NCBI GenBank assembly: GCA_977030845.1
Contig: OZ365115.1
Span: 17,050,001 to 17,114,000 of the forward strand
Length of the DNA stretch: 64,000 nucleotides
Source of the DNA: Fimbriosthenelais zetlandica
Taxonomy: Eukaryota
Reading direction: 5' to 3'
Shown: positions 1 through 64,000 of the stretch, one piece after another
How the letters are laid out: each line of letters starts with the position of its first letter
Position numbering within the stretch: the first letter of the stretch is position 1
Position numbers and translations under genes: made by a program
Notes under the pieces: generated by a model
The model's input: only the letters and a program-made list of their open reading frames with translations
What the model was told of the DNA's origin: nothing
Databases searched by the model: none

Positions 1-1442
1 TGCTTATCAATGTGCAGAGGGATGCATAATTGTGAAACAGATCGCAGAAACTGCTTATCAGTCACCACACACAAGTCAAAAAAGACATTGCCATGGTCAC
101 ACAAATCCAATTCTGACATCGGTTACCAACCAGCTTACACAAATTTAAACTGATTAGGACCATAGCGGTGTAGAGGGTCGCCGGTGATGTTAAACAACCA
201 TACAATATGATCAATTTTAACATTGATTGACATCGATTTTCCTTCTCAATATAATTTTCAATCAGTTTGAATAGTATAGGCTATGGTACGAATTATCACT
301 GGAAAAATCGGCTTGGTATGAACTGAATCTTTATGCGATGCTGTGAGCGAGTGGGACTTATCAGCTCAGAACCAGTGGTAGAGGCTACACTACAAAGATA
401 AGGACCTTTGTCTGAGATTACAGGACCGGTGCTTACGACTTCTACATGATCTGACTGAATGGGCAACAGCTAGGCTCCTCCCACCAACAAAAACCATGGC
501 ATGGTCACTAAAAGCCAAGACTTGTAAGCTTTCAAGTGAAATAAAGTACACATATCAGTCACAAGGTGACCACTGTCTTGAATTTGAATTTGACCTTCTG
601 TGTATATGTAGAATACAGTTAAGCTACATACTGGAACAGATAGAGGAATCTTGTGAATATTAATATGGTAATATTAATATGTGGAGGATCTTCCCGGTGA
701 AAATTCTATGCTACATTATTGTGATAAAAAGGGATCATCCTTTCCTATTGGTATAGATCTTGTTTTCGTTTGGGTGGATTTCTTTAATAAAATGAAAGAC
801 AAACGGAAAAAAGAATAATTGAACAAGCATGTAATATGCCTTCACATCATAATTAGAGTAACATAATCTAAGATAACAAAAATACTGCATGTAATATTAT
901 GCTTATTCACTGCGTATATTTAATTGCCACAAGCAATTAACAAACAGCCATGAGAGAGATGTGAGGGGGGAAGGGTGCTCTTCCTTCCCTTCCTCTCATT
1001 CCTTCCCCATGTATAGCTCCCCTGTCTGAAGTCTCAGACTGCGCTTTAGAGGACGACACAATGCTGCAGTACAATGAATCTAATATACTCACAAAGCTTC
1101 CCTTCCTTTCACTCCCCCTCAATGACTTTTGACAACATTTTACCCACTTTTTGGGTTCTCTATCACATTGGTTGTCCCTTAGGTTTAGATGGTGTGGGTG
1201 GATGGATAACATTGTGTTATTGGTGGATGGATGGATAGATTCATTGATTTGATGGATGGCATATTGACCAATGGATGGATGAAATAAAAAATGGATGTAT
1301 GCACGGATAGGGGCATGAACAGTTGCATCGATGGAGAGAAGAAACCCCAATAAGTCACATGTCAACATCAGAATACCATGGAATAGCCACATTCATTGTG
1401 ACCCGTGAGCCTACGACCCTTTGTTCGTTGTATAAATATCCT

Positions 1443-1473
<31 letters not shown>

Positions 1474-4400
1474 CAAAAAGGCCACCCAAGGGGGCACCTG
1501 ACAGAAAGACCATGAGCAAGACCAGTCGACCATTGGGCATGGGAACAACAACATATCAAGCCTGGGGTATAAACCCTGTCACCCGGGGTGAACAATACCC
1601 ACACACAGAGGATCAGGGTTAAGGGTCAACCCCCCATACTACATCCACAGTCACCTCTATGGAAAGTGACATGTTTCTTTTGTAGATTTTTGAAGAATAT
1701 GATCCAATGGCAAGACAACTATGTTTGGAACTCGAACGAAATAGCTAGTCATAATGACCCAGATATATACAAGTAAGGCATAAGGATTTATATAGTTTTG
1801 GTGGCGGAAATACAGAAAACATTAAAACCTCAGTGGTTCAAGACCTCTGAGACTTACTTTCTCACACTCGCAAATACTTGAGGTGTCATATATAGATAGT
1901 TACTTTGCTTCTGATTAGGGAACACTTCCATAATGAACACTTATTCTCAGTCTCAGGTATGTAGGCCTATTTTGAGGACATGTACATGTAGGCCTACTTA
2001 AGACACCCTTAAGGAACGATATGTCTTATGAATGTTGCCTTAGCATATATTCTTAAAGACACTATTTTTCATATAAATGATTCAGTACATGACAAGACTT
2101 TTAGTGCAAATAATGACAGAGCAGACAGAACAATGTTCAATTTTTACCCCAAGCAAGAGAGAACCTTCCTGCCTATGAAAAACAAACAGGCTGGAGAGCA
2201 CTGCACACAGAATGGAAGAACAAAACACATATTATTTTTCTAATCTGCATACGGTAACCATGACAACCTACGTCTGTCTGGAGGAGAGGTGAAAGCGCCT
2301 TAGATCACATTTCTATGTTATCTACAAGATGTTCGCAAATTCCAGAAGGCACAGGAAGAATTTTGAAAATTGCCCATACGATGCATATTTGTTTTAATTA
2401 AAAAAATGTTGAGTCATTCATTTATTGTGGATATTAAAAAATGATTGGATGCTTCATAAATTAAATTAGAAAATTACAATTAAAATTACAGTCAATAATG
2501 AGAAAAAAATAATTTCTAAGTCTCTTCGAAGGTAACCAATAAAGGTCAACTTTGAGTTGATTTAAAAAAATATTTTCCGAGAATCCTATTGAAATTAAAT
2601 CAGGTGAAAAGTATTGAATGGAAAAAAAATATAAAATTAAGAAAAAACAAAACAATTTAAACGGACAGTGAAAGAGTCATGCACCAAGGCAGAGGAGTAA
2701 TGGCAGATTTGAATTGCCAGGGAAGAGGCGGGAAATGGCAGGAATAATTGGTTAAATTACACCAGATGTTAAAAATGCTTGGCTCAGCAAAGTGACAAAA
2801 TGATTCTTTTTACTTTTAATTGAAATGCAACTCTGCAGACTCCCCTTTGTTAATTGAAAATACATATCGTGGCATAAACGCCGAAATGTCATTAAGTCTT
2901 TTATTATATACTACTGAACAAACTTGTTCAGAATGTCTTAGTTTTAATTTAGCAATAAAATTACACTTCCTATTTGATGTAAGAGGATTCTTGTTCCATA
3001 AAAATGATGTATAAGGCATTCGTAATAAGGACAAAGCTCTTGGAAATGGACACTTTTTACAGTCAGAATTATTATGTCCATGTCACCCTGCACTGTTAAC
3101 AGCATCGTAATAGACATAACCTAATTCCAAAAAAAAAAGCTTTTTGTAAGTCACTGAGCAAATTTAGTGCACCTTTCGAAAGGCCTGCATGGTCTTTGCC
3201 TTTTCTAGTTCGTGGGGAAGGGCTCGTAAATATTTCATTGGAATTTAACTCAATAATTCTTAAAAAATTATGAACGTTTTTAACCTTTAATTCAAACAAA
3301 TTTTTGAACCAAAGACTTGGGCAAGTTTAGTATGGCAGATTTAGAAGTACATGTAATTCATGGCAGGCCATGTGCTGCAATGTTTGCACAGGAACATGAA
3401 ATCTTTCATTGTGAACATTATGTCGTGAAGAATCTATGTAAACATCCATCCAGACTTTCTCACACTTTTGATCATTTTTTTCAAGGGAGACTCTGGGTGA
3501 AAATCGGCGGTGGAACAACAATAAGCCTAGTGCTCTATAATAGAAAATTTAATATTAAATTTTGGTCTTCTAAACAAGCTATTTGGATGTGTTATTGTTT
3601 GTAAGAATTAAAATAAAATATAGGGCAACAGTTTTGGGAGAGAATATTATTTGGCCCGAGGCAGGGGTGGGGGTGATAAGTGATATATTGGTTTTATGAT
3701 GAGAAATGACCATCTCTCTGCCAATCTCTCTTGTACTGACGAGGCAAGTGGACAGTTTCACCAAGGGAACATACGTTTCGCTAACATGCTTCTCAGATAT
3801 GATCATCTTGTCTCAAACAAAGAAATATCAGACAAGAACACTCTTAGTGAAGCATGTAGCCCGGTGGGACCAAATCTCATTTATTCTATCAGTACAAATC
3901 TTGCAGTTTTCTTGACATCATTCATGGATATATGTCAGTCGAATGTCAATTGTATATAATGGGCAATTGAAGGGCCGATCCGAAGTACATCAATTAAAGG
4001 ACTCGGGCCTGGAGTAGCTCCAAGATTTTCTGTCGCATCTGCCTCAAAAGTAACTGCACCAGCAGGGGCTTGCTATTTGTGAGTGGTACCTATATTGTGC
4101 TGTGTTTGCGACTGGCACTTGATCTAACATTTCCTACAGTATTAATCCTATACATTTACTGCAAACCAGTACATGCCTCTATTAAAAAAATTAAAGCCTA
4201 TTATTCTTTTAAGAATATTTGTTTTTTCAATTTAAACCTCAGAAAACATACTCATCCGCATTCACACTTGCGCAAGAAGAAGCTCGATGCAATTGGACTA
4301 TTTTTAAATATTTGATCTTCCCGTTTTTCCTTCCAAACCAATGAATGCCCTGGGGTCTTGTCTCTCTTTGATTGGCCTCGAGACCTTCTTTCAGGCCTTC

Positions 4401-5675
4401 CTGACTCCCTGCCCTCACACCCTCCCACTTCTCTCTTCCTAGTTCCACAGAGAGAGGAAGGTCAGGATCAAAAAGACCATTTTTTTCATCTGAGTCTTTT
4501 CATCTTCTACTTGTTGAATCAAAGACTATCCAAGGAAAAGTTCATCCAAGTCCAGAACATTTCTAGTGACATTTAATATACCTTATACCAAAGGTGTGTA
4601 GGCCTGCGATATATCCCGGGAGGTTCTCTAGCGTCCTTACAGAATTTCATCAAAGCCATACATGTCCTTTCCAGACAGACTTATGTCCTTGACGTTCCCC
4701 GGTTGCAAGGTCAGGGCCATATCCGATATAATTGGACCAAAGACCTTATAGGAAGGACTCGAACACATTATCTCGAAAGGGATCCCCCAAGATTTTCGTT
4801 AAAATTTCCCTGTTTAAATCCCATGGACCTTTCAAAATCCCAATTATAAGGTCAATGTAAGAGTCCTAAAAAATCAGGGGAGAGGGTTTCAAAATTGGGC
4901 CTACATCGGAGAGATATACAAGCTCTATATAACATTATGCCTTAATAATACAGTTACTGTTAGATCTACACCTGCATGTAAGCTGTTCCAGCACGACCTT
5001 GTTTTCACTGAAGTGAATAATATTATAATCACCCGGAATATCAAAGCCCCAGACCAGACATTTAAAAAAAGCTGTCACTACTAGGAACAGGGTGAAGGAG
5101 AAGATATGGAGGCTCATGTACAGACGTGACTCTCAATCCAATACTAATCAAACAACTGTTTGGCTCAAGGCTGTAAACATAGGAGCAGGACATATGGTGG
5201 AATATCCAAGGAAGAGGAAAAAGTGCGATGCCTGAACTCTGCATATATATAAATTCAAGACTGTAATACAGTTGTACTTTCATACATTCCTGTTTTAAGA
5301 CATTGAGTTGAATGTGACAAAAACTTCAGAATGAAATTTAGCCGAAGTTTACCTGTATCAGAAAGTGAATCTGTATGCTACTGGAAACTGCTACAAGAAC
5401 AAATTAAAAAGGATGTCCGTATACATGTTTGTAATTCTTCAAAGAAGATGCTGTAATCACTACCAAAACCTTAGGTGTCAATGACCCAGAAAAAGTATTG
5501 ATCGTGAGTTGGATCAGTGAAAATGACAGGGTAGAAGATGAATGACTTATAGAAGGAGTTCTGAGAGAGAACAACCATGCACCGTGTCTAAGTCTGGCCC
5601 TAACAGAATCTCTGTCTTCAGTCTGACATTCTCGTTTATTACTCTCGCTGTAAGGGGGGCACCCCGGGGGACACC

Positions 5676-5740
5676 GTGACGTCACTCGTCACGTGATGAC
5701 GTACCACGTGATATGACGAATGAGCTCACGTGACAGGTCA
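5676..5740. promoter_or_regulatory. Dense CRE / E-box / nuclear-receptor half-site cluster (candidate enhancer)
   Basis: TGACGTCA 5677-5684, GTCACGTGA 5688-5696, CACGTG 5705-5710, TCACGTGAC 5726-5734, AGGTCA 5735-5740, plus TGACG half-sites, within 65 bp. Confidence 0.5.
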
Positions 5741-6152
5741 AATCAGTAGCAATGGCGACTGGGAAATGAGTCTGGGAGATGGTAGAAAGGCGCCTGTAAG
5801 CGAGCTAGAAAGGAGACAGATGAAACGACAAAGGTAAAGAGATAACCACTCTCCGGAGCATATATGTATGCTGCTTAGGCACACAACACAATTAGAAATG
5901 GGAGAGGATGGCGAGGGAAGATAGTGAAGAAACCATTTAGTCCCGCGGAGATGAGAAGGGGTGAGACTAAATCACGAGCAAGTGCCACTTCAGACTTCCA
6001 TTTGCATTCGGAGACGCTTCCAACCTTGATTACCGCAATCTCCCACACCATCTCTCACTCTCCTACTTTATTCATTATTTACCCCGTCACCAATCTTGAT
6101 CAAATAAGCAAAAAAAAAAAAAAAAAAGTAGAAGAACAGGTCCCTTTATTAC

Positions 6153-6886
6153 CTGTGACTACGGAGTGAGTGGTTTCGACTTTGGCATGGGGATGAGTTG
6201 GCCAGTCGTGAGCTGCGTTTCTGTTGCATATCGACGTAGCCATCTTGTTTCCAGGGACTATCTAGCTGCTTCCAGGCTTTGTCTCTGTTTGGATGTTTCT
6301 CTGGCGTGTCTTTTCTCTTCACACAACACTCCCCCATACTGTCCCAGAACCCCCCACCACCACCACCGAACCCCGACTTTTTAGACGAGGAGGAGGAGAG
6401 TGATGGGGATCTATCTGTCTGACACTCAGCTTTTATATAATAATCTGTCACGTTAAAAGGACATTTAGGTTCTGTGCCGGTTCGAGGTTTAGCACCACTC
6501 TTGCCCAGTAGGGGCACTGTCACTTGGCTGGGACCCACTTTGTGAGTGCCGTGTTTTCTGTGGGAGGGCAGTATTTCCGGACCAGTGTACTCCAGATAGC
6601 CCGAGTCCGAGTTCCCATTATCGAGCAACTCACAACTCCTCAAGCCGTAGTTCTTGCTCTTCACCGGAGCGTAATTCCAACGGCTTGATTTCGTCGTTTT
6701 CGATCCCGGGCTCCAAGTGTCAGCAGGGAACTGCCCAGAACCGATGTTCCAGAGAGCATTGTCGGGCGAACCTTGTGGGAATCGGGAATCGAGATGGCAC
6801 ACATCGAACTCATCATTATCGTAGATGGTCGCCCGCTTGTTCATGTTGACGTTCTGATCCCTTTTAGAATACATGGTGGTGTTCAT
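6153..6886 (-). CDS. Probable first coding exon (244 codons + 2 nt) of a minus-strand transcript; low-complexity, no recognisable domain
   Basis: 245-aa ORF whose end coincides with donor CACAG|GTAATA (phase 2). Upstream acceptor TTGTTTTAAG| at 6901-6900 with in-frame TAA just before the ATG. Possible UTR donor GGCAG|GTAATA at 7060. Confidence 0.6.
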
Positions 6887-9800
6887 CGTTGTTTATCGAC
6901 TTAAAACAAGTAGGGATGAAAAAGGCACACACAGCACATCAACTCATATCCCTCATAATATGATATTCAAGTCAAAAAGCCAGACCGGAGCGGTGAGGCT
7001 GGCACATCCATTGATAACATTATTAAGTTGGAGCAGTCAGTAGGGGGCAGGTTTTATTACCTGCCGGTGCAGAGAGGAAAAACTTCCTTATACGGTATTA
7101 ATTTAATCCCTGGTTGTTATGGTGATTAAAGGAGGCCAATAGGAGCCTCTTTAAGAGGAACCGCTGACTGTGGAGCTTTCAATTGTATTGGGGAGATAAA
7201 GGGGTGACATGTCGATCCAGTGTCACATATAAATACATCAAAGGCATTGATTTTTAGTGGCCATGAAATATATTATATATATATACAGCACTGCTGTACT
7301 TTGAATTGACGATCAAGACACTTCGATAAATTTCCTTCACCAATTGGGTTTAAATCACAGTGCATGGTTATTTCACATTTTGATTGCCGTATTCCACATG
7401 TTTATTAGGCTACCCTGCAAATATCTGATATCCAACTTTCAGAATCAAGGCAAAATCACAAAATACAAGATCCATGAAAACTCGCCAAGCACAAAGTGAT
7501 TAATATTGATTATTAAAGAATGAATATTTACCAATGTGAATTCAAATGAAAATCCACATGAGTTTCACACAAATTCCAGCAACCTTCAGAAAAAAACGTT
7601 TGAATAATCACAAGAGAAATTCAGTGCATTTCACCACGTAAATATCCCAGTGCAATGTTGGTAGTAAAAAAAGGCTCCCTCCAGTATTGGTAAGGATGAA
7701 TGGATGAAGAGAGAGAAAGCTATTTAAATCCAGTAATCCTTCTCCCAAGGCTTGGATTAAGGAGACTCACTGCCTTGTGTGGGGACGAAGGATTGAAGAT
7801 TAACATCCAAATGAACACATCCAATATTGCAACATCTAAATCCACGATTAATATAGCAGAAAATCCTCCTGTAACACACCTGAACTTTTCTATACTAAAC
7901 CGACCCAGCCAACACTTGTGTTGATTTCACCTGAATGAGTGAAATGGGTCAAAAATACCACACATTTTTTCTCAGTTCCTGACTATTAACTTAGTTTAAG
8001 CTAACAGACTTTTTTCCCTCTGCTCTCTCAGCCGTTGTGTAGGTTTATTGTGGAAATGTTCACGCTCGAGTTCAACTGGCAAGATCTAAACAAGCAGACG
8101 ACTGTCTGTCATAACTGTTTACCGAATGTCGTCTGACTTTTCCCGCCAAATCCTTCCATCCAATTTTCCAGTTGACTTCCAGTTATCCCACTCGAGTAAT
8201 TGCGTGCCTGTAAATGGCATTTACTGGAATCGCGTGGAGAACTGTCACCGTTTTCTATGACCTTTAAAAGTCCGTGTTGGTATTGAAAGGTTTGAATAGG
8301 GGCATGTAGGTATAGGTAGCGGTAGGGTTAAGCGAAATCAGGTGCAAATTGTCCAAGCCACTTAAGAAAGTGGCAACGTGATATATGGTCAAGTTCCTGG
8401 GGCTTAAGGGGGCGGGACTGTTAGTAATTCTTTATCAGTGACACCCCAAGGAAGTGATTTTTTAAAGGCTGTTTTTCACTAAAAATCCACTCTAGTGCAT
8501 GTCCCCAGAGGGTCTTTCATTGAGCATACAAATCTGACATCAGACTTTTCAAATCCAAAATGGGTACGTCAAGAATGAAATCTTATTCCATTCCTTGTCA
8601 AAATAGTCGCCGTGAGAAATATGGTGGAGATACAACCCTCACTATATGTCTATAGGTATGATTGCACTGGGCTGCATGAAAGAAAGTGAAGTTAATGCAA
8701 TTATTCCACAATATTGATTTCCATTTATGTATTTCTTCACTCTACCGTGTAGGAGGGTGTATGGTTGGGTAGATCAATGTGGTAGGGACCTTAACAGGAC
8801 AATACTGGAACGTGGTGGTGCCTATACATAGGCTACCCCCTAGTACACAACCCCTCGATCCTGACTCCCTCCCAACCCTCCAAATCCCTTGCCTTTGGCT
8901 GGAAGATCGATATGTAACGTTGAAGACAGGATGGCTTGAAAACAGTACAAGTCCCCGTGGATATTACATATTTTGTAGCAGTAAGAAAATAAGCCTTCAC
9001 GAGATTTCTGCATCCAAATGGAGAACAAATTTTAGATGACCGTTGCCGGGTACCTTTGGGAGTAACAGAATAAATGACCTTCCTTAAGAATATTCCATTT
9101 GGTGGCAAAGCACATTTAAAAGGCTATATAGAAAAATATGTGTATAATGAATACTTCAGGGACTTGGGAAAGCACATTCAGTGAAAAAGCTTCAGCTAAT
9201 CAGAGGAAGCTATATAGAACACCTCAACAGCTAGCTTGTGACTGTAAGATTGTGTTCACTATGTGTATCCAGAGGTGTTCACTATTTTCACTGCACATTC
9301 AAATAGTTTCACAGAAAAATATGTGATCCCGGATAAAGATCCAAATCCATTAAAGGTCCTAACATAGCCAGAAGCGAGTATCTCCACAAACGACCACCTG
9401 CAGACTATCACAAGACTGTCCGAAATCCAAGATTCTGCCCTGAAGGGAACCCCGTATGTTTAGCATGTGGATTTCTGGTCATCCAATACTTGCTACATTC
9501 ATGAAGACCAAGCCTCTGAGCTATATTTTCTACTCCTCTTTCCCGTTATCCAGAGAAGGCTCCCTTTTATGTCTCAATCTCAAGTCTCGCGAGGAGCGAG
9601 ATTTGGGTATACGGCGGACGGTATAGGACGAGGAGCATCTTCCCTGATATGGTTGCTATGGCAATCCAAGTCAGCTGACTAAGAGGAGGAGGTCTCAGAT
9701 TGAAGAGACAGCTTCCTTAAAGCTTACCCTCGCTCAGGCAAACAAAGAATGGGTATGAATGGGTGAATCACATGCTCTGCTGACATGATCATGTTATATA

Positions 9801-12299
9801 GCTTGGCCCGGCCTGGCCAAGCATGTCACAGACTGAGGGAGTGAGACGCGGAGGAGAGACAGTGGCAAGCTAAATGTCTGGTACCACTACCAGTCACTAG
9901 AGCTCGCTACAAGCACCTCTCCCTCTCTCTGGCCAGCCTGCCTTTGGGATCTCAGGGTGCGTTCAAGAATTCATAAATATGCTCCGATATCAATTATGAT
10001 CCAGAATGGAGCAAGAACAGAATGATTCATTGGTGATACTGCTTGAGGGGGTACAGTAGCTAGGCGATATTTCAGAAAGATTGGGTGAAAGTCTGATAAT
10101 CAATGTCTCTGTGCATGGGAGAAAATTGGAAACGGTATCGACTCATGGTTCAGTTGGCCTTGGAGTTAGTGAATTTGAACAGTATCGTTCATGATTTTCA
10201 AAATATACTATGACTACATTTTCACTGAAATACTGAAAAAGAATGATCCTTCTAATGTACTAGAAATGAGCAAGTGGGTTTAGAAAAAATTGGCCCAAGT
10301 ATATTATATATCTGTTGTGATACACAAAACTTCTTATATTTGATGTGATACACAAAGCTTCTGATAAGGATCGGGAGTTATAGACCGGATCAGGAGTTAT
10401 AGATGACCAGAGCAAGGGGCCAGAGTTGGTCCATAACTTTTTACACATTTGTCTCTGTGACCAGGAGTGTACAAATTGATCAACCAATATGAAGCGAGGT
10501 CAATCTCATGCCATGGTTTCCAGGCTGCTAGTGCTGCCCAACATTCACTTTCAGAAAGACAATAAGAGATTTTTATTTCCTCTAGTTCCAGAACGTAAAC
10601 AAGAGTACCACTAAATATAGCATAGTCTGCGTCTGGATCAGCATCCAAGATGGCGGATTTATCTCCCAGCAGCTTCTGTCCTCCACTTCCGCTTAATTCC
10701 TTTTGCGGTATGCGTGCGTCGATAACAAGTACATGTATACGCCCCCCCCCCAATACTGTCATAAAATGGCGCTATCCATTCTATCTTCCCATCTCCCATC
10801 TCCTAGTTCTGGTCTAATCTTCACTTGTTTTTGTTTTATAATCCCATGTTAAATAGGGGATTCATGAACTGATATGAATTAATAATACCTTGTGTCGAGT
10901 CTTGACAGAGTATAGGACAAGATTGCTTGGGACATCTTCAAACTCCAGTCTCTCAATATCGAGAAAATTTAAATTAGGATTATTTCTGAAGGCATAGTAC
11001 CCTGTACCTGTAGCCCAAATAGGCTAATGGGTTGGAGGGTAATCTATTTCTGAGATCTGTTGGATATTTATTTTGCTGATCGAGCTTCAGCTTGGTCAGA
11101 TTCCAGGGGGAGACAGGAGATGTGTCCCATGCCCAACTCAGATTCCCAACTCAGATTTGAAGTTCGGTTTGTAAACTATAGATGAAATAGGTTCTTAGAA
11201 AATATCAATTGCTTCAGAAGTCAACAATCCGTAGCAATTAGGTTAATATTTAAAACAAAACAACAAATGCTTGTTGATGTTTTTCTGTGCAATATTTGTG
11301 TGGGGCTAATGTCCCTGGACAGAAGGGGTCTATTTGTATTCACTTGGGTAGGTTTCATCTAATGGATATCAGAGTTATCACTAGAAGTAGGAGACAGGGA
11401 ATTGACAAGTGCTTTGGTCCGCACAATAGCAACTGACTATTCCATTTTGTAGGGAGTACAGTTTACTCTCCACTATTAGTATACTTATTTGGAGGTTTCC
11501 ATTGGTTATTGCTTGTAGTTATTAAGCATTATGACCATAATTCACTGAAATGAAATATGACGTACGCGTACTAAAATGGACAGATCCATGAACTTTAAAT
11601 TACCGGCAAGGGTTTCACTCATCAAGGCTCAATCCACTAAATAACCACTTCCCTAAAGCGACCATAGTGACACAGATTGGAAAGTAGCAACACTATTATA
11701 CATGTATGTGACAACTATAAGATGGGATCCCTAATGTGACCATACCCATGCATAATCCGACAAATTTTGCTCAGAATGAAGGCTGGTCGCATTTGAGGTG
11801 GCGGCACATGGACTGTCAGGCCCAACGAATCCGTTAGAATAGGACTTTTTTCTTTTTTGTTTTACCTCCAATGGAATTAAAGTTTGACCCTGGAAAAATC
11901 TTGTTTTCAAAATTAGCGGCCAAAATTAGTATTTTTCAATCAATTCAACACCCCGGGATTTGGATTTTACAAAGAGTTCATAGTCCTAATAACTCCTTGG
12001 TTATAAGTGGTATATAGTATCAGCCAGGGAGCTGATATGCGGTCGTGTCTGGCTTGTGAAGTGTTGAGGAGCTGAGATTGGAGCGAATAGACGAACACAC
12101 CAGAGCTTGGTTATTAGTGGGAGTAGCAGGAGACAGAGGACGGGTCGATAGCTTCTTCCTCCAGCCTCCCAAATAGACAGCGATTGCAGCGCTCTCTATA
12201 GGCCAGAGGAGGAATCACAATGGTGCCATAACAAGTGTGCTGAGGTTTGCTAACTTTACAATAAATACCCTCATCAGCTAGACGTGGCTTCTGACCCTC

Positions 12300-13345
12300 A
12301 ACATTATGGATTTAAACTTGCTCAAGCCTCACGAGCTATTAAAATGTTGGTGACGTTGGAAAATTTACGGAGTATCATTACGAAAGTACTTGTCCCTTTT
12401 ATTTATCCCTGAGGATTTAAAGGGAAATGTGGTCAACCTTCATAAAATGTGAAGCAACTATGATATACTATAGGTAGCCAAATATCGAAATCAATACTAT
12501 ACGAATTTAGATTATATAAACCATCAACAAATAATTTTAAAATTAAAGATAGTGAAAAGAGAAACAGAAATCAATAATTATTAGGCTAAATTGTAATTGA
12601 AAGGGAAATTAAATTAAACGAACTAGAGATCATCAATGAATTATAGACTGATGAAATCCCTTATTACCGCTCAGACGAATTGATAACTCCACTTCAGGCA
12701 CTACTTAATGAGACAAGAATAACAGCTACTATTAAACAAACGCCAGCCCGCCTTAAGGGACCTCGATCAGTACAGTCGGAAGTGGAAATAGCAGAAGGTT
12801 TCATAAGGCTATATACCATGTAGTGAAGTGGTGGGCGACCGGCCTAATAAGTGGTATTAAACCATGTGAGTCAAGGGGGATCTATAGGGACCATGATTGT
12901 ATAAACCTTATTCACTGCAGGGCAGGTGAAAATTGAATAATTAATAATCCAGCCTATATATTAATCTTACTTAATACCTTAATCAATAATAAATTAATAT
13001 TATCGCAAAGCCATACAATTTAATATCTACGAATTTACTATGGCAGGCGAGGCTTGAATGTCCCAGAAATCATAAAACAAGTTCCTGAAAACAATTCAGG
13101 AAAGACGCAATTTTCAAAGGTCGAAATTTATATTGTATAGAAAGTTAATACCGTTTAAGTCCTTTTAAAAGGAAAACTCCATATTCAGGAGCGTGTTTTG
13201 AGAAGTTGCAAGCACTCAGTCATTTATTAACAATGGGGATTCACAAATCACAAAGCAAAATCAAAAGTAAAAGACTGTGAAGGGGTTGATGAGAGAGACT
13301 GAGTGACGGAGATGGAAGTGGTGGGAATCCTGGGCGACTCTCATT
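12300..13345 (+). mobile_element. Degenerate remnant, possibly CR1/L2-type LINE ORF1 (coiled coil + SGNH esterase start)
   Basis: Stop-interrupted coiled-coil-like frame (IEREIKLNELEIINEL*...) and MEVVGILGDSH at 13312-13344, resembling the GDS motif of esterase-bearing LINE ORF1. Heavily decayed. Confidence 0.3.
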
Positions 13346-13622
13346 GTCTCTGCCTATATTACTCCAGTGGGCGGAGCTAACAGGTTCAGTGTGGGGTGAG
13401 ATTACTCGTCAATCTTAATCTGAGAGTGTTTAAGGAAGCAGACATTGGGAGAGGAATCAATCCTAAAATAGCAAGCCTGTAGGTTCAAAAGATAGGGTGA
13501 CGAGAGGATGATTCTACTGGAAAAACGGATCATATCTACAATGTTTTGCATTACATTAGGTCCGTTCTATGAATATTAGGTGTTGAATTCTACTGGCAGA
13601 TGGTTTGGAAAAAACAGAGCAT

Positions 13623-13695
13623 AGGTTCTGCCGGGTTTCGAACCCAGGACCTTTCGCGTGTTAGGCGAACGTGATAACCACTACACTACAGAACC
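13623..13695 (-). tRNA. tRNA-Val(AAC)
   Basis: Minus strand GGTTCTGTAGTGTAGTGGTTATCACGTTCGC-CTAACAC-GCGAAAGGTCCTGGGTTCGAAACCCGGCAGAACC. Full cloverleaf, 7-bp acceptor stem, A and B boxes, oligo-T run ~10 nt downstream. Confidence 0.93.
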
Positions 13696-13790
13696 CTGTG
13701 GTGGGAGAGATTTTCATTACATTGGGTCGGTTCTATGAGTATAAGTTGTGGATTTCTAGTGGCAGGTGGTTGGGAAAAAATGCACAGCAC

Positions 13791-13863
13791 AGGTTCTGCC
13801 GGGTTTCGAACCCAGGACCTTTCGCGTGTGAAGCGAACGTGATAACCACTACACTACAGAACC
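13791..13863 (-). tRNA. tRNA-Val(CAC)
   Basis: Identical to the neighbouring tRNA except the anticodon loop TTCACAC. Downstream T6 terminator (plus strand A run 13775-13780). Confidence 0.93.
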
Positions 13864-27370: not shown

Positions 27371-30300
27371 GCAAAGGAAGGAATTAATGCCAATCCAAAT
27401 CTTACCCAAACCAACCCCTTCGTATCATATCATATCCCCGTCCTCATATCAAATGAACGGACCCCCAAGATACACTAACACATTACTAGCAGTAGACCTT
27501 TATTTTGGCGACATGATATATTGTACAAATCAACAAAACAGCCAGGGATGGGGTCTGATGTGTGGATATGGGGGCGGAGAAGACTTAGATACAGAGGTAT
27601 TCTAATCTACACAATGTCATACTGACAGTACCATTATAAAGGTGAAAAGTCGTAGTTTGAAAGGTGATACAATACAATAATGGATAAATGGATGGATAGG
27701 TCGATGCATAGGCTGAAGGGAAGAGTGAGGTAGGGAAGAAGGTATGAGTGGTTGGAGGGGTGAAGGGATGCCGATGGAAGGAAGGCAGGGGAAGGAATGA
27801 AGAATGAAGGAAGGAGGGAAGGAAGAAAGAAAGAAAAAGAACAGAAATCAGTACAGATAAACAGTATAAGAACATATGAACTGACTACTCGTGTTCATTG
27901 CCAAATTAATATAACCTGCCCAAGCGCACATGTGTTTTCCATTATTTTTTTTCAGAACTTTGAAGCTTAAAATCAACCCACATGTGAAATACCAGATATT
28001 ATATATCACAGATGTAACCCGTTTGTAATGAGAAGTTCTCAGAAAAAAAATCATAGAGAAAGATATCACAAGTCATAGACCAACAGAGTGAAATATCATC
28101 AAAGGTCATTTTGCACTGCAGGTTTCGATCAAACCGTACATTTCAATGCTCAACTCTGGCTCAGTCTTTCTTACAACAGTTACAAAAAAATCAATACTTA
28201 AAGCAAGAAATTTTTTTTTTAAATTGCATGCACCTTAAATTGCCTCTTTGAAAAGTGGCATTCTCATTAACGTAAAGTAAATATTGCGCAAGGCAATGTG
28301 TCAATGTATCACACATTCTCAAAACATTCTTGAACATCTTGAGCAATATTAGCTCCCGAAACGAAAAACCTTTAGATGTGCAATTTAAAAAATCCCTCAA
28401 GCAAGTACCTACTTAGAGCTATAAATAATGGCTGTGATTGAAAAAAATTGAGGGAAAAAGCACAGAAATCCCCATGAAACTGATTAGTGAAAGTGGGCAC
28501 AGGTGTGTGGAGGGCGAGCATAGCTATCACCTGGCTTGTGTTCTCGCGAGGTTTGACGAGAACTCACGAGATATTACCCAACAAGTTTTGGGGTTAAGCG
28601 TAAAATAAGGATCACATATGTGGGGGAAGGAATGGGGTAAAGTGGTAGGTTTAGTGCCCAACACATGTTAGTTATCTGCTCCTCAAAAGGGGAAAAGGTT
28701 TGGTTTATCCGTGGTGCTGTATATATACAACTTATTAGAATGCCTGGGGGATAAAAGGATTTTTATCTTGAAGACATCTCTATTTAGAGGTTTTCTCTGT
28801 TTTCTGGGTTAACATTGAAGGCTTCAAATCTGTACCCAAACTTTATCCAGAGGAGTAAATAGATCTAGATCTACTTCCGACATTGCTGTTCCTAAACTTA
28901 AATGTTTGATTGTATTCATTTTGATTCATTCTGTCCTTCAATTTTACATTCTATTGAATAGGATGTGGAACGTAATACATGTATTTCGATATTAAAGTAC
29001 TTCTTCGATTTATCCATTCAGTCAATTCTGCCTTTTCAATATAAGGATGTGCAAGAATGAGGGCAATTAACTATTGTATGAGGAAACTGCTGAAAGTTCA
29101 GGCAAAGTGAAATGTTTGGAAAAATTCAAAAATGGGGGTGTACAGGAAAGATCCTGAATTGTACTCAGTCACTACCACAATTTGTATATTGAGCTCAGTC
29201 CTTTCATGAAGATGTTGGGCTATGCAATGTCCATGGATGGAACATCTTTGTACCCATCTCCATTCAGAACATTGAATCAATGTATGGTTCAATATTCCTG
29301 GCAGTGAAGTCCTTTCTATAATGATGCATGTATTGTATATCATTCTATTGTATATGAACAATTACGGGGGAATCAGTGAAGGAATATCAATGGACCATAT
29401 CCAATATTTGCACTGGGAGATAAGGTATAGTAGTATAGCATATATATATTGATATATACATACATATATCTGGGCAAGACTAGGAGGATGGGCGCGTCTC
29501 ATGTCAGTATATATATGGTAACATATCGCACCTATTCTAAGCAGGAAATTGCCACCATAGATCAGGTGTGGCAGTGGTGTTCGGAAGACCCGGAAGCCGG
29601 ACGAGGCTGAGTGAATAGGGCTCCAGTGGCTGAGGTCGGGGCTTTACAAACACGACCGAGATGGTACACAATACAGGTTTACATATTGAGATCATTTTTC
29701 TATCTTTAGGGAAGGATGGGAGGGGGAGTGTCAAGGTTAACCCTTGTAACTAAGTTGCTATGGAAATATGGGGAGAGGTAATATACAGGGCTGTCGATAG
29801 GGGGAGGGGCCCATACCACTCCCACCGACCCCCCACCAAAATAAGTGTTGTTTCCGCTATTATGCTCGCAGGTTTTCTGGTTTCTACCCAATATTCTTGC
29901 GGGATGTGAAATCATGTAATAATTATGAATTTTATCTGTCAGTACGTCATTTGTGTAATTAGGCATAGGCCTAGTAGTAGGCTTAACGAATCCTGTTTCA
30001 ATTGAGGTTTAATGCATGATGCCTTGACAACATTTTTAAAAATATCACTCCACTCTAATAATTCCTTCACCAAACGGGTGATATTGAGCGTTCACTTTAA
30101 GTTGTACATTTTATACTGTCCATAATCATTGTCAATTTCACCTAGGGGTGACCTTGATTCTTGGTTGGGCATTGGCTGAGTATATAGATCTGGGTCAGCT
30201 CAGAGACACTGTATGGTAGGACTAATAAGAGCAGTGGACCAGATATTAACTGACTGCACAACGAAACATTAATTAGTTTCATAATCAACTTGAAAGAAGA

Positions 30301-30689
30301 AAGTTTGTTTCAAAACGCAAAGTTATAAACTAGACGGCTGAAGATTTAGAATTCAATAACGAGTCCCTGATGTGCATAAAAACATAATGGGACCGAGTCT
30401 GTGAGGGGTATATTTACTATGGGCAAGGCTCTGGTCGCTGATTAAAAGTCATAAGATTCCAATGCACTGACATGAGGTCATTAAAAGAAAATTGGAATGG
30501 AACGTTAATTAGCTAATTAGCAATATTGTAGAGAGTGGCAGACCGAATGCATTATATGCACTCCTAAATGGACTTTAAATTATAATTTAGAAAAGGAAAG
30601 ACTTAGGTAGGCTAATTCTTTAAAAGTTATTATTGGAAAAGTATAGGTCCCTGCTTGAAGAAGAATTTTTTAGTGACTTTGGTAATTGG

Positions 30690-30790
30690 GAAAAGGAAGG
30701 AAGGAAGGACAGACGGAGAGAAGGACGGAAGGAATGTAGGAAAGAAGGAAGGATATACGGAAGGAAGGAAGAAGGTCTAAGAAGAAAATT
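30690..30790. repeat. (GGAA)n-like tract
   Basis: Directly visible. Confidence 0.9.
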
Positions 30791-32306
30791 TATAGAAGAA
30801 GCCATGTGCAGAAAAGCTAAACGACGTGCATGTAGCAGAGAGCTTGCCTCTAATATTTTAAATCATTAAATTAAAAAGTTCAACAGACGATTAAACGAAG
30901 GCAACATTAAAGGGCACTTTAGGAGATAAGACTTTGACATCTATGGCTTCTCTTGCAGCTTTAATGCCAACCTATCAAAACTTAATGACTGTTTTTAACC
31001 TCCAATCTCCATGATACTGCAGTCTAGAGCAAAAAAATCTATTTAATGAGACCCCATTGCCATTAAAGAAAAGTTAGTTATTGGAAGAGCTTTTAGCTAT
31101 TCTCATTTAGTTAAAATACGGGTATCACATTAACATGATTTGCGATCTTGATGTGAACAGAATTATGGAAATAATAAAAAAATATCAATCTTTTAAATAC
31201 TAATATCTTGTAATTCTTTCTTTTAATTTATATATACCTACATAAATTTGGACGTGTCCATGGACCTTGAGTATGGAAATAAAAGCAAATCCTTCGAAAC
31301 TTATTAAAGTAATGTTGGGACCACTTTCCTAATCTAGTTGCATGAGAAACTAACTACCTTAGGCGTCGTACATTACGATGATGTCTAGCTAAGTTTATGA
31401 AAGAGAACGTTTGTCTTATCTGAAAAATGGTAGGGAATGACAGTGCCTTATTTACGTACATGTAATTGAAAAGTCTGACGTATCCTTTTTAGCGATGAGC
31501 AAGCGAGCGATCTACTCAAAACTTCTTAACTTTTACTATATGAAACATCACAAAGTTCTACGAGATGCGAAGAAGAATGTTAAGAACAAAACAGAAAAGC
31601 AAACATGTAGGCTCCAGGACTTATGACACTTCTAAAACAACAGTTCTTCTCGTGAGCTTTTTTACTCTCTGCTGCTGTTTTTTTCGCATGATAAATCTAG
31701 CGTCCCCCGGTGGAGTGCCTGGTACTAGATCATCTGGCAAGACAGAAGGGCCGGGACAGAAGGTAAGTGATATGAATAAAGAATGTAGGTATCCTCCTCT
31801 CTACCAAGCTCTCTCTAAATAGAGATCTTTATTATAGGATAGAGGTTTTTCAGAATGATCTAACTCGAACAGTCATAAAACTGTTAGCATGTGAGAAATC
31901 AATTATTAGACCATTTTATGTAAGAAGGTAAATTACCTTGCAAGCAAGGAATGAATTACGAATTACTATAGCACAAATTATTGTAGCGAGAAAATAATGG
32001 TTAGGCCTATAAACCAATGATCTACTTTCTTTTGAAACACACATAATTGCTTTAGTTTTCAGACCTTTATGGGTGTCAACAAAAGTTCAGTAGCTTAACT
32101 TTGTTCCAGCTGTCAGTGTCTTAGCACTGTAAAAGGCAAGCTTTTTTCCCTCTTAAACTATATGCCAGTAATAAATGTTTTATATATAGTTGCACCATAG
32201 ACATCCTTTATGTCTATGGTTGCACCTTGCATTCTCTCAATGGGAAGGACCTGAAGCCACTAAGTGGCAATTTATAGAACTATCTCCACCAAAACGAGGC
32301 TGTGAA

Positions 32307-32372
32307 CCGGAAGTACAGAGAGGAGGCCTTGACCTTTAGGTCTCGGGTCACGCGCTAGCCAGAGGAGCCAAT
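32307..32372. promoter_or_regulatory. Promoter-like motif island (ETS, NR half-sites, CCAAT)
   Basis: CCGGAAGT 32307-32314, TGACCTT 32330-32336, GGGTCA 32345-32350, CCAAT 32368-32372. Confidence 0.3.
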
Positions 32373-33859
32373 CAGGAAGGCTGTACTAAAACATGGTGGA
32401 GAAAGAAATTGTGTTTGGTACTGATTTTAAGTGTTTTTTCTCCCCTCCAAATCCAATTATTGTGAGCCGGAGAGAAAAGGATGGAGGAGGTGGGAATGGC
32501 CAAGTCTGCTTGTTCCCTGTCACCTCAGAGGAGGTCGTTCTTCACGAAGAAGAAACTTCAAACTGTTTGAAAGTTTTCTCAGATTAGATTGGCAAATAAG
32601 GTTGCGGGATTGTTTCAAATGGGCAGCTGAAAGGTTCCCTGGAAGTTGTTTTTTTTTTCGGAAAGTTAATTCAGGCAAATAATAGGAAACAATGATGCTG
32701 TGTCTACTTCTGTGTCAATTAATGCATCTTCATTCGATCAACATTGGGACATGGCTTCAAATCCTGTATCACGACAAGCATGTGTGCCAATTGATGTTAT
32801 CAATAAAATGAGGCCAACAAACAAAACCAATATAAATGCTGATGTTAGGCTTACTCAGATCCGATCTCATCCCTTAGGGAATGTATAATAAAAGAAGAAC
32901 AATTCTGTGCAGAGATCGAGTTGGCGGTACAAATAAGAGGCCTGCATTGATACTTCTCAGAACATTGGACATTAAGTGGCAAGGGCATTGTCCGATAACC
33001 CTTCCTAAAATAATTTGCTAAGTTATTTTTTACTTGTGAGTAGGGGATTGTTCATAGGGTTTCCATGAAACCATCCCTTGGAACTGTTTTTATGATCCAT
33101 ATATTTGCAGCACAAATGTCCCTGGGTGATCACTGCCTACCAGAGGGAACAAGTTGCGCCTACCAATCAGGCATTTATAGTGCCTACCAGAAAAGACCAC
33201 ATACCAATAGATGTAAAAGGGGCGACGGGTGCAAACCCCCAGGGGTGTACTGTCCCCTTAGATAAATAGGCCTTTTATAATAGAACCAGTTTTATCAAAG
33301 ACAGAGGATTGGAACTGTGTTGGTCGGGACGGGGTGGGTGTAACAGAAAAGATTTTGTCGCCTTTAAATTAACCTTTAATCTTTATTTCATTACGCAGTA
33401 GGCTGTTTAATTAGGCCAAAATTTGTTTTGGATAACATGGATAACATATTTTTTTGCGGAAATATGGTTTAGCTGAAGTAAGATTGGATATTTTAATTAT
33501 TCGGATAACAGACGGGATTCTATTTTTATTTGTTCTGCTTCAACATTAAAAAATGACCGATAATTTTATGTGCAACTGTATATAATTATGATGGTCAGTC
33601 GGATGACCAGAAACAAATGTAATTCTTTGTTTGGCCTCAGGTTTTACTCCCCAAAGCTTTCCCTTTCAACGTCTCGATATATGTCACTCGTTACTTAGTA
33701 ATTTTAGGTATAGTTACACAATTAGCTAGAGCTTCAAGATTTAAATCACAATGTTAATCTCATTTTAAAGTTGTATTCATCATTGTGATTTCGGCATTTG
33801 ACCGTCACATTAAGTAGATTGATATGGTGAGATAGATGAACATGGTATATGGTTCGAAG

Positions 33860-34110
33860 AAAGGCGAGAAGGAAGGAAAGAAGGAAGGAAGGAAGGAAGG
33901 AAGGGAGGGAGGGAGGGAAGGAGGGAGGAAGGAAGGAAGGAAGGAAGGAACGAACAAACGGAGGAATGAAGGAAGGAACGAAAGAACGAAAGAAGGATGG
34001 ATAGATAGATGGATGGATGAGGGAAAAGAAAAAAGACTTAGAGGAGAAAGGGGAGGGCAGAAAAGCGAAAAGAGATGTATGAGAAAAAGGGAAGACTGAG
34101 AGACTTAGAG
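33860..34110. repeat. (GGAA)n/(GGGA)n tract
   Basis: Directly visible. Confidence 0.9.
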
Positions 34111-34999
34111 AGCCATGCAGAGGGCCTAGATAAGGTCTTGGATCATGAATTGCCTCAAGTAGACTGCGCCTAGATCTGGCCTGGTGCCAGCATCAGAGAG
34201 CCTGTAAAGAAGGTGTCTCTTAGAGATTCCTCCATAAACATTAAGATGATCTTAGAGAAGTGATGCTCTAGGATATATCTCTGACGTATGAGTCAGCGAG
34301 ATGTAGAACTGGAGGCAGACAAAGCACTATAAAACAGGTATACATGTAGGCCTACAGTGATAGTTTTTTATCTACTTGTATTCTTTTTTATCATTCGCCC
34401 CTTCAACTGTATTTTGTTCAATATTCGTGGGGTGGGAGGGAGTTCTATATCATATTAGATAATGGACATATTCAATACAGAGTGCACGCGCGTTATGTTT
34501 AGGGGACCGTCATAAGGAAATGTTACATATATTGTTAAAAAGTGGTAAAATGCCAAAGGTGAGTCGATCATCGGGGGGAAATGCTGTCCCTGTTTAGGGA
34601 AATTCAATGTGTAACCATGCATTGCCTCTATTTTCATGGTACGCGTGTGTTCATTTTTCGAGCAGTTGAACACAAATGGCATTGCTTGCAACTTCGAAGT
34701 CCACATAGGAATTAAGAGCCACCCGTGCAAAACAATCCAGGCTATAGGTCCTCTGAAAAGCTATTCAGGTCTGCAAACATCAAGCTGTTTCAACTATTGC
34801 AAAGGGCATTATGCCTGGTCTATAAATTGTCACTTCTATAGGAGAAGCTAGATATTAATTACTTTACATTGAGACAATAGGATTATGATTTATCTAAATT
34901 AAATCTGTAGGGGGGCCTATGCATTGACTCTCTCTCTCTCCTCTCCCCACCCCAGCCTCCCTCTCCCTCTCGTCTGTCCCTCTCTGCCCTTCCTCTTTC

Positions 35000-35131
35000 N
35001 NNNNNNNNNNNNNNNNNNNNNNNNNNNNNNNNNNNNNNNNNNNNNNNNNNNNNNNNNNNNNNNNNNNNNNNNNNNNNNNNNNNNNNNNNNNNNNNNNNNN
35101 NNNNNNNNNNNNNNNNNNNNNNNNNNNNNNN
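35000..35131. other. Assembly gap (132 N) inside a CT-rich repeat
   Basis: Run of N. Confidence 1.
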
Positions 35132-35780
35132 CCCTTTCCCGAATTCAAACATTTATTTTCTTCAATGAAATAAACCCCAACTGCTATTAAATAAATTAAA
35201 GAATGAATGGTCCGTTATTTTCCTCAGGAAATTAAGTACCTCATAAAGCAAAGTGCTCATTTTTTATATCTTAATATGATAATTAATGTTCCCAGCAGCT
35301 AACAGTATGGGAGAATAATACCCATCACTGTGCACAATAAAAGCTTTGTAGACGCGCGGAAAAAAGGAGTTGCTTGCTTTAAGAACTGGCTAGATGAAAA
35401 TATTAATAATCAAGTCGCCTATCGATCAAGTCATATGGTGAGAGAATGTCTCAAGTGATATCAGTGAAACAAAACCAATAGGAGTAACAAGAAAAAGGTG
35501 GGGAAAAAGAATCTTTGAATCCAATGGAAAGTCAAACGTAACCAAATTGAATTGGTCAAATCATATACCATGCCCCACTTCGAATTCTATGGCAAGTGGG
35601 GCGGGGAAGGGGGGGGGGCATGGCTCGTGTGCCCTTCTGCGTATAACACTAAACAGTCAATGGTAATGTCACCTGATCGGACGGGGGTTTATTTTGCCTC
35701 TGAAAGAAAAGCCTGAAAAAGTGGATTTTGACAGCCCAAATTCAGAAAAGGTGGCATTCCTGTAAAATAAAAGCACTTAC

Positions 35781-36106
35781 TTCTTTGGAGTGAGAGGACC
35801 AGCGTAGACACCGGCGACATCTAGTGGGTTTTGGTGGAGGTTGTCGTTCTGATATTGCACACTAGGGGGCCGTAGTGTTAGTAAATGCTGCTGACCGTTG
35901 GCACGGAACTCCACAGGAGAACTGGCTCCTCCAGGGTCGTCAGATTTACAGGGGGAAACGAAGGAGCGACGGGAGGAGGAAGACGACGATAAGGAGGGGT
36001 CATTTTTCTTGCTTTTGGCAGAGGCTTTCCGTTGTTTTTTCTCTTCACTTTGCGGCAGGGTGGGGAGTGGACGGTTGATCATGTTGGGACTTTGTTGTTG
36101 GGCGGT
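35781..36106 (-). CDS. SH2D5: SH2D5-like exon (Ser/Pro-rich linker), phase 0 in, phase 2 out
   Basis: Acceptor TTCTTTCACAG|ACC, donor AAGAA|GTAAGT, open frame. Confidence 0.7.
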
Positions 36107-39100
36107 CTGTGAAAGAACAATGCAACAACAATATTTGAACTGAATTTGTTTAACTTTCAAATTTAACTTTAAAGTATACATGTATACTATACTCGACTAA
36201 CTGAGGATGAGGAGAGAGTCAATGAGCAAAGAATCGATAACCCCAATCAATTTGATACAAATGATACATAAATCTGATACATATGATAAGGATATATATA
36301 TATGTGTGTACACTTTACTACATAGACACTGAGAATTATGTCTAAGTAAAAAGTGGAAATTCACCTAATATGTCTGGAAAATTCATATTTCTACAGGGTA
36401 AATTTAAAAATTAAAAACATAAAAAAGGAAAGGTATATTATGAAGTTGTTAAATGTAATGTAGGCCTAATTACATGCATTCTACCCGTTTTATCAAGATT
36501 GGCAACAGGTGCACTTTGATAGAACATTATCGATTCTGCTTTCGAAATGCCAAAATGATTGATTTTTTTTAATGCAAGAAGAACATATGCTACATGAGAA
36601 AAAGCTTTGGTTGTTTGATTGTCTGCAAAATCATTCAGTAAATTCAAAGCTTCACTGGAGGTTTTGCCACTGCCGCATATGCGACATGTGTAATTTACGA
36701 ATAAAAACAAGAAACAACCATCGATATTCTAGCCATCAAACTACGTAATAAATAAAGCCTAAAAATAAGTACATGTAGGCCTACTAAAGTTCTCCCTCTA
36801 AACTTATTAAGTGAGAACAGAAGTTATTAAAAGAATATTTCAATCTGTACCTGCAGTAAATATTTTTGATCCATGTCTTTTGATTTCTTTCCCTCCCCCG
36901 TTTTATATTCCTATATTGAACGTTGTGTTCTGTCAACTAGAAATTAGGTAACTTCCATCCTTTACTGTGATATTTTAAACTGTTTAACGTTTATCCATGA
37001 TAATGCTAAACTCCTGGGTAAAGTATGTTCGACCTGTTGTTGGAAAGGCGTGAATGAAGTGAGGAAAGATACGATATGGAACTGGCAAAACAGTACGGTT
37101 CAGAGGTTGAACATGCAAATTATGAATTGGGCAGGTGGGTGGAGTATCCTATATAAGGCAGTGGGGAAAGGAGGGGAATGGATGGGAAGGGGTAAGAACT
37201 TAGGAAGGAAGGAAGGAAGGAAGGAAGGTAGGAAGGAAGGAACAAACAAACAAATTTGAAGGAGAAAAGGAGGAAGGAAGGAATGTAATAAGGAAGGGGA
37301 GATGGGAGGGAAGAAAGAGAAATGAAGCAAAAAAAGGAGATATAGGAACTGGAGGTGGCCGGGAGGAATGGGAGGAGAGGAGAAAATGGAAAGGAAGATA
37401 TTAATAAAAGAGATACGGGAGAGGGAAGGGAGTAATGGCAGAAAGAAGAGAGAGAGGGAGAGGGAATGAGATGGACGGAGAGAAAGGGGATGAAAGGAGA
37501 GGGAGCAAAGAGCTTTCCTTTGTTCTTTCCTTTTTTCACTTTTTTCATGCAAACCAACAGCCCTAGCTAGACCTTAGGGCCTTCCACCCCACATCCCATA
37601 CCCCACCTCACCCCAACCCCTACACACAACACTGACACAGATGGGCATAAGGGAGAGAGGAAATTGCAGGTGTTCAATGACTCGGTAAATGTAAGAAATC
37701 ACCCAAGAACTCCAAGGCAAAAAATAACAAAAAACTACAAAGAAATACCTCAGGATAAAGGGTGTATTATTTTATGTTTTTGCATGGAATTTTATCAGGA
37801 AAATTGGCCTATATATAGGCGACTGTAGTGTCTGAGAAAGAAGTTTACGGGCCATGAATGTGTCTGTGAGATTCTGAATGGAAAAGAGAATGGAAATGTT
37901 CCATATTTCCCTAATGCTTGGGCTCCACTAAAGCACTAAACGGAGACTGTACAGAAGTTAGAACAGAAGTCGGTGTTTAATGTCACATTTAACAATCTTT
38001 TCAATTATATATTCACGGTGCCTTCTTGAGAGAGTGAGCAACCTTCCCCACACGGGCCAGACACCACTGTGAACATTGGTCCAAGAACAGAAGCGTTAAT
38101 GGCATCCATCGCCATGAACTACGATGATTTAGATCTGATCGTCAGGGTGTTGTACAACAATGATTTAGCCTATGGTTGTACAACACTGTGTATCGCTGTA
38201 ATTCTCAGTTCGGTGAAGCAGATGAATATCAGTAGTCTACTCTTTGCCCAGTGTTCAATTCTATCGATCCATGAGAGATAATAAACACAATATTCAATAC
38301 GACCACTTCTGACTCAAACAGCTTTTTGCCATGTCACTTAACCAGTATGATGGAGACCATAATAATTATTGCAAGTTTAAATCATTAATAATGTCTCCGA
38401 CTATTAAAGGTAAGGTACTTGTAAGTGTCTAATGACTTAGTATATTCTCTGATTGGTCGTTATTCATTGGAGTGAATCATAGTCACAATAATCCATAGTT
38501 TTTGAAGCAAATTTAGTCAACTAAAACCACCAAAGCTGTGTACTAGAGCCAGGACTCCAATGTTACGATTTGGCTTGCGACGGAATTGCGACAAAGGTGA
38601 TGCTTTTGTCGCAATGAAAAATGGGTAATGGAGGACGGCCTTAAGGCCTTGGACACTTCAACCACAATTCATTAATTTCATTGCAACACAAGCATCACCT
38701 TTGTCGCAGTATCGTCGCGAGCAACATCGCAGCAGTGGAGTACAGGCTTAAGGATTAATGAATACCAATTACTCACCTCATTTGAATCGTCATCAGCCGG
38801 ATGGGGTTCATCACTGACAACCGGATACAGATACGTCTCCCCATCCACACCGTCATCCTTCGTCACGCCTGATTTACTCATAGAACCATTAAAGTGAGAG
38901 TCTATCGTTTCTTTCATGGCCATGACGGGTGAACCGTGACTGCGGTGATCGCTGGCTTCGAAGGCCTCGCGTAACGCACTCATGGACACGCTGGCCGGGG
39001 AGGAGCGTAGGTGTCCGTTCTGTTTATTGGGCGTAGAACCGGCGTACATGGAATGTCGCTGGAGCTCTTCCGAGAAAGGCGTCTTGTGTTTACTCTTCCC

Positions 39101-42100
39101 TGCGACTTGCTTGGCCTGAAAACCCCCAGAGAGAGATATAATATAATTAGATCATTTATTAAATAAAGTGTCCTTTCAAAATTAACAAAAATCCTGTTTA
39201 TCTGTAGGAAAATTCTAGGTTGAATATATATATATAGGTAGAGAGCAGCATTATATTCAGGTGTGATTGATTGATTGATTGATTGATTGAATGGGGTTTA
39301 ACGTCACTTTCAACAATTTTTCAGTTATATCATGACGGTGCCTACTTGTAACAGTGAGCCCAATGCTCTTTTATAGTGCTGTCTTATACTGAGGTATCAT
39401 GCCGCAGGTACCTGACATGATACATCACCCAGTCACATTATACTGACACAGCAATGCGCCATCATTGGGACTTTAATATGGCTTGTGACATTTGACTTTT
39501 AATGATCAGAGTTATGAATCGCTCACCCATTTAGTTCTGTCTCGACCCTGTAGTAGAGCCTCAGCCCGCTCTCGCTCGAGTTGCTCCAGCTCCTCTTTGC
39601 GTCTCTCTTTTCGTTCCTTGACACGGTCGCTGACAGTGGGTGTAGATATGAGACGTAACTTTTCCTGGAGTTCTTTCTGTTTCTCCTCCTGAATTTGCTC
39701 CAATTTGCTCCTCTGCTCCTCTAGCTGCTGCTCTATTAACTCATTAAAGCTAGGCTGCTGCTGCTCCGACTGGCGCTGGTACGCGTAGGCCATCTTAAAG
39801 GCATTACCTACTATGTTGTTTAATTCCTCGGCCTGGGGGAGATAATGAAAAATTATTATAATATAAGACAATAGGTCAAAATGACTATCAGAGACTATAT
39901 TAGAAAATAAAAATTTCTTTTTAAATGATAAAATATATTAATATATAATCAAGTATAAAATAATGAAATGTACCAAGGACTAATTTAAAGGAAATGGTAA
40001 ATTTCTGCAGGGAATTAACAGCAATAATAGGGACTCTAATAAAAATTTTAAAATCGTTCTTTTATTTTTTAAATATGACCAAGGGCTGGATGTGGGGCGG
40101 AATTAGACAAAACTTTTTAAATGGAGTGAATATCTTTATCCGTTCAGAAGTTATCGGGGATTGAACGGCCAAAAAATGGACAAGATTTCTCACTTTTTTA
40201 CTATAGGCCAGCGGAGAAGAAATTGGCACGTCACTGTGTAATGAACGTCTGTTTTTTATTCTGTCACACAAACTTTACTTTCCAACCAATTTTTGTCAAA
40301 TCTTCAACATATATTCAAATTATCTGGTGCTAAATGATTATGCAAGACTATTTGACCTTTGACCTTGGCGTCCCCTCGTAATATGTAGGTTAAAAGTCAG
40401 TTGTTCTAGAGAATCAATGCTAAAGGACTGCTGTTGAATCAGAAATCTAATAACGGCTTTTACTCTTTCATCTTAAAGCTCCATATTCTACATATCTTAA
40501 GCTACGTATAGGTTTTTGTTTCATCGAGATCGACCCGGTAATTGCTTCAGAATTTAAACTTAAATTAACGCTGTTCTCGGACTAAAATTGTTTGGCCTTG
40601 TGGTGGTCTCACAGTGCAGCGGTCATTCACTTTCTGAGTAAGGCCAGAAAGTTGTATTGTTTGTTTCTGGTTCAACGACTGACCATCATAAAATCGCCCA
40701 TAGAATCGTCGACGTCATCGCCATTCTTTACGGGTTTTAGCCCAAAATAAAAAATCTAAAGTCCTGACTCTCCTCTGAAAAATTGAAATCTACGTTGGTC
40801 TTAAAAATGTTATGTGACCTGAAACAGTACTTTTTTGTTTGGCCTAACTGTAGTAAGCTGGGCCGGTGGTCGAAAAATACATAAAGAATCTATTTGGATA
40901 TTACACAGACTGCGCCGGTCCTAATACAATCAAAACCGACATAGACATGGAGTAGAAATGTCGAAAAAGGTGTCTAAACCATCAAAACGAACGGCCCGCT
41001 TATATTTACAGAGATTTCGGCGATTAATTCTCGGCTCGGAGCAGAAGCTCGGCTTGCCTATTGCAGTTTAGTGTATTAGCTTTACAGGTCGGGAAACGTC
41101 AATGTAGAATCTTGCGTTCCATATTTAACGGACTGCGCCGGTCCTAATAGCAATAAAAGTTTCTGATTATGGGGTAAAAATGTCTGAAAAAGCCGCCTAG
41201 ATCATCAAATTGAGCGGCCCGAATAGAATTCTTGAAGATATTTGCGATTGTAAGTTACCCCGTTTTCTCTTGGACAATAGACATAGGAAGGACCTGTCGT
41301 ATTATTATGAAAAAACGACCATCATGTACGTCTATTCGTGTTCTTTCAAATGCGGTAAAATAGAAGTTGATCAGATATGTTGGGACTGAGCAATGCCTCA
41401 AAACGTGAACACTACCAAATCAGTACTGTCAAGTCGCGAGCCAATTTTCACATGCCCAGCTGGGTGAGAATTTGAGCGGTGGATTGCACGCGTTACTAGA
41501 GTCCCTAGCAATAACATTAAACTTAAATTAAAGCTTCTTAAATTTAGCTTAAGAAATAAAATTTAAAACTTTTACAATAATAAATGCCCAGGCTATAAAT
41601 TTTATGGAGTGGCAAGGAGTGACTAATGTATATCACATACCAAGAAAGGAAATAACTTTTGAGTTGAAAACATTTTTTTAAATATTTTGGAAAAATTGTA
41701 GAGTGTAAAAATATAACATTTTACCTGCTCAGGTGAGGTGGTGATGAAGGCGTGACAATACTGGACACTGGTGTGACCCTTTGGTTCCCGAGCCAGAAAG
41801 GAGAATTGTCTATTGTCAGGATCACAGGTGGCATAAGATATACGCTTCAACGCATGGGCCATATATACACTCTGTAAATAAACAAAATCCATTTTTAGTA
41901 ACTGATTATTTAGTGGTTATAGCCGAGAGGTCTTTCTGAATGTGCGCACTACCTAAGGTCAATAATATTATAACAGGTGGTGGAGGGAGATAACCTCTAA
42001 TCGACCAAGTGAGAAAGCAAAGTATCCACTATCTTAGATTGATTATAACAGGTATAGTTGAGGGAGATAACCTCTAATCGACCAAGTGAGAAAGTAAAAT

Positions 42101-45100
42101 ATCCACTATCTTAGATTAATTATAACAGGTAGTTGAGGGAGGTAGCCCCTAATCGACCAAGTGCAAAAGTAAAATATCCACTTCCTTAGATCAATTATAA
42201 CAGGTAGTGGAGGGAGATAGCCTTTAACCGACCAAATGAGAAAGTAAAATATCCACTAACTCTTTACCAGTTAATCGCTTCAACGGCTTGAGGAGTTTCG
42301 GACCCCAAAACAAGAGTCAAAAAGTTTGCAATCTAACCAATTCCCTCCTTAAGGACCTCCACTTCCAATTCCACGATCAAGTCTCTTTCTTAAGATAAAC
42401 CGTTCCTTAAATTTTCCTATATTACACAAAGAAGCAATGCTTTTACCAGCAGAAAACGATAAAAATTCCATATATGTAATTATTACAAACCCTAGTTCCT
42501 TCTATCTTCGGTCCACACCCCAACACAAATGATAAATATCTCAACACAAGAGAGATCTCACACTTAACAGTGATAGTGATGTCATAATAGGTCAACAAGG
42601 TTCCCCGTTCTAAATAACTTCTTGCTGACATCAGATCTGTTCAGGATTTCTTGGATCAGTTTTTCTCCTCAGATAGACAGACACCAAAAGCCACAGAAGT
42701 AATTGGGGTTTTTATTTTATTGCAAAAGAATTTAAATGTACTGGTACATTCCAGAAATGTACTGAAAAAATACTTTTCCCTGAGTCATTTCTTTTCAGGT
42801 ATTATTTGAGTATTACTAAAAATACCAGCATAAGATATAGGTGGAAGGCAATCGTAAATACGGTTATTTTTCAAGAAAATCCTATACCCTTTTATCCAAC
42901 CCACTACCTCATTATACACCCCCCCCCCTCATCGTTCATGGTCCTCACTCCTGTCATCACCTCAGCCCAGCCCAACCAACCCCGCCCCCCATCCCTTTAT
43001 CCCCATGCAACCCTTCAAATCCCACCCATCAACACAAGCTTAATCCATCCCTTCATTATACTGTATTATGTCTGCTGCGTGTATCTTTTCCAATCAGCCT
43101 ACTGGGCAAACACGATCTATAATAGTACATGATCCGACCGCTGGCAACCATTGGACTGTTTGATGAGCAAACAGGAGTGTCGATCGTACGGTCAATTTTG
43201 AAGCACTTCTCTCATCACATCTTTCTCATACTGATCAGTATATATATGAGCATTGCATCCAGGTGACAAGGTGAGTAACTCAGTAAGGTACAATATCCTA
43301 GAGTTATAATACTCCCATTTAAGAAACCGATACTCAACTTTGGTCTAAAAAAAAGAGCCAACAGTGTACAAAATTCATCCAAAAAGGCATTTCTAAGATG
43401 TGAGAAGTTTAGTATAAGATACACGAATTATTATATCGACTCACTGAAGAATAACTTTCTTCTTTCCCCTATTTTTTATTTGTTTTATACTGAGCCGTCG
43501 ACAGTTTAGGTTTTTATTTCGCGAAAAGATCAAACTGCGATTTTCAAAGCTAACAAAGACACTCAAATCATCAATTTAAGATCTGGATCTTCTGCCGCAA
43601 CTGCCACAAGCGTACCTGCCGTTATCAGAGCCTTGCTATTTGCAAATGGCTTGGCAGATATGTACAGTACAGTCTGTTCACTCTAAGTTGATCCGAAACT
43701 ACCATACATATGTACTGTGGTTTCGGATCAACTAAGTGGAAGCCATAGAAAAGTCAACAAAAAGGGCCAGCCGCAACAAAAAGGTAATACTCGGATAGCA
43801 AAAGAACCCCAGTGGAGGGTCCCCATGAACAGTTTCACAGAGGCAAAGTTGGCTAGGTTTGGACAGGTATACATACATGTATATGAAAAGCATTCTAGTG
43901 AGTGTTGATGTTATCTTTGAGTCACTGTATTTTAATGTGACCTGTACGTGCGCACCTGTCGCATAAGTCATTAATGTATGAAAAATCAATATTATTATCT
44001 TTGGAGGGTTTATATCCTAAATTTATACTAGATCTCCTCAAACCCCTACCAAAAGACATCACCAGGAGGCATAATTTCCTCACATTATCACGTGTATGTG
44101 TTTTATCCCTTTGACATAATAACAGATCCATAATCTTCAAATCCCTCTAACCATAACTTGCTAGTTACATAAATGCGCACTATAGGTTACCATACAAGTT
44201 AATCTTCCCCACGCGGAAACATTCACTTTTTATATTGTCCTTTGAAAACTATTAAAGTCCATTGGTGATTGAATATGTATATCAATGAGTGAATTATGTA
44301 CTTAATAATTATGGATGTGTAGTAATAAAGTGGTAATAAAGATTATATTTGCATACCATATGATAGCACCGCATCGCACCAAATGGTTAAAAGATTAATA
44401 AATCAAAATTCACTACTAACTTCCTCTGACCTCTCCTTTTTAAACAATGCCTGTTCCATCCAGTTCGGCATTTGAAATGTATACTTCCTGTTAATTGGCT
44501 GACAAATTATTCTTTCCAGACAGGGAATTGAGGAAGGAGACGAGAAAAATGGCAGGACAGGAGGATCTGAAATATAACAGCCTTAGAAAGGTGACTTATA
44601 TTCTAACATGGTGTACAGCGACCATCTTGTACACCAATCAATGGATACAGGCCTACCGCAAACACCCCGACTACCTCCAGCTCACCGCCTCTCAATTCTC
44701 TATCGCTCTCATCATCCAACTGTTATATCTACTTCTCTACAAGAGAGACAACCACAGAGGAGAGCTCCAAAAATGGCCAAATTTCCTCGAGTCCACAGTC
44801 GTGGGTTTCCTTTTCTTGATTTCAGATTTGTGCCTCACCGCAGCCTTTGTAACTACCCCAGTGGCTGTGGTCTTCACAATCAAACTTCTGGATCCTGGTA
44901 TCAGCAAGATGAGATATGTCAAAGATTATCGCATAGGTTATCTCATAAAGGATCTCTTACCAGTGGCCGTCTTAGTTGCCATAGTAACAGGACTAAACCC
45001 GGGCTTTACAGGAAGTGGCGCCATCTTTGCCACCATTTCACTGGTAACATTTCATTTGGGTCGTAACAGATTGAAGGGTCCAAACCAAACAGTGATTGAA

Positions 45101-48100
45101 AATTTGGAGCCCCAAAAGATGAATTCAAAACTGAATTTCTTCGGAAGTTGTGGAGATGAAGTTGTTATTTTCATGACATTGTTGACTGGTAGTTTACTGG
45201 GTGTTGCTGGTGTTTTGATCCATGGACAAATCAATGCAAATTTCTGTCACACCATCAGACCGCAAGTGGCTTGGTTGGCACTCTACTTTTTCATCCAAAA
45301 GAATATGTCCTTATTGTTCTATATGGGGACGACCAGGTCATACTCTGGAACGATCAGTAGCCTACAAACTGTCTCAATAATCCTGGCAAGCACTTTCTTA
45401 CAGAGAAATGCAGTCTCTGTCCTATCAACATTGGTAACTTTGGCTGCTGTCCTAGTGGTCTGCCTGCAGGACTTTCTGGGTAAGAAATCAGATCAGGAAG
45501 GGGAAAGGACATCTCAGATTACAACCGATTCCTCTACTTTTAGTTCTACAAGGTCTACGGTGAGGTTCGTTAGGTTTCTAGCTGTCACGTTTCTAATCTA
45601 CCTTGCTGTACTCCATACCTGCAACACAAAGACAGGTTCACTAAAGAAAGGGGAGGGACCACCAACAATACGCGTGGCTTGGACCTTTACAGAAAATATA
45701 TCGGACGCACATCTGAAGAACTTTTTGAACATACAACATAGTTTTCCTGGCTCAAAAATGGAAATTTTTTGTTCAAATGAAGCCTGTATGAAATCTGTAG
45801 CCACCATGAGCAGCACACAAGATGTCAAGGCTTCTCGTTTACAGATTTTTGACTTGACAAATGGCACTCCTTTACATCAGTGGGTCTCCAGACATCCAAT
45901 TTTGAAAATTCAGGCAGGGCCCCACTATGAGAGACACTTACAAAAGGTGCTGCAATTAGCTCTTCTATGGAAGTACGGCGAAATCGTAGTGGATGCCAAT
46001 ATAAAAATAACTCATATGGAAGCATTTGAAACCAAAGTCAGGAAAATGGATGGCAATGTATGCTACAATGGAAATAACCTGCCTTTAGCATTGTGCTACA
46101 CTGAAAAATCAGGTCATCCATTTATAAGGCATTTGATGACGAATTTTGTTGCCAGCTATCAAATCAAGGGTCCGACAGTGTGGCCTTCTAAATGGCAATA
46201 CAAACAGGACATTTGGCCTTATGACTTTGATTTTACCAATTTTGTGGATAACTACTCACATAATTGCACACATCCATGTACCAAAATCCCAATAAAAAAT
46301 ACATCGCCAAGTCTAGCCTTAGATAGGGTCTTAAAAAGAAAAAAAATTGCCCTGTTAAGCTACACTACAACAAACTTTGGGGACGAAATCCAGAGCTTGG
46401 CAGTAGCACATCTTTTGCCTCGTGTGGATTATTTAATACAACGAGAAAACCCTAAAACAATACCAGCCGAAGATGTTGTTCTTGTAACAAACGCATTTTG
46501 GACACATAAAGGGATACTTTTTCAATCACCTAACTCTATTAAACCTCTATTAGTGTCCGTGCATTTGAATAACATTATAAAAGGTATAGAATCTAAGGTT
46601 ACAAAATCTAAGGAGTATTTCATAAAACATGGGCCTGTGGGAACAAGAGACACCAACACCTTGAAAATATTTAAATCTCTTGGAATTCCAGCTGTCTTTT
46701 GTGGGTGCATGACATTGTGGATTAAAAACCCATTTGATTACGGACACCCCAGAGGGAACAAGATATACATAGTGGACATCCAGGGGTCACCTAAACAGTT
46801 ACTTCCTAATTCTATAATAAAAAATGCCAAAGTCCTGCAGCACTCTCTGGGAACGCCACGGGGAAGTCAGGTACGCTTTCGTGTGGCAGAAGAGCTGCTA
46901 CGAATGTACGCTCAGGCAAAACTAGTCATTACAGGACGAATACATGTGGCACTTCCCTGTGTAGCCCTGGGCACGCCTGTAATTTTCCTAAACAAAAAAA
47001 CACTCTATGGTGCGACATCTGAATCGCCTTCAGCCAGAGTGACTGGGTTGTTAGATCTGTTCCATACAGTAGATTGGTATAAAATGACAGACGTAGAAAT
47101 TAAGAATTTCTTACATAACTTTAACTGGGATAATCCGCCACCTAATCCCAATCCTGAACTCGCACGCAAGCTGATGAAGACAACCAAGGGGATGGTAACA
47201 AAGGATGAAAGTATAAAAAATGCTATGGACATGTACTATGATTTTAATGCTTGATGTTCTGAATTCCCATTCCCAAAAGAAGCGTCCACATGCAGAACGA
47301 TCTAAACCACATTCATACTATTGTGTGAAAATCCAGGTAGTAGATTCAAAACATCATACGTTAAACTAGGAAGGCCAATCTTTATACCCTTGCAGTCAAG
47401 GGCTGGAATTATTTTTAACATGTCTTGAGTTCGCAAACCAAAGGTTGAATACTGATGGTGCTGCTATCACCAATTCACTAGTTGTGACTCTGTTCTGCTC
47501 ATGGATCGACGCTTGAACTGTCTTACTTTGAGCGGTAATTCAAAATGATGTACAGTGTATGTTTTTTGGTTTGTAATTTTCCGGGAGATTTTCGGGTTAT
47601 TTTCTTCAATAAAATCATAGCAGGTTATTCAATATTTTGTTATGATTAATAAAAACCAGTCCTTACAAGTCGAGATAACGTTTTAGCTCTCAGACAGATG
47701 ATAAAATTTACGACTTTTTAAGACCTATCCCAGCAGGCACAAGACGTCTTCACAACGTCTTTAGACGTTGTAGATTAGACGTTGTGAAGACGTCTTGTGC
47801 CTGCTGGGATGAGCTTTATATAAGAGCTAAGACCTAAAAAAACAGGTTGCAAATGACAAACACAGAATCCTAACAGTTACTATGTACTGTAAGAAGCACT
47901 AGAGAAGCACTGGAGTACCAGTCGGTGCTGCCCTCTGTCAAAACAGATTACTACTCATCACTTTCTTATGGCGACCAATTTTACTATTAAGATAGATGCA
48001 TACTTTAATTACATTTTTTTTTTCAAATTACATCAAAAACCTGGACATGTTCAATTATGTGAATAGTTATCCACAAATACGGTGAAATTGAAATCATAAG

Positions 48101-51100
48101 ACCAAATTTCCCTTTTGAATATCAATTCATAAGGCGACACTGAAGGACCCTTGAATTGATAGCTGGCAACAAACAACTGATTGTTCAGTTTGGATGTCTT
48201 GAGACCCACTTATATGAAGGAATGCCGTATGTCAAAATCTGTAAACAATAATAATAAGCATCCGAAAAAACCGACCGACCTATTTGCTCATAATTATGCT
48301 TAATTATATTCATTACATAGCCCCATGGCCATAACGTCAGGTTAATGATGTCATCTTTAGATTGTAGATCGATGTGAAGGGTGTACACCCACCGACAAAA
48401 CATCCCAGAAAACATTTAATGTACAAGTAAGAAAAGGTAGTATTTCACTCTGAGTGACGTCTAGAGATGATTTCAGGGGTGGTACAGAGCCCACCCACTC
48501 ACCAACCCCATCCCTCCTCATTCGAATGTACATTCGAAGTCCAAAGGTTCTTCCACATAGGAAGATAATAAAAAATATTATTTCTTCAATTAACTCGACC
48601 CATTCTCAAAGATACATCTATAGAAAAAGTGTATCACGTGTAATATTTGTCACACATGGATTTGCATTAGAAGCTGCTAAATTAGCAAAAAACCACTATT
48701 GGCAAGGGGACGGCTATTAGCAAGGTAAATTGCTATTAGTAAGGGGACTGCTTTTAAACATTCTTGGTGAATATCTTTCACAACACGGAAATTAGGGAGG
48801 AGAAATGACGAGAAGTGGAAATCTGAAGTGTAGCAGCCTACAGGTGACTTATATTCTAACATGGTGTACAGCGACCATCTTGTACACCAATCAATGGATA
48901 CAGGCCTACCATAACCACCCCGACTACCTCCAGCTCACCGCCTCTCAATTCTCTATCACTCTCACCATCCAACTGTTCTGTCTACTTCTCTACAAGAGAG
49001 ACAACCACAGAGGAGAGCTCCAAAAATGGCCAAATTTCCTCGAGTCCACAGTCGTGGGTTTTCTTTTCTTGATTTCAGATTTGTGCCTCACCGCAGCCTT
49101 TGTAACTACCCCAGTGGCTGTGGTCTTCACAATCAAACTTCTGGATCCTGTTATCAGCAAGATGAGATATGTCAAAGATTATCTCATAGGTTATCTCATA
49201 AAGGAGCTATTACCAGTGGCCATCTTAGTTGCCATAGCAACAGGACTAAACCCGGGCTTTACAGGAAGTGGCACCATCTTTGCCACCATTTCACTGGTAA
49301 CATTTCATTTGGGTCGCATCAGACTGAAAGATCCTAATACAGGAGTGAATGAAAATTCCAAAAAGACAGGATGTGAAAAATTGAACTGCCTTCCAAGATA
49401 TGAAGTTGTTATTTTCATGACATTGTTGACTGGTAGTTTACTGGGTGTCGCTGGTGTTTTGATCCATGGACAAATCAATGCAAATTTCTGTCACGCCATC
49501 AGACCGCAAGTGGCTTGGTTGGCACTCTACTTTTTTATCCAAAAGAATATGTCTTTATTGGTCTATATGGGGACGAGCAGGTCATACTCTGGGACGATCA
49601 GTAGCCTACAAACCGTCTCAATCATTCTGGCAAGCACTTACTTACAGGGAAATGCAGTCTCTGTCCTATCAACATTGGTAACTTGGGCTGCTGTCCTAGT
49701 GGTCTGCCTGCAGGACTCAGATCGGAATTTAAGGGAAAACAGATCTCAGACTACGACAAATTCTTCTGATTTTTCATATGGATCTGGTCTGATGTCTACA
49801 CTGAAGTTCGCCAGATTTCTAGCTATCACATTTCTAATCTATCTTGCAGTCTTCCACATCTGTAGAAATAGCCAGGGAAAACCACCAACAATACGTGTGG
49901 CTTGGACCTTTACAGAAAAGATATCGGACGCACATCTGAACAACCTTTTGAATGTACAACATAGTTTTCCTGGCTCAACAATGGAAGTTTTCTGTTCAAA
50001 TGAAGCCTGTATGAAATCTGTAGCCATCATTAGCAGTGCACAGGATGTCAAGGCTTCTCGTTTGCAGATTTTTGACTTGACAAATGGCACTCCTTTACAT
50101 CAGTGGGTCTCCAGACATCCAATATTGAAAATTCAGGCAGGGCCTCACTATGAGAGACACTTACAAAAGGTGCTGCAATTAGCTCTTCTATGGAAGTACG
50201 GCGAAATTGTAGTGGATGCCAATATAAAAATAACTCATATGGAAGCATTTGAAACCGAAGTCAGGAAAATTGATGGCAATGTATGCTACAATGGAAATAA
50301 CCTGCCTTTAGCATTGTGCTACACTGAAAAATCAGGTCATCCATTTATAAGACATCTGATGACGAATTTTGTTGCCAGCTATCAAATCAAGGGTCCGACA
50401 GTGTGGCCTTCTAAATGGCGATACAAAAAGGACATTTGGCCTTATGACTTTAATTTTACCAACTTTGTAGATAAATATTCACATAATTGTACAAATCAAT
50501 GTACTGGAATACCAATTAAAAACTCATCAATAACATTTGATAAGGTTTTAAAAGGACAGAAATTCGCCCTTTTATGCTACAGTTCGGACAATATTGGGGA
50601 CGAGATCCAGAGTTTGGCAGCAGCACATGTTTTGCCACGTGTGGATTATTTCATACAACGAGACAACCCTAAAACAATACCTGCCGAAAATGTCGTACTT
50701 ATAGCTAATGGATTCTGGCCAAAAGAAGGCATACTTTTCCAGTCCCCTAACACGATCAAACCTCTCTTGGTGGCAATGCATTTGGATAACATTATAAAAG
50801 TTATAGAATCTAAGGTTACAAAATCAAAGGAGTATTTCATCAAACATGGACCTGTGGGAACAAGAGACATCAACTCTTTGAAAATATTTCATTCACTTGG
50901 AATTCCAGCTGTATTCAGTGGTTGCATGACGTTGTGGATTCGGAACGCATTTGGTCATGAACAGCCCAGGGAGAATAAGATATACATAGTAGGGTCATCT
51001 GAGCCATTACTTCCTCAGTCGGTGAGAAAAAATGCGATCTATTTGACTCACACAGTTAATTTTCCAAACAATAAATACGAGCGCTTTCGTGTGGCAGAAG

Positions 51101-54100
51101 AGCTGTTGCGAATGTATGCCAATGCAAAACTAGTTATTTCATCTAGAGTACATGTTGCACTTCCTTGTGTAGCCATGGGCACGCCAATCATTTTCTTAAA
51201 CCGAAAAAGCATGTATGGGGCAACAACGAGAAGCCCTTCGGCCAGAGTGTCAGGGTTGTTAGATCTGTTCCATACAGTAGATTGGTATAAGATGACAGAC
51301 GCAGAGATTAAGAACTTCTTACATAACTTTAACTGGGATAATCCACCACCTAATCCAAATCCTGAACTCGCACGCAAGCTGATGAAGACAACCAGGGGGA
51401 TATTAACAAAGGATGACATTATCAAAGATTCCTTGCACATGTACTATGATTTTATTGCTAATCATTATTGAGTTGGAAATTTACATTAATTATTTTATTT
51501 TCAATAAAACTATAATTTAATTATAATTTGTAAAGACAAAATAATACACTAAGCACGGAAGAGTGGCATATCTCTGGACATTTTCTGCGCATTTTAGATC
51601 CATATATGAGAAAAACCATGCACAGAAAAAAAGCTATATAAAATATTTTATATTGCTGATGAGCTATTAAGACGAAATTTATGAGGCGTAACCATATAAT
51701 TATCGAACAAACATCATGGGTGTTTCATTGAGGGATTACTTACGACGCCTGAAGATGCGAAAAGACAGTTCAGAATAGAATTGTGAATTATTGGAATGTA
51801 CTATTTATTATTTTTATAAATGACATACTTAATTAGCCTCTTTGTTCTCGTGTATCGATGAATGCGGACGATACTGCCTTTGTTTTGATAGATGACGACC
51901 TAAACAATTTGTACAATTTAATGCAAAACGATACTAAGCAATTTTCGTCCTGGTGTGCTAATACTGGTTTAAAAATTAATAGTAAACAATCCTTCTCACA
52001 AATAAATTGTAAGAAATCTCTGAAAGGTGTTGTCAATTCATGTAATTGTAAACTCAAGTGTAATAATGACGAAATAGTTTTAAAACGCACTGTAACATAC
52101 CTTGGAATTAAATTAGACTGGATCGGAGTACAGCCATATTGGTGCTAAAGACCTTCCTCCTACCTATCCTTGATTTCGGTATTAAAAAAATGGAGAAGAA
52201 ATATCTGGAAATAGATTTCACTCGGATGACTTGGTATACATAGAGGACGACACAAATGTATATAAAATGTAACCCAGTGCCCCAGTGGCACACGCTGGCA
52301 ACTTGTCACACATGGCTAATCCCTGGGTCACCCAGTCCATCCATTAGAAACTCTGCTATCTTGGGCTAGGGTCTCCATTTAATAATTTCCTGGCAAATAA
52401 CTTTTTCACGATCTGGCAATGATACCGGAAATGACGGGAAGTGGGAATCTGAAATATAACAGCCTACAGGTGACTTATATTCTAACATGGTGTACAGCCA
52501 CCATCTTGTACACCAATCAATGGACCCAAGCCTACCACAAACACCCCGACTACTTCCAGCTCACCGCCTCTCAATTCTTCCTCGCTCTAGTCATCCAACT
52601 GTTCTATATACTTCTATACAAGAGAGACAACCAGAGAGCAGAGCCCCCAAAATGGCCGAATTTCCAGATCTCAGTCGTAAGCATCCTTTTCTTGATTTCA
52701 GATTTGTGCCTCACCGCAGCCTTTGTAACTACCCCAGTGGCTGTGGTCTTCACAATCAAACTTCTGGATCCTGTTATCAGCAAAATTAGATGCATCAAAG
52801 ATTGTCTCATAAAGGAGGTATTACTAGTGGCCATCTTAGTTGCCATAGCAACAGGACTAAACCCGGGCTTTACAGGAAGTGGCACCATCTTTGCCATCAT
52901 TTCACTGGTAACATTTCATTTGAGTCGCATCAGACTGAAAGATCCAAATGCAGTAGTGAATGAAAATTCCAAAAAGACCGGATGTGTAAAATTTAACTTC
53001 CTTCCAAGATATGAAGTTGTTATTTTCATGACATTGTTGACTGGTAGTTTACTGGGTGTCGCTGGTGTTTTGATCCATGGACAAATCAATGCAAATTTCT
53101 GCCATGCCATCAGACCGCAAGTGGCTTGGTTGGCACTCTACTTTTTCATCCAAAAGAATATGTCTTTATTGGTCTATATGGGGACGAGCAGGTCATACTC
53201 TGGAACGATCAGTAGCCTACAAACTGTCTCAATAATCCTGGCAAGCACTTACTTACAGGGAAATGCAGTCTCTGTCCTATCAACATTGGTAACTTGGGCT
53301 GCTGTCCTAGTGGTCTGCCTGCAGGACTCAGATCGGAAAAGGGAAAACAGATCTCAGATGACGACAGATTCTTCTGATTTTTCATATGGATCTGTTCTGA
53401 TGTCTACACTGAAGTTCGCCAGATTTCTAGCTATCACATTTCTAATCTACCTTGCAGTCTTCCATATCTGCAGAAATAGCCAGAGAAAACCACCAACAAT
53501 ACGTGTGGCTTGGACCTTTACAGAAAAGATATCGGACGCATATCTGAACAACCTTTTGAATGTACAACATAGTTTTCCTGGCTCAACAATGGAAGTTTTC
53601 TGTTCAAATGAAGCCTGTATGAAATCTGTAGCCACCATGAGCAGTACACAGGATGTCAAGGCTTCTCGTTTACAGATTTTTGACTTGACAAATGGCACTC
53701 CTTTACATCAGTGGGTCTCCAGACATCCAATATTGAAAATTCAGGCAGGGCCTCACTATGAGAGACACTTACAAAAGGTGCTGCAATTAGCGCTTCAATG
53801 GAAGTACGGTGAAATTGTAGTGGATGCCAATATAAAAATAACTCATATGCAAGCATTTGAAACCGAAGTCAGGAAAATGGATGGCAATGTATGCTACAAT
53901 GGAAATAACCTGCCTTTAGCATTGTGCTACACTGAAAAATCAGGTCATCCGTTTATAAGACATCTGATGACGAATTTTGTTGACAGCTATGAAATCAAGG
54001 GTCCGACAATGTGGCCTTCTAAATGGCAATGGAAATCCGAAAGAGACATTTGGCCTCATGACTTTAATTTTAATAACTTTGTCAACAACTATTCACTTGC

Positions 54101-57100
54101 TTGTACAAGTCCTTGTACCAGAATTCCAATAATACATGCGCAAGAGAGCTTAGAATTAGATCCTGTCTTAAATAGTAAGAAATTTGCCCTAATACGATAC
54201 TACCGTACCGACAATATAGGGGATGAAGTTCAAAGCTTGGCTGCAGCACATGTTTTGCCTCGGGTTGACCATTTCATACAAAGAGACAATGCAATAACTA
54301 TACCAGCCGAAAATGTTGTACTTATAACTAATGCATTTTGGCCAAAAGAAGGGGTAATTTTCCAATCGCCTAACACTGTTAAGCCTCTATTAGTGGCAGT
54401 TCATTTGGATGATACAGAAGAAGGATTGGAAGCCCGAGTTACAAAAGCCAAGGAGTATTTCATAAAACATGGGCCTGTTGGAACAAGAGACACCAACTCC
54501 TTGAATATTTTAAATTCGCTTGGAATTCCAGCTCTATTCAGTGGCTGTATGACATTGTGGATTCAAAACCCATTTGGTCATAAACTACCCAGGGGGAACG
54601 AGATATATGTTGTGGACGTAGTGAGGGGACAAGAGCCATTACTTCCTGAATTTGTTAGAAAAAATGGCGTCTTCTTAAAACACATCAGGGGGTTTCCAGA
54701 TAATCACCAGGTAAAATTTCGCATAGGAGAAGAACTGCTACGAATGTACGCACAGGCAAAAGTAGTGGTGACAGCTCACATACATGTGGCACTTCCCTGT
54801 GTAGCCATGGGCACGCCAGTCATTTTCTTCAATCGAAGAAACTTGGTGGGTGCCTCCAGTAAAAAACCCTCAGCCAGAGTGACTGGGTTGTTAGATCTGT
54901 TCCATACAGTAGATTGGTATAAGATGACAGACGTAGAAATTAAGAACTACTTACATAATTTTAATTGGGATAATCCACCACCTAATCCCAATGCAGAAAA
55001 TGCAAAGGAGATGATGAAGACAATGAGGGGCATGTTAACAAAGGATGACAGTATCAAAAATTCTATAGATATGTACTATGGTTTTTAGTGTGTATATGAC
55101 TTGTATACATGTATACATGTTTATGGTGACATAAATTTGCCCGCGTGCTACGTGGCAAAGGGGATGAATCACTTTATTATTAATTTAACTGCACGATTTT
55201 GATTATTATTATTATACGCTAGTAGTTACGCTTGAAAGCTTCCATGGGTCGATTCATCTGAAGAATTCACCAAGAATTCGGAAATTCTCCCCGAGTTCAG
55301 GTCGTTGATTCTCTTGAAATAACGTTATATATTTATCTTCAATTCATGAAGATCTATGCAACTCCGTTTTTTTTCTTCTAAGAAAACTAATTAATCCATG
55401 ACAAGATCTTCGAACTTGGACTACCTAGGTGAGTTGGCATGGACCAACTACCATGATAATAGTTGGTGAATGGATTGAATGCCATCTATTTTTTTACATG
55501 TTAATTAATGATCATTACATGTTAATTGTAACTTTGTTTAAACAATTTTTGAAAACGAATAAAGTTATTCTCTCATTGTTTTTCTATATCCGACCTAAAT
55601 CATACAAAGTTCCCACTACATATTAGTCATAAGCAGGTTATAATGCACTATACACTGCTTGTCCCATATATATATGAGATGCACGGATGCAATCAATGGT
55701 GATTTAACGCCATGCATGGATGCATCGTTCTCGCTGACACACATAGGTTGGAAAAAACCTTTTCCTTGACTTTTCGATGTAGTATGGCAACCCTATACAT
55801 ATTGGTTCTGAAAACATCCCCTAGGGTGGAGACAGTCGAAGTTTATGAATACAAATTTTATTTTTATCTAGTCCGTATAGTTAATAACAATACGGACTAC
55901 TGTAGTCCCGTATATTTAATAATAATACGGACTGCATTATTCATAGTGACGGCCTCTTTCTTGAATTTCTCAGCAAAAACAAAAGAAAATCGGTGCAACT
56001 AAGAAGCCTGGAGAATCACCGGCGAATGACTGAGTGCTGCCCTCTTTCAAAACCCAATGGTACTAAACTAAACTCATCACGTTCTCATATGGGACCAGTT
56101 ACTTTCACTATAATATATACAATCAAGTAGATATAATATGAATGTATGTATACATAGGCCTACTGAATTTGTGTAAGATGTAAATTCTATACCATGACAT
56201 TTAGGGACGTTTTGAAGGGCATAATTATATTAAGGTCTAACTATAATCAGTTGACTTCTACTTTTCCATCATCATTATTAATCGTCGTAAGTCCTCGAAA
56301 AATCATAATTTCATTTCGGAATTTTTTCACTGTGTCTGTGACTGTCACACATTAGTTTCATTGACACCGATTGCAATAAATTATCCTTCCTTTAACATCC
56401 TTTGTCCTGTCACATGTTCTCCGTGTCAGCATTTGATCAATGAATATATGTGACGAAATAAACAAAGAATACAAAATTACAAAAATGGGACTGTCTCGGT
56501 AAGTATCTGTCCTGATTAAAACCAAAGAGAAATCTCGAATACAGAGCCTATAAAAGGGCCTGGCAAATACAATATATTATCATTGGCGTGAGAGAGAAAA
56601 AAACAGTGTCATAAGCTTCAGAAAGCTAATCCCAGACGCAAGGGTCGATATGAATTATCTCATAAATCCAGCGCCTGCAGACAAGCCTCTGTTGTCTTTG
56701 TGTGCGGGATTATCTTAGAGGATTAACGAGAAAGTGTATATACATGTACGTCTCTATGGCTGGTGTACTATCTGTCTAAGGCCTAAAGTCAAAATTAGCA
56801 TAAAGCTGTATACGGGCCAGGCCCAATTAATATTAATGGGTTTTTGTCTTTTGTATTTTTCACTATCTATGAATTTCCTGTGAACATTTATACGCATAAA
56901 GCTATACATTCTGTTCACTCTAAGTTGATCCGAAACTACCATACATATGTACTGCGGTTTCGGATCAACTTATAGAGTGAACAGACTGTAGGATAATATT
57001 AGGACCATCAATGCTGCTAGTGTCTTTGGCACCATTATAATTGAACATTTAAAAAAAACAATACATGTATGCTTGGTGTATGAATATGAAAAATGCATTT

Positions 57101-59526
57101 CAAAAATGTGGCTGTAATACATCTTATGCATATGCCTATATATAAAGCTTCCACTCCCCAAAATGGGTTTTTGCCTGAAGAAATGCACCCTCCACCATTC
57201 CGTAAGGCCATAAATGCCAGGCGATCATCCAATATTAACAACTCCTCTATTATCGACCATAACACTGTATTATCGCTCAACCTCCACAGCGTCATCTATA
57301 TGAATCAGGAGACTTCCGGGACCAGTTGTAAGTCAACTTTACACCATTTTTAAATCCTAGGGGAGGTATAGAGCTGAGTGGCACACATTACTGGATTAGG
57401 GTGTGGGTGCTTTACTCACTTCGCCCATAGAAGATGAGCTATTGCTATGGGTTTTTAAGGCGACAAAATGTGTGGGAAAAAATAGTGTAGCTTGAGAGCT
57501 TGGCTTCTGAGGAGGGGAAAGGTGGTAGCGGATGAAATTTGTGATAATTTATTCAGATTATGGACAATGTAGCGAGTTCAGACTGCCAGCCATGCACTGA
57601 GAGGTCCATACCAGTTTAAATGGACCCATGTTCAAATCAAGCAAAACTTACTTTCCCAAAATGATTGGGAAATATATAATAGAAGCAATTAGAGATGGCG
57701 ATTCTAGCTCCCCCACTTTCCGCTCCGCTCCAGGCCTCACCCAATGGACAGAAGAACTTTCATTCAAGAAAGCATTGCAAAATATTTTTTTAAAAAAACG
57801 TCAACAAAACAAAATACCTTACTTATAGACAATAATGAAACAGAATGCAATAATACTTTCTTAATTATTGTTCATTTTCCTGAAAAAAAATAGGAAATAG
57901 TAGAACAAAAATCAATTTAAATCTTGCCTACTCACCTCGCCATTACTACTGCAGACTTTAATACCAGATAACGATATGACTAACAATACGGGCTTTGTCC
58001 GAGTCTGTCCCTGAAAGCAAAAAAACAAATTCATTGAAATGTTTTGGTTTCTAGCAATTTATTCTACTTTTATAACTTAGTTTCCTGAAGAAAACAAATG
58101 CATTGCAATTTTTTTTAGAGGAAATAGGCCAATTGTGAATCAAACTGGCATAATTAATATAAACATTGGCCCAACAAAGGCATCACGTCACCAAAACTAT
58201 AGCATTACCATGGGGTGATATATAACCCTACTGACAAAAACCATACACCCAACCAGGGGCACAGAGAATCAATAACCAATGAAAAGCCGCCATGAGGCGA
58301 GAAGCCACAAGTCTATCTAACAAGCCTGCCCATTGGCTGAGCCCCATCACATGATCTCTTAATCTGCTTGATGATTGGCCGCATAGCGGGCTGGACAAGA
58401 TCAAACGCTGGTGCTCCCCTCTGGTGTCACAAGAAGGAACATGGACAGGTCAATATGACGCTCACATGACAATAACACTATCAAGTACACATTTGCATAG
58501 TTCCCATGGCAACCCGGCTAAAAGGGCCAATCAATAAGAGTCTGTTGGCGATATTAAATTGACGTTTTCTGATCATTGGAGGGGAGGGGGGGCAGGGGCT
58601 GGGAGAGGGAGGATTTGTAAAATATTCAATACTTTTTGCATACACACAGTGTTTTGACACTCAATCCATCAAAGAATGCTCTAATTTGTATACCTTTGGG
58701 TATTGATTTTTTCATTTATACAATATTGCCCACAGAGGCGCTCTACAATGATGATCACTTCAATAACAGATTCTTAAATTTTCACACTCTCGGAAATACC
58801 AGCAAAGTTATATTAGCCTTAATTAACAAAATACACCCAAGTATCTCGAACTGAAAATATTTTCGGTTCCACAATGATGAACACTCCCAAAACAGGCTCT
58901 TAGATTTCCACACTCTCAAAAATACCAGCAACTTTTAGCAATAGATATGACACCCAAATCTTGAACCGAAAATCATTTGGTTCCACAATGATGGCACTCT
59001 TAGATTTTCATACTCAAAAATGTTAACAGAGAGAAGAGTTATGAAATAAAGGTTTAATTATCAGTCATCTATAATTAAGGAATAATTGATACATAGGTGA
59101 TTTTATTTAATTCTGTACCTCCTCATCCGTCAGCATTTACACCTTTCAATGAAAACTCCAGATTAGTTCCATTCCCGGGAGGGTGAGGGCGCCACCGGTC
59201 TGACCAGAGAATCTGTCGGCGGCCAATCAGGGATCAGTAGGTCAAATGACTACCCCTTAGTATGATGTCACTACCGGTTAGGGCTTTATCATTCATTCGT
59301 AGGGGTTACATGACCATTAGGTCTATATTATTTATTAAATCGGCAAACCTGTTCTCCGTGTGTATTTTACTGGGGTTGGCCTACATGCATAAATTTATAT
59401 TTACCAATAAAAGATGGCTTTAAATATTATTGTGAAAGGACTTACCCTCATCTCGGCTAACTGTGTTCGAACATACTCCGCTCGAGAATTTTGGTCCTCC
59501 CCCACCACGGAGAAAGATCCAATATA
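35781..59526 (-). CDS. SH2D5: SH2D5-like PTB-domain adaptor, partial spliced model: join 59526-59446, 58010-57936, 41871-41725, 39832-39527, 39115-38777, 36106-35781
   Basis: All junctions GT-AG and in frame (phase 0 x5, last donor phase 2). Spliced protein YIGSFSVVGEDQNSRAEYVRTQLAEMR-GQTRTKPVLLVISLSGIKVCSSNGE-SVYMAHALKRISYATCDPDNRQFSFLAREPKGHTSVQYCHAFITTSPEQ-AEELNNIVGNAFKMAY matches my recollection of the SH2D5 PTB (YVGSF...LKFSLQGLKIYS...MAHALRRI...FAFMAR...FCHLF). Start codon and SH2 exons not found. Confidence 0.8.
37150..37510. repeat. (GGAA)n / GA-rich tract
   Basis: Directly visible. Confidence 0.9.
38545..38749. mobile_element. ~200-bp foldback MITE, copy 1
   Basis: Long imperfect inverted arms (tgcgacaaaggtgatgctt... 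/ ...aagcatcacctttgtcgca); related copy at 63398-63590. Confidence 0.65.
38777..39115 (-). CDS. SH2D5: SH2D5-like exon (113 codons)
   Basis: Acceptor GGTTTTCAG|GCC, donor GAG|GTGAGT, open frame AKQVAGKSKHK...DDDSNE. Confidence 0.8.
39527..39832 (-). CDS. SH2D5: SH2D5-like exon (PTB C-terminal helix + coiled coil, 102 codons)
   Basis: Acceptor CTCCCCCAG|GCC, donor TGG|GTGAGC; GNAFKMAY helix followed by an E/Q/K/R-rich coiled coil. Confidence 0.88.
40075..41490. mobile_element. Probable non-autonomous repeat element with an internal ~90-bp duplication
   Basis: CpG-richer block; gactgcgccggtcctaata...catcaaa...cggccc occurs at 40908 and 41131. Ends and class not resolved. Confidence 0.35.
41725..41871 (-). 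CDS. SH2D5: SH2D5-like exon (PTB core, 49 codons)
   Basis: Acceptor TTTATTTACAG|AGT, donor CAG|GTAAAA; MAHALKRISY...YCHAF. Confidence 0.9.
41968..42258. repeat. ~75-bp tandem repeat, 4 copies
   Basis: Unit ttataacaggt...gagggagataacctctaatcgaccaagtgagaaagtaaaatatccact... starting at 41968, 42043, 42120, 42195. Confidence 0.93.
43271..44519 (+). other. Putative 5'-UTR intron of pyruvyltransferase-fusion copy 1
   Basis: Consensus donor AAG|GTGAGT at 43271; branch-like CTGAC near 44499 and acceptor TTATTCTTTCCAG| ending 44519, 29 nt before ATG 44549. Confidence 0.45.
43668..43733. mobile_element. Tc1/mariner-type hairpin MITE, right end truncated
   Basis: TA-CAGTCTGTTCACTCTAAGTTGATCCGAAAC...GTTTCGGATCAACT; 59/60 identical to 56911-56970. 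Confidence 0.6.
44549..47254 (+). CDS. TPT/SLC35E-like transporter + degenerate GT32 + polysaccharide pyruvyltransferase fusion, copy 1 (901 aa from first ATG)
   Basis: Single open frame. ~10 hydrophobic segments with DMT/TPT-like signatures (WCTATILYTN, LTASQF, VFTIKLLDP), extra TM at 45566-45622, GT32-like LALLWKYGEIVVDAN and HPFIRHLMTNFV, pyruvyltransferase motifs NFGDEIQSLA, GPVGTRD, FCGCMTL, AKLVITGRIHVALPCVALGTPV. AATAAA at 47608. Confidence 0.85.
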   Translation: MAGQEDLKYNSLRKVTYILTWCTATILYTNQWIQAYRKHPDYLQLTASQFSIALIIQLLYLLLYKRDNHRGELQKWPNFLESTVVGFLFLISDLCLTAAFVTTPVAVVFTIKLLDPGISKMRYVKDYRIGYLIKDLLPVAVLVAIVTGLNPGFTGSGAIFATISLVTFHLGRNRLKGPNQTVIENLEPQKMNSKLNFFGSCGDEVVIFMTLLTGSLLGVAGVLIHGQINANFCHTIRPQVAWLALYFFIQKNMSLLFYMGTTRSYSGTISSLQTVSIILASTFLQRNAVSVLSTLVTLAAVLVVCLQDFLGKKSDQEGERTSQITTDSSTFSSTRSTVRFVRFLAVTFLIYLAVLHTCNTKTGSLKKGEGPPTIRVAWTFTENISDAHLKNFLNIQHSFPGSKMEIFCSNEACMKSVATMSSTQDVKASRLQIFDLTNGTPLHQWVSRHPILKIQAGPHYERHLQKVLQLALLWKYGEIVVDANIKITHMEAFETKVRKMDGNVCYNGNNLPLALCYTEKSGHPFIRHLMTNFVASYQIKGPTVWPSKWQYKQDIWPYDFDFTNFVDNYSHNCTHPCTKIPIKNTSPSLALDRVLKRKKIALLSYTTTNFGDEIQSLAVAHLLPRVDYLIQRENPKTIPAEDVVLVTNAFWTHKGILFQSPNSIKPLLVSVHLNNIIKGIESKVTKSKEYFIKHGPVGTRDTNTLKIFKSLGIPAVFCGCMTLWIKNPFDYGHPRGNKIYIVDIQGSPKQLLPNSIIKNAKVLQHSLGTPRGSQVRFRVAEELLRMYAQAKLVITGRIHVALPCVALGTPVIFLNKKTLYGATSESPSARVTGLLDLFHTVDWYKMTDVEIKNFLHNFNWDNPPPNPNPELARKLMKTTKGMVTKDESIKNAMDMYYDFNA
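47729..47808. mobile_element. 80-bp perfect-hairpin MITE with 2-bp (AT) TSD
   Basis: CCCAGCAGGCACAAGACGTCTTCACAACGTCT / AGACGTTGTGAAGACGTCTTGTGCCTGCTGGG perfect inverted repeat, 16-nt spacer, AT on both sides. Confidence 0.7.
48042..48246 (-). pseudogene. Inverted, internally deleted relic of a further fusion-gene paralogue (GT32-like region)
   Basis: Minus strand reads LQILTYGIPSYKWVSRHP, then FVASYQFKGPSVSPYELIFKREIWSYDFNFTVFVDNYSHN*, collinear with LQIFDLTNGTPLHQWVSRHP and FVASYQIKGPTVWPSKWRYKKDIWPYDFNFTNFVDKYSHNC. Confidence 0.85.
48805..51471 (+). CDS. Transporter + degenerate GT32 + pyruvyltransferase fusion, copy 2 (888 aa)
   Basis: Same architecture and motifs (NIGDEIQSLA, GPVGTRD, SSRVHVALPC). 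AATAAA at 51503. Confidence 0.85.
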   Translation: MTRSGNLKCSSLQVTYILTWCTATILYTNQWIQAYHNHPDYLQLTASQFSITLTIQLFCLLLYKRDNHRGELQKWPNFLESTVVGFLFLISDLCLTAAFVTTPVAVVFTIKLLDPVISKMRYVKDYLIGYLIKELLPVAILVAIATGLNPGFTGSGTIFATISLVTFHLGRIRLKDPNTGVNENSKKTGCEKLNCLPRYEVVIFMTLLTGSLLGVAGVLIHGQINANFCHAIRPQVAWLALYFFIQKNMSLLVYMGTSRSYSGTISSLQTVSIILASTYLQGNAVSVLSTLVTWAAVLVVCLQDSDRNLRENRSQTTTNSSDFSYGSGLMSTLKFARFLAITFLIYLAVFHICRNSQGKPPTIRVAWTFTEKISDAHLNNLLNVQHSFPGSTMEVFCSNEACMKSVAIISSAQDVKASRLQIFDLTNGTPLHQWVSRHPILKIQAGPHYERHLQKVLQLALLWKYGEIVVDANIKITHMEAFETEVRKIDGNVCYNGNNLPLALCYTEKSGHPFIRHLMTNFVASYQIKGPTVWPSKWRYKKDIWPYDFNFTNFVDKYSHNCTNQCTGIPIKNSSITFDKVLKGQKFALLCYSSDNIGDEIQSLAAAHVLPRVDYFIQRDNPKTIPAENVVLIANGFWPKEGILFQSPNTIKPLLVAMHLDNIIKVIESKVTKSKEYFIKHGPVGTRDINSLKIFHSLGIPAVFSGCMTLWIRNAFGHEQPRENKIYIVGSSEPLLPQSVRKNAIYLTHTVNFPNNKYERFRVAEELLRMYANAKLVISSRVHVALPCVAMGTPIIFLNRKSMYGATTRSPSARVSGLLDLFHTVDWYKMTDAEIKNFLHNFNWDNPPPNPNPELARKLMKTTRGILTKDDIIKDSLHMYYDFIANHY
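51801..52118 (+). mobile_element. Decayed LINE reverse-transcriptase fragment, same clade as 18186-20960
   Basis: LFIIFINDILN*PLCSRVSMNADDTAFVL...WCANTGLKIN...TVTYLGIKLD aligns with LFIIFVND...YADDTAFVL...WCDKNGLMIN...TVLYLGIKID; in-frame stop and YADD changed to NADD. Confidence 0.8.
52419..55088 (+). CDS. Transporter + degenerate GT32 + pyruvyltransferase fusion, copy 3 (889 aa; ATG 52431 aligns with copy 2 start)
   Basis: Same architecture; NIGDEVQSLA, GPVGTRD, TAHIHVALPC. AATAAA at 55558. Confidence 0.85.
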   Translation: MIPEMTGSGNLKYNSLQVTYILTWCTATILYTNQWTQAYHKHPDYFQLTASQFFLALVIQLFYILLYKRDNQRAEPPKWPNFQISVVSILFLISDLCLTAAFVTTPVAVVFTIKLLDPVISKIRCIKDCLIKEVLLVAILVAIATGLNPGFTGSGTIFAIISLVTFHLSRIRLKDPNAVVNENSKKTGCVKFNFLPRYEVVIFMTLLTGSLLGVAGVLIHGQINANFCHAIRPQVAWLALYFFIQKNMSLLVYMGTSRSYSGTISSLQTVSIILASTYLQGNAVSVLSTLVTWAAVLVVCLQDSDRKRENRSQMTTDSSDFSYGSVLMSTLKFARFLAITFLIYLAVFHICRNSQRKPPTIRVAWTFTEKISDAYLNNLLNVQHSFPGSTMEVFCSNEACMKSVATMSSTQDVKASRLQIFDLTNGTPLHQWVSRHPILKIQAGPHYERHLQKVLQLALQWKYGEIVVDANIKITHMQAFETEVRKMDGNVCYNGNNLPLALCYTEKSGHPFIRHLMTNFVDSYEIKGPTMWPSKWQWKSERDIWPHDFNFNNFVNNYSLACTSPCTRIPIIHAQESLELDPVLNSKKFALIRYYRTDNIGDEVQSLAAAHVLPRVDHFIQRDNAITIPAENVVLITNAFWPKEGVIFQSPNTVKPLLVAVHLDDTEEGLEARVTKAKEYFIKHGPVGTRDTNSLNILNSLGIPALFSGCMTLWIQNPFGHKLPRGNEIYVVDVVRGQEPLLPEFVRKNGVFLKHIRGFPDNHQVKFRIGEELLRMYAQAKVVVTAHIHVALPCVAMGTPVIFFNRRNLVGASSKKPSARVTGLLDLFHTVDWYKMTDVEIKNYLHNFNWDNPPPNPNAENAKEMMKTMRGMLTKDDSIKNSIDMYYGF
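56905..56990. mobile_element. Tc1/mariner-type hairpin MITE, complete, TA-flanked
   Basis: TA-CA(T)TCTGTTCACTCTAAGTTGATCCGAAAC...GTTTCGGATCAACTTATAGAGTGAACAGACTG-TA. Confidence 0.65.
57936..58010 (-). CDS. SH2D5: SH2D5-like exon (PTB beta strands, 25 codons)
   Basis: Acceptor TTTTGCTTTCAG|GGA, donor GAG|GTGAGT; KPVLLVISLSGIKVC. Confidence 0.9.
58276..58579. promoter_or_regulatory. CCAAT-box-rich promoter-like region with an X-box
   Basis: CCAAT/ATTGG at 58276, 58332, 58374, 58527, 58575; GTTCCCATGGCAAC 58500-58513; G-rich tract immediately after. Confidence 0.4.
59446..59526 (-). CDS. SH2D5: SH2D5-like exon (PTB start, 27 codons)
   Basis: Acceptor TTTTATTTCAG|TAT, donor AGG|GTAAGT; YIGSF motif. 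Confidence 0.9.
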
Positions 59527-62500
59527 CTGAAATAAAAGCAAACAGTCATTACAATCCCAGCCGATTTAATTGCATGCGTAACATGTATACTAGCCCTAGA
59601 TATCGGAAGGTTTTTGGTTTGACCCAGCCGGGGTTCGAACCAGCCACCTGCCACACATGGGGCAGGTATACACTCTAAACACTACACCGCCGTGTTCAGT
59701 TCTTTCTGTGTTCTATGTTCAATGTGTTATTTCTGCACTAAACTAAGAATAATGTTGTTTGAATGTCCCATGTGCCAATTCTAAACGAGGTTTCAGTTGA
59801 TTAGTCTATACACAACAGGTCTATCGTTAACACATCATTGCCGACCAGATGAAATTGAGATCAAGCTACAGATATAGATAGAAGCCTCAAGTTAGCAGAC
59901 CTTGCCAATAATATGAATTCAAAGAGAATAAAAAGAGCAAGCCCTCGAGGAGGTCATTCTTTATACAATGTATGATTATTTACATTCCTTTTGATGTCTC
60001 CCTTCCAGCTCTCTCCCCACCCCAACCCCGAACCCCATTCTCTTCATAGCCGCCCTTTCTCTTTACCCTAAGGACAGCACCAGCCGCCCTTGCCGATCAT
60101 AACGCCTCTGGCGGCAGACCCTCAAGTTGACATAGAATGTGTGGGTGTGTTTACACAACTCGTCTGATGCCCTGGGGAGACCTCTCGTGGCTAAACCATT
60201 AACCAGGGAGAGAGCTCTATGCAAGGAAAATGCCGCACGATGCATGCTACATGTATCTTAAATTAACACTTATATACGACAGGACGTCAAGGCAAAAGTT
60301 GCCGTGTAAATTCAAATTTACGAAAATTCAAATTTAACAAAACTGATTACAACATCTTAAACGAATTTCTCATGCAATGGGGCGGATAATTTATAACAAT
60401 AGAGACACTATTTTACCGATCGTTTCTGGATGAGTCCCCCAAAAAATGTTAGCTTTTATTTTTAAAAATGGGCTAAAATACAATCGCGCTGATTTAAGAC
60501 TAATTAAAGAAACAACTGTGTTTTTAAGTTGGAAGCATTTACGTAAAGAGGAAGGATCCAAATCAAAGCAATTGAAAAGGTGTTTCAACAACGAATGAAA
60601 CAAGGATTTTTAATGAAGGCATCTGGAAGGGAAAGTGTCAGAGATGCTGAGAGGTGGACACAGATGTGGGAAGTCCCGTGTTTTTTTATGAAAGTTAAAA
60701 ACGGAGAAGGACATGAATGGTGAATGTGACAATGTTTGTACTTCAGAAAAGTTTGTAGTTCATGCAAGCTTCACAAACGCTCATTAAGAATCAACGGGAA
60801 TACAATATCGGAGTAGACGTGTTCATAAATTAATACTAAACCTTTTTATCTCAAACTATCCTTTATATCCTTCTCCGTCTCGCCCTCTCTTTTCCCCTCA
60901 CTCTATTCTCTCGTGATTTAGATAACATTTAGCTATATAGGCGCAAGATCATGGTAAAGTCATTTCCACAAAGCGCCTTGAGCCTAGAACCTTGTATCAA
61001 AGATCTGTCCAGTATCTTTGCTTCTATTGTGCTTTATCCGGTAAAAATATGTTCAGAAAAATAACAATTATTGAAAATAAATTGCATTAAATTCTTAAAT
61101 GACAATAATTAGCGATGAACAATTCTTTCTTAAACTAAATTCTAAAGAACATGTAGTATTTAGTTGGTGTGAAGGACTTTCGTGCAGTGCAGATGAGCCT
61201 AATTGCACAGTCACTATACAGTGACCAGCTGCTAGTCTTGCTCAGCGATGGTTGATTGACAGGTGGTAAACACATGAGTGACAGGTGCATTCCTGGCAAT
61301 CAAACTCTCAATCAACAGTCACACTACATTCTCACCCATCCTTCTACTCTCTTCCTCACCTCTGCTCCCCTTACAGTTCTCTATCCTAGTAGTTCCCCTG
61401 CCTGATTCCCTCACGATATCTCCCTGCATGGCAGCCTGTCTGCCTCCCCTTAATTATACCCTCCCCTGTCTATTTGCCTGTCTCTTGGGGTGTCTGTCTG
61501 TCTGTCTTCTCTCTCATCCTCCCCTCCTCTTTCCCTGACTCATCCCTGACGTCACAGGAAGTGGGTATTGCATCAGATTCGCTCACATTTTGCACGTATT
61601 ATCGCCCACATCAAGGTCGCGCACTCGCGAGATTCGACTCAAACTTGTATTTAATTCAGTTAATAACCAAAATTAATACAATTTGACTATTGACATCAGC
61701 AAGTTATCATGATAGTTAATGATTGGTTGTGCTACATTCAAATAAAAATGTCTTTTAAGTAAGTCTCGCGCTCCCGAGATTTCAGATTTTTGAAAAAAAA
61801 AAAAATGAAAACGAAAACGAGAATGAAAATGAAAACGAGATTTGAAACGAGATTTGAAAAAAAAAGTTTGTTTTTTTTTATTTTTTTTTTTTATATAAAA
61901 TAAAAAAAAAAAAAATTTGGAATTTGTAAATTTTTTTTTTTTTTTTTTTTTTCTGTGAACATTCTCGGCTTCCGTAGGCGAACAGGGGGATCTTCCTTTT
62001 TCCCTTCATCATTCATTGACTCTCTCTATCTCTCTCCTCTTCTCCCTCCCTCTCTCTTCCTTTCTATCATTCTCTTTCCTTGAGGTACTACATGTATAAG
62101 CCGTATATCTCGTCTTGTTTAAAAAAAATACCATCTATTGCGGCGGAGGCAAAAAAAAACAACGGAGGAAAGATAAACGGCGCTAGGGTTTAGACTAACG
62201 TTTACCTCAACTATCTTAACGACAATCTCAAGTGAAACGACATCTAAACATAACACATCTCACTTAATTGCTTCCATCTTGAAGAGGAAAAAAACACCAC
62301 TATCTCCACTTGATTTAATCCCCCCAATCTTCCCAATTTGGCCAAGACCAAATCCCACCTTTCTACGAAAACTTAATTGCGATCCTGCCGTGGAATTCTT
62401 TTCTTTTTAAAGGGAGATCCCCGCTGATAGCATCGAGTCCCCTTGATTCAATTAAGCCTGTAAAAAATGAGTTAATTCCGATTAAATTCGGATTTTTTTT

Positions 62501-63397
62501 ATCAGTCAAGGATGTATTGATTCAGAGAGTTTATCTTGGTTGTAGCGTAGCGGGGGGGGGGGGGGGGGGGGAGGTAGTTGAGGGGGGAGGGGGTTGATGG
62601 GTGCGGGGCGGAGTCTATTGGAGGGCAATTATTCCGGATCCTACCCAGCATTGGTCATAATCTTGCAATGTTGGCAAGACTTCCACTGGGCTGGAAGTGA
62701 AATTTGCAAGACGATGTAGAACTGGATGGGGGCAGTGCTTTGACTTGGCAGTCAGAGATGGTATCATTGATGGATCGGAAGCTGAGATACACATGAGCAA
62801 TTACATGGGGGCATAATTGTACGCTGGATTAGGTGGACAAGGCGGGGGGGTTCCCCTCCCCCTGACTAGTCCACGTTTAGGCCTACATGTCCACCGCAAG
62901 GAGGGGCTCAGGGGGCTTGTATAAAACCCCCCTTTTTTTTATGAAACTCACTAGATTTGTATGAATCAATACAGGGCCCTCCCTCTCATCCCTTCTCTGT
63001 ATTTGGTTCTTCCCTGCATTTTTGAATTATATAATAGGCCTACAAGAATCTTTCCAAATTCCAGAGAAGCATGGTTAAAAAAATACATCTGGATAAAGGC
63101 CCGAATATCCAAATTATTTTTTCCTTTTATTTGCCTTAATACGTGTATTTGCACACAATATCGATAAATTCTTTTAGTGCAAAGTAAATTGAGAATTACT
63201 GATAATCAACATTAGAGTTCATAGAATGACAAGAAGACAAGGCAGGTCTGTGATTACAAGTATATAGAAAGATGAGATGGTAATCACAGTTATTGATGGC
63301 TGCCCAGAATGAAACTGATGGGACGTCCAAGAGCGGAGCGGATTCATGGGGTTGAGGGCGCGATGGGGGATGTTGACGGAAGCTGCATGTACACTAA

Positions 63398-63590
63398 AAA
63401 GCCCGGTCTCCACTGCTGCGATTTTGCTTGCGACACTACTGCTACAAAGATGATGTCGCAAATATGACAAATATATCAGTGGAAGACAATGGACGCTTCG
63501 ACCACAATTTGTACAATGTTATTGCGACACAAGCATCATTTTTATCGCAGTAGTATCTCAAGCAAAATCGCAGCAAAGGAGGACTGACCT
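63398..63590. mobile_element. ~200-bp foldback MITE, copy 2
   Basis: Arms aagcccggtctccactgctgcgattttgcttgcgac... and ...tgcgacacaagcatca...gcaaaatcgcagc match the 38545-38749 element. Confidence 0.6.
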
Positions 63591-64000
63591 GAGATAGAGA
63601 GGGGAGAGACTGCATGGGCAGATATAGCCCATATGATCGGCCCTTTCTAGGGCTCCGCAGGCTCCAACCAGAGGAACAGAGAGATGGATACTCTATCAGG
63701 GCAGTTTGCTTAAAAGGAAACTGACTACTTACACCTCAAGGGCAAGTTGGTAAGTTTTTCAAGCAAGTTAAAACTCCCATTTGACAGGGGAAATGAACAA
63801 TATAGTCTGAAATCTGAAAAGCTCAACTAGGAAATATAAAGAGAAAGTAGAGTCGGGAATGAGTCACAACAAAACTTCTCAAACCTCCTGAAGTCACAGG
63901 AGAAATGCATTTCGATATAGGAATACTGAAGAGCAAATCAGTGAGGGTATATATAGTCAGAACTCCCCATCTCAGTTCACCTGACTTGCTTTAATAAAGG

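What the first reader, a model, noticed from the sequence alone, without database searches (positions are those of the whole stretch)
41872..57935. Three uninterrupted 2.7-kb genes nested antisense in the intron that splits the PTB domain
Seen: the host has 75-339-bp exons and long introns, while the three nested plus-strand ORFs have no coding introns and lie between two exons of the same domain. Inference: the founder arrived by retroposition or lateral transfer and then expanded in tandem. The PS-pyruvyltransferase family is mainly known from bacteria, fission yeast and giant viruses, whereas the TPT-like and A4GALT-like parts look eukaryotic, so the gene would be a chimera. Eukaryotic flanks, polyA signals and a probable UTR intron argue against contamination.
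Basis: partly seen in the sequence, partly recalled or inferred. Interest (0 to 1): 0.7.

Follow-up and report, generated by a model that had tools for sequence, protein, structure and literature searches.

The report
Old tandem pyruvyltransferase genes inside an intron
Three intact, intron-free genes for a transporter-like + glycosyltransferase-like + pyruvyltransferase protein do lie antisense in a 16-kb intron of a PTB-adaptor gene. They belong to an old animal-wide family whose coding region is normally one exon, so nothing points to a recent retrocopy or bacterial transfer.

Summary
Three uninterrupted + strand ORFs (44549-47254, 48805-51471, 52419-55088; 888-901 aa) lie in a 16,064-bp phase-0 intron (41872-57935). 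The flanking minus-strand exons (75 bp and 147 bp) have canonical splice sites and encode consecutive parts of a PTB/PID domain.

Tandem expansion is real but old: dS is 0.5-0.8 in the pyruvyltransferase third. The 5' 1.7 kb has been homogenised by gene conversion (dS about 0.1). dN/dS is 0.2-0.76.

Retroposition or transfer into this locus has no support:
- There is no A-tract at any 3' end.
- The genome holds no intron-bearing parent. It has two more intact intron-free paralogues and three pseudogene loci.
- Two of the pseudogene loci are 96% DNA-level copies of gene 1 plus its 3' spacer.

The same architecture occurs in a starfish (whole CDS one exon) and a soft coral (core one exon). On the pyruvyltransferase tree all multidomain proteins form one clade (support 99), apart from named prokaryotes. 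The fusion is therefore ancient; a deep bacterial origin of the pyruvyltransferase part remains possible.

The likely job is PEP-dependent pyruvylation of glycans in the Golgi. In this genome's copies the transporter's phosphate-binding Lys-Arg and the GT32 DXD motif are lost.

The scan noted the same stretch under three other titles.

The parts
44549..47254 (+). Gene 1 (W1), 901 aa from the first ATG; the open frame starts at a TTG at 44495. Architecture: TPT-like 10-TM domain, TM linker, GT32-like middle domain, pyruvyltransferase.
   Evidence: ORF. PF04230 E 7e-13. Source of the 96%-identical C14 pseudogene copies.
48805..51471 (+). Gene 2 (W2), 888 aa, used as the reference copy. Domains: TPT-like aa 1-315 (48805-49749), TM helix aa 326-355, GT32-like aa 358-560 (49876-50484), pyruvyltransferase aa 586-888 (50560-51468).
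   Evidence: ORF. PF04230 E 7.7e-14. AF2 model with pLDDT 79.9. Folds: TPT 5y78 with TM 0.77 and Pvg1p 5ax7 with TM 0.50; SLC35E1/PPT.
52419..55088 (+). Gene 3 (W3), 889 aa. His replaces the nearly invariant Arg of the R-x-H motif.
   Evidence: ORF. PF04230 E 1.8e-10. The motif is read from the translation against the invariant columns.
48039..48415 (-). Decayed inverted fragment of a fourth copy (about aa 428-565 of the protein), lying in the spacer between genes 1 and 2.
   Evidence: blastn 80.7-82.5% to 46145-46279 and 50368-50493. tblastn-type hit to aa 522-568. ORF remnants. Also carried by the C14 copy.
41872..57935 (-). Host intron (16,064 bp, phase 0) that contains the cluster.
   Evidence: Splice sites and in-frame join.
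57936..58010 (-). Host exon A (75 bp), upstream part of the PTB/PID domain.
   Evidence: AG acceptor, GTGAGT donor and continuous frame with exon B.
41725..41871 (-). Host exon B (147 bp), PTB/PID profile positions 73-116.
   Evidence: Pfam PF00640 E 3e-4, 21.2 bits. Weak PDB hits to the ANKS1B and ARH PTB domains.
39521..39832 (-). Host exon C: end of the PTB domain plus a Glu/Gln/Lys-rich coiled coil. This PTB-plus-coiled-coil layout resembles GULP/CED-6.
   Evidence: Acceptor CCCCAG| and donor |GTGAGC, with translation. The GULP/CED-6 resemblance rests on my own knowledge and was not tested.
51858..52148 (+). Reverse-transcriptase fragment (retroelement debris) in the spacer between genes 2 and 3.
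   Evidence: 96-aa ORF with an ...ADDTA... motif. Identified by eye only.
43668..43736 (.). 69-bp palindromic dispersed repeat. A second copy at 56905-56990 lies on the other side of the cluster.
   Evidence: 97% match between the two copies. At least 1316 candidate copies genome-wide, so these are not the ends of a composite element.

Best explanation
The three ORFs are an old, DNA-level tandem array of one lineage-specific branch of an ancient family. That family is widespread in animals and other eukaryotes, and its coding region is normally a single exon. Each protein has a 10-helix TPT/SLC35-like membrane domain, one more membrane helix, a GT32 (A4GALT/Gly_transf_sug)-like domain without the DXD motif, and a PS_pyruv_trans ketal-pyruvyltransferase.

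The array happens to sit antisense in a long phase-0 intron of a PTB-adaptor gene, as many nested animal genes do. It most likely got there by DNA-based duplication or transposition of a family member, then duplicated in place. Since then it has been partly homogenised by gene conversion over the 5' 1.7 kb and kept under purifying selection.

Inferred mechanism (not shown): by analogy with fission-yeast Pvg1p and its PEP transporters Pet1p/Pet2p, the luminal C-terminal domain transfers pyruvate from PEP to a terminal sugar of Golgi glycans or glycolipids. In most family members the fused transporter domain would import PEP. In this genome's copies that domain has lost the TM9 Lys-Arg that binds phosphate in TPT. 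It may therefore now serve mainly as a membrane scaffold or carry a different substrate.

The transporter-pyruvyltransferase fusion is ancient. Whether the pyruvyltransferase part came from bacteria long ago is left open.
For: Anatomy and tandem arrangement.

Age and gene conversion (mosaic also): dS among the three copies is 0.12-0.15 in the TPT domain, 0.07-0.19 in the middle domain and 0.53-0.76 in the pyruvyltransferase domain. dN/dS is 0.23-0.76 in these three domains. The spacers between copies no longer align.

Family within this genome:
- intact intron-free paralogues at C1:5443082 (894 aa, 63% identity) and C22:3277802 (1002 aa, 40% identity);
- pseudogenes on C14 (two) and at C1:67.62 Mb;
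- no intron-bearing parent.

DNA-mediated dispersal: the C14 copies are 95.7-95.8% identical to window 44601-47352. One continues into the 3' spacer at 47903-48148, including the relic fragment.

No A-run of 8 or more lies within 600 nt 3' of any copy.

Family outside this genome:
- The exhaustive search gave 2868 hits. The full-length ones are 32-34% identical and are encoded as single ORFs on Mb-scale eukaryote-like contigs.
- Named animal members are LOC110980597 of Acanthaster planci and LOC124446788 of Xenia sp..
- The starfish CDS is one 3465-bp exon. The coral has one 449-bp intron after aa 1088.

Pyruvyltransferase-domain trees: the five own paralogues are monophyletic (98-99). With the 850-909-aa relatives they form a clade (99). 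All proteins that contain the middle domain form one clade (99 in both FastTree and IQ-TREE), apart from 26 named prokaryotes and the standalone enzymes.

Folds and motifs:
- N-terminus matches TPT 5y78 (TM 0.77) and the C-terminus matches Pvg1p 5ax7 (TM 0.50).
- The best Swiss-Prot fold hits are SLC35E1, PEP/phosphate translocators and S. pombe C83.11.
- The invariant pyruvyltransferase columns include the GxRD Arg and the His of R-x-H. These appear to be the PEP-binding residues of CsaB/Pvg1p (PMC10435577); I matched them by motif, not by structural alignment.
- The middle domain is homologous to the extra C-terminal GT32 domain of the long forms, and 2 of 20 members hit PF04488.

Literature: Pvg1p uses PEP imported by Pet1p/Pet2p (PMC6801904). 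Pyruvylated glycans are known from Aplysia glycolipids and from a sponge (PMC6994554, PMC6801904).
Against: - No expression data: no RNA or DNA run was listed for this sequence. Transcription, the UTR intron and the polyA sites are therefore unverified.
- How the founder entered the intron cannot be read after this much divergence. An old retrocopy would by now have lost its A-tail and target-site duplications.
- Synteny in related species could not be examined.
- Pfam does not detect TPT or GT32 in the window proteins themselves at E <= 0.1. Those two assignments rest on homologues and on the predicted fold.
- The TM9 Lys-Arg that binds phosphate in TPT (bioRxiv 10.1101/169169) reads Leu-Gln here, which weakens the PEP-import step for these copies.
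- Gene 3 has His in place of the Arg of R-x-H.
Confidence: 0.75

Rival explanations
1. Retrogene founder: a processed mRNA of a family member was reverse-transcribed into the PTB-gene intron, acquired a promoter, and then duplicated in tandem.
For: The CDS is uninterrupted in an intron-rich genome. Retroelement debris lies in the same intron. Similarity among copies, and to paralogue C1a, begins only about 10-57 nt before the ATG and ends at the stop codon.
Against: - The family's CDS is single-exon in a starfish and in many other eukaryote contigs, so lack of introns is ancestral and carries no information here.
- The genome holds no intron-bearing parent.
- No A-tract lies 3' of any copy.
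- The only datable dispersal in the family carried intergenic DNA.
- Similarity confined to the CDS is expected at dS 0.5-0.8 combined with gene conversion.
Confidence: 0.1
2. Recent lateral transfer: the gene, or its pyruvyltransferase part, entered this lineage from a bacterium or giant virus and landed in this intron.
For: PF04230 is mainly prokaryotic. Standalone prokaryotic enzymes are 31-42% identical to the C-terminal domain, close to the 34-48% seen with eukaryotic multidomain relatives.
Against: - The C-terminal domains of all multidomain proteins form one clade (support 99), apart from 26 named prokaryotes.
- Homologues with the same architecture occur in a cnidarian and an echinoderm.
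- The N-terminal domain has a eukaryote-type TPT/SLC35 fold.
- GC and GC3 are about 0.41, like the surroundings.
- The viral collection gave only one hit, and it covered the pyruvyltransferase domain alone.
Confidence: 0.03
3. Deep-origin variant, compatible with the best explanation: an early eukaryote acquired a bacterial pyruvyltransferase, possibly already fused to a GT32-like domain, and joined it to a TPT-type transporter. Animals then inherited the fusion vertically with many losses, or passed it between eukaryotes.
For: - The Atlas lists bacterial clusters of 557-611 aa with Caps_synth/Gly_transf_sug plus PS_pyruv_trans as the nearest feature matches to residues 356-888 (score 0.96).
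- AFDB entries of 528 and 765 aa align over residues 355-869.
- AFDB also holds 1177-1257-aa 'sugar phosphate transporter' and 'pyruvyl transferase' entries that align over residues 1-879. From memory of the accessions these belong to stramenopiles. The organism column was withheld, so this is unverified.
Against: - A profile of the middle domain found nothing in 80 bacterial pyruvyltransferase ORFs, in 5 of their genomes, or in 201 genomes of a cyanobacterial-phylum sample.
- The trees are unrooted, so the direction of any transfer is not shown.
Confidence: 0.45
4. Assembly artefact or contaminant contig joined to animal DNA.
For: None found. No reads could be laid.
Against: - Host exons with canonical splice sites lie on both sides.
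- Animal-type repeats and RT debris lie inside the intron.
- Composition is even.
- Further copies sit on three other contigs of the same assembly, among them 96% copies of gene 1.
Confidence: 0.02

Closest known systems
Schizosaccharomyces pombe Pvg1p with the Golgi PEP transporters Pet1p/Pet2p
   Same: The C-terminal domain is a PS_pyruv_trans family member with the Pvg1p fold (5ax7). It keeps the invariant columns that include the GxRD Arg and the His of R-x-H (residue roles from PMC10435577). The N-terminal domain has the TPT/SLC35 fold, and S. pombe transporter C83.11 is among its Swiss-Prot fold hits. The functional logic is the same: a PEP carrier plus a luminal pyruvyltransferase (PMC6801904).
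   Different: Here both activities sit on one polypeptide with a GT32-like domain in between. Sequence similarity to Pvg1p is not detectable by phmmer. In this genome's copies the transporter lacks the TM9 Lys-Arg. No activity has been shown.
Uncharacterised animal TPT + PS_pyruv_trans proteins: LOC110980597 of Acanthaster planci, LOC124446788 of Xenia sp., and an Atlas cluster that is mostly Mollusca
   Same: They share the domain order and align full-length. The pyruvyltransferase domain is 34-36% identical. The coding core is a single exon. All fall in the same clade of the pyruvyltransferase tree.
   Different: Those proteins are 1150-1175 aa, carry a further GT32/Gb3_synth-like domain at the C-terminus, and keep the transporter Lys-Arg (checked in Acanthaster). 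The window genes belong to a shorter branch of 850-909 aa without that domain.
Prokaryotic standalone ketal-pyruvyltransferases (CsaB, WcfO and similar; about 300-350 aa)
   Same: 31-42% identity to the C-terminal domain, with shared invariant residues.
   Different: They have no membrane or GT32-like domains and lie on the other side of a branch with support 99. They act on lipid-linked cytoplasmic intermediates (PMC6801904).
Nested intronic genes and single-coding-exon Golgi glycosyltransferase genes of animals
   Same: The cluster is an antisense nested unit inside a long intron. Each gene has an uninterrupted CDS and possibly a 5' UTR intron. From my own knowledge this is usual for many type II glycosyltransferase families, A4GALT among them.
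   Different: Here the nested unit is a three-gene array. It also served as the source of pseudogene copies on another contig.

Membership tests
PS_pyruv_trans (PF04230) ketal-pyruvyltransferases | Profile match above the curated threshold | tested here: met
   41.6-52.7 bits against a cut-off of 25.3 for all three genes.
PS_pyruv_trans (PF04230) ketal-pyruvyltransferases | Pvg1p-type double Rossmann-like fold | tested here: met
   AF2 model with pLDDT about 90 in this part. Foldseek hit to 5ax7 with E 6.7e-4 and TM by target 0.50.
PS_pyruv_trans (PF04230) ketal-pyruvyltransferases | PEP-binding Arg (CsaB R148) and the R-x-H motif (CsaB R306/H308) | tested here: met
   The GxRD Arg and the His are invariant across 25 aligned sequences, including all three genes. 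The Arg of R-x-H is kept in genes 1 and 2 but is His in gene 3. Residue roles come from PMC10435577. The correspondence was judged by motif, not by structural superposition.
PS_pyruv_trans (PF04230) ketal-pyruvyltransferases | PEP-dependent pyruvyl transfer to a sugar | not testable with these tools
   Needs an enzyme assay.
TPT / SLC35 (PF03151, DMT 10-TM) phosphate or nucleotide-sugar translocators | Profile match | tested here: not met
   No TPT or EamA hit at E <= 0.1 for the window proteins. Full-length homologues P0001, P0004, P0017 and P0018 do hit PF03151 and PF00892.
TPT / SLC35 (PF03151, DMT 10-TM) phosphate or nucleotide-sugar translocators | 10-TM DMT fold | tested here: met
   Ten helices in the model. 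5y78 with TM by target 0.77. SLC35E1, PPT and TPT are the top Swiss-Prot fold hits.
TPT / SLC35 (PF03151, DMT 10-TM) phosphate or nucleotide-sugar translocators | Phosphate-binding Lys (TM4) and Lys-Arg (TM9) of plastidic phosphate translocators | tested here: not met
   The TM4 Lys is kept. The TM9 Lys-Arg reads Leu-Gln in genes 1-3 and in C1a, and Leu-Arg in C22. Most other family members keep Lys-Arg. Residue roles come from bioRxiv 10.1101/169169. Positions were matched by motif.
GT32 / Gly_transf_sug (PF04488), A4GALT-like | Profile match | tested here: inconclusive
   The window's middle domain matches no family. 2 of 20 aligned middle domains hit PF04488 (best E 4.5e-6). The middle domain is homologous to the extra C-terminal domain of the long forms, which carry PF04488 and PF04572.
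GT32 / Gly_transf_sug (PF04488), A4GALT-like | DXD metal/nucleotide-sugar motif | tested here: not met
   The window proteins read ...KYGEIVVDAN..., and the family consensus has a single D.
Processed retrogene | An intron-bearing parent gene from which the introns were lost | tested here: not met
   All intact paralogues in the genome are uninterrupted. The one split locus is a disrupted pseudogene. Relatives in other animals are single-exon as well.
Processed retrogene | Poly(A) remnant at the 3' end and target-site duplications | tested here: not met
   No A-run of 8 or more within 600 nt of any stop codon. Target-site duplications were not searched for specifically and are unlikely to survive at this divergence.
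Horizontally acquired gene (recent) | Nested within a donor clade and absent from related animal lineages | tested here: not met
   The genes sit in one clade with other multidomain eukaryotic-type proteins (support 99). The family is present in Cnidaria and Echinodermata.
Nested intronic gene | Lies wholly inside an intron of a host gene whose flanking exons splice in frame | tested here: met
   for the splice sites and frame. for the PID match. Splicing itself was not observed, because no RNA data were listed.

The most novel reading that the evidence does not exclude
This family is the so far unidentified animal glycan or glycolipid pyruvyltransferase, the enzyme behind the pyruvate ketals reported in sea-hare glycolipids and sponge proteoglycan. 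It is built as a one-chain 'import PEP and use it' machine. In this lineage the transporter (Lys-Arg lost) and the GT32 domain (DXD lost) have both become non-catalytic scaffolds, while the pyruvyltransferase third diversifies among tandem copies to act on different acceptors.
Probability: 0.35. Interest if true: 0.6.

Novelty: new member of a known kind. Interest (0 to 1): 0.35.

Why it matters
The claim as posed, a freshly arrived retrocopy or bacterial chimera caught in an intron, would have been a notable case of gene birth. The evidence shows an ordinary history instead: an old single-exon family, DNA-level duplication, gene conversion and chance nesting.

What remains of value is the family itself. 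I found no paper in the searchable library that describes an animal pyruvyltransferase or a transporter-pyruvyltransferase fusion. Yet the family is present from cnidarians to echinoderms and lophotrochozoans. It gives glycobiologists concrete candidate genes for animal glycan pyruvylation. It also offers a natural contrast between copies with and without the phosphate-binding Lys-Arg, which can be used to test whether the fused transporter is needed.

Tried and rejected
- The word-based homologue search found nothing with the whole protein or with the middle domain. This is a sensitivity limit, not absence: the exhaustive search found 2868 relatives.
- Sequencing runs: none was listed for the 4-kb stretch or for gene 2 alone. 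Read laying was therefore not used, and expression, splice sites and assembly continuity stay untested.
- I considered the two 69-bp palindromic repeats flanking the cluster (43668-43736 and 56905-56990) as ends of a mobile unit. Rejected: the repeat is genome-wide, with at least 1316 candidates, and it is not a tRNA.
- Bacterial GT32+pyruvyltransferase fusions as direct ancestors of the middle+C-terminal module (Atlas lead). The middle-domain profile hit nothing in 80 bacterial pyruvyltransferase ORFs, in 5 of their genomes, or in a 201-genome sample of one phylum; the two 20-bit matches there are at chance level. Left open, not confirmed.
- Giant-virus or phage vector: one viral contig carried a pyruvyltransferase-only match.
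- Conserved nesting: no PTB exons lie within about 8 kb of family members in other assemblies or beside the other paralogues. This is weak evidence, because the flanks are shorter than the intron.
- Accession look-ups in papers for the source assemblies found nothing.
- A sequence search of the PDB with the pyruvyltransferase domain found nothing. Only the fold search did.
Full report
**1. Observation**

The window holds three + strand ORFs of 2.7 kb with no internal stop: 44495/44549-47254, 48805-51471 and 52419-55088. They are head-to-tail copies, 82.6-86.7% identical in nucleotides, spaced about 4.2 and 3.6 kb apart.

Two short exons with canonical splice sites bracket them on the minus strand:
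- 58010-57936 (75 bp; ...TTTCAG| and |GTGAGT)
- 41871-41725 (147 bp; ...TTACAG| and |GTAAAA)

They join in frame at phase 0. The second exon matches Pfam PID/PTB profile positions 73-116 of 140, just above the curated cut-off, so the domain is indeed split by the 16,064-bp intron 41872-57935. The next exon (about 39832-39521) ends the domain and runs into a coiled coil. From my own knowledge this PTB-plus-coiled-coil layout is that of GULP/CED-6 adaptors; I did not test that name.

**2. What the genes encode**

Pfam sees only PS_pyruv_trans in the last 300 residues. An AlphaFold model built on 35 homologues (mean pLDDT 79.9) shows four parts:
- ten membrane helices, whose best solved match is the triose-phosphate/phosphate translocator (5y78, TM 0.77);
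- an eleventh helix;
- a GT-A-like middle domain;
- a C-terminal domain matching yeast pyruvyltransferase Pvg1p (5ax7, TM 0.50).

Against Swiss-Prot models, the N-terminal part is most like SLC35E1, plant PEP/phosphate translocators and a fission-yeast transporter.

The middle domain is homologous to a second, C-terminal domain carried by longer relatives. That domain hits Gly_transf_sug and Gb3_synth, and two of twenty middle domains hit Gly_transf_sug directly.

The middle domain lacks a DXD motif. The invariant columns of the pyruvyltransferase domain include the Arg and His that, by motif, correspond to residues shown to bind PEP in CsaB/Pvg1p (PMC10435577).

**3. History inside this genome**

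The genome holds at least eight loci of the family on four contigs:
- the three genes in the window;
- two further intact, uninterrupted genes (C1:5443082, 63% identical; C22:3277802, 40% identical);
- three pseudogene loci.

None has coding introns. The one split locus is interrupted by 4.6 kb and also carries a frameshift. So there is no intron-bearing parent from which a retrocopy could have been made.

The two pseudogenes on contig C14 are 95.7-95.8% identical to gene 1 from 52 nt inside its CDS to 98 nt past its stop. One of them continues into gene 1's downstream spacer, including a decayed inverted fragment of a fourth copy (48039-48415). That dispersal carried intergenic DNA and so was DNA-mediated, not a processed transcript.

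No A-run of eight or more lies within 600 nt downstream of any of the three genes.

**4. Age and mode of the tandem array**

Similarity among the three copies stops almost exactly at the start and stop codons. This looks odd at first but is explained by divergence. Synonymous divergence by domain:

| Region | dS among the three copies |
|---|---|
| Pyruvyltransferase third | 0.53-0.76 |
| Transporter domain | 0.12-0.15 |
| Middle domain | 0.07-0.19 |

Within the 5' part there are sharp mosaic blocks in which different pairs of copies are 95-99% identical. That is the signature of an old duplication with ongoing gene conversion over the 5' 1.7 kb. Neutral spacers of that age would no longer align.

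dN/dS is 0.21-0.34 in the pyruvyltransferase domain, 0.24-0.63 in the middle domain and 0.45-0.76 in the transporter domain. All three genes are therefore under constraint, least so in the transporter part.

A short, weakly conserved stretch upstream of the ATG is shared with paralogue C1a.

**5. History outside this genome**

An exhaustive profile search found 2868 relatives. The best are only 32-34% identical, but they align end to end and are encoded as single ORFs on Mb-scale, gene-poor contigs next to reverse-transcriptase and SET-domain genes. These are eukaryotic genomes. Another relative sits next to a second family member in tandem.

Two relatives carry names: an uncharacterised protein of the starfish Acanthaster planci and one of the soft coral Xenia sp.. 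The starfish CDS is a single 3465-bp exon in an annotated genome whose neighbouring gene has introns. The coral gene has one 449-bp intron after residue 1088, beyond the shared core.

The Atlas places the nearest named cluster mostly in Mollusca. AFDB lists further entries whose gene symbols I remember as brachiopod (Lingula) and whose accessions I remember as stramenopile; the organism column was withheld, so these are leads only. Notes by other agents of this scan call the genome 'probably annelid'; I did not test that.

The family is thus broadly distributed in animals, and its single-exon core is ancestral.

**6. Trees**

I built trees from the pyruvyltransferase domain of 182 sequences with FastTree, and of a 78-sequence subset with IQ-TREE under a site-heterogeneous model. 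Both show the same structure:
- The genome's five intact paralogues are one clade (98-99).
- They join the 850-909-aa relatives in a clade (99).
- All proteins with the middle domain form one clade (99), separate from 26 named bacteria and archaea and from the standalone 300-aa enzymes, one of which sits in a clearly bacterial gene neighbourhood.

The trees are unrooted. They exclude a recent transfer into this lineage but cannot say whether the eukaryotic clade descends from a bacterial gene.

The Atlas points to bacterial proteins that already combine a GT32-like and a pyruvyltransferase domain. A profile of the middle domain found no such relative in the bacterial samples I could search. 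The viral collection gave one pyruvyltransferase-only hit.

**7. Likely mechanism**

In fission yeast, Pvg1p adds pyruvate from PEP to galactose caps in the Golgi, and PEP is imported by the transporters Pet1p/Pet2p (PMC6801904). A protein that joins a PEP/phosphate-translocator-like domain to a luminal pyruvyltransferase fits that logic on one chain. Pyruvate ketals are known from sea-hare glycolipids and a sponge proteoglycan (PMC6994554, PMC6801904). I found no paper naming the animal enzyme.

There is a caveat specific to this genome. In the solved translocator, phosphate is held by Lys204, Lys362, Arg363 and Tyr339, and mutating them greatly reduces exchange (bioRxiv 10.1101/169169). Most family members keep the matching TM4 Lys and TM9 Lys-Arg. 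All five paralogues here have Leu in place of the TM9 Lys, and four have Gln in place of the Arg. Together with the higher dN/dS of this domain, this suggests that the transporter part no longer carries a phosphate ester here and may serve as a membrane scaffold. The correspondence of positions rests on motif alignment, not on a structural superposition.

**8. Verdict**

The nested, antisense, intron-free three-gene array is real. Its explanation is ordinary: an old tandem array of a family whose coding region is normally one exon, sitting in a long intron. Retroposition at this site cannot be strictly excluded after so much divergence, but nothing supports it. Recent lateral transfer and misassembly are disfavoured. 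The fusion is a genuine chimera of a eukaryote-type transporter fold and a prokaryote-like enzyme, but an ancient one. The family deserves experimental attention as the candidate animal pyruvyltransferase. That is the subject of a sister finding on the same stretch, whose follow-up I have not seen.

Noticed in passing
window 49597-49602 (gene 2, aa 265-266) and the equivalent positions in genes 1 and 3; also L006 and L008: The TM9 Lys-Arg of the transporter domain binds phosphate in the solved TPT. It reads Leu-Gln in genes 1-3 and in the C1 paralogue, and Leu-Arg in the C22 paralogue. Most relatives in other organisms keep Lys-Arg, so the loss is lineage-specific.
   Followed up: partly
window ~54770-54790 (gene 3, motif ...VVTAHIHVALPC...): Gene 3 has His where genes 1 and 2 and over 90% of aligned pyruvyltransferases have the Arg of the R-x-H PEP-binding motif.
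   Followed up: no
G000:C14:2344136-2346499 and C14:292826-295472 (L004, L005): Two 5'-truncated pseudogene copies, 96% identical to gene 1, share flanks with each other. One includes gene 1's 3' spacer but has a deletion matching window 47353-47902. This is a recent DNA-level export from the cluster to another contig, followed by a second duplication there.
   Followed up: partly
window 43668-43736 and 56905-56990: A 69-bp palindromic (foldback, MITE-like) repeat with well over a thousand candidate copies in the genome, many of them in clusters on C14, C19, C21, C30 and C39.
   Followed up: partly
window 47729-47808: An 80-bp, nearly perfect inverted repeat (hairpin) in the spacer after gene 1. 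It lies inside the stretch that is missing from the C14 copy.
   Followed up: no
window 38547-38749 and 63399-63581; L006:749-961; L009:2754-2963: A roughly 200-bp dispersed repeat occurs twice in the window. One copy overlaps the 3' end of a minus-strand ORF at 38678-39049 that could be mistaken for a host exon. The same repeat lies about 0.5 kb upstream of both C1 paralogues.
   Followed up: no
L017:2531-5848 and 13566-13848: In another organism's contig, two TPT+pyruvyltransferase genes (1105 and 1133 aa) lie 8 kb apart on the same strand. Tandem arrays of this family are therefore not unique to this genome.
   Followed up: no
L102:8001-10946 (P0037) and P0163, P0166-P0168, P0149: Other branches of the family join the GT32-like and pyruvyltransferase domains to Glyco_transf_8 or GT2/GalT domains instead of a transporter. 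The family is modular.
   Followed up: no

What the first reader, a model, noticed from the sequence alone, without database searches (positions are those of the whole stretch)
44549..55088. Single-chain transporter + pseudo-glycosyltransferase + pyruvyltransferase: a candidate animal glycan-pyruvylation system
Seen in all three ORFs (copy 1 coordinates): ~10 TM segments (44591-45466), hydrophilic linker, an 11th TM preceded by basic residues (45566-45622), a GT32/A4GALT-like domain (~45660-46200) and a pyruvyltransferase domain (from ~46345: NxGDEIQSLA, GPVGTRD, GCMTL, RIHVALPC..GTPV). N-glycosylation sequons occur after TM11. Established: pyruvyltransferases use PEP; the TPT family includes PEP translocators; fission yeast pyruvylates Golgi galactose with Pvg1 plus separate TPT-family PEP transporters; SLC35-type 10-TM folds have cytosolic termini, so an 11th TM would place the enzymes in the lumen. 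Pyruvylated glycans in animals are known mainly from sponge aggregation factor. Inference: donor import, acceptor recognition and transfer are fused in one Golgi protein that adds a sialic-acid-like negative charge to glycans. I know of no description of this architecture.
Basis: partly seen in the sequence, partly recalled or inferred. Interest (0 to 1): 0.95.

Follow-up and report, generated by a model that had tools for sequence, protein, structure and literature searches.

The report
Fused transporter–pyruvyltransferase genes, three tandem copies
Three intact neighbouring genes in this invertebrate each join a membrane transporter, a sugar-enzyme look-alike and an enzyme that adds pyruvate to sugars; they belong to a widespread unstudied animal family, but only the pyruvate-adding part still looks able to work here.

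Summary
Three intronless + strand ORFs (901, 888 and 889 aa) share one plan: 10 TM helices, a linker, an 11th TM helix, a GT32-like GT-A domain and a PF04230 pyruvyltransferase domain. Loop charges (K+R 17 against 1) put the two enzyme domains in the lumen.

The N-terminus is TPT-derived, but this shows only through relatives. It has lost three of the four phosphate-binding residues of plastid phosphate translocators: K, Q, Q, T instead of K, Y, K, R. The middle domain has lost the DXD motif (D-A-N). Only the pyruvyltransferase keeps every family-invariant residue, and copy 3 has Arg→His at a predicted PEP-binding arginine.

The architecture is not unique. The best database match is 34% identical. 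Full-length relatives are recorded as uncharacterised proteins in a starfish (Patiria miniata, at least five paralogues) and krill, and a cluster of TPT + pyruvyltransferase proteins is labelled mostly mollusc. Most relatives keep the transporter residues, and many carry an extra true GT32 domain. I found no paper on the fusion.

Best reading: these are divergent members of an undescribed family of Golgi pyruvylation enzymes. Here the transporter and GT32-like parts probably serve as anchor and scaffold. No expression data could be obtained. Earlier scan notes cover only this same stretch.

The parts
44549..47254 (+). Copy 1: complete 901-aa ORF plus stop. TM1-10 at about 44591-45466, TM11 at about 45566-45622, GT32-like domain 45650-46342, pyruvyltransferase domain 46343-47251.
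   Evidence: ORF and translation. PF04230 E 7e-13. Domain limits transferred from alignment A2.
48805..51471 (+). Copy 2: complete 888-aa ORF plus stop. This is the copy that was modelled.
   Evidence: AlphaFold2 model pLDDT 80.7, pTM 0.74.
48823..49746 (+). Copy 2 TPT-derived 10-TM module (residues 7-314). K111 is kept. Q246 replaces the Tyr339 equivalent, and Q269/T270 (49609-49614) replace the Lys362/Arg363 equivalents.
   Evidence: hhalign against the family TM profile: 97.1%, E 5e-11. BLASTP against the P0001 TPT domain: E 3e-6. Foldseek top hit 5y78, TM 0.71. Residue table. Residue roles from bioRxiv 10.1101/169169.
49780..49872 (+). Copy 2 TM11 (residues 326-356), a signal-anchor-like helix that carries the chain from the cytosol into the lumen.
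   Evidence: Helix in the model. K+R count is 17 in loops predicted cytosolic and 1 in loops predicted luminal.
49873..50559 (+). Copy 2 GT32-like GT-A domain (residues 357-585). The DXD position reads D471-A472-N473 (50215-50223), and the preceding conserved G-G reads G-E.
   Evidence: hhalign against the true GT32 domains of long relatives: 98.4%, E 7.6e-15. Domain model pLDDT 89.5. Fold hits to A4GALT/A4GNT with TM 0.55-0.64 and to GT-A toxin-type transferases and Och1. Column counts.
50560..51468 (+). Copy 2 pyruvyltransferase domain (residues 586-888). All family-invariant residues are kept, including N596/G598/D599, R687/D688 and R781/H783.
   Evidence: PF04230 E 2.8e-15 on the isolated piece. 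Invariant-column table. R-x-H aligned to Pvg1p. Fold hits to 5ax7 and to a bacterial PF04230 cluster, TM 0.79.
52419..55088 (+). Copy 3: complete 889-aa ORF plus stop. GT32-like domain 53481-54179, pyruvyltransferase domain 54180-55085. H787 (54777-54779) replaces the near-invariant Arg that aligns with Pvg1p R337.
   Evidence: (PF04230 E 1.8e-10).
48036..48173 (-). Inverted 48-codon fragment of a family member. It matches residues 522-569 of copy 2 at 62% identity and lies between copies 1 and 2.
   Evidence: tblastn of copy 2 against the window, E 6e-12.
41626..41916 (-). Open frame on the opposite strand with a PTB/PID domain match. It is probably an exon of the host gene whose intron holds the three copies.
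   Evidence: PF00640 E 9.4e-5, 22.9 bits against a cut-off of 20.9.

Best explanation
The three genes are lineage-specific tandem paralogues of a widespread, uncharacterised eukaryotic family. The family is built as a TPT-type 10-TM carrier, an 11th TM helix, a GT32-like domain and a bacterial-type PF04230 ketal-pyruvyltransferase. Many relatives add a second, true GT32 domain at the C-terminus. The protein sits in a secretory-pathway membrane, most likely the Golgi (inferred). Its N-terminus and the TM10-TM11 linker face the cytosol, and both enzyme domains face the lumen. In the family at large, the carrier probably exchanges cytosolic PEP for the phosphate that the pyruvyltransferase releases, giving a closed 1:1 cycle (inferred). 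The enzyme then caps a terminal sugar with a negatively charged pyruvate ketal. In this window's copies, only the pyruvyltransferase retains its invariant residues. The carrier has lost three of four phosphate-binding residues and the GT32-like domain has lost DXD. These two modules most likely survive as membrane anchor and scaffold, perhaps for acceptor binding or oligomerisation. Luminal PEP would then have to come from another carrier. Copy 3, with Arg changed to His at a predicted PEP-binding position, may be weakened or altered. Shown here: the architecture, the homologies, the residue states, the topology signal and purifying selection. Inferred: Golgi location, PEP as donor, the acceptor, and loss of transport.
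For: Intact ORFs and PF04230 hits. Full-length relatives at E 1e-97 to 1e-117 that carry PF03151 at E 1e-31 to 1e-37 together with PF04230. The family TM profile hits the TPT crystal structure 5y78 at E 8.5e-41, with K-x-x-E-P and K-R aligned to Lys204 and Lys362/Arg363 (roles from 10.1101/169169). The window TM module is homologous to the family module but reads K, Q, Q, T. The middle domain matches GT32 by profile and by fold, and its DXD reads D-A-N. All 18 checked conserved pyruvyltransferase columns are kept in copies 1 and 2, and the R-x-H motif aligns to Pvg1p (PMC4872226, PMC10435577). Positive-inside count is 17 to 1. dN/dS is 0.24-0.35 in the pyruvyltransferase, 0.29-0.66 in the middle domain and 0.45-0.76 in the TM module, while the flanks are unalignable. 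Named animal relatives exist. The three copies sit inside a supported clade that includes the krill protein.
Against: No transcript evidence: no sequencing run could be listed. Pfam does not recognise the TM or middle modules of the window proteins. The fold of the TM module in the model leans on an alignment of canonical relatives. Loss of transport is read from four residues only, and a Lys next to the lost Tyr position (K247) could partly compensate. The family keeps Phe at the position where plant PEP translocators have Asn and where Phe clashes with PEP in the TPT models. That is weak evidence against a preference for PEP. The TM module still shows some constraint (dN/dS 0.45 between copies 2 and 3). 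No pyruvylated glycan is known from this species.
Confidence: 0.6

Rival explanations
1. The first reader's full model applies to these copies as they stand. The N-terminal module still imports PEP through a remodelled binding site, so each protein is a self-sufficient import-and-transfer machine.
For: The 10-TM fold is retained and the ORFs are intact. K111 is kept and a new Lys (K247) lies next to the lost Tyr position. There is some purifying selection on the TM module (dN/dS 0.45-0.76). The closest short-class relatives also have Gln at the Tyr339 position yet keep K-R.
Against: Lys362 and Arg363 are strictly conserved in higher-plant pPTs, and mutating the phosphate-binding residues greatly reduced exchange (10.1101/169169). 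Here they are Gln and Thr in all three copies. PF03151 fails to hit even at E<=10. The TM module has the most relaxed dN/dS of the three modules.
Confidence: 0.2
2. The carrier module of the family imports a nucleotide sugar for the GT32 module rather than PEP. The fusion would then couple sugar addition, not donor supply, to pyruvylation.
For: PF03151 also contains nucleotide-sugar transporters. Fold hits include SLC35E1/E2, SLC35C2 and the GDP-fucose transporter alongside PEP translocators. Long-class relatives carry a true GT32 with DXD that needs a nucleotide sugar. An amoebozoan relative uses a UAA-family transporter (PF08449) instead. The family keeps the Phe that disfavours PEP in the TPT models.
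Against: Most relatives keep the complete K/Y/K/R phosphate site of plastid phosphate translocators. The family profile matches the TPT structure far better than SLC35B1 (E 8.5e-41 against 5e-13). Short-class members have no true GT32 yet keep the carrier. A PEP/Pi antiporter matches the stoichiometry of the pyruvyltransferase reaction (inference).
Confidence: 0.12
3. The three copies are unexpressed relics or decaying duplicates of a horizontally acquired or retroposed gene, with no present function.
For: They are intronless, lie inside an intron of another gene on the opposite strand, and have retroelement sequence nearby. Functional residues are lost in two of three modules. An inverted gene fragment lies between copies 1 and 2. 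No RNA run was listed.
Against: All three have intact reading frames of about 2.7 kb. Overall dN/dS is 0.36-0.45, falling to 0.24-0.35 in the pyruvyltransferase domain at dS 0.5-0.74. The flanks have diverged beyond alignment while the coding sequence is kept. Every invariant pyruvyltransferase residue is kept in copies 1 and 2. Relatives in other genomes are also intronless and tandemly duplicated.
Confidence: 0.08

Closest known systems
Fission yeast Golgi pyruvylation system: Pvg1p pyruvyltransferase with the Pet1p/Pet2p PEP transporters
   Same: The logic is the same. A PF04230 enzyme sits in the Golgi lumen behind a membrane anchor, uses PEP and relies on TPT-family carriers for supply (PMC10435577, PMC4872226). 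The R-x-H PEP-binding motif aligns, and the fold matches 5ax7.
   Different: In yeast these are separate proteins; here they form one chain with a GT32-like domain between them. The sequence relation to Pvg1p is very distant (profile E 0.039, C-terminal motif only). The window domain is 31-37% identical to bacterial enzymes, so it is not a Pvg1p orthologue. The window carrier lacks the K-R pair.
Uncharacterised animal proteins of the same architecture: Patiria miniata XP_038074474.1 and at least four paralogues, and Meganyctiphanes norvegica CAL4064010.1 (UniProt name 'Sugar phosphate transporter domain-containing protein')
   Same: Same domain order and a full-length alignment: krill against copy 2 gives BLASTP E 3e-78 at 27% identity. 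They are placed in the same family tree. Where the genomic context of unnamed relatives was read, they are intronless and tandemly duplicated.
   Different: The krill protein keeps the carrier's K-R pair (read from the alignment), and PF03151 is on record for both the krill and starfish proteins. The starfish proteins have an extra C-terminal true GT32 domain. The window copies are the most divergent members seen (best library match 34%).
Plastidic phosphate translocators (GsTPT2 structure 5Y78/5Y79; plant PEP/phosphate translocators)
   Same: 10-TM DMT fold (Foldseek TM 0.71). The top Swiss-Prot fold hits are PPT1-3. The family profile gives E 8.5e-41.
   Different: The window copies keep only one of the four phosphate-binding residues. 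An 11th helix and two luminal enzyme domains are appended. The membrane is in the secretory pathway, not a plastid.
GT32 glycosyltransferases (A4GALT/Gb3 synthase, A4GNT, Och1, IPC mannosyltransferases)
   Same: GT-A fold with TM 0.55-0.64 to A4GALT/A4GNT models. Profile homology to true GT32 domains. Luminal position behind a TM anchor.
   Different: No PF04488 or PF04572 hit. DXD is replaced by D-A-N and the conserved G-G by G-E. It is probably not a metal-dependent transferase.
Bacterial polysaccharide pyruvyltransferases and bacterial GT-pyruvyltransferase fusions
   Same: The N-x-G-D-E-x-Q and A-L-P-C-x-A-x-G-T-P motifs are shared, with 31-37% identity over the whole domain. Structural TM is 0.79. 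Fusion of a glycosyltransferase to PF04230 is common in bacteria, including a cyanobacterial Caps_synth/Gly_transf_sug + PF04230 cluster.
   Different: The two closest bacterial loci whose ORFs I read hold stand-alone proteins of about 320-340 aa. None of the bacterial hits listed here carries a fused transporter.

Membership tests
PF04230 PS_pyruv_trans (ketal-pyruvyltransferases) | Significant match to the family profile above the curated cut-off | tested here: met
   41.6-57.4 bits against a cut-off of 25.3 for all three copies.
PF04230 PS_pyruv_trans (ketal-pyruvyltransferases) | Two-lobed alpha/beta/alpha fold like Pvg1p and bacterial members | tested here: met
   Foldseek hit to 5ax7 at E 6e-4. 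TM 0.79, rmsd 2.6 A over 280 residues to a bacterial PF04230 cluster.
PF04230 PS_pyruv_trans (ketal-pyruvyltransferases) | PEP-binding Arg and His (Pvg1p R337/H339; CsaB H308 and K328 region) | tested here: met
   R781/H783 of copy 2 and the same pair in copy 1 align to Pvg1p R-L-H. Copy 3 has H787 in place of the Arg, so the feature is not met for copy 3.
PF04230 PS_pyruv_trans (ketal-pyruvyltransferases) | Acceptor-side Asp and second PEP Arg (Pvg1p D106, R217) | tested here: inconclusive
   Invariant N-x-G-D and G-x-R-D motifs are present in all copies. They could not be aligned directly to Pvg1p because only the C-terminal motif aligned.
PF04230 PS_pyruv_trans (ketal-pyruvyltransferases) | PEP-dependent pyruvyl transfer to a sugar | not testable with these tools
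   Needs an enzyme assay.
PF03151 TPT / plastidic-type phosphate translocators | Direct profile match | tested here: not met
   No PF03151 or PF00892 hit at E<=10 on the isolated N-terminal piece. Homology is shown only through relatives.
PF03151 TPT / plastidic-type phosphate translocators | 10-TM DMT fold | tested here: met
   Ten helices in the model. 5y78 is the top PDB hit, TM 0.71. PPT, TPT and SLC35E are the top Swiss-Prot hits. The model depends on the family alignment.
PF03151 TPT / plastidic-type phosphate translocators | Phosphate-binding Lys204, Tyr339, Lys362, Arg363 (GsTPT2 numbering) | tested here: not met
   The window copies read K, Q, Q, T. 21 of 33 relatives read K, Y, K, R. 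Three independent alignments agree.
PF03151 TPT / plastidic-type phosphate translocators | Counter-exchange of a phosphorylated substrate with Pi | not testable with these tools
   Needs a proteoliposome assay.
GT32 (PF04488 Gly_transf_sug / PF04572 Gb3_synth) | Profile homology and GT-A fold | tested here: met
   hhalign 98.4%, E 7.6e-15 to the true GT32 domains of long relatives. A4GALT, A4GNT and At4g19900 are the top fold hits. There is no direct Pfam hit.
GT32 (PF04488 Gly_transf_sug / PF04572 Gb3_synth) | DXD metal/nucleotide-sugar motif | tested here: not met
   The position reads D-A-N in all three copies. True GT32 domains of relatives read D-T-D (second Asp in 20 of 26). Four short-class relatives keep D-L-D in this domain.
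Orthologue of S. pombe Pvg1p | Closest relationship to fungal Pvg1p rather than to other PF04230 lineages | tested here: not met
   The family profile against 5ax7 gives E 0.039. More than 550 bacterial loci match, the best 80 at E 1e-38 to 1e-50.

The most novel reading that the evidence does not exclude
This family is the missing enzyme for glycan pyruvylation in animals such as molluscs and sponges. It works as a physically coupled machine: a PEP/Pi antiporter hands PEP to a tethered luminal pyruvyltransferase and removes its phosphate product one for one, and in long forms a built-in GT32 first adds the sugar to be capped. The window copies would then be a derived state in which transport-dead, GT-dead paralogues keep the carrier fold as a docking or oligomerisation module and diversify acceptor specificity through their fast-evolving pyruvyltransferase domains.
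Probability: 0.35. Interest if true: 0.8.

Novelty: new variant of a known kind. Interest (0 to 1): 0.62.

Why it matters
Pyruvate ketals give glycans a sialic-acid-like negative charge. In animals they are documented in sponge aggregation factor and in Aplysia nerve glycolipids, and a 2019 review calls information on eukaryotes scarce (PMC6801904). Neither review names an animal enzyme (PMC6801904, PMC6994554). A conserved, multi-copy family in echinoderm and crustacean genomes, with related mollusc-labelled proteins, fuses a phosphate-translocator-type carrier to a PF04230 enzyme. That gives a concrete, testable candidate and suggests pyruvylation may be more common in invertebrates than glycomics has shown. 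The fusion would also be a case where a Golgi donor transporter and its consuming enzyme sit on one chain, with built-in product/substrate exchange. The window locus adds an evolutionary point: paralogues repeatedly lose the carrier's binding site (also seen in several long-class relatives) while keeping the 10-TM body.

Tried and rejected
- **Direct searches that found nothing.** Pfam assignment of the TM and middle modules found nothing at E<=10. phmmer of copy 2 against PDB sequences found nothing relevant.
- **Word-indexed homology searches.** Searches with copy 2 and with the 40-row alignment returned nothing. This is probably because the words are drawn from the first 500 residues, mostly the hydrophobic TM region. 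A search restricted to the luminal part of P0001 worked.
- **Expression.** RNA and any-type sequencing-run look-ups listed no run, so read laying was not used and expression is untested.
- **Taxa of unnamed relatives.** A literature search for the assembly accessions of unnamed relatives found nothing, so their taxa remain unknown. The short contigs L003 and L007 show no poly(A) tail, so they give no transcript evidence.
- **Promoter scan.** The bacterial-type promoter and terminator scan of a spacer was at chance level and does not apply to an animal gene.
- **Contamination or bacterial insert: rejected.** Gene GC (0.41) is close to window GC (0.39). A PTB-domain exon and a retroelement ORF flank the cluster. 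Relatives sit in annotated animal genomes.
- **Orthology to Pvg1p: rejected**.
- **Active GT32 in the middle domain: rejected as the leading reading** because DXD is lost.
- **Literature on the fusion.** Four searches found no paper describing it. The library lacks most subscription journals.

Full report
**What is there.** The + strand holds three uninterrupted ORFs at 44549-47254, 48805-51471 and 52419-55088, of 901, 888 and 889 aa. The proteins are 76-81% identical. Beyond about 60 bases upstream of the start codons the flanks no longer align. A 48-codon inverted fragment of the same gene lies between copies 1 and 2, at 48036-48173 on the minus strand. The cluster sits next to a minus-strand open frame with a PTB/PID match at 41626-41916. 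This agrees with an earlier scan note that the cluster is nested antisense in an intron of a PTB-domain gene. A retroelement ORF lies at 18222-20684. Gene GC (0.41) is close to window GC (0.39). This is resident animal DNA, not contamination.

**Pyruvyltransferase module.** All three copies hit PF04230 above Pfam's cut-off, and the isolated C-terminal piece of copy 2 gives E 2.8e-15.
- A profile of the family aligns its R-x-H motif to the R-L-H of Pvg1p, that is R337 and H339. Both residues are modelled PEP binders (PMC4872226, PMC10435577).
- In a 38-row alignment, copies 1 and 2 keep all 18 conserved columns I checked. Copy 3 has His in place of the near-invariant Arg.
- The modelled domain matches Pvg1p (5ax7). 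It also superposes on a bacterial PF04230 cluster with TM 0.79 over 280 residues.
- The domain is 31-37% identical to more than 550 bacterial loci, from Cyanobacteria, Flavobacteriales, Planctomycetes and others. The two closest loci whose ORFs I read hold stand-alone proteins of about 320-340 aa. It is therefore a bacterial-type enzyme and not a Pvg1p orthologue.

**Middle module.** Pfam sees nothing in this region.
- A 40-row profile of the region matches a profile of the true GT32 domains (PF04488 + PF04572) that long relatives carry at their C-terminus. The match has 98.4% probability, E 7.6e-15, over 143 columns.
- A domain model (pLDDT 89.5) finds A4GNT, A4GALT and other GT32 proteins as the best Swiss-Prot folds, TM 0.55-0.64. 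In the PDB it finds GT-A toxin-type transferases and Och1.
- At the DXD position the true GT32 domains read D-T-D. The window copies read D-A-N, and the conserved G-G just before it reads G-E. Four short-class relatives keep D-L-D in this same domain.

**Transporter module.** No Pfam family hits the window N-terminus. Its identity comes through relatives.
- An exhaustive phmmer search found full-length relatives at E 1e-97 to 1e-117, the best only 34% identical. These carry PF03151 at E 1e-31 to 1e-37.
- The window module aligns to the P0001 TPT domain (BLASTP E 3e-6) and to the family TM profile (hhalign 97.1%, E 5e-11).
- The family profile hits the TPT crystal structure 5y78 at E 8.5e-41.
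- The full-length model (pLDDT 80.7, pTM 0.74) has ten helices followed by an 11th. Its best PDB fold is 5y78 (TM 0.71). Its best Swiss-Prot folds are PEP/phosphate translocators, SLC35E1/E2 and TPTs.
- In GsTPT2 the phosphate is held by Lys204, Tyr339, Lys362 and Arg363. These residues are strictly conserved in higher-plant pPTs, and mutating them greatly reduced exchange (bioRxiv 10.1101/169169).
- Of 33 relatives, 21 read K, Y, K, R. The short-class relatives P0001-P0005 read K, Q, K, R. All three window copies read K, Q, Q, T, and three independent alignments agree on this.
- The canonical phosphate site is therefore gone in this locus. Several long-class paralogues show similar losses.

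**Topology.** With the N-terminus placed in the cytosol, loops predicted to be cytosolic hold 17 Lys+Arg and loops predicted to be luminal hold 1. That places the TM10-TM11 linker in the cytosol and both enzyme domains in the lumen. This matches the type II orientation reported for Pvg1p (PMC4872226). Two cysteines in the middle domain are invariant across 40 relatives, which fits a luminal, oxidising environment (inference).

**Selection.** Overall dN/dS between copies is 0.36-0.45. By module it is 0.24-0.35 in the pyruvyltransferase, 0.29-0.66 in the middle domain and 0.45-0.76 in the TM module. dS is about 0.13 across the TM and middle modules but 0.5-0.74 in the pyruvyltransferase. This suggests gene conversion of the 5' two thirds or a mosaic history, and agrees with an earlier scan note on patchwork identity. 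Intact frames, constrained coding sequence and unalignable flanks argue against pseudogenes.

**The family.**
- Named members are Patiria miniata XP_038074474.1 and at least four paralogues (1145-1158 aa, with the extra GT32 domain) and Meganyctiphanes norvegica CAL4064010.1 (869 aa). All are called 'uncharacterized' or 'Sugar phosphate transporter domain-containing protein'.
- An ESM Atlas cluster of TPT + PF04230 proteins is labelled mostly Mollusca.
- A Mastigamoeba protein fuses a UAA-family transporter to a pyruvyltransferase.
- Forms without a transporter exist, as do forms with GT8 in place of the terminal GT32.
- Unnamed relatives sit on eukaryote-like contigs, intronless and often in tandem.
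- In a maximum-likelihood tree of the luminal part, the three window copies form one clade (100/100). That clade lies inside a supported short-class clade with the krill protein (96/91). The long class, which includes the starfish proteins, is separate (99/96).

**Literature.** Pyruvylated animal glycans are reported from Microciona aggregation factor and from Aplysia kurodai nerve glycosphingolipids (PMC6801904, PMC6994554). Pvg1p depends on the Golgi PEP transporters Pet1p and Pet2p (PMC10435577). Four searches found no paper describing the fused architecture. The held library is incomplete.

**Reading.** For the family, a phosphate-translocator-type carrier tethered to a luminal pyruvyltransferase makes mechanistic sense. 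The enzyme releases one phosphate per PEP used, and these carriers exchange strictly 1:1, so import and export would balance (inference).
- Two caveats apply. The family keeps the Phe that disfavours PEP in the TPT models. The carrier might instead feed a nucleotide sugar to the GT32 module.
- For this window, only the pyruvyltransferase looks competent. The carrier and the GT32-like domain look like retained scaffolds, and copy 3 may be impaired.
- Expression could not be tested, because no runs were listed.

**Verdict.** The locus holds new, divergent members of an unstudied family whose architecture is a new variant of the known Golgi pyruvylation system.

Noticed in passing
window 18222-20684 (+): An 820-codon open frame whose translation has a Y-A-D-D motif, typical of a non-LTR retrotransposon reverse transcriptase. 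It looks largely intact.
   Followed up: no
window 48036-48173 (-): An inverted 48-codon fragment of the same gene family (residues 522-569, 62% identity) between copies 1 and 2. It is a remnant of a further rearranged copy.
   Followed up: partly
window 44549-55088: Synonymous divergence between copies is about 0.13 in the TM and GT32-like modules but 0.5-0.74 in the pyruvyltransferase module. This suggests gene conversion limited to the 5' two thirds.
   Followed up: partly
window 39515-39937 (-) and 41626-41916 (-): Minus-strand open frames: one with a PTB/PID match and one with a Glu/Gln/Lys-rich helical stretch. They are probably exons of a PTB-domain adaptor gene that hosts the cluster in an intron.
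   Followed up: partly
window 44530-44560, 48795-48816, 52419-52442: The start codon shared by copies 2 and 3 is mutated in copy 1, which starts about 10 bases further on. Copy 3 has an extra in-frame ATG four codons upstream.
   Followed up: no
window 35000-35131: A run of 132 N, either an assembly gap or masked. It was left untouched.
   Followed up: no
L002 10001-13471 and 14839-18348; L004 2531-5848 and 13566-15848: Relatives in other eukaryotic contigs are also intronless and tandemly duplicated, next to ordinary eukaryotic genes (BAF250_C, Mito_carr).
   Followed up: partly
proteins P0040, P0037, P0091, P0048: Module swapping occurs within the wider family. Variants seen are a UAA-type transporter instead of TPT (Mastigamoeba), GT8 instead of the terminal GT32, and a member whose middle domain still scores as a true GT32.
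   Followed up: partly

Follow-up and report, generated by a model that had tools for sequence, protein, structure and literature searches.

One known system in which a glycan is pyruvylated within the Golgi is that of fission yeast, where the phosphoenolpyruvate (PEP) used by the pyruvyltransferase Pvg1p is imported into the Golgi by Pet1p and Pet2p (PMC6801904). The transporter and the enzyme are separate proteins in this system, and no GT32-like domain is part of it. Pyruvylated glycans have also been described in animals, namely a sea-hare glycolipid and sponge proteoglycans, but reviews name no animal enzyme (PMC6801904, PMC6994554), and our own literature search found no characterised animal pyruvyltransferase. 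A second point of comparison is the GT1 domain of COLGALT1 (GLT25D1), a GT-A domain that is reported to have no direct catalytic role and to be needed for folding stability (PMC12003778). GT1 is the closest functional analogy to the domain discussed below, as a non-catalytic GT-A module kept within a luminal enzyme of several domains that modifies glycans. It is reported to bind Ca2+ and UDP-Gal and to be partnered with a second GT-A domain, whereas the partner of the domain described here is a GT-B-like pyruvyltransferase. Both non-catalytic GT-A domains and gene conversion between tandem paralogs are already known, but our literature search found no dead domain of GT32 origin flanked in one chain by a transporter and a pyruvyltransferase.

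The window, meaning the whole stretch of 64,000 nt that was analysed, is eukaryotic, with a G+C content of ~39%, and carries three uninterrupted genes in tandem on the + strand between 44.5 and 55.1 kb. All three encode proteins of the same architecture, in which a multi-pass membrane domain is followed by a GT32-like middle domain (the A domain) and a C-terminal pyruvyltransferase. At the protein level, copy 2 is 81% and copy 3 76% identical to copy 1. The DNA of the copies is similar only from start codon to stop codon, and when the flanks outside the coding sequences were compared, those upstream included, there was zero similarity. The genes, their outer domains and one further ORF in the window are as follows.

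18222-20684: LINE-type reverse-transcriptase ORF (ORF list and Pfam)
44549-47254, + strand: copy 1, intact 901-aa ORF from ATG (ORF list, Pfam, alignment)
48805-51471, + strand: copy 2, intact 888-aa ORF (ORF list, Pfam, alignment)
52419-55088, + strand: copy 3, intact 889-aa ORF (Pfam, alignment)
45566-45622, + strand: extra hydrophobic helix of copy 1, between the transporter-like and A domains (hydropathy scan)
49807-49863, + strand: the same helix in copy 2, residues 335-353 (hydropathy scan)
53415-53471, + strand: the same helix in copy 3 (hydropathy scan)
46340-47251, + strand: pyruvyltransferase domain of copy 1 (Pfam PS_pyruv_trans)
50575-51468, + strand: pyruvyltransferase domain of copy 2 (Pfam PS_pyruv_trans)
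54201-55085, + strand: pyruvyltransferase domain of copy 3 (Pfam PS_pyruv_trans)

We consider the best overall explanation of this locus, to which we assign a probability of roughly 70%, to be that the A domain is an ancient pseudo-glycosyltransferase, probably serving as a scaffold or binding module, whose core has been homogenised between the copies by gene conversion, with purifying selection in addition. Each gene would then encode a single-chain Golgi-type protein made up of a transporter-like domain of the triose-phosphate/nucleotide-sugar transporter superfamily, an anchor helix, a luminal A domain and a luminal pyruvyltransferase.

The pyruvyltransferase is the only part of the three proteins that Pfam recognised (PF04230; E 7e-13, 8e-14 and 2e-10 for copies 1, 2 and 3, with 41.6-52.7 bits against a cut-off of 25.3). 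The Pvg1p-type motifs NxGD, GxRD and RxH are intact in copies 1 and 2, while the PEP-binding Arg of RxH, which aligns with R337 of Pvg1p (PMC4872226), is replaced by His in copy 3. The membrane domain did not reach the gathering score of PF03151 (TPT) in any copy, and the conserved KR pair of the transporters is changed to QT in all three. Nevertheless, this domain is clearly homologous to the TPT domains of related proteins (hhalign 98.5%). The extra hydrophobic helix that follows it is probably a signal-anchor, through which the A and pyruvyltransferase domains would come to lie in the lumen. This predicted topology resembles that of a type-II Golgi enzyme, except that here it is fused to a transporter. 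Relative to fission yeast, the C-terminal domain corresponds to the Pvg1p enzyme and, in the relatives, a genuine TPT domain forms part of the same protein, while the transporter signature of the window proteins is degenerate.

To place these proteins among their relatives, we relied on an exhaustive HMMER search with the middle domain, which recovered 115 relatives. The best of these was 37% identical, and none among 1.84 billion cluster representatives exceeded this value over the middle domain. A word-indexed homology search with the whole of copy 2 returned zero relatives. The family is found in molluscs, brachiopods, krill and some protists, and its members have two main architectures. 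The first consists of a TPT transporter, an A domain and a pyruvyltransferase in a single chain, and the second, at 1,100-1,200 aa, has the same three parts plus a second, canonical GT32 "B" domain, with matches to Gly_transf_sug and Gb3_synth. This family, whose members unite a transporter, a dead GT32 domain and a pyruvyltransferase in a single polypeptide, is a candidate for an animal pyruvyltransferase.

The extent of the A domain and the position of its first strand are given here.

45659-46315, + strand: A domain of copy 1, GT-A fold of the GT32 lineage according to AF2, Foldseek and hhalign
49882-50538, + strand: equivalent A domain of copy 2
about 53490-54158, + strand: equivalent A domain of copy 3
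45671-45688, + strand: first beta-strand RVAWTF of copy 1, with the family-invariant Trp

The in-frame translation of 45659-46201 (+) in copy 1 gives PPTIRVAW...PSKWQY, which is the start of the A domain. An earlier note on this DNA had assigned this region to GT32, and the assignment held for fold and homology but not at the level of Pfam. Specifically, hmmscan of the A domains of all three copies matched no Pfam family even at E<=10, and the gathering score of PF04488 (Gly_transf_sug) was not reached. However, a profile of 52 A domains aligned to a profile of 17 canonical GT32 B domains, all of them PF04488-positive, with an hhalign probability of 98.6% (E 1.4e-15). An AF2 model of residues 355-600 of copy 2, which cover the A domain, had a pLDDT of 86 and a pTM of 0.86, and the top Foldseek matches of this model in Swiss-Prot were all GT32 proteins (At4g19900, A4GALT, A4GNT, IPC mannosyltransferases, Sur1/Csh1 and Och1), with E values of 4e-10 to 1e-3 for A4GALT, A4GNT, At4g19900 and Och1. 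In the PDB, the best solved structures found by Foldseek were PaToxG, YeGT, Lgt1 and SseK3, and the A-domain profile had a single match among PDB sequences, to YeGT (E 0.028 over 180 residues). Profiles were required for this, as single-sequence searches of the PDB with the middle and pyruvyltransferase domains gave chance matches only. Because the profile match, the YeGT match, the AF2 model and the Foldseek matches agree, we place the A domain in the GT32 lineage. Judged by these profiles and models, it is a GT-A fold that has diverged past the reach of the family model.

Comparison with the described GT-A families shows what the A domain shares with them and where it differs. The enzymes of CAZy GT32 (Pfam Gly_transf_sug), which are the best Foldseek matches, share with the A domain a common fold and topology, an IHxIW-type first strand, a TPxExW/F segment and the L..L[WY]K.GG core of the signature. 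The Trp of RVAWTF is invariant in the family alignment and corresponds to the IHxIW Trp of YeGT and GT32. Unlike GT32 enzymes, the A domain has no Pfam match and lacks a Gb3_synth-type C-terminal region, other residues stand in place of the upstream Asp and Arg, the Tyr and the second Asp of DxD, and the domain is part of a fusion, with a membrane domain before it and a pyruvyltransferase after it. Toxin-type GT-A enzymes (YeGT, PaToxG, Lgt1, SseK/NleB and the TcdB family) have the D..R...Y.DxD signature spacing in common with the A domain, but these enzymes are active and keep the full signature. The likeness to them is one of fold only, and nothing points to a toxin function.

The catalytic signature itself lies at the following positions.

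45938-46000, + strand: degenerate GT32 signature LQKVLQLALLWKYGEIVVDAN of copy 1 (from the translation), with DAN at 45992-46000
50215-50223, + strand: DAN of copy 2, in the same motif as copy 1
53823-53831, + strand: DAN of copy 3, in a motif with one change, LLW to LQW

We found that the D..R...Y.DxD of GT32 reads K..Q...V.DAN in the window copies, with GG changed to GE, so the earlier description of this signature as degenerate, with DxD turned into DAN and the upstream Asp and Arg lost, proved correct. In TcdB-type enzymes, D270, R273, Y284, D286 and D288 are each required for activity, and we take these residues to be the equivalents of the GT32 signature. The canonical B domains are nearly uniform at these columns (D in 15/17, then R, Y, D and D in 17/17 each), and all three window copies thus differ from them at the upstream Asp and Arg, at the Tyr and at the second Asp of DxD. 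Among 49 homologs from other genomes, the A domain is much more variable, with E16/D8/K6 and Q14/R13/K7 at the upstream Asp and Arg, Y32/V10 at the Tyr, and D26/N12 (also S), P37 and T12/D6 (also R and S) across the DxD. The second Gly of the GG pair is present in 47/49 relatives and replaced in the window copies. The closest three-domain relatives (P0001, P0004, P0005 and P0009) have DLD at the DxD position and lack the upstream Asp and Arg. Elsewhere the position reads DAR in one close relative and DMA in a krill protein (Meganyctiphanes norvegica). Given the DLD of the closest three-domain relatives, some residual nucleotide or metal binding may persist in the subfamily. What is kept throughout the family is the first-strand Trp, a Cys pair, another Trp and the motif FExHLQ...LLWxxGGxYxDP, and in copy 2 the residues invariant in the family include W367, C397/C402, E450 and G466. 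As some 50 relatives from other invertebrates have a degenerate A domain too, the catalytic signature was lost long ago and across the family, and its loss is not particular to the window locus. The UDP-sugar- and metal-binding residues have been lost both here and in most relatives.

These results also bear on whether the A domain might still be a working glycosyltransferase with a non-canonical active site, adding the sugar that its neighbour then pyruvylates. The domain does have a GT-A fold, an equivalent of the uracil-stacking Trp and the first Asp of DxD, and it stands directly N-terminal to the pyruvyltransferase. Moreover, an Atlas feature search, which gives a lead and involves no alignment, pointed to bacterial clusters of a pyruvyltransferase with Pfam-recognisable GT32 and Caps_synth domains. 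We regard retained activity as highly improbable all the same, as the canonical GT32 domains of the family share five invariant signature residues and the A domain has substitutions at four of them, including positions whose counterparts in TcdB are each needed for activity, and the window copies have lost the near-invariant second Gly. In addition, the larger relatives have a separate canonical GT32 domain, suggesting that the A domain is not the source of that activity.

We instead favour a pseudo-glycosyltransferase, and a model of the A and pyruvyltransferase domains together suggests what it may do. This two-domain AF2 model (pLDDT 87, pTM 0.89) is confident as a rigid single body, and it can be superposed in one piece on an AFDB protein of 963 aa (TM 0.77 over 523 residues), while its C-terminal half matches the structure of yeast Pvg1p (5ax7). 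On the basis of this model and of the conservation described below, the most probable role of the A domain is that of a non-catalytic module, either a scaffold or a ligand binder, that packs against the pyruvyltransferase. It may bind a glycan, a glycolipid or a nucleotide. The earlier note had suggested glycan or glycolipid binding or dimerisation, and the rigid two-domain model is the one structural hint towards such roles. A more specific proposal, which we offer tentatively and think doubtful, is that the domain has been re-purposed to bind a ligand, either the acceptor glycan or glycolipid or a nucleotide, and in this way sets the substrates of the fused pyruvyltransferase. If so, the A domain would be the specificity determinant of an uncharacterised animal family of glycan-pyruvylation enzymes. 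In either case, this pseudo-glycosyltransferase domain is conserved across phyla well enough to merit testing.

The similarity of the three copies is very uneven along the genes and is greatest in a block of 122 aa (ASRLQIF...PSKW) within the A domain. The block and the longer tract of low divergence to which it belongs are located as follows.

45830-46195, + strand: 122-aa block of copy 1, columns 436-557 of the three-way alignment
50053-50418, + strand: 122-aa block of copy 2 (alignment)
53661-54026, + strand: 122-aa block of copy 3 (alignment)
44549-46195, + strand: low-divergence (converted) 5' tract of copy 1, from breakpoints and mosaic sites, ending at the last codon of the block
48805-50418, + strand: equivalent tract of copy 2
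52419-54026, + strand: equivalent tract of copy 3

Two residues of the block differ between copies 1 and 2 and six between copies 1 and 3, as had been reported from the sequence before, and six also differ between copies 2 and 3. The accompanying claim that the GT32 domain is the most conserved part among the copies was likewise borne out. When a 122-aa window was slid along the three-way alignment, the lowest count of variable columns was 7, at columns 415-536, and the block itself has the same count. The best window that does not overlap lies in the membrane domain, with 19 to 20. For copies 2 and 3 as a pair, a membrane-domain window (columns 207-328) is closer still, with 2 differences. 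The earlier note had read the near-identity of the block as the mark of a retained pseudoenzyme and had named recent conversion as the alternative, and it is the alternative that accounts for most of it. By the Nei-Gojobori method, the three pairs have a dS of 0.08, 0.11 and 0.05 in the block, with a dN of 0.007, 0.021 and 0.021. The membrane domain has a dS of 0.12-0.16 (dN 0.06-0.11, omega 0.5-0.7), and in the pyruvyltransferase domain dS rises to 0.52-0.73 (dN 0.15-0.21, omega 0.24-0.35), where the divergence between the copies is old.

The position of this step is sharply defined. A maximum chi-square test placed a breakpoint at columns 558-574 in all three pairs (0/200 permutations), immediately after the end of the block at column 557, and with synonymous changes only it fell at columns 574-588 (0/500 permutations). 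Among codons for the same amino acid, 5-9% differ upstream of the breakpoint and 24-29% downstream. The copy that stands apart also changes along the gene. Columns 31-150 single out copy 3 and columns 150-420 copy 1, a further copy 1 breakpoint lies at column 372, and the three copies are approximately equidistant after column 558. Synonymous divergence is thus heterogeneous, with breakpoints and a mosaic phylogenetic signal, as is expected of conversion. Because of the step in dS, the breakpoints and the changing odd copy, we conclude that recent, repeated conversion between the genes along their 5'-terminal 1.67 kb is the main cause of the near-identity of the block, with purifying selection on top. 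The 3' end of the tract coincides with a poorly conserved loop after the core, which has a pLDDT below 50 at model residues 176-188 and an identity across species of 14-23%, and conversion tracts plausibly end at poorly conserved sequence of this kind. Conversion would thus homogenise the 5' part and halt at the linker after the core. The same drop in synonymous divergence over part of a gene, mosaic sites and ends at poorly conserved sequence are known from the concerted evolution of tandem paralogs, and compared with these cases there is nothing unusual at the window locus.

Two other histories of the copies have to be weighed against conversion. One is that the copies have not recombined and that the block, as a functional pseudoenzyme, has been under exceptionally strong purifying selection. 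No other segment has an omega as low as that of the block (0.08-0.38) or so few variable columns, and the block is well conserved across the family, all of which would be expected under selection. However, we consider selection without recombination very unlikely, as a 5- to 10-fold lower synonymous divergence is beyond the reach of selection on the protein, the sharp synonymous breakpoint and the changing odd copy are left unexplained, and the membrane domain likewise has a low dS in spite of its omega of 0.5-0.7. The other is that young 5' parts became attached to old 3' parts through unequal crossing-over or a recent partial duplication, which would fit the tandem arrangement of the genes and the divergence step that is common to all three pairs. 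A single crossover predicts that the 3' part of the chimera matches one parent as closely as its 5' part matches the other, but we observed a 3' dS of at least 0.52 in every pair compared with 0.05-0.16 in the 5' part. The 5' part is itself a mosaic, and the upstream flanks share no similarity. We therefore think such a chimeric origin unlikely, and as it too is a form of non-allelic recombination, it would lead to the same conclusion for the block. For tandem paralogs in general, near-identity that has not been checked at synonymous sites is no evidence of constraint.

Apart from conversion, there is evidence of constraint on the block. On a star tree it has 9 synonymous and 7 non-synonymous changes, where 79% non-synonymous changes are expected under neutrality (binomial p=0.002). 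The earlier note had held that a dS as low as dN would indicate conversion only, and dN was instead lower than dS in the block, in keeping with its further claim that the domain is retained under constraint. At 0.78, the N/S ratio of the block is the lowest of any segment, but the difference is not significant, either from the membrane domain, which makes up the remainder of the tract (ratio 1.94, Fisher p=0.10), or from the pyruvyltransferase domain (ratio 1.33, p=0.31). Purifying selection on the block is thus detectable but modest, and not significantly stronger than on the neighbouring segments. In the proposed mechanism it would act, with an omega of about 0.2, in addition to conversion.

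Comparison across species gives a longer view. In three-domain relatives, the identity across species is 39% in the 122-aa core and 44% in the pyruvyltransferase domain, and in four-domain relatives it is 44% in the core and 39.5% in the pyruvyltransferase domain, while the transporter domain is at 33% in both. By this measure of sequence identity the block is about as conserved as the pyruvyltransferase domain, and such long-term retention is real evidence of function for a domain that appears to be catalytically dead. As the closest relative is only 37% identical over the middle domain, synonymous sites are saturated in comparisons with other species. Pairs of near-identical relatives differ at only 2-20 residues, with 4 of the 34 differences in the core, and these numbers are too small for a comparison between domains.

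Finally, it could be argued that the genes are decaying or non-functional and that their conservation reflects youth only. The missing transporter KR motif and Pfam TPT match in all three membrane domains and the His at the PEP-binding Arg in copy 3 are what one might expect in this case. We believe this to be extremely improbable, since three 2.7-kb ORFs have stayed intact despite a dS of 0.5-0.7 in the 3' third, where omega is 0.24-0.35, and the fraction of non-synonymous changes is significantly below neutral expectation in every domain.

Two minor observations concern the converted tract. An overlapping antisense feature was considered as a cause of the low dS and rejected, as the tract takes up 1.67 kb of all three genes and the donor-recipient patterns change along it. 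GC3 is 0.44-0.46 in the converted tract and 0.36-0.39 outside it, which fits biased conversion but may also reflect the composition of the domains.

The membrane domain at the start of each of the three tandem copies is homologous to the triose-phosphate transporter (TPT) family (hhalign, 98.5%); no Pfam TPT match to this transporter-like domain was obtained in any of the three copies. In relatives, the domain carries a conserved Lys-Arg pair within the motif TH..LN.IKR, which is replaced by QT in all three copies, and the VRN motif is likewise changed in each of them. The sites in question are as follows:

45356-45373, SSLQTV, membrane domain of copy 1
49600-49617, SSLQTV, membrane domain of copy 2
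53211-53228, SSLQTV, membrane domain of copy 3

Between copies, dN/dS for the membrane domain is 0.5-0.7. The domain may have lost the ability to transport phosphorylated substrates.

Among relatives with four domains, which carry an additional canonical GT32 domain, we contrasted P0007, P0016, P0017, P0022, P0027, and P0031 with P0008, P0018, and P0043. Degenerate pyruvyltransferase motifs and a degenerate transporter KR pair go together in this group, while relatives with intact motifs have kept both, and the exceptions to this co-variation are the window copies and P0002. Such a pattern would be consistent with PEP import and pyruvyl transfer being functionally coupled.

The pyruvyltransferase domain of copy 3 has a change of its own, as the Arg of the RxH motif, present in copies 1 and 2 and in all motif-intact relatives, is His787 (54777-54779). 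The aligned counterpart in the fission-yeast pyruvyltransferase Pvg1p is R337, a proposed PEP-binding residue (PMC4872226), and on this substitution the copy 3 enzyme may be weakened or inactive.

The unit of GT-A and pyruvyltransferase domains also occurs in AlphaFold DB matches (A0A2R2MKL3, A0A2R5GDD9, B8LCX4, and entries from bacteria). These proteins vary widely in length, and the names of some of them refer to sugar-phosphate transporters. Every two-domain match inspected is a single ORF, and the window genes are likewise intronless. An Atlas feature search indicated, as leads only, bacterial clusters in which pyruvyltransferase domains occur together with GT32 domains that Pfam can recognise. 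The unit may derive from a bifunctional bacterial-type enzyme.

Other features of the window include a relic of the copy 1-3 gene, found by tblastn:

48036-48235, minus strand, short inverted relic between copies 1 and 2
18222-20684, plus strand, LINE-type retrotransposon (ORF of 820 aa encoding an endonuclease domain and a reverse-transcriptase domain)
35000-35131, assembly gap (N)

The relic contains a stop codon and is 62% identical to residues 522-569 of copy 2 (tblastn). The region it covers is that around the conversion breakpoint, and an adjoining 60-bp piece matches the region of the near-identical A-domain block.
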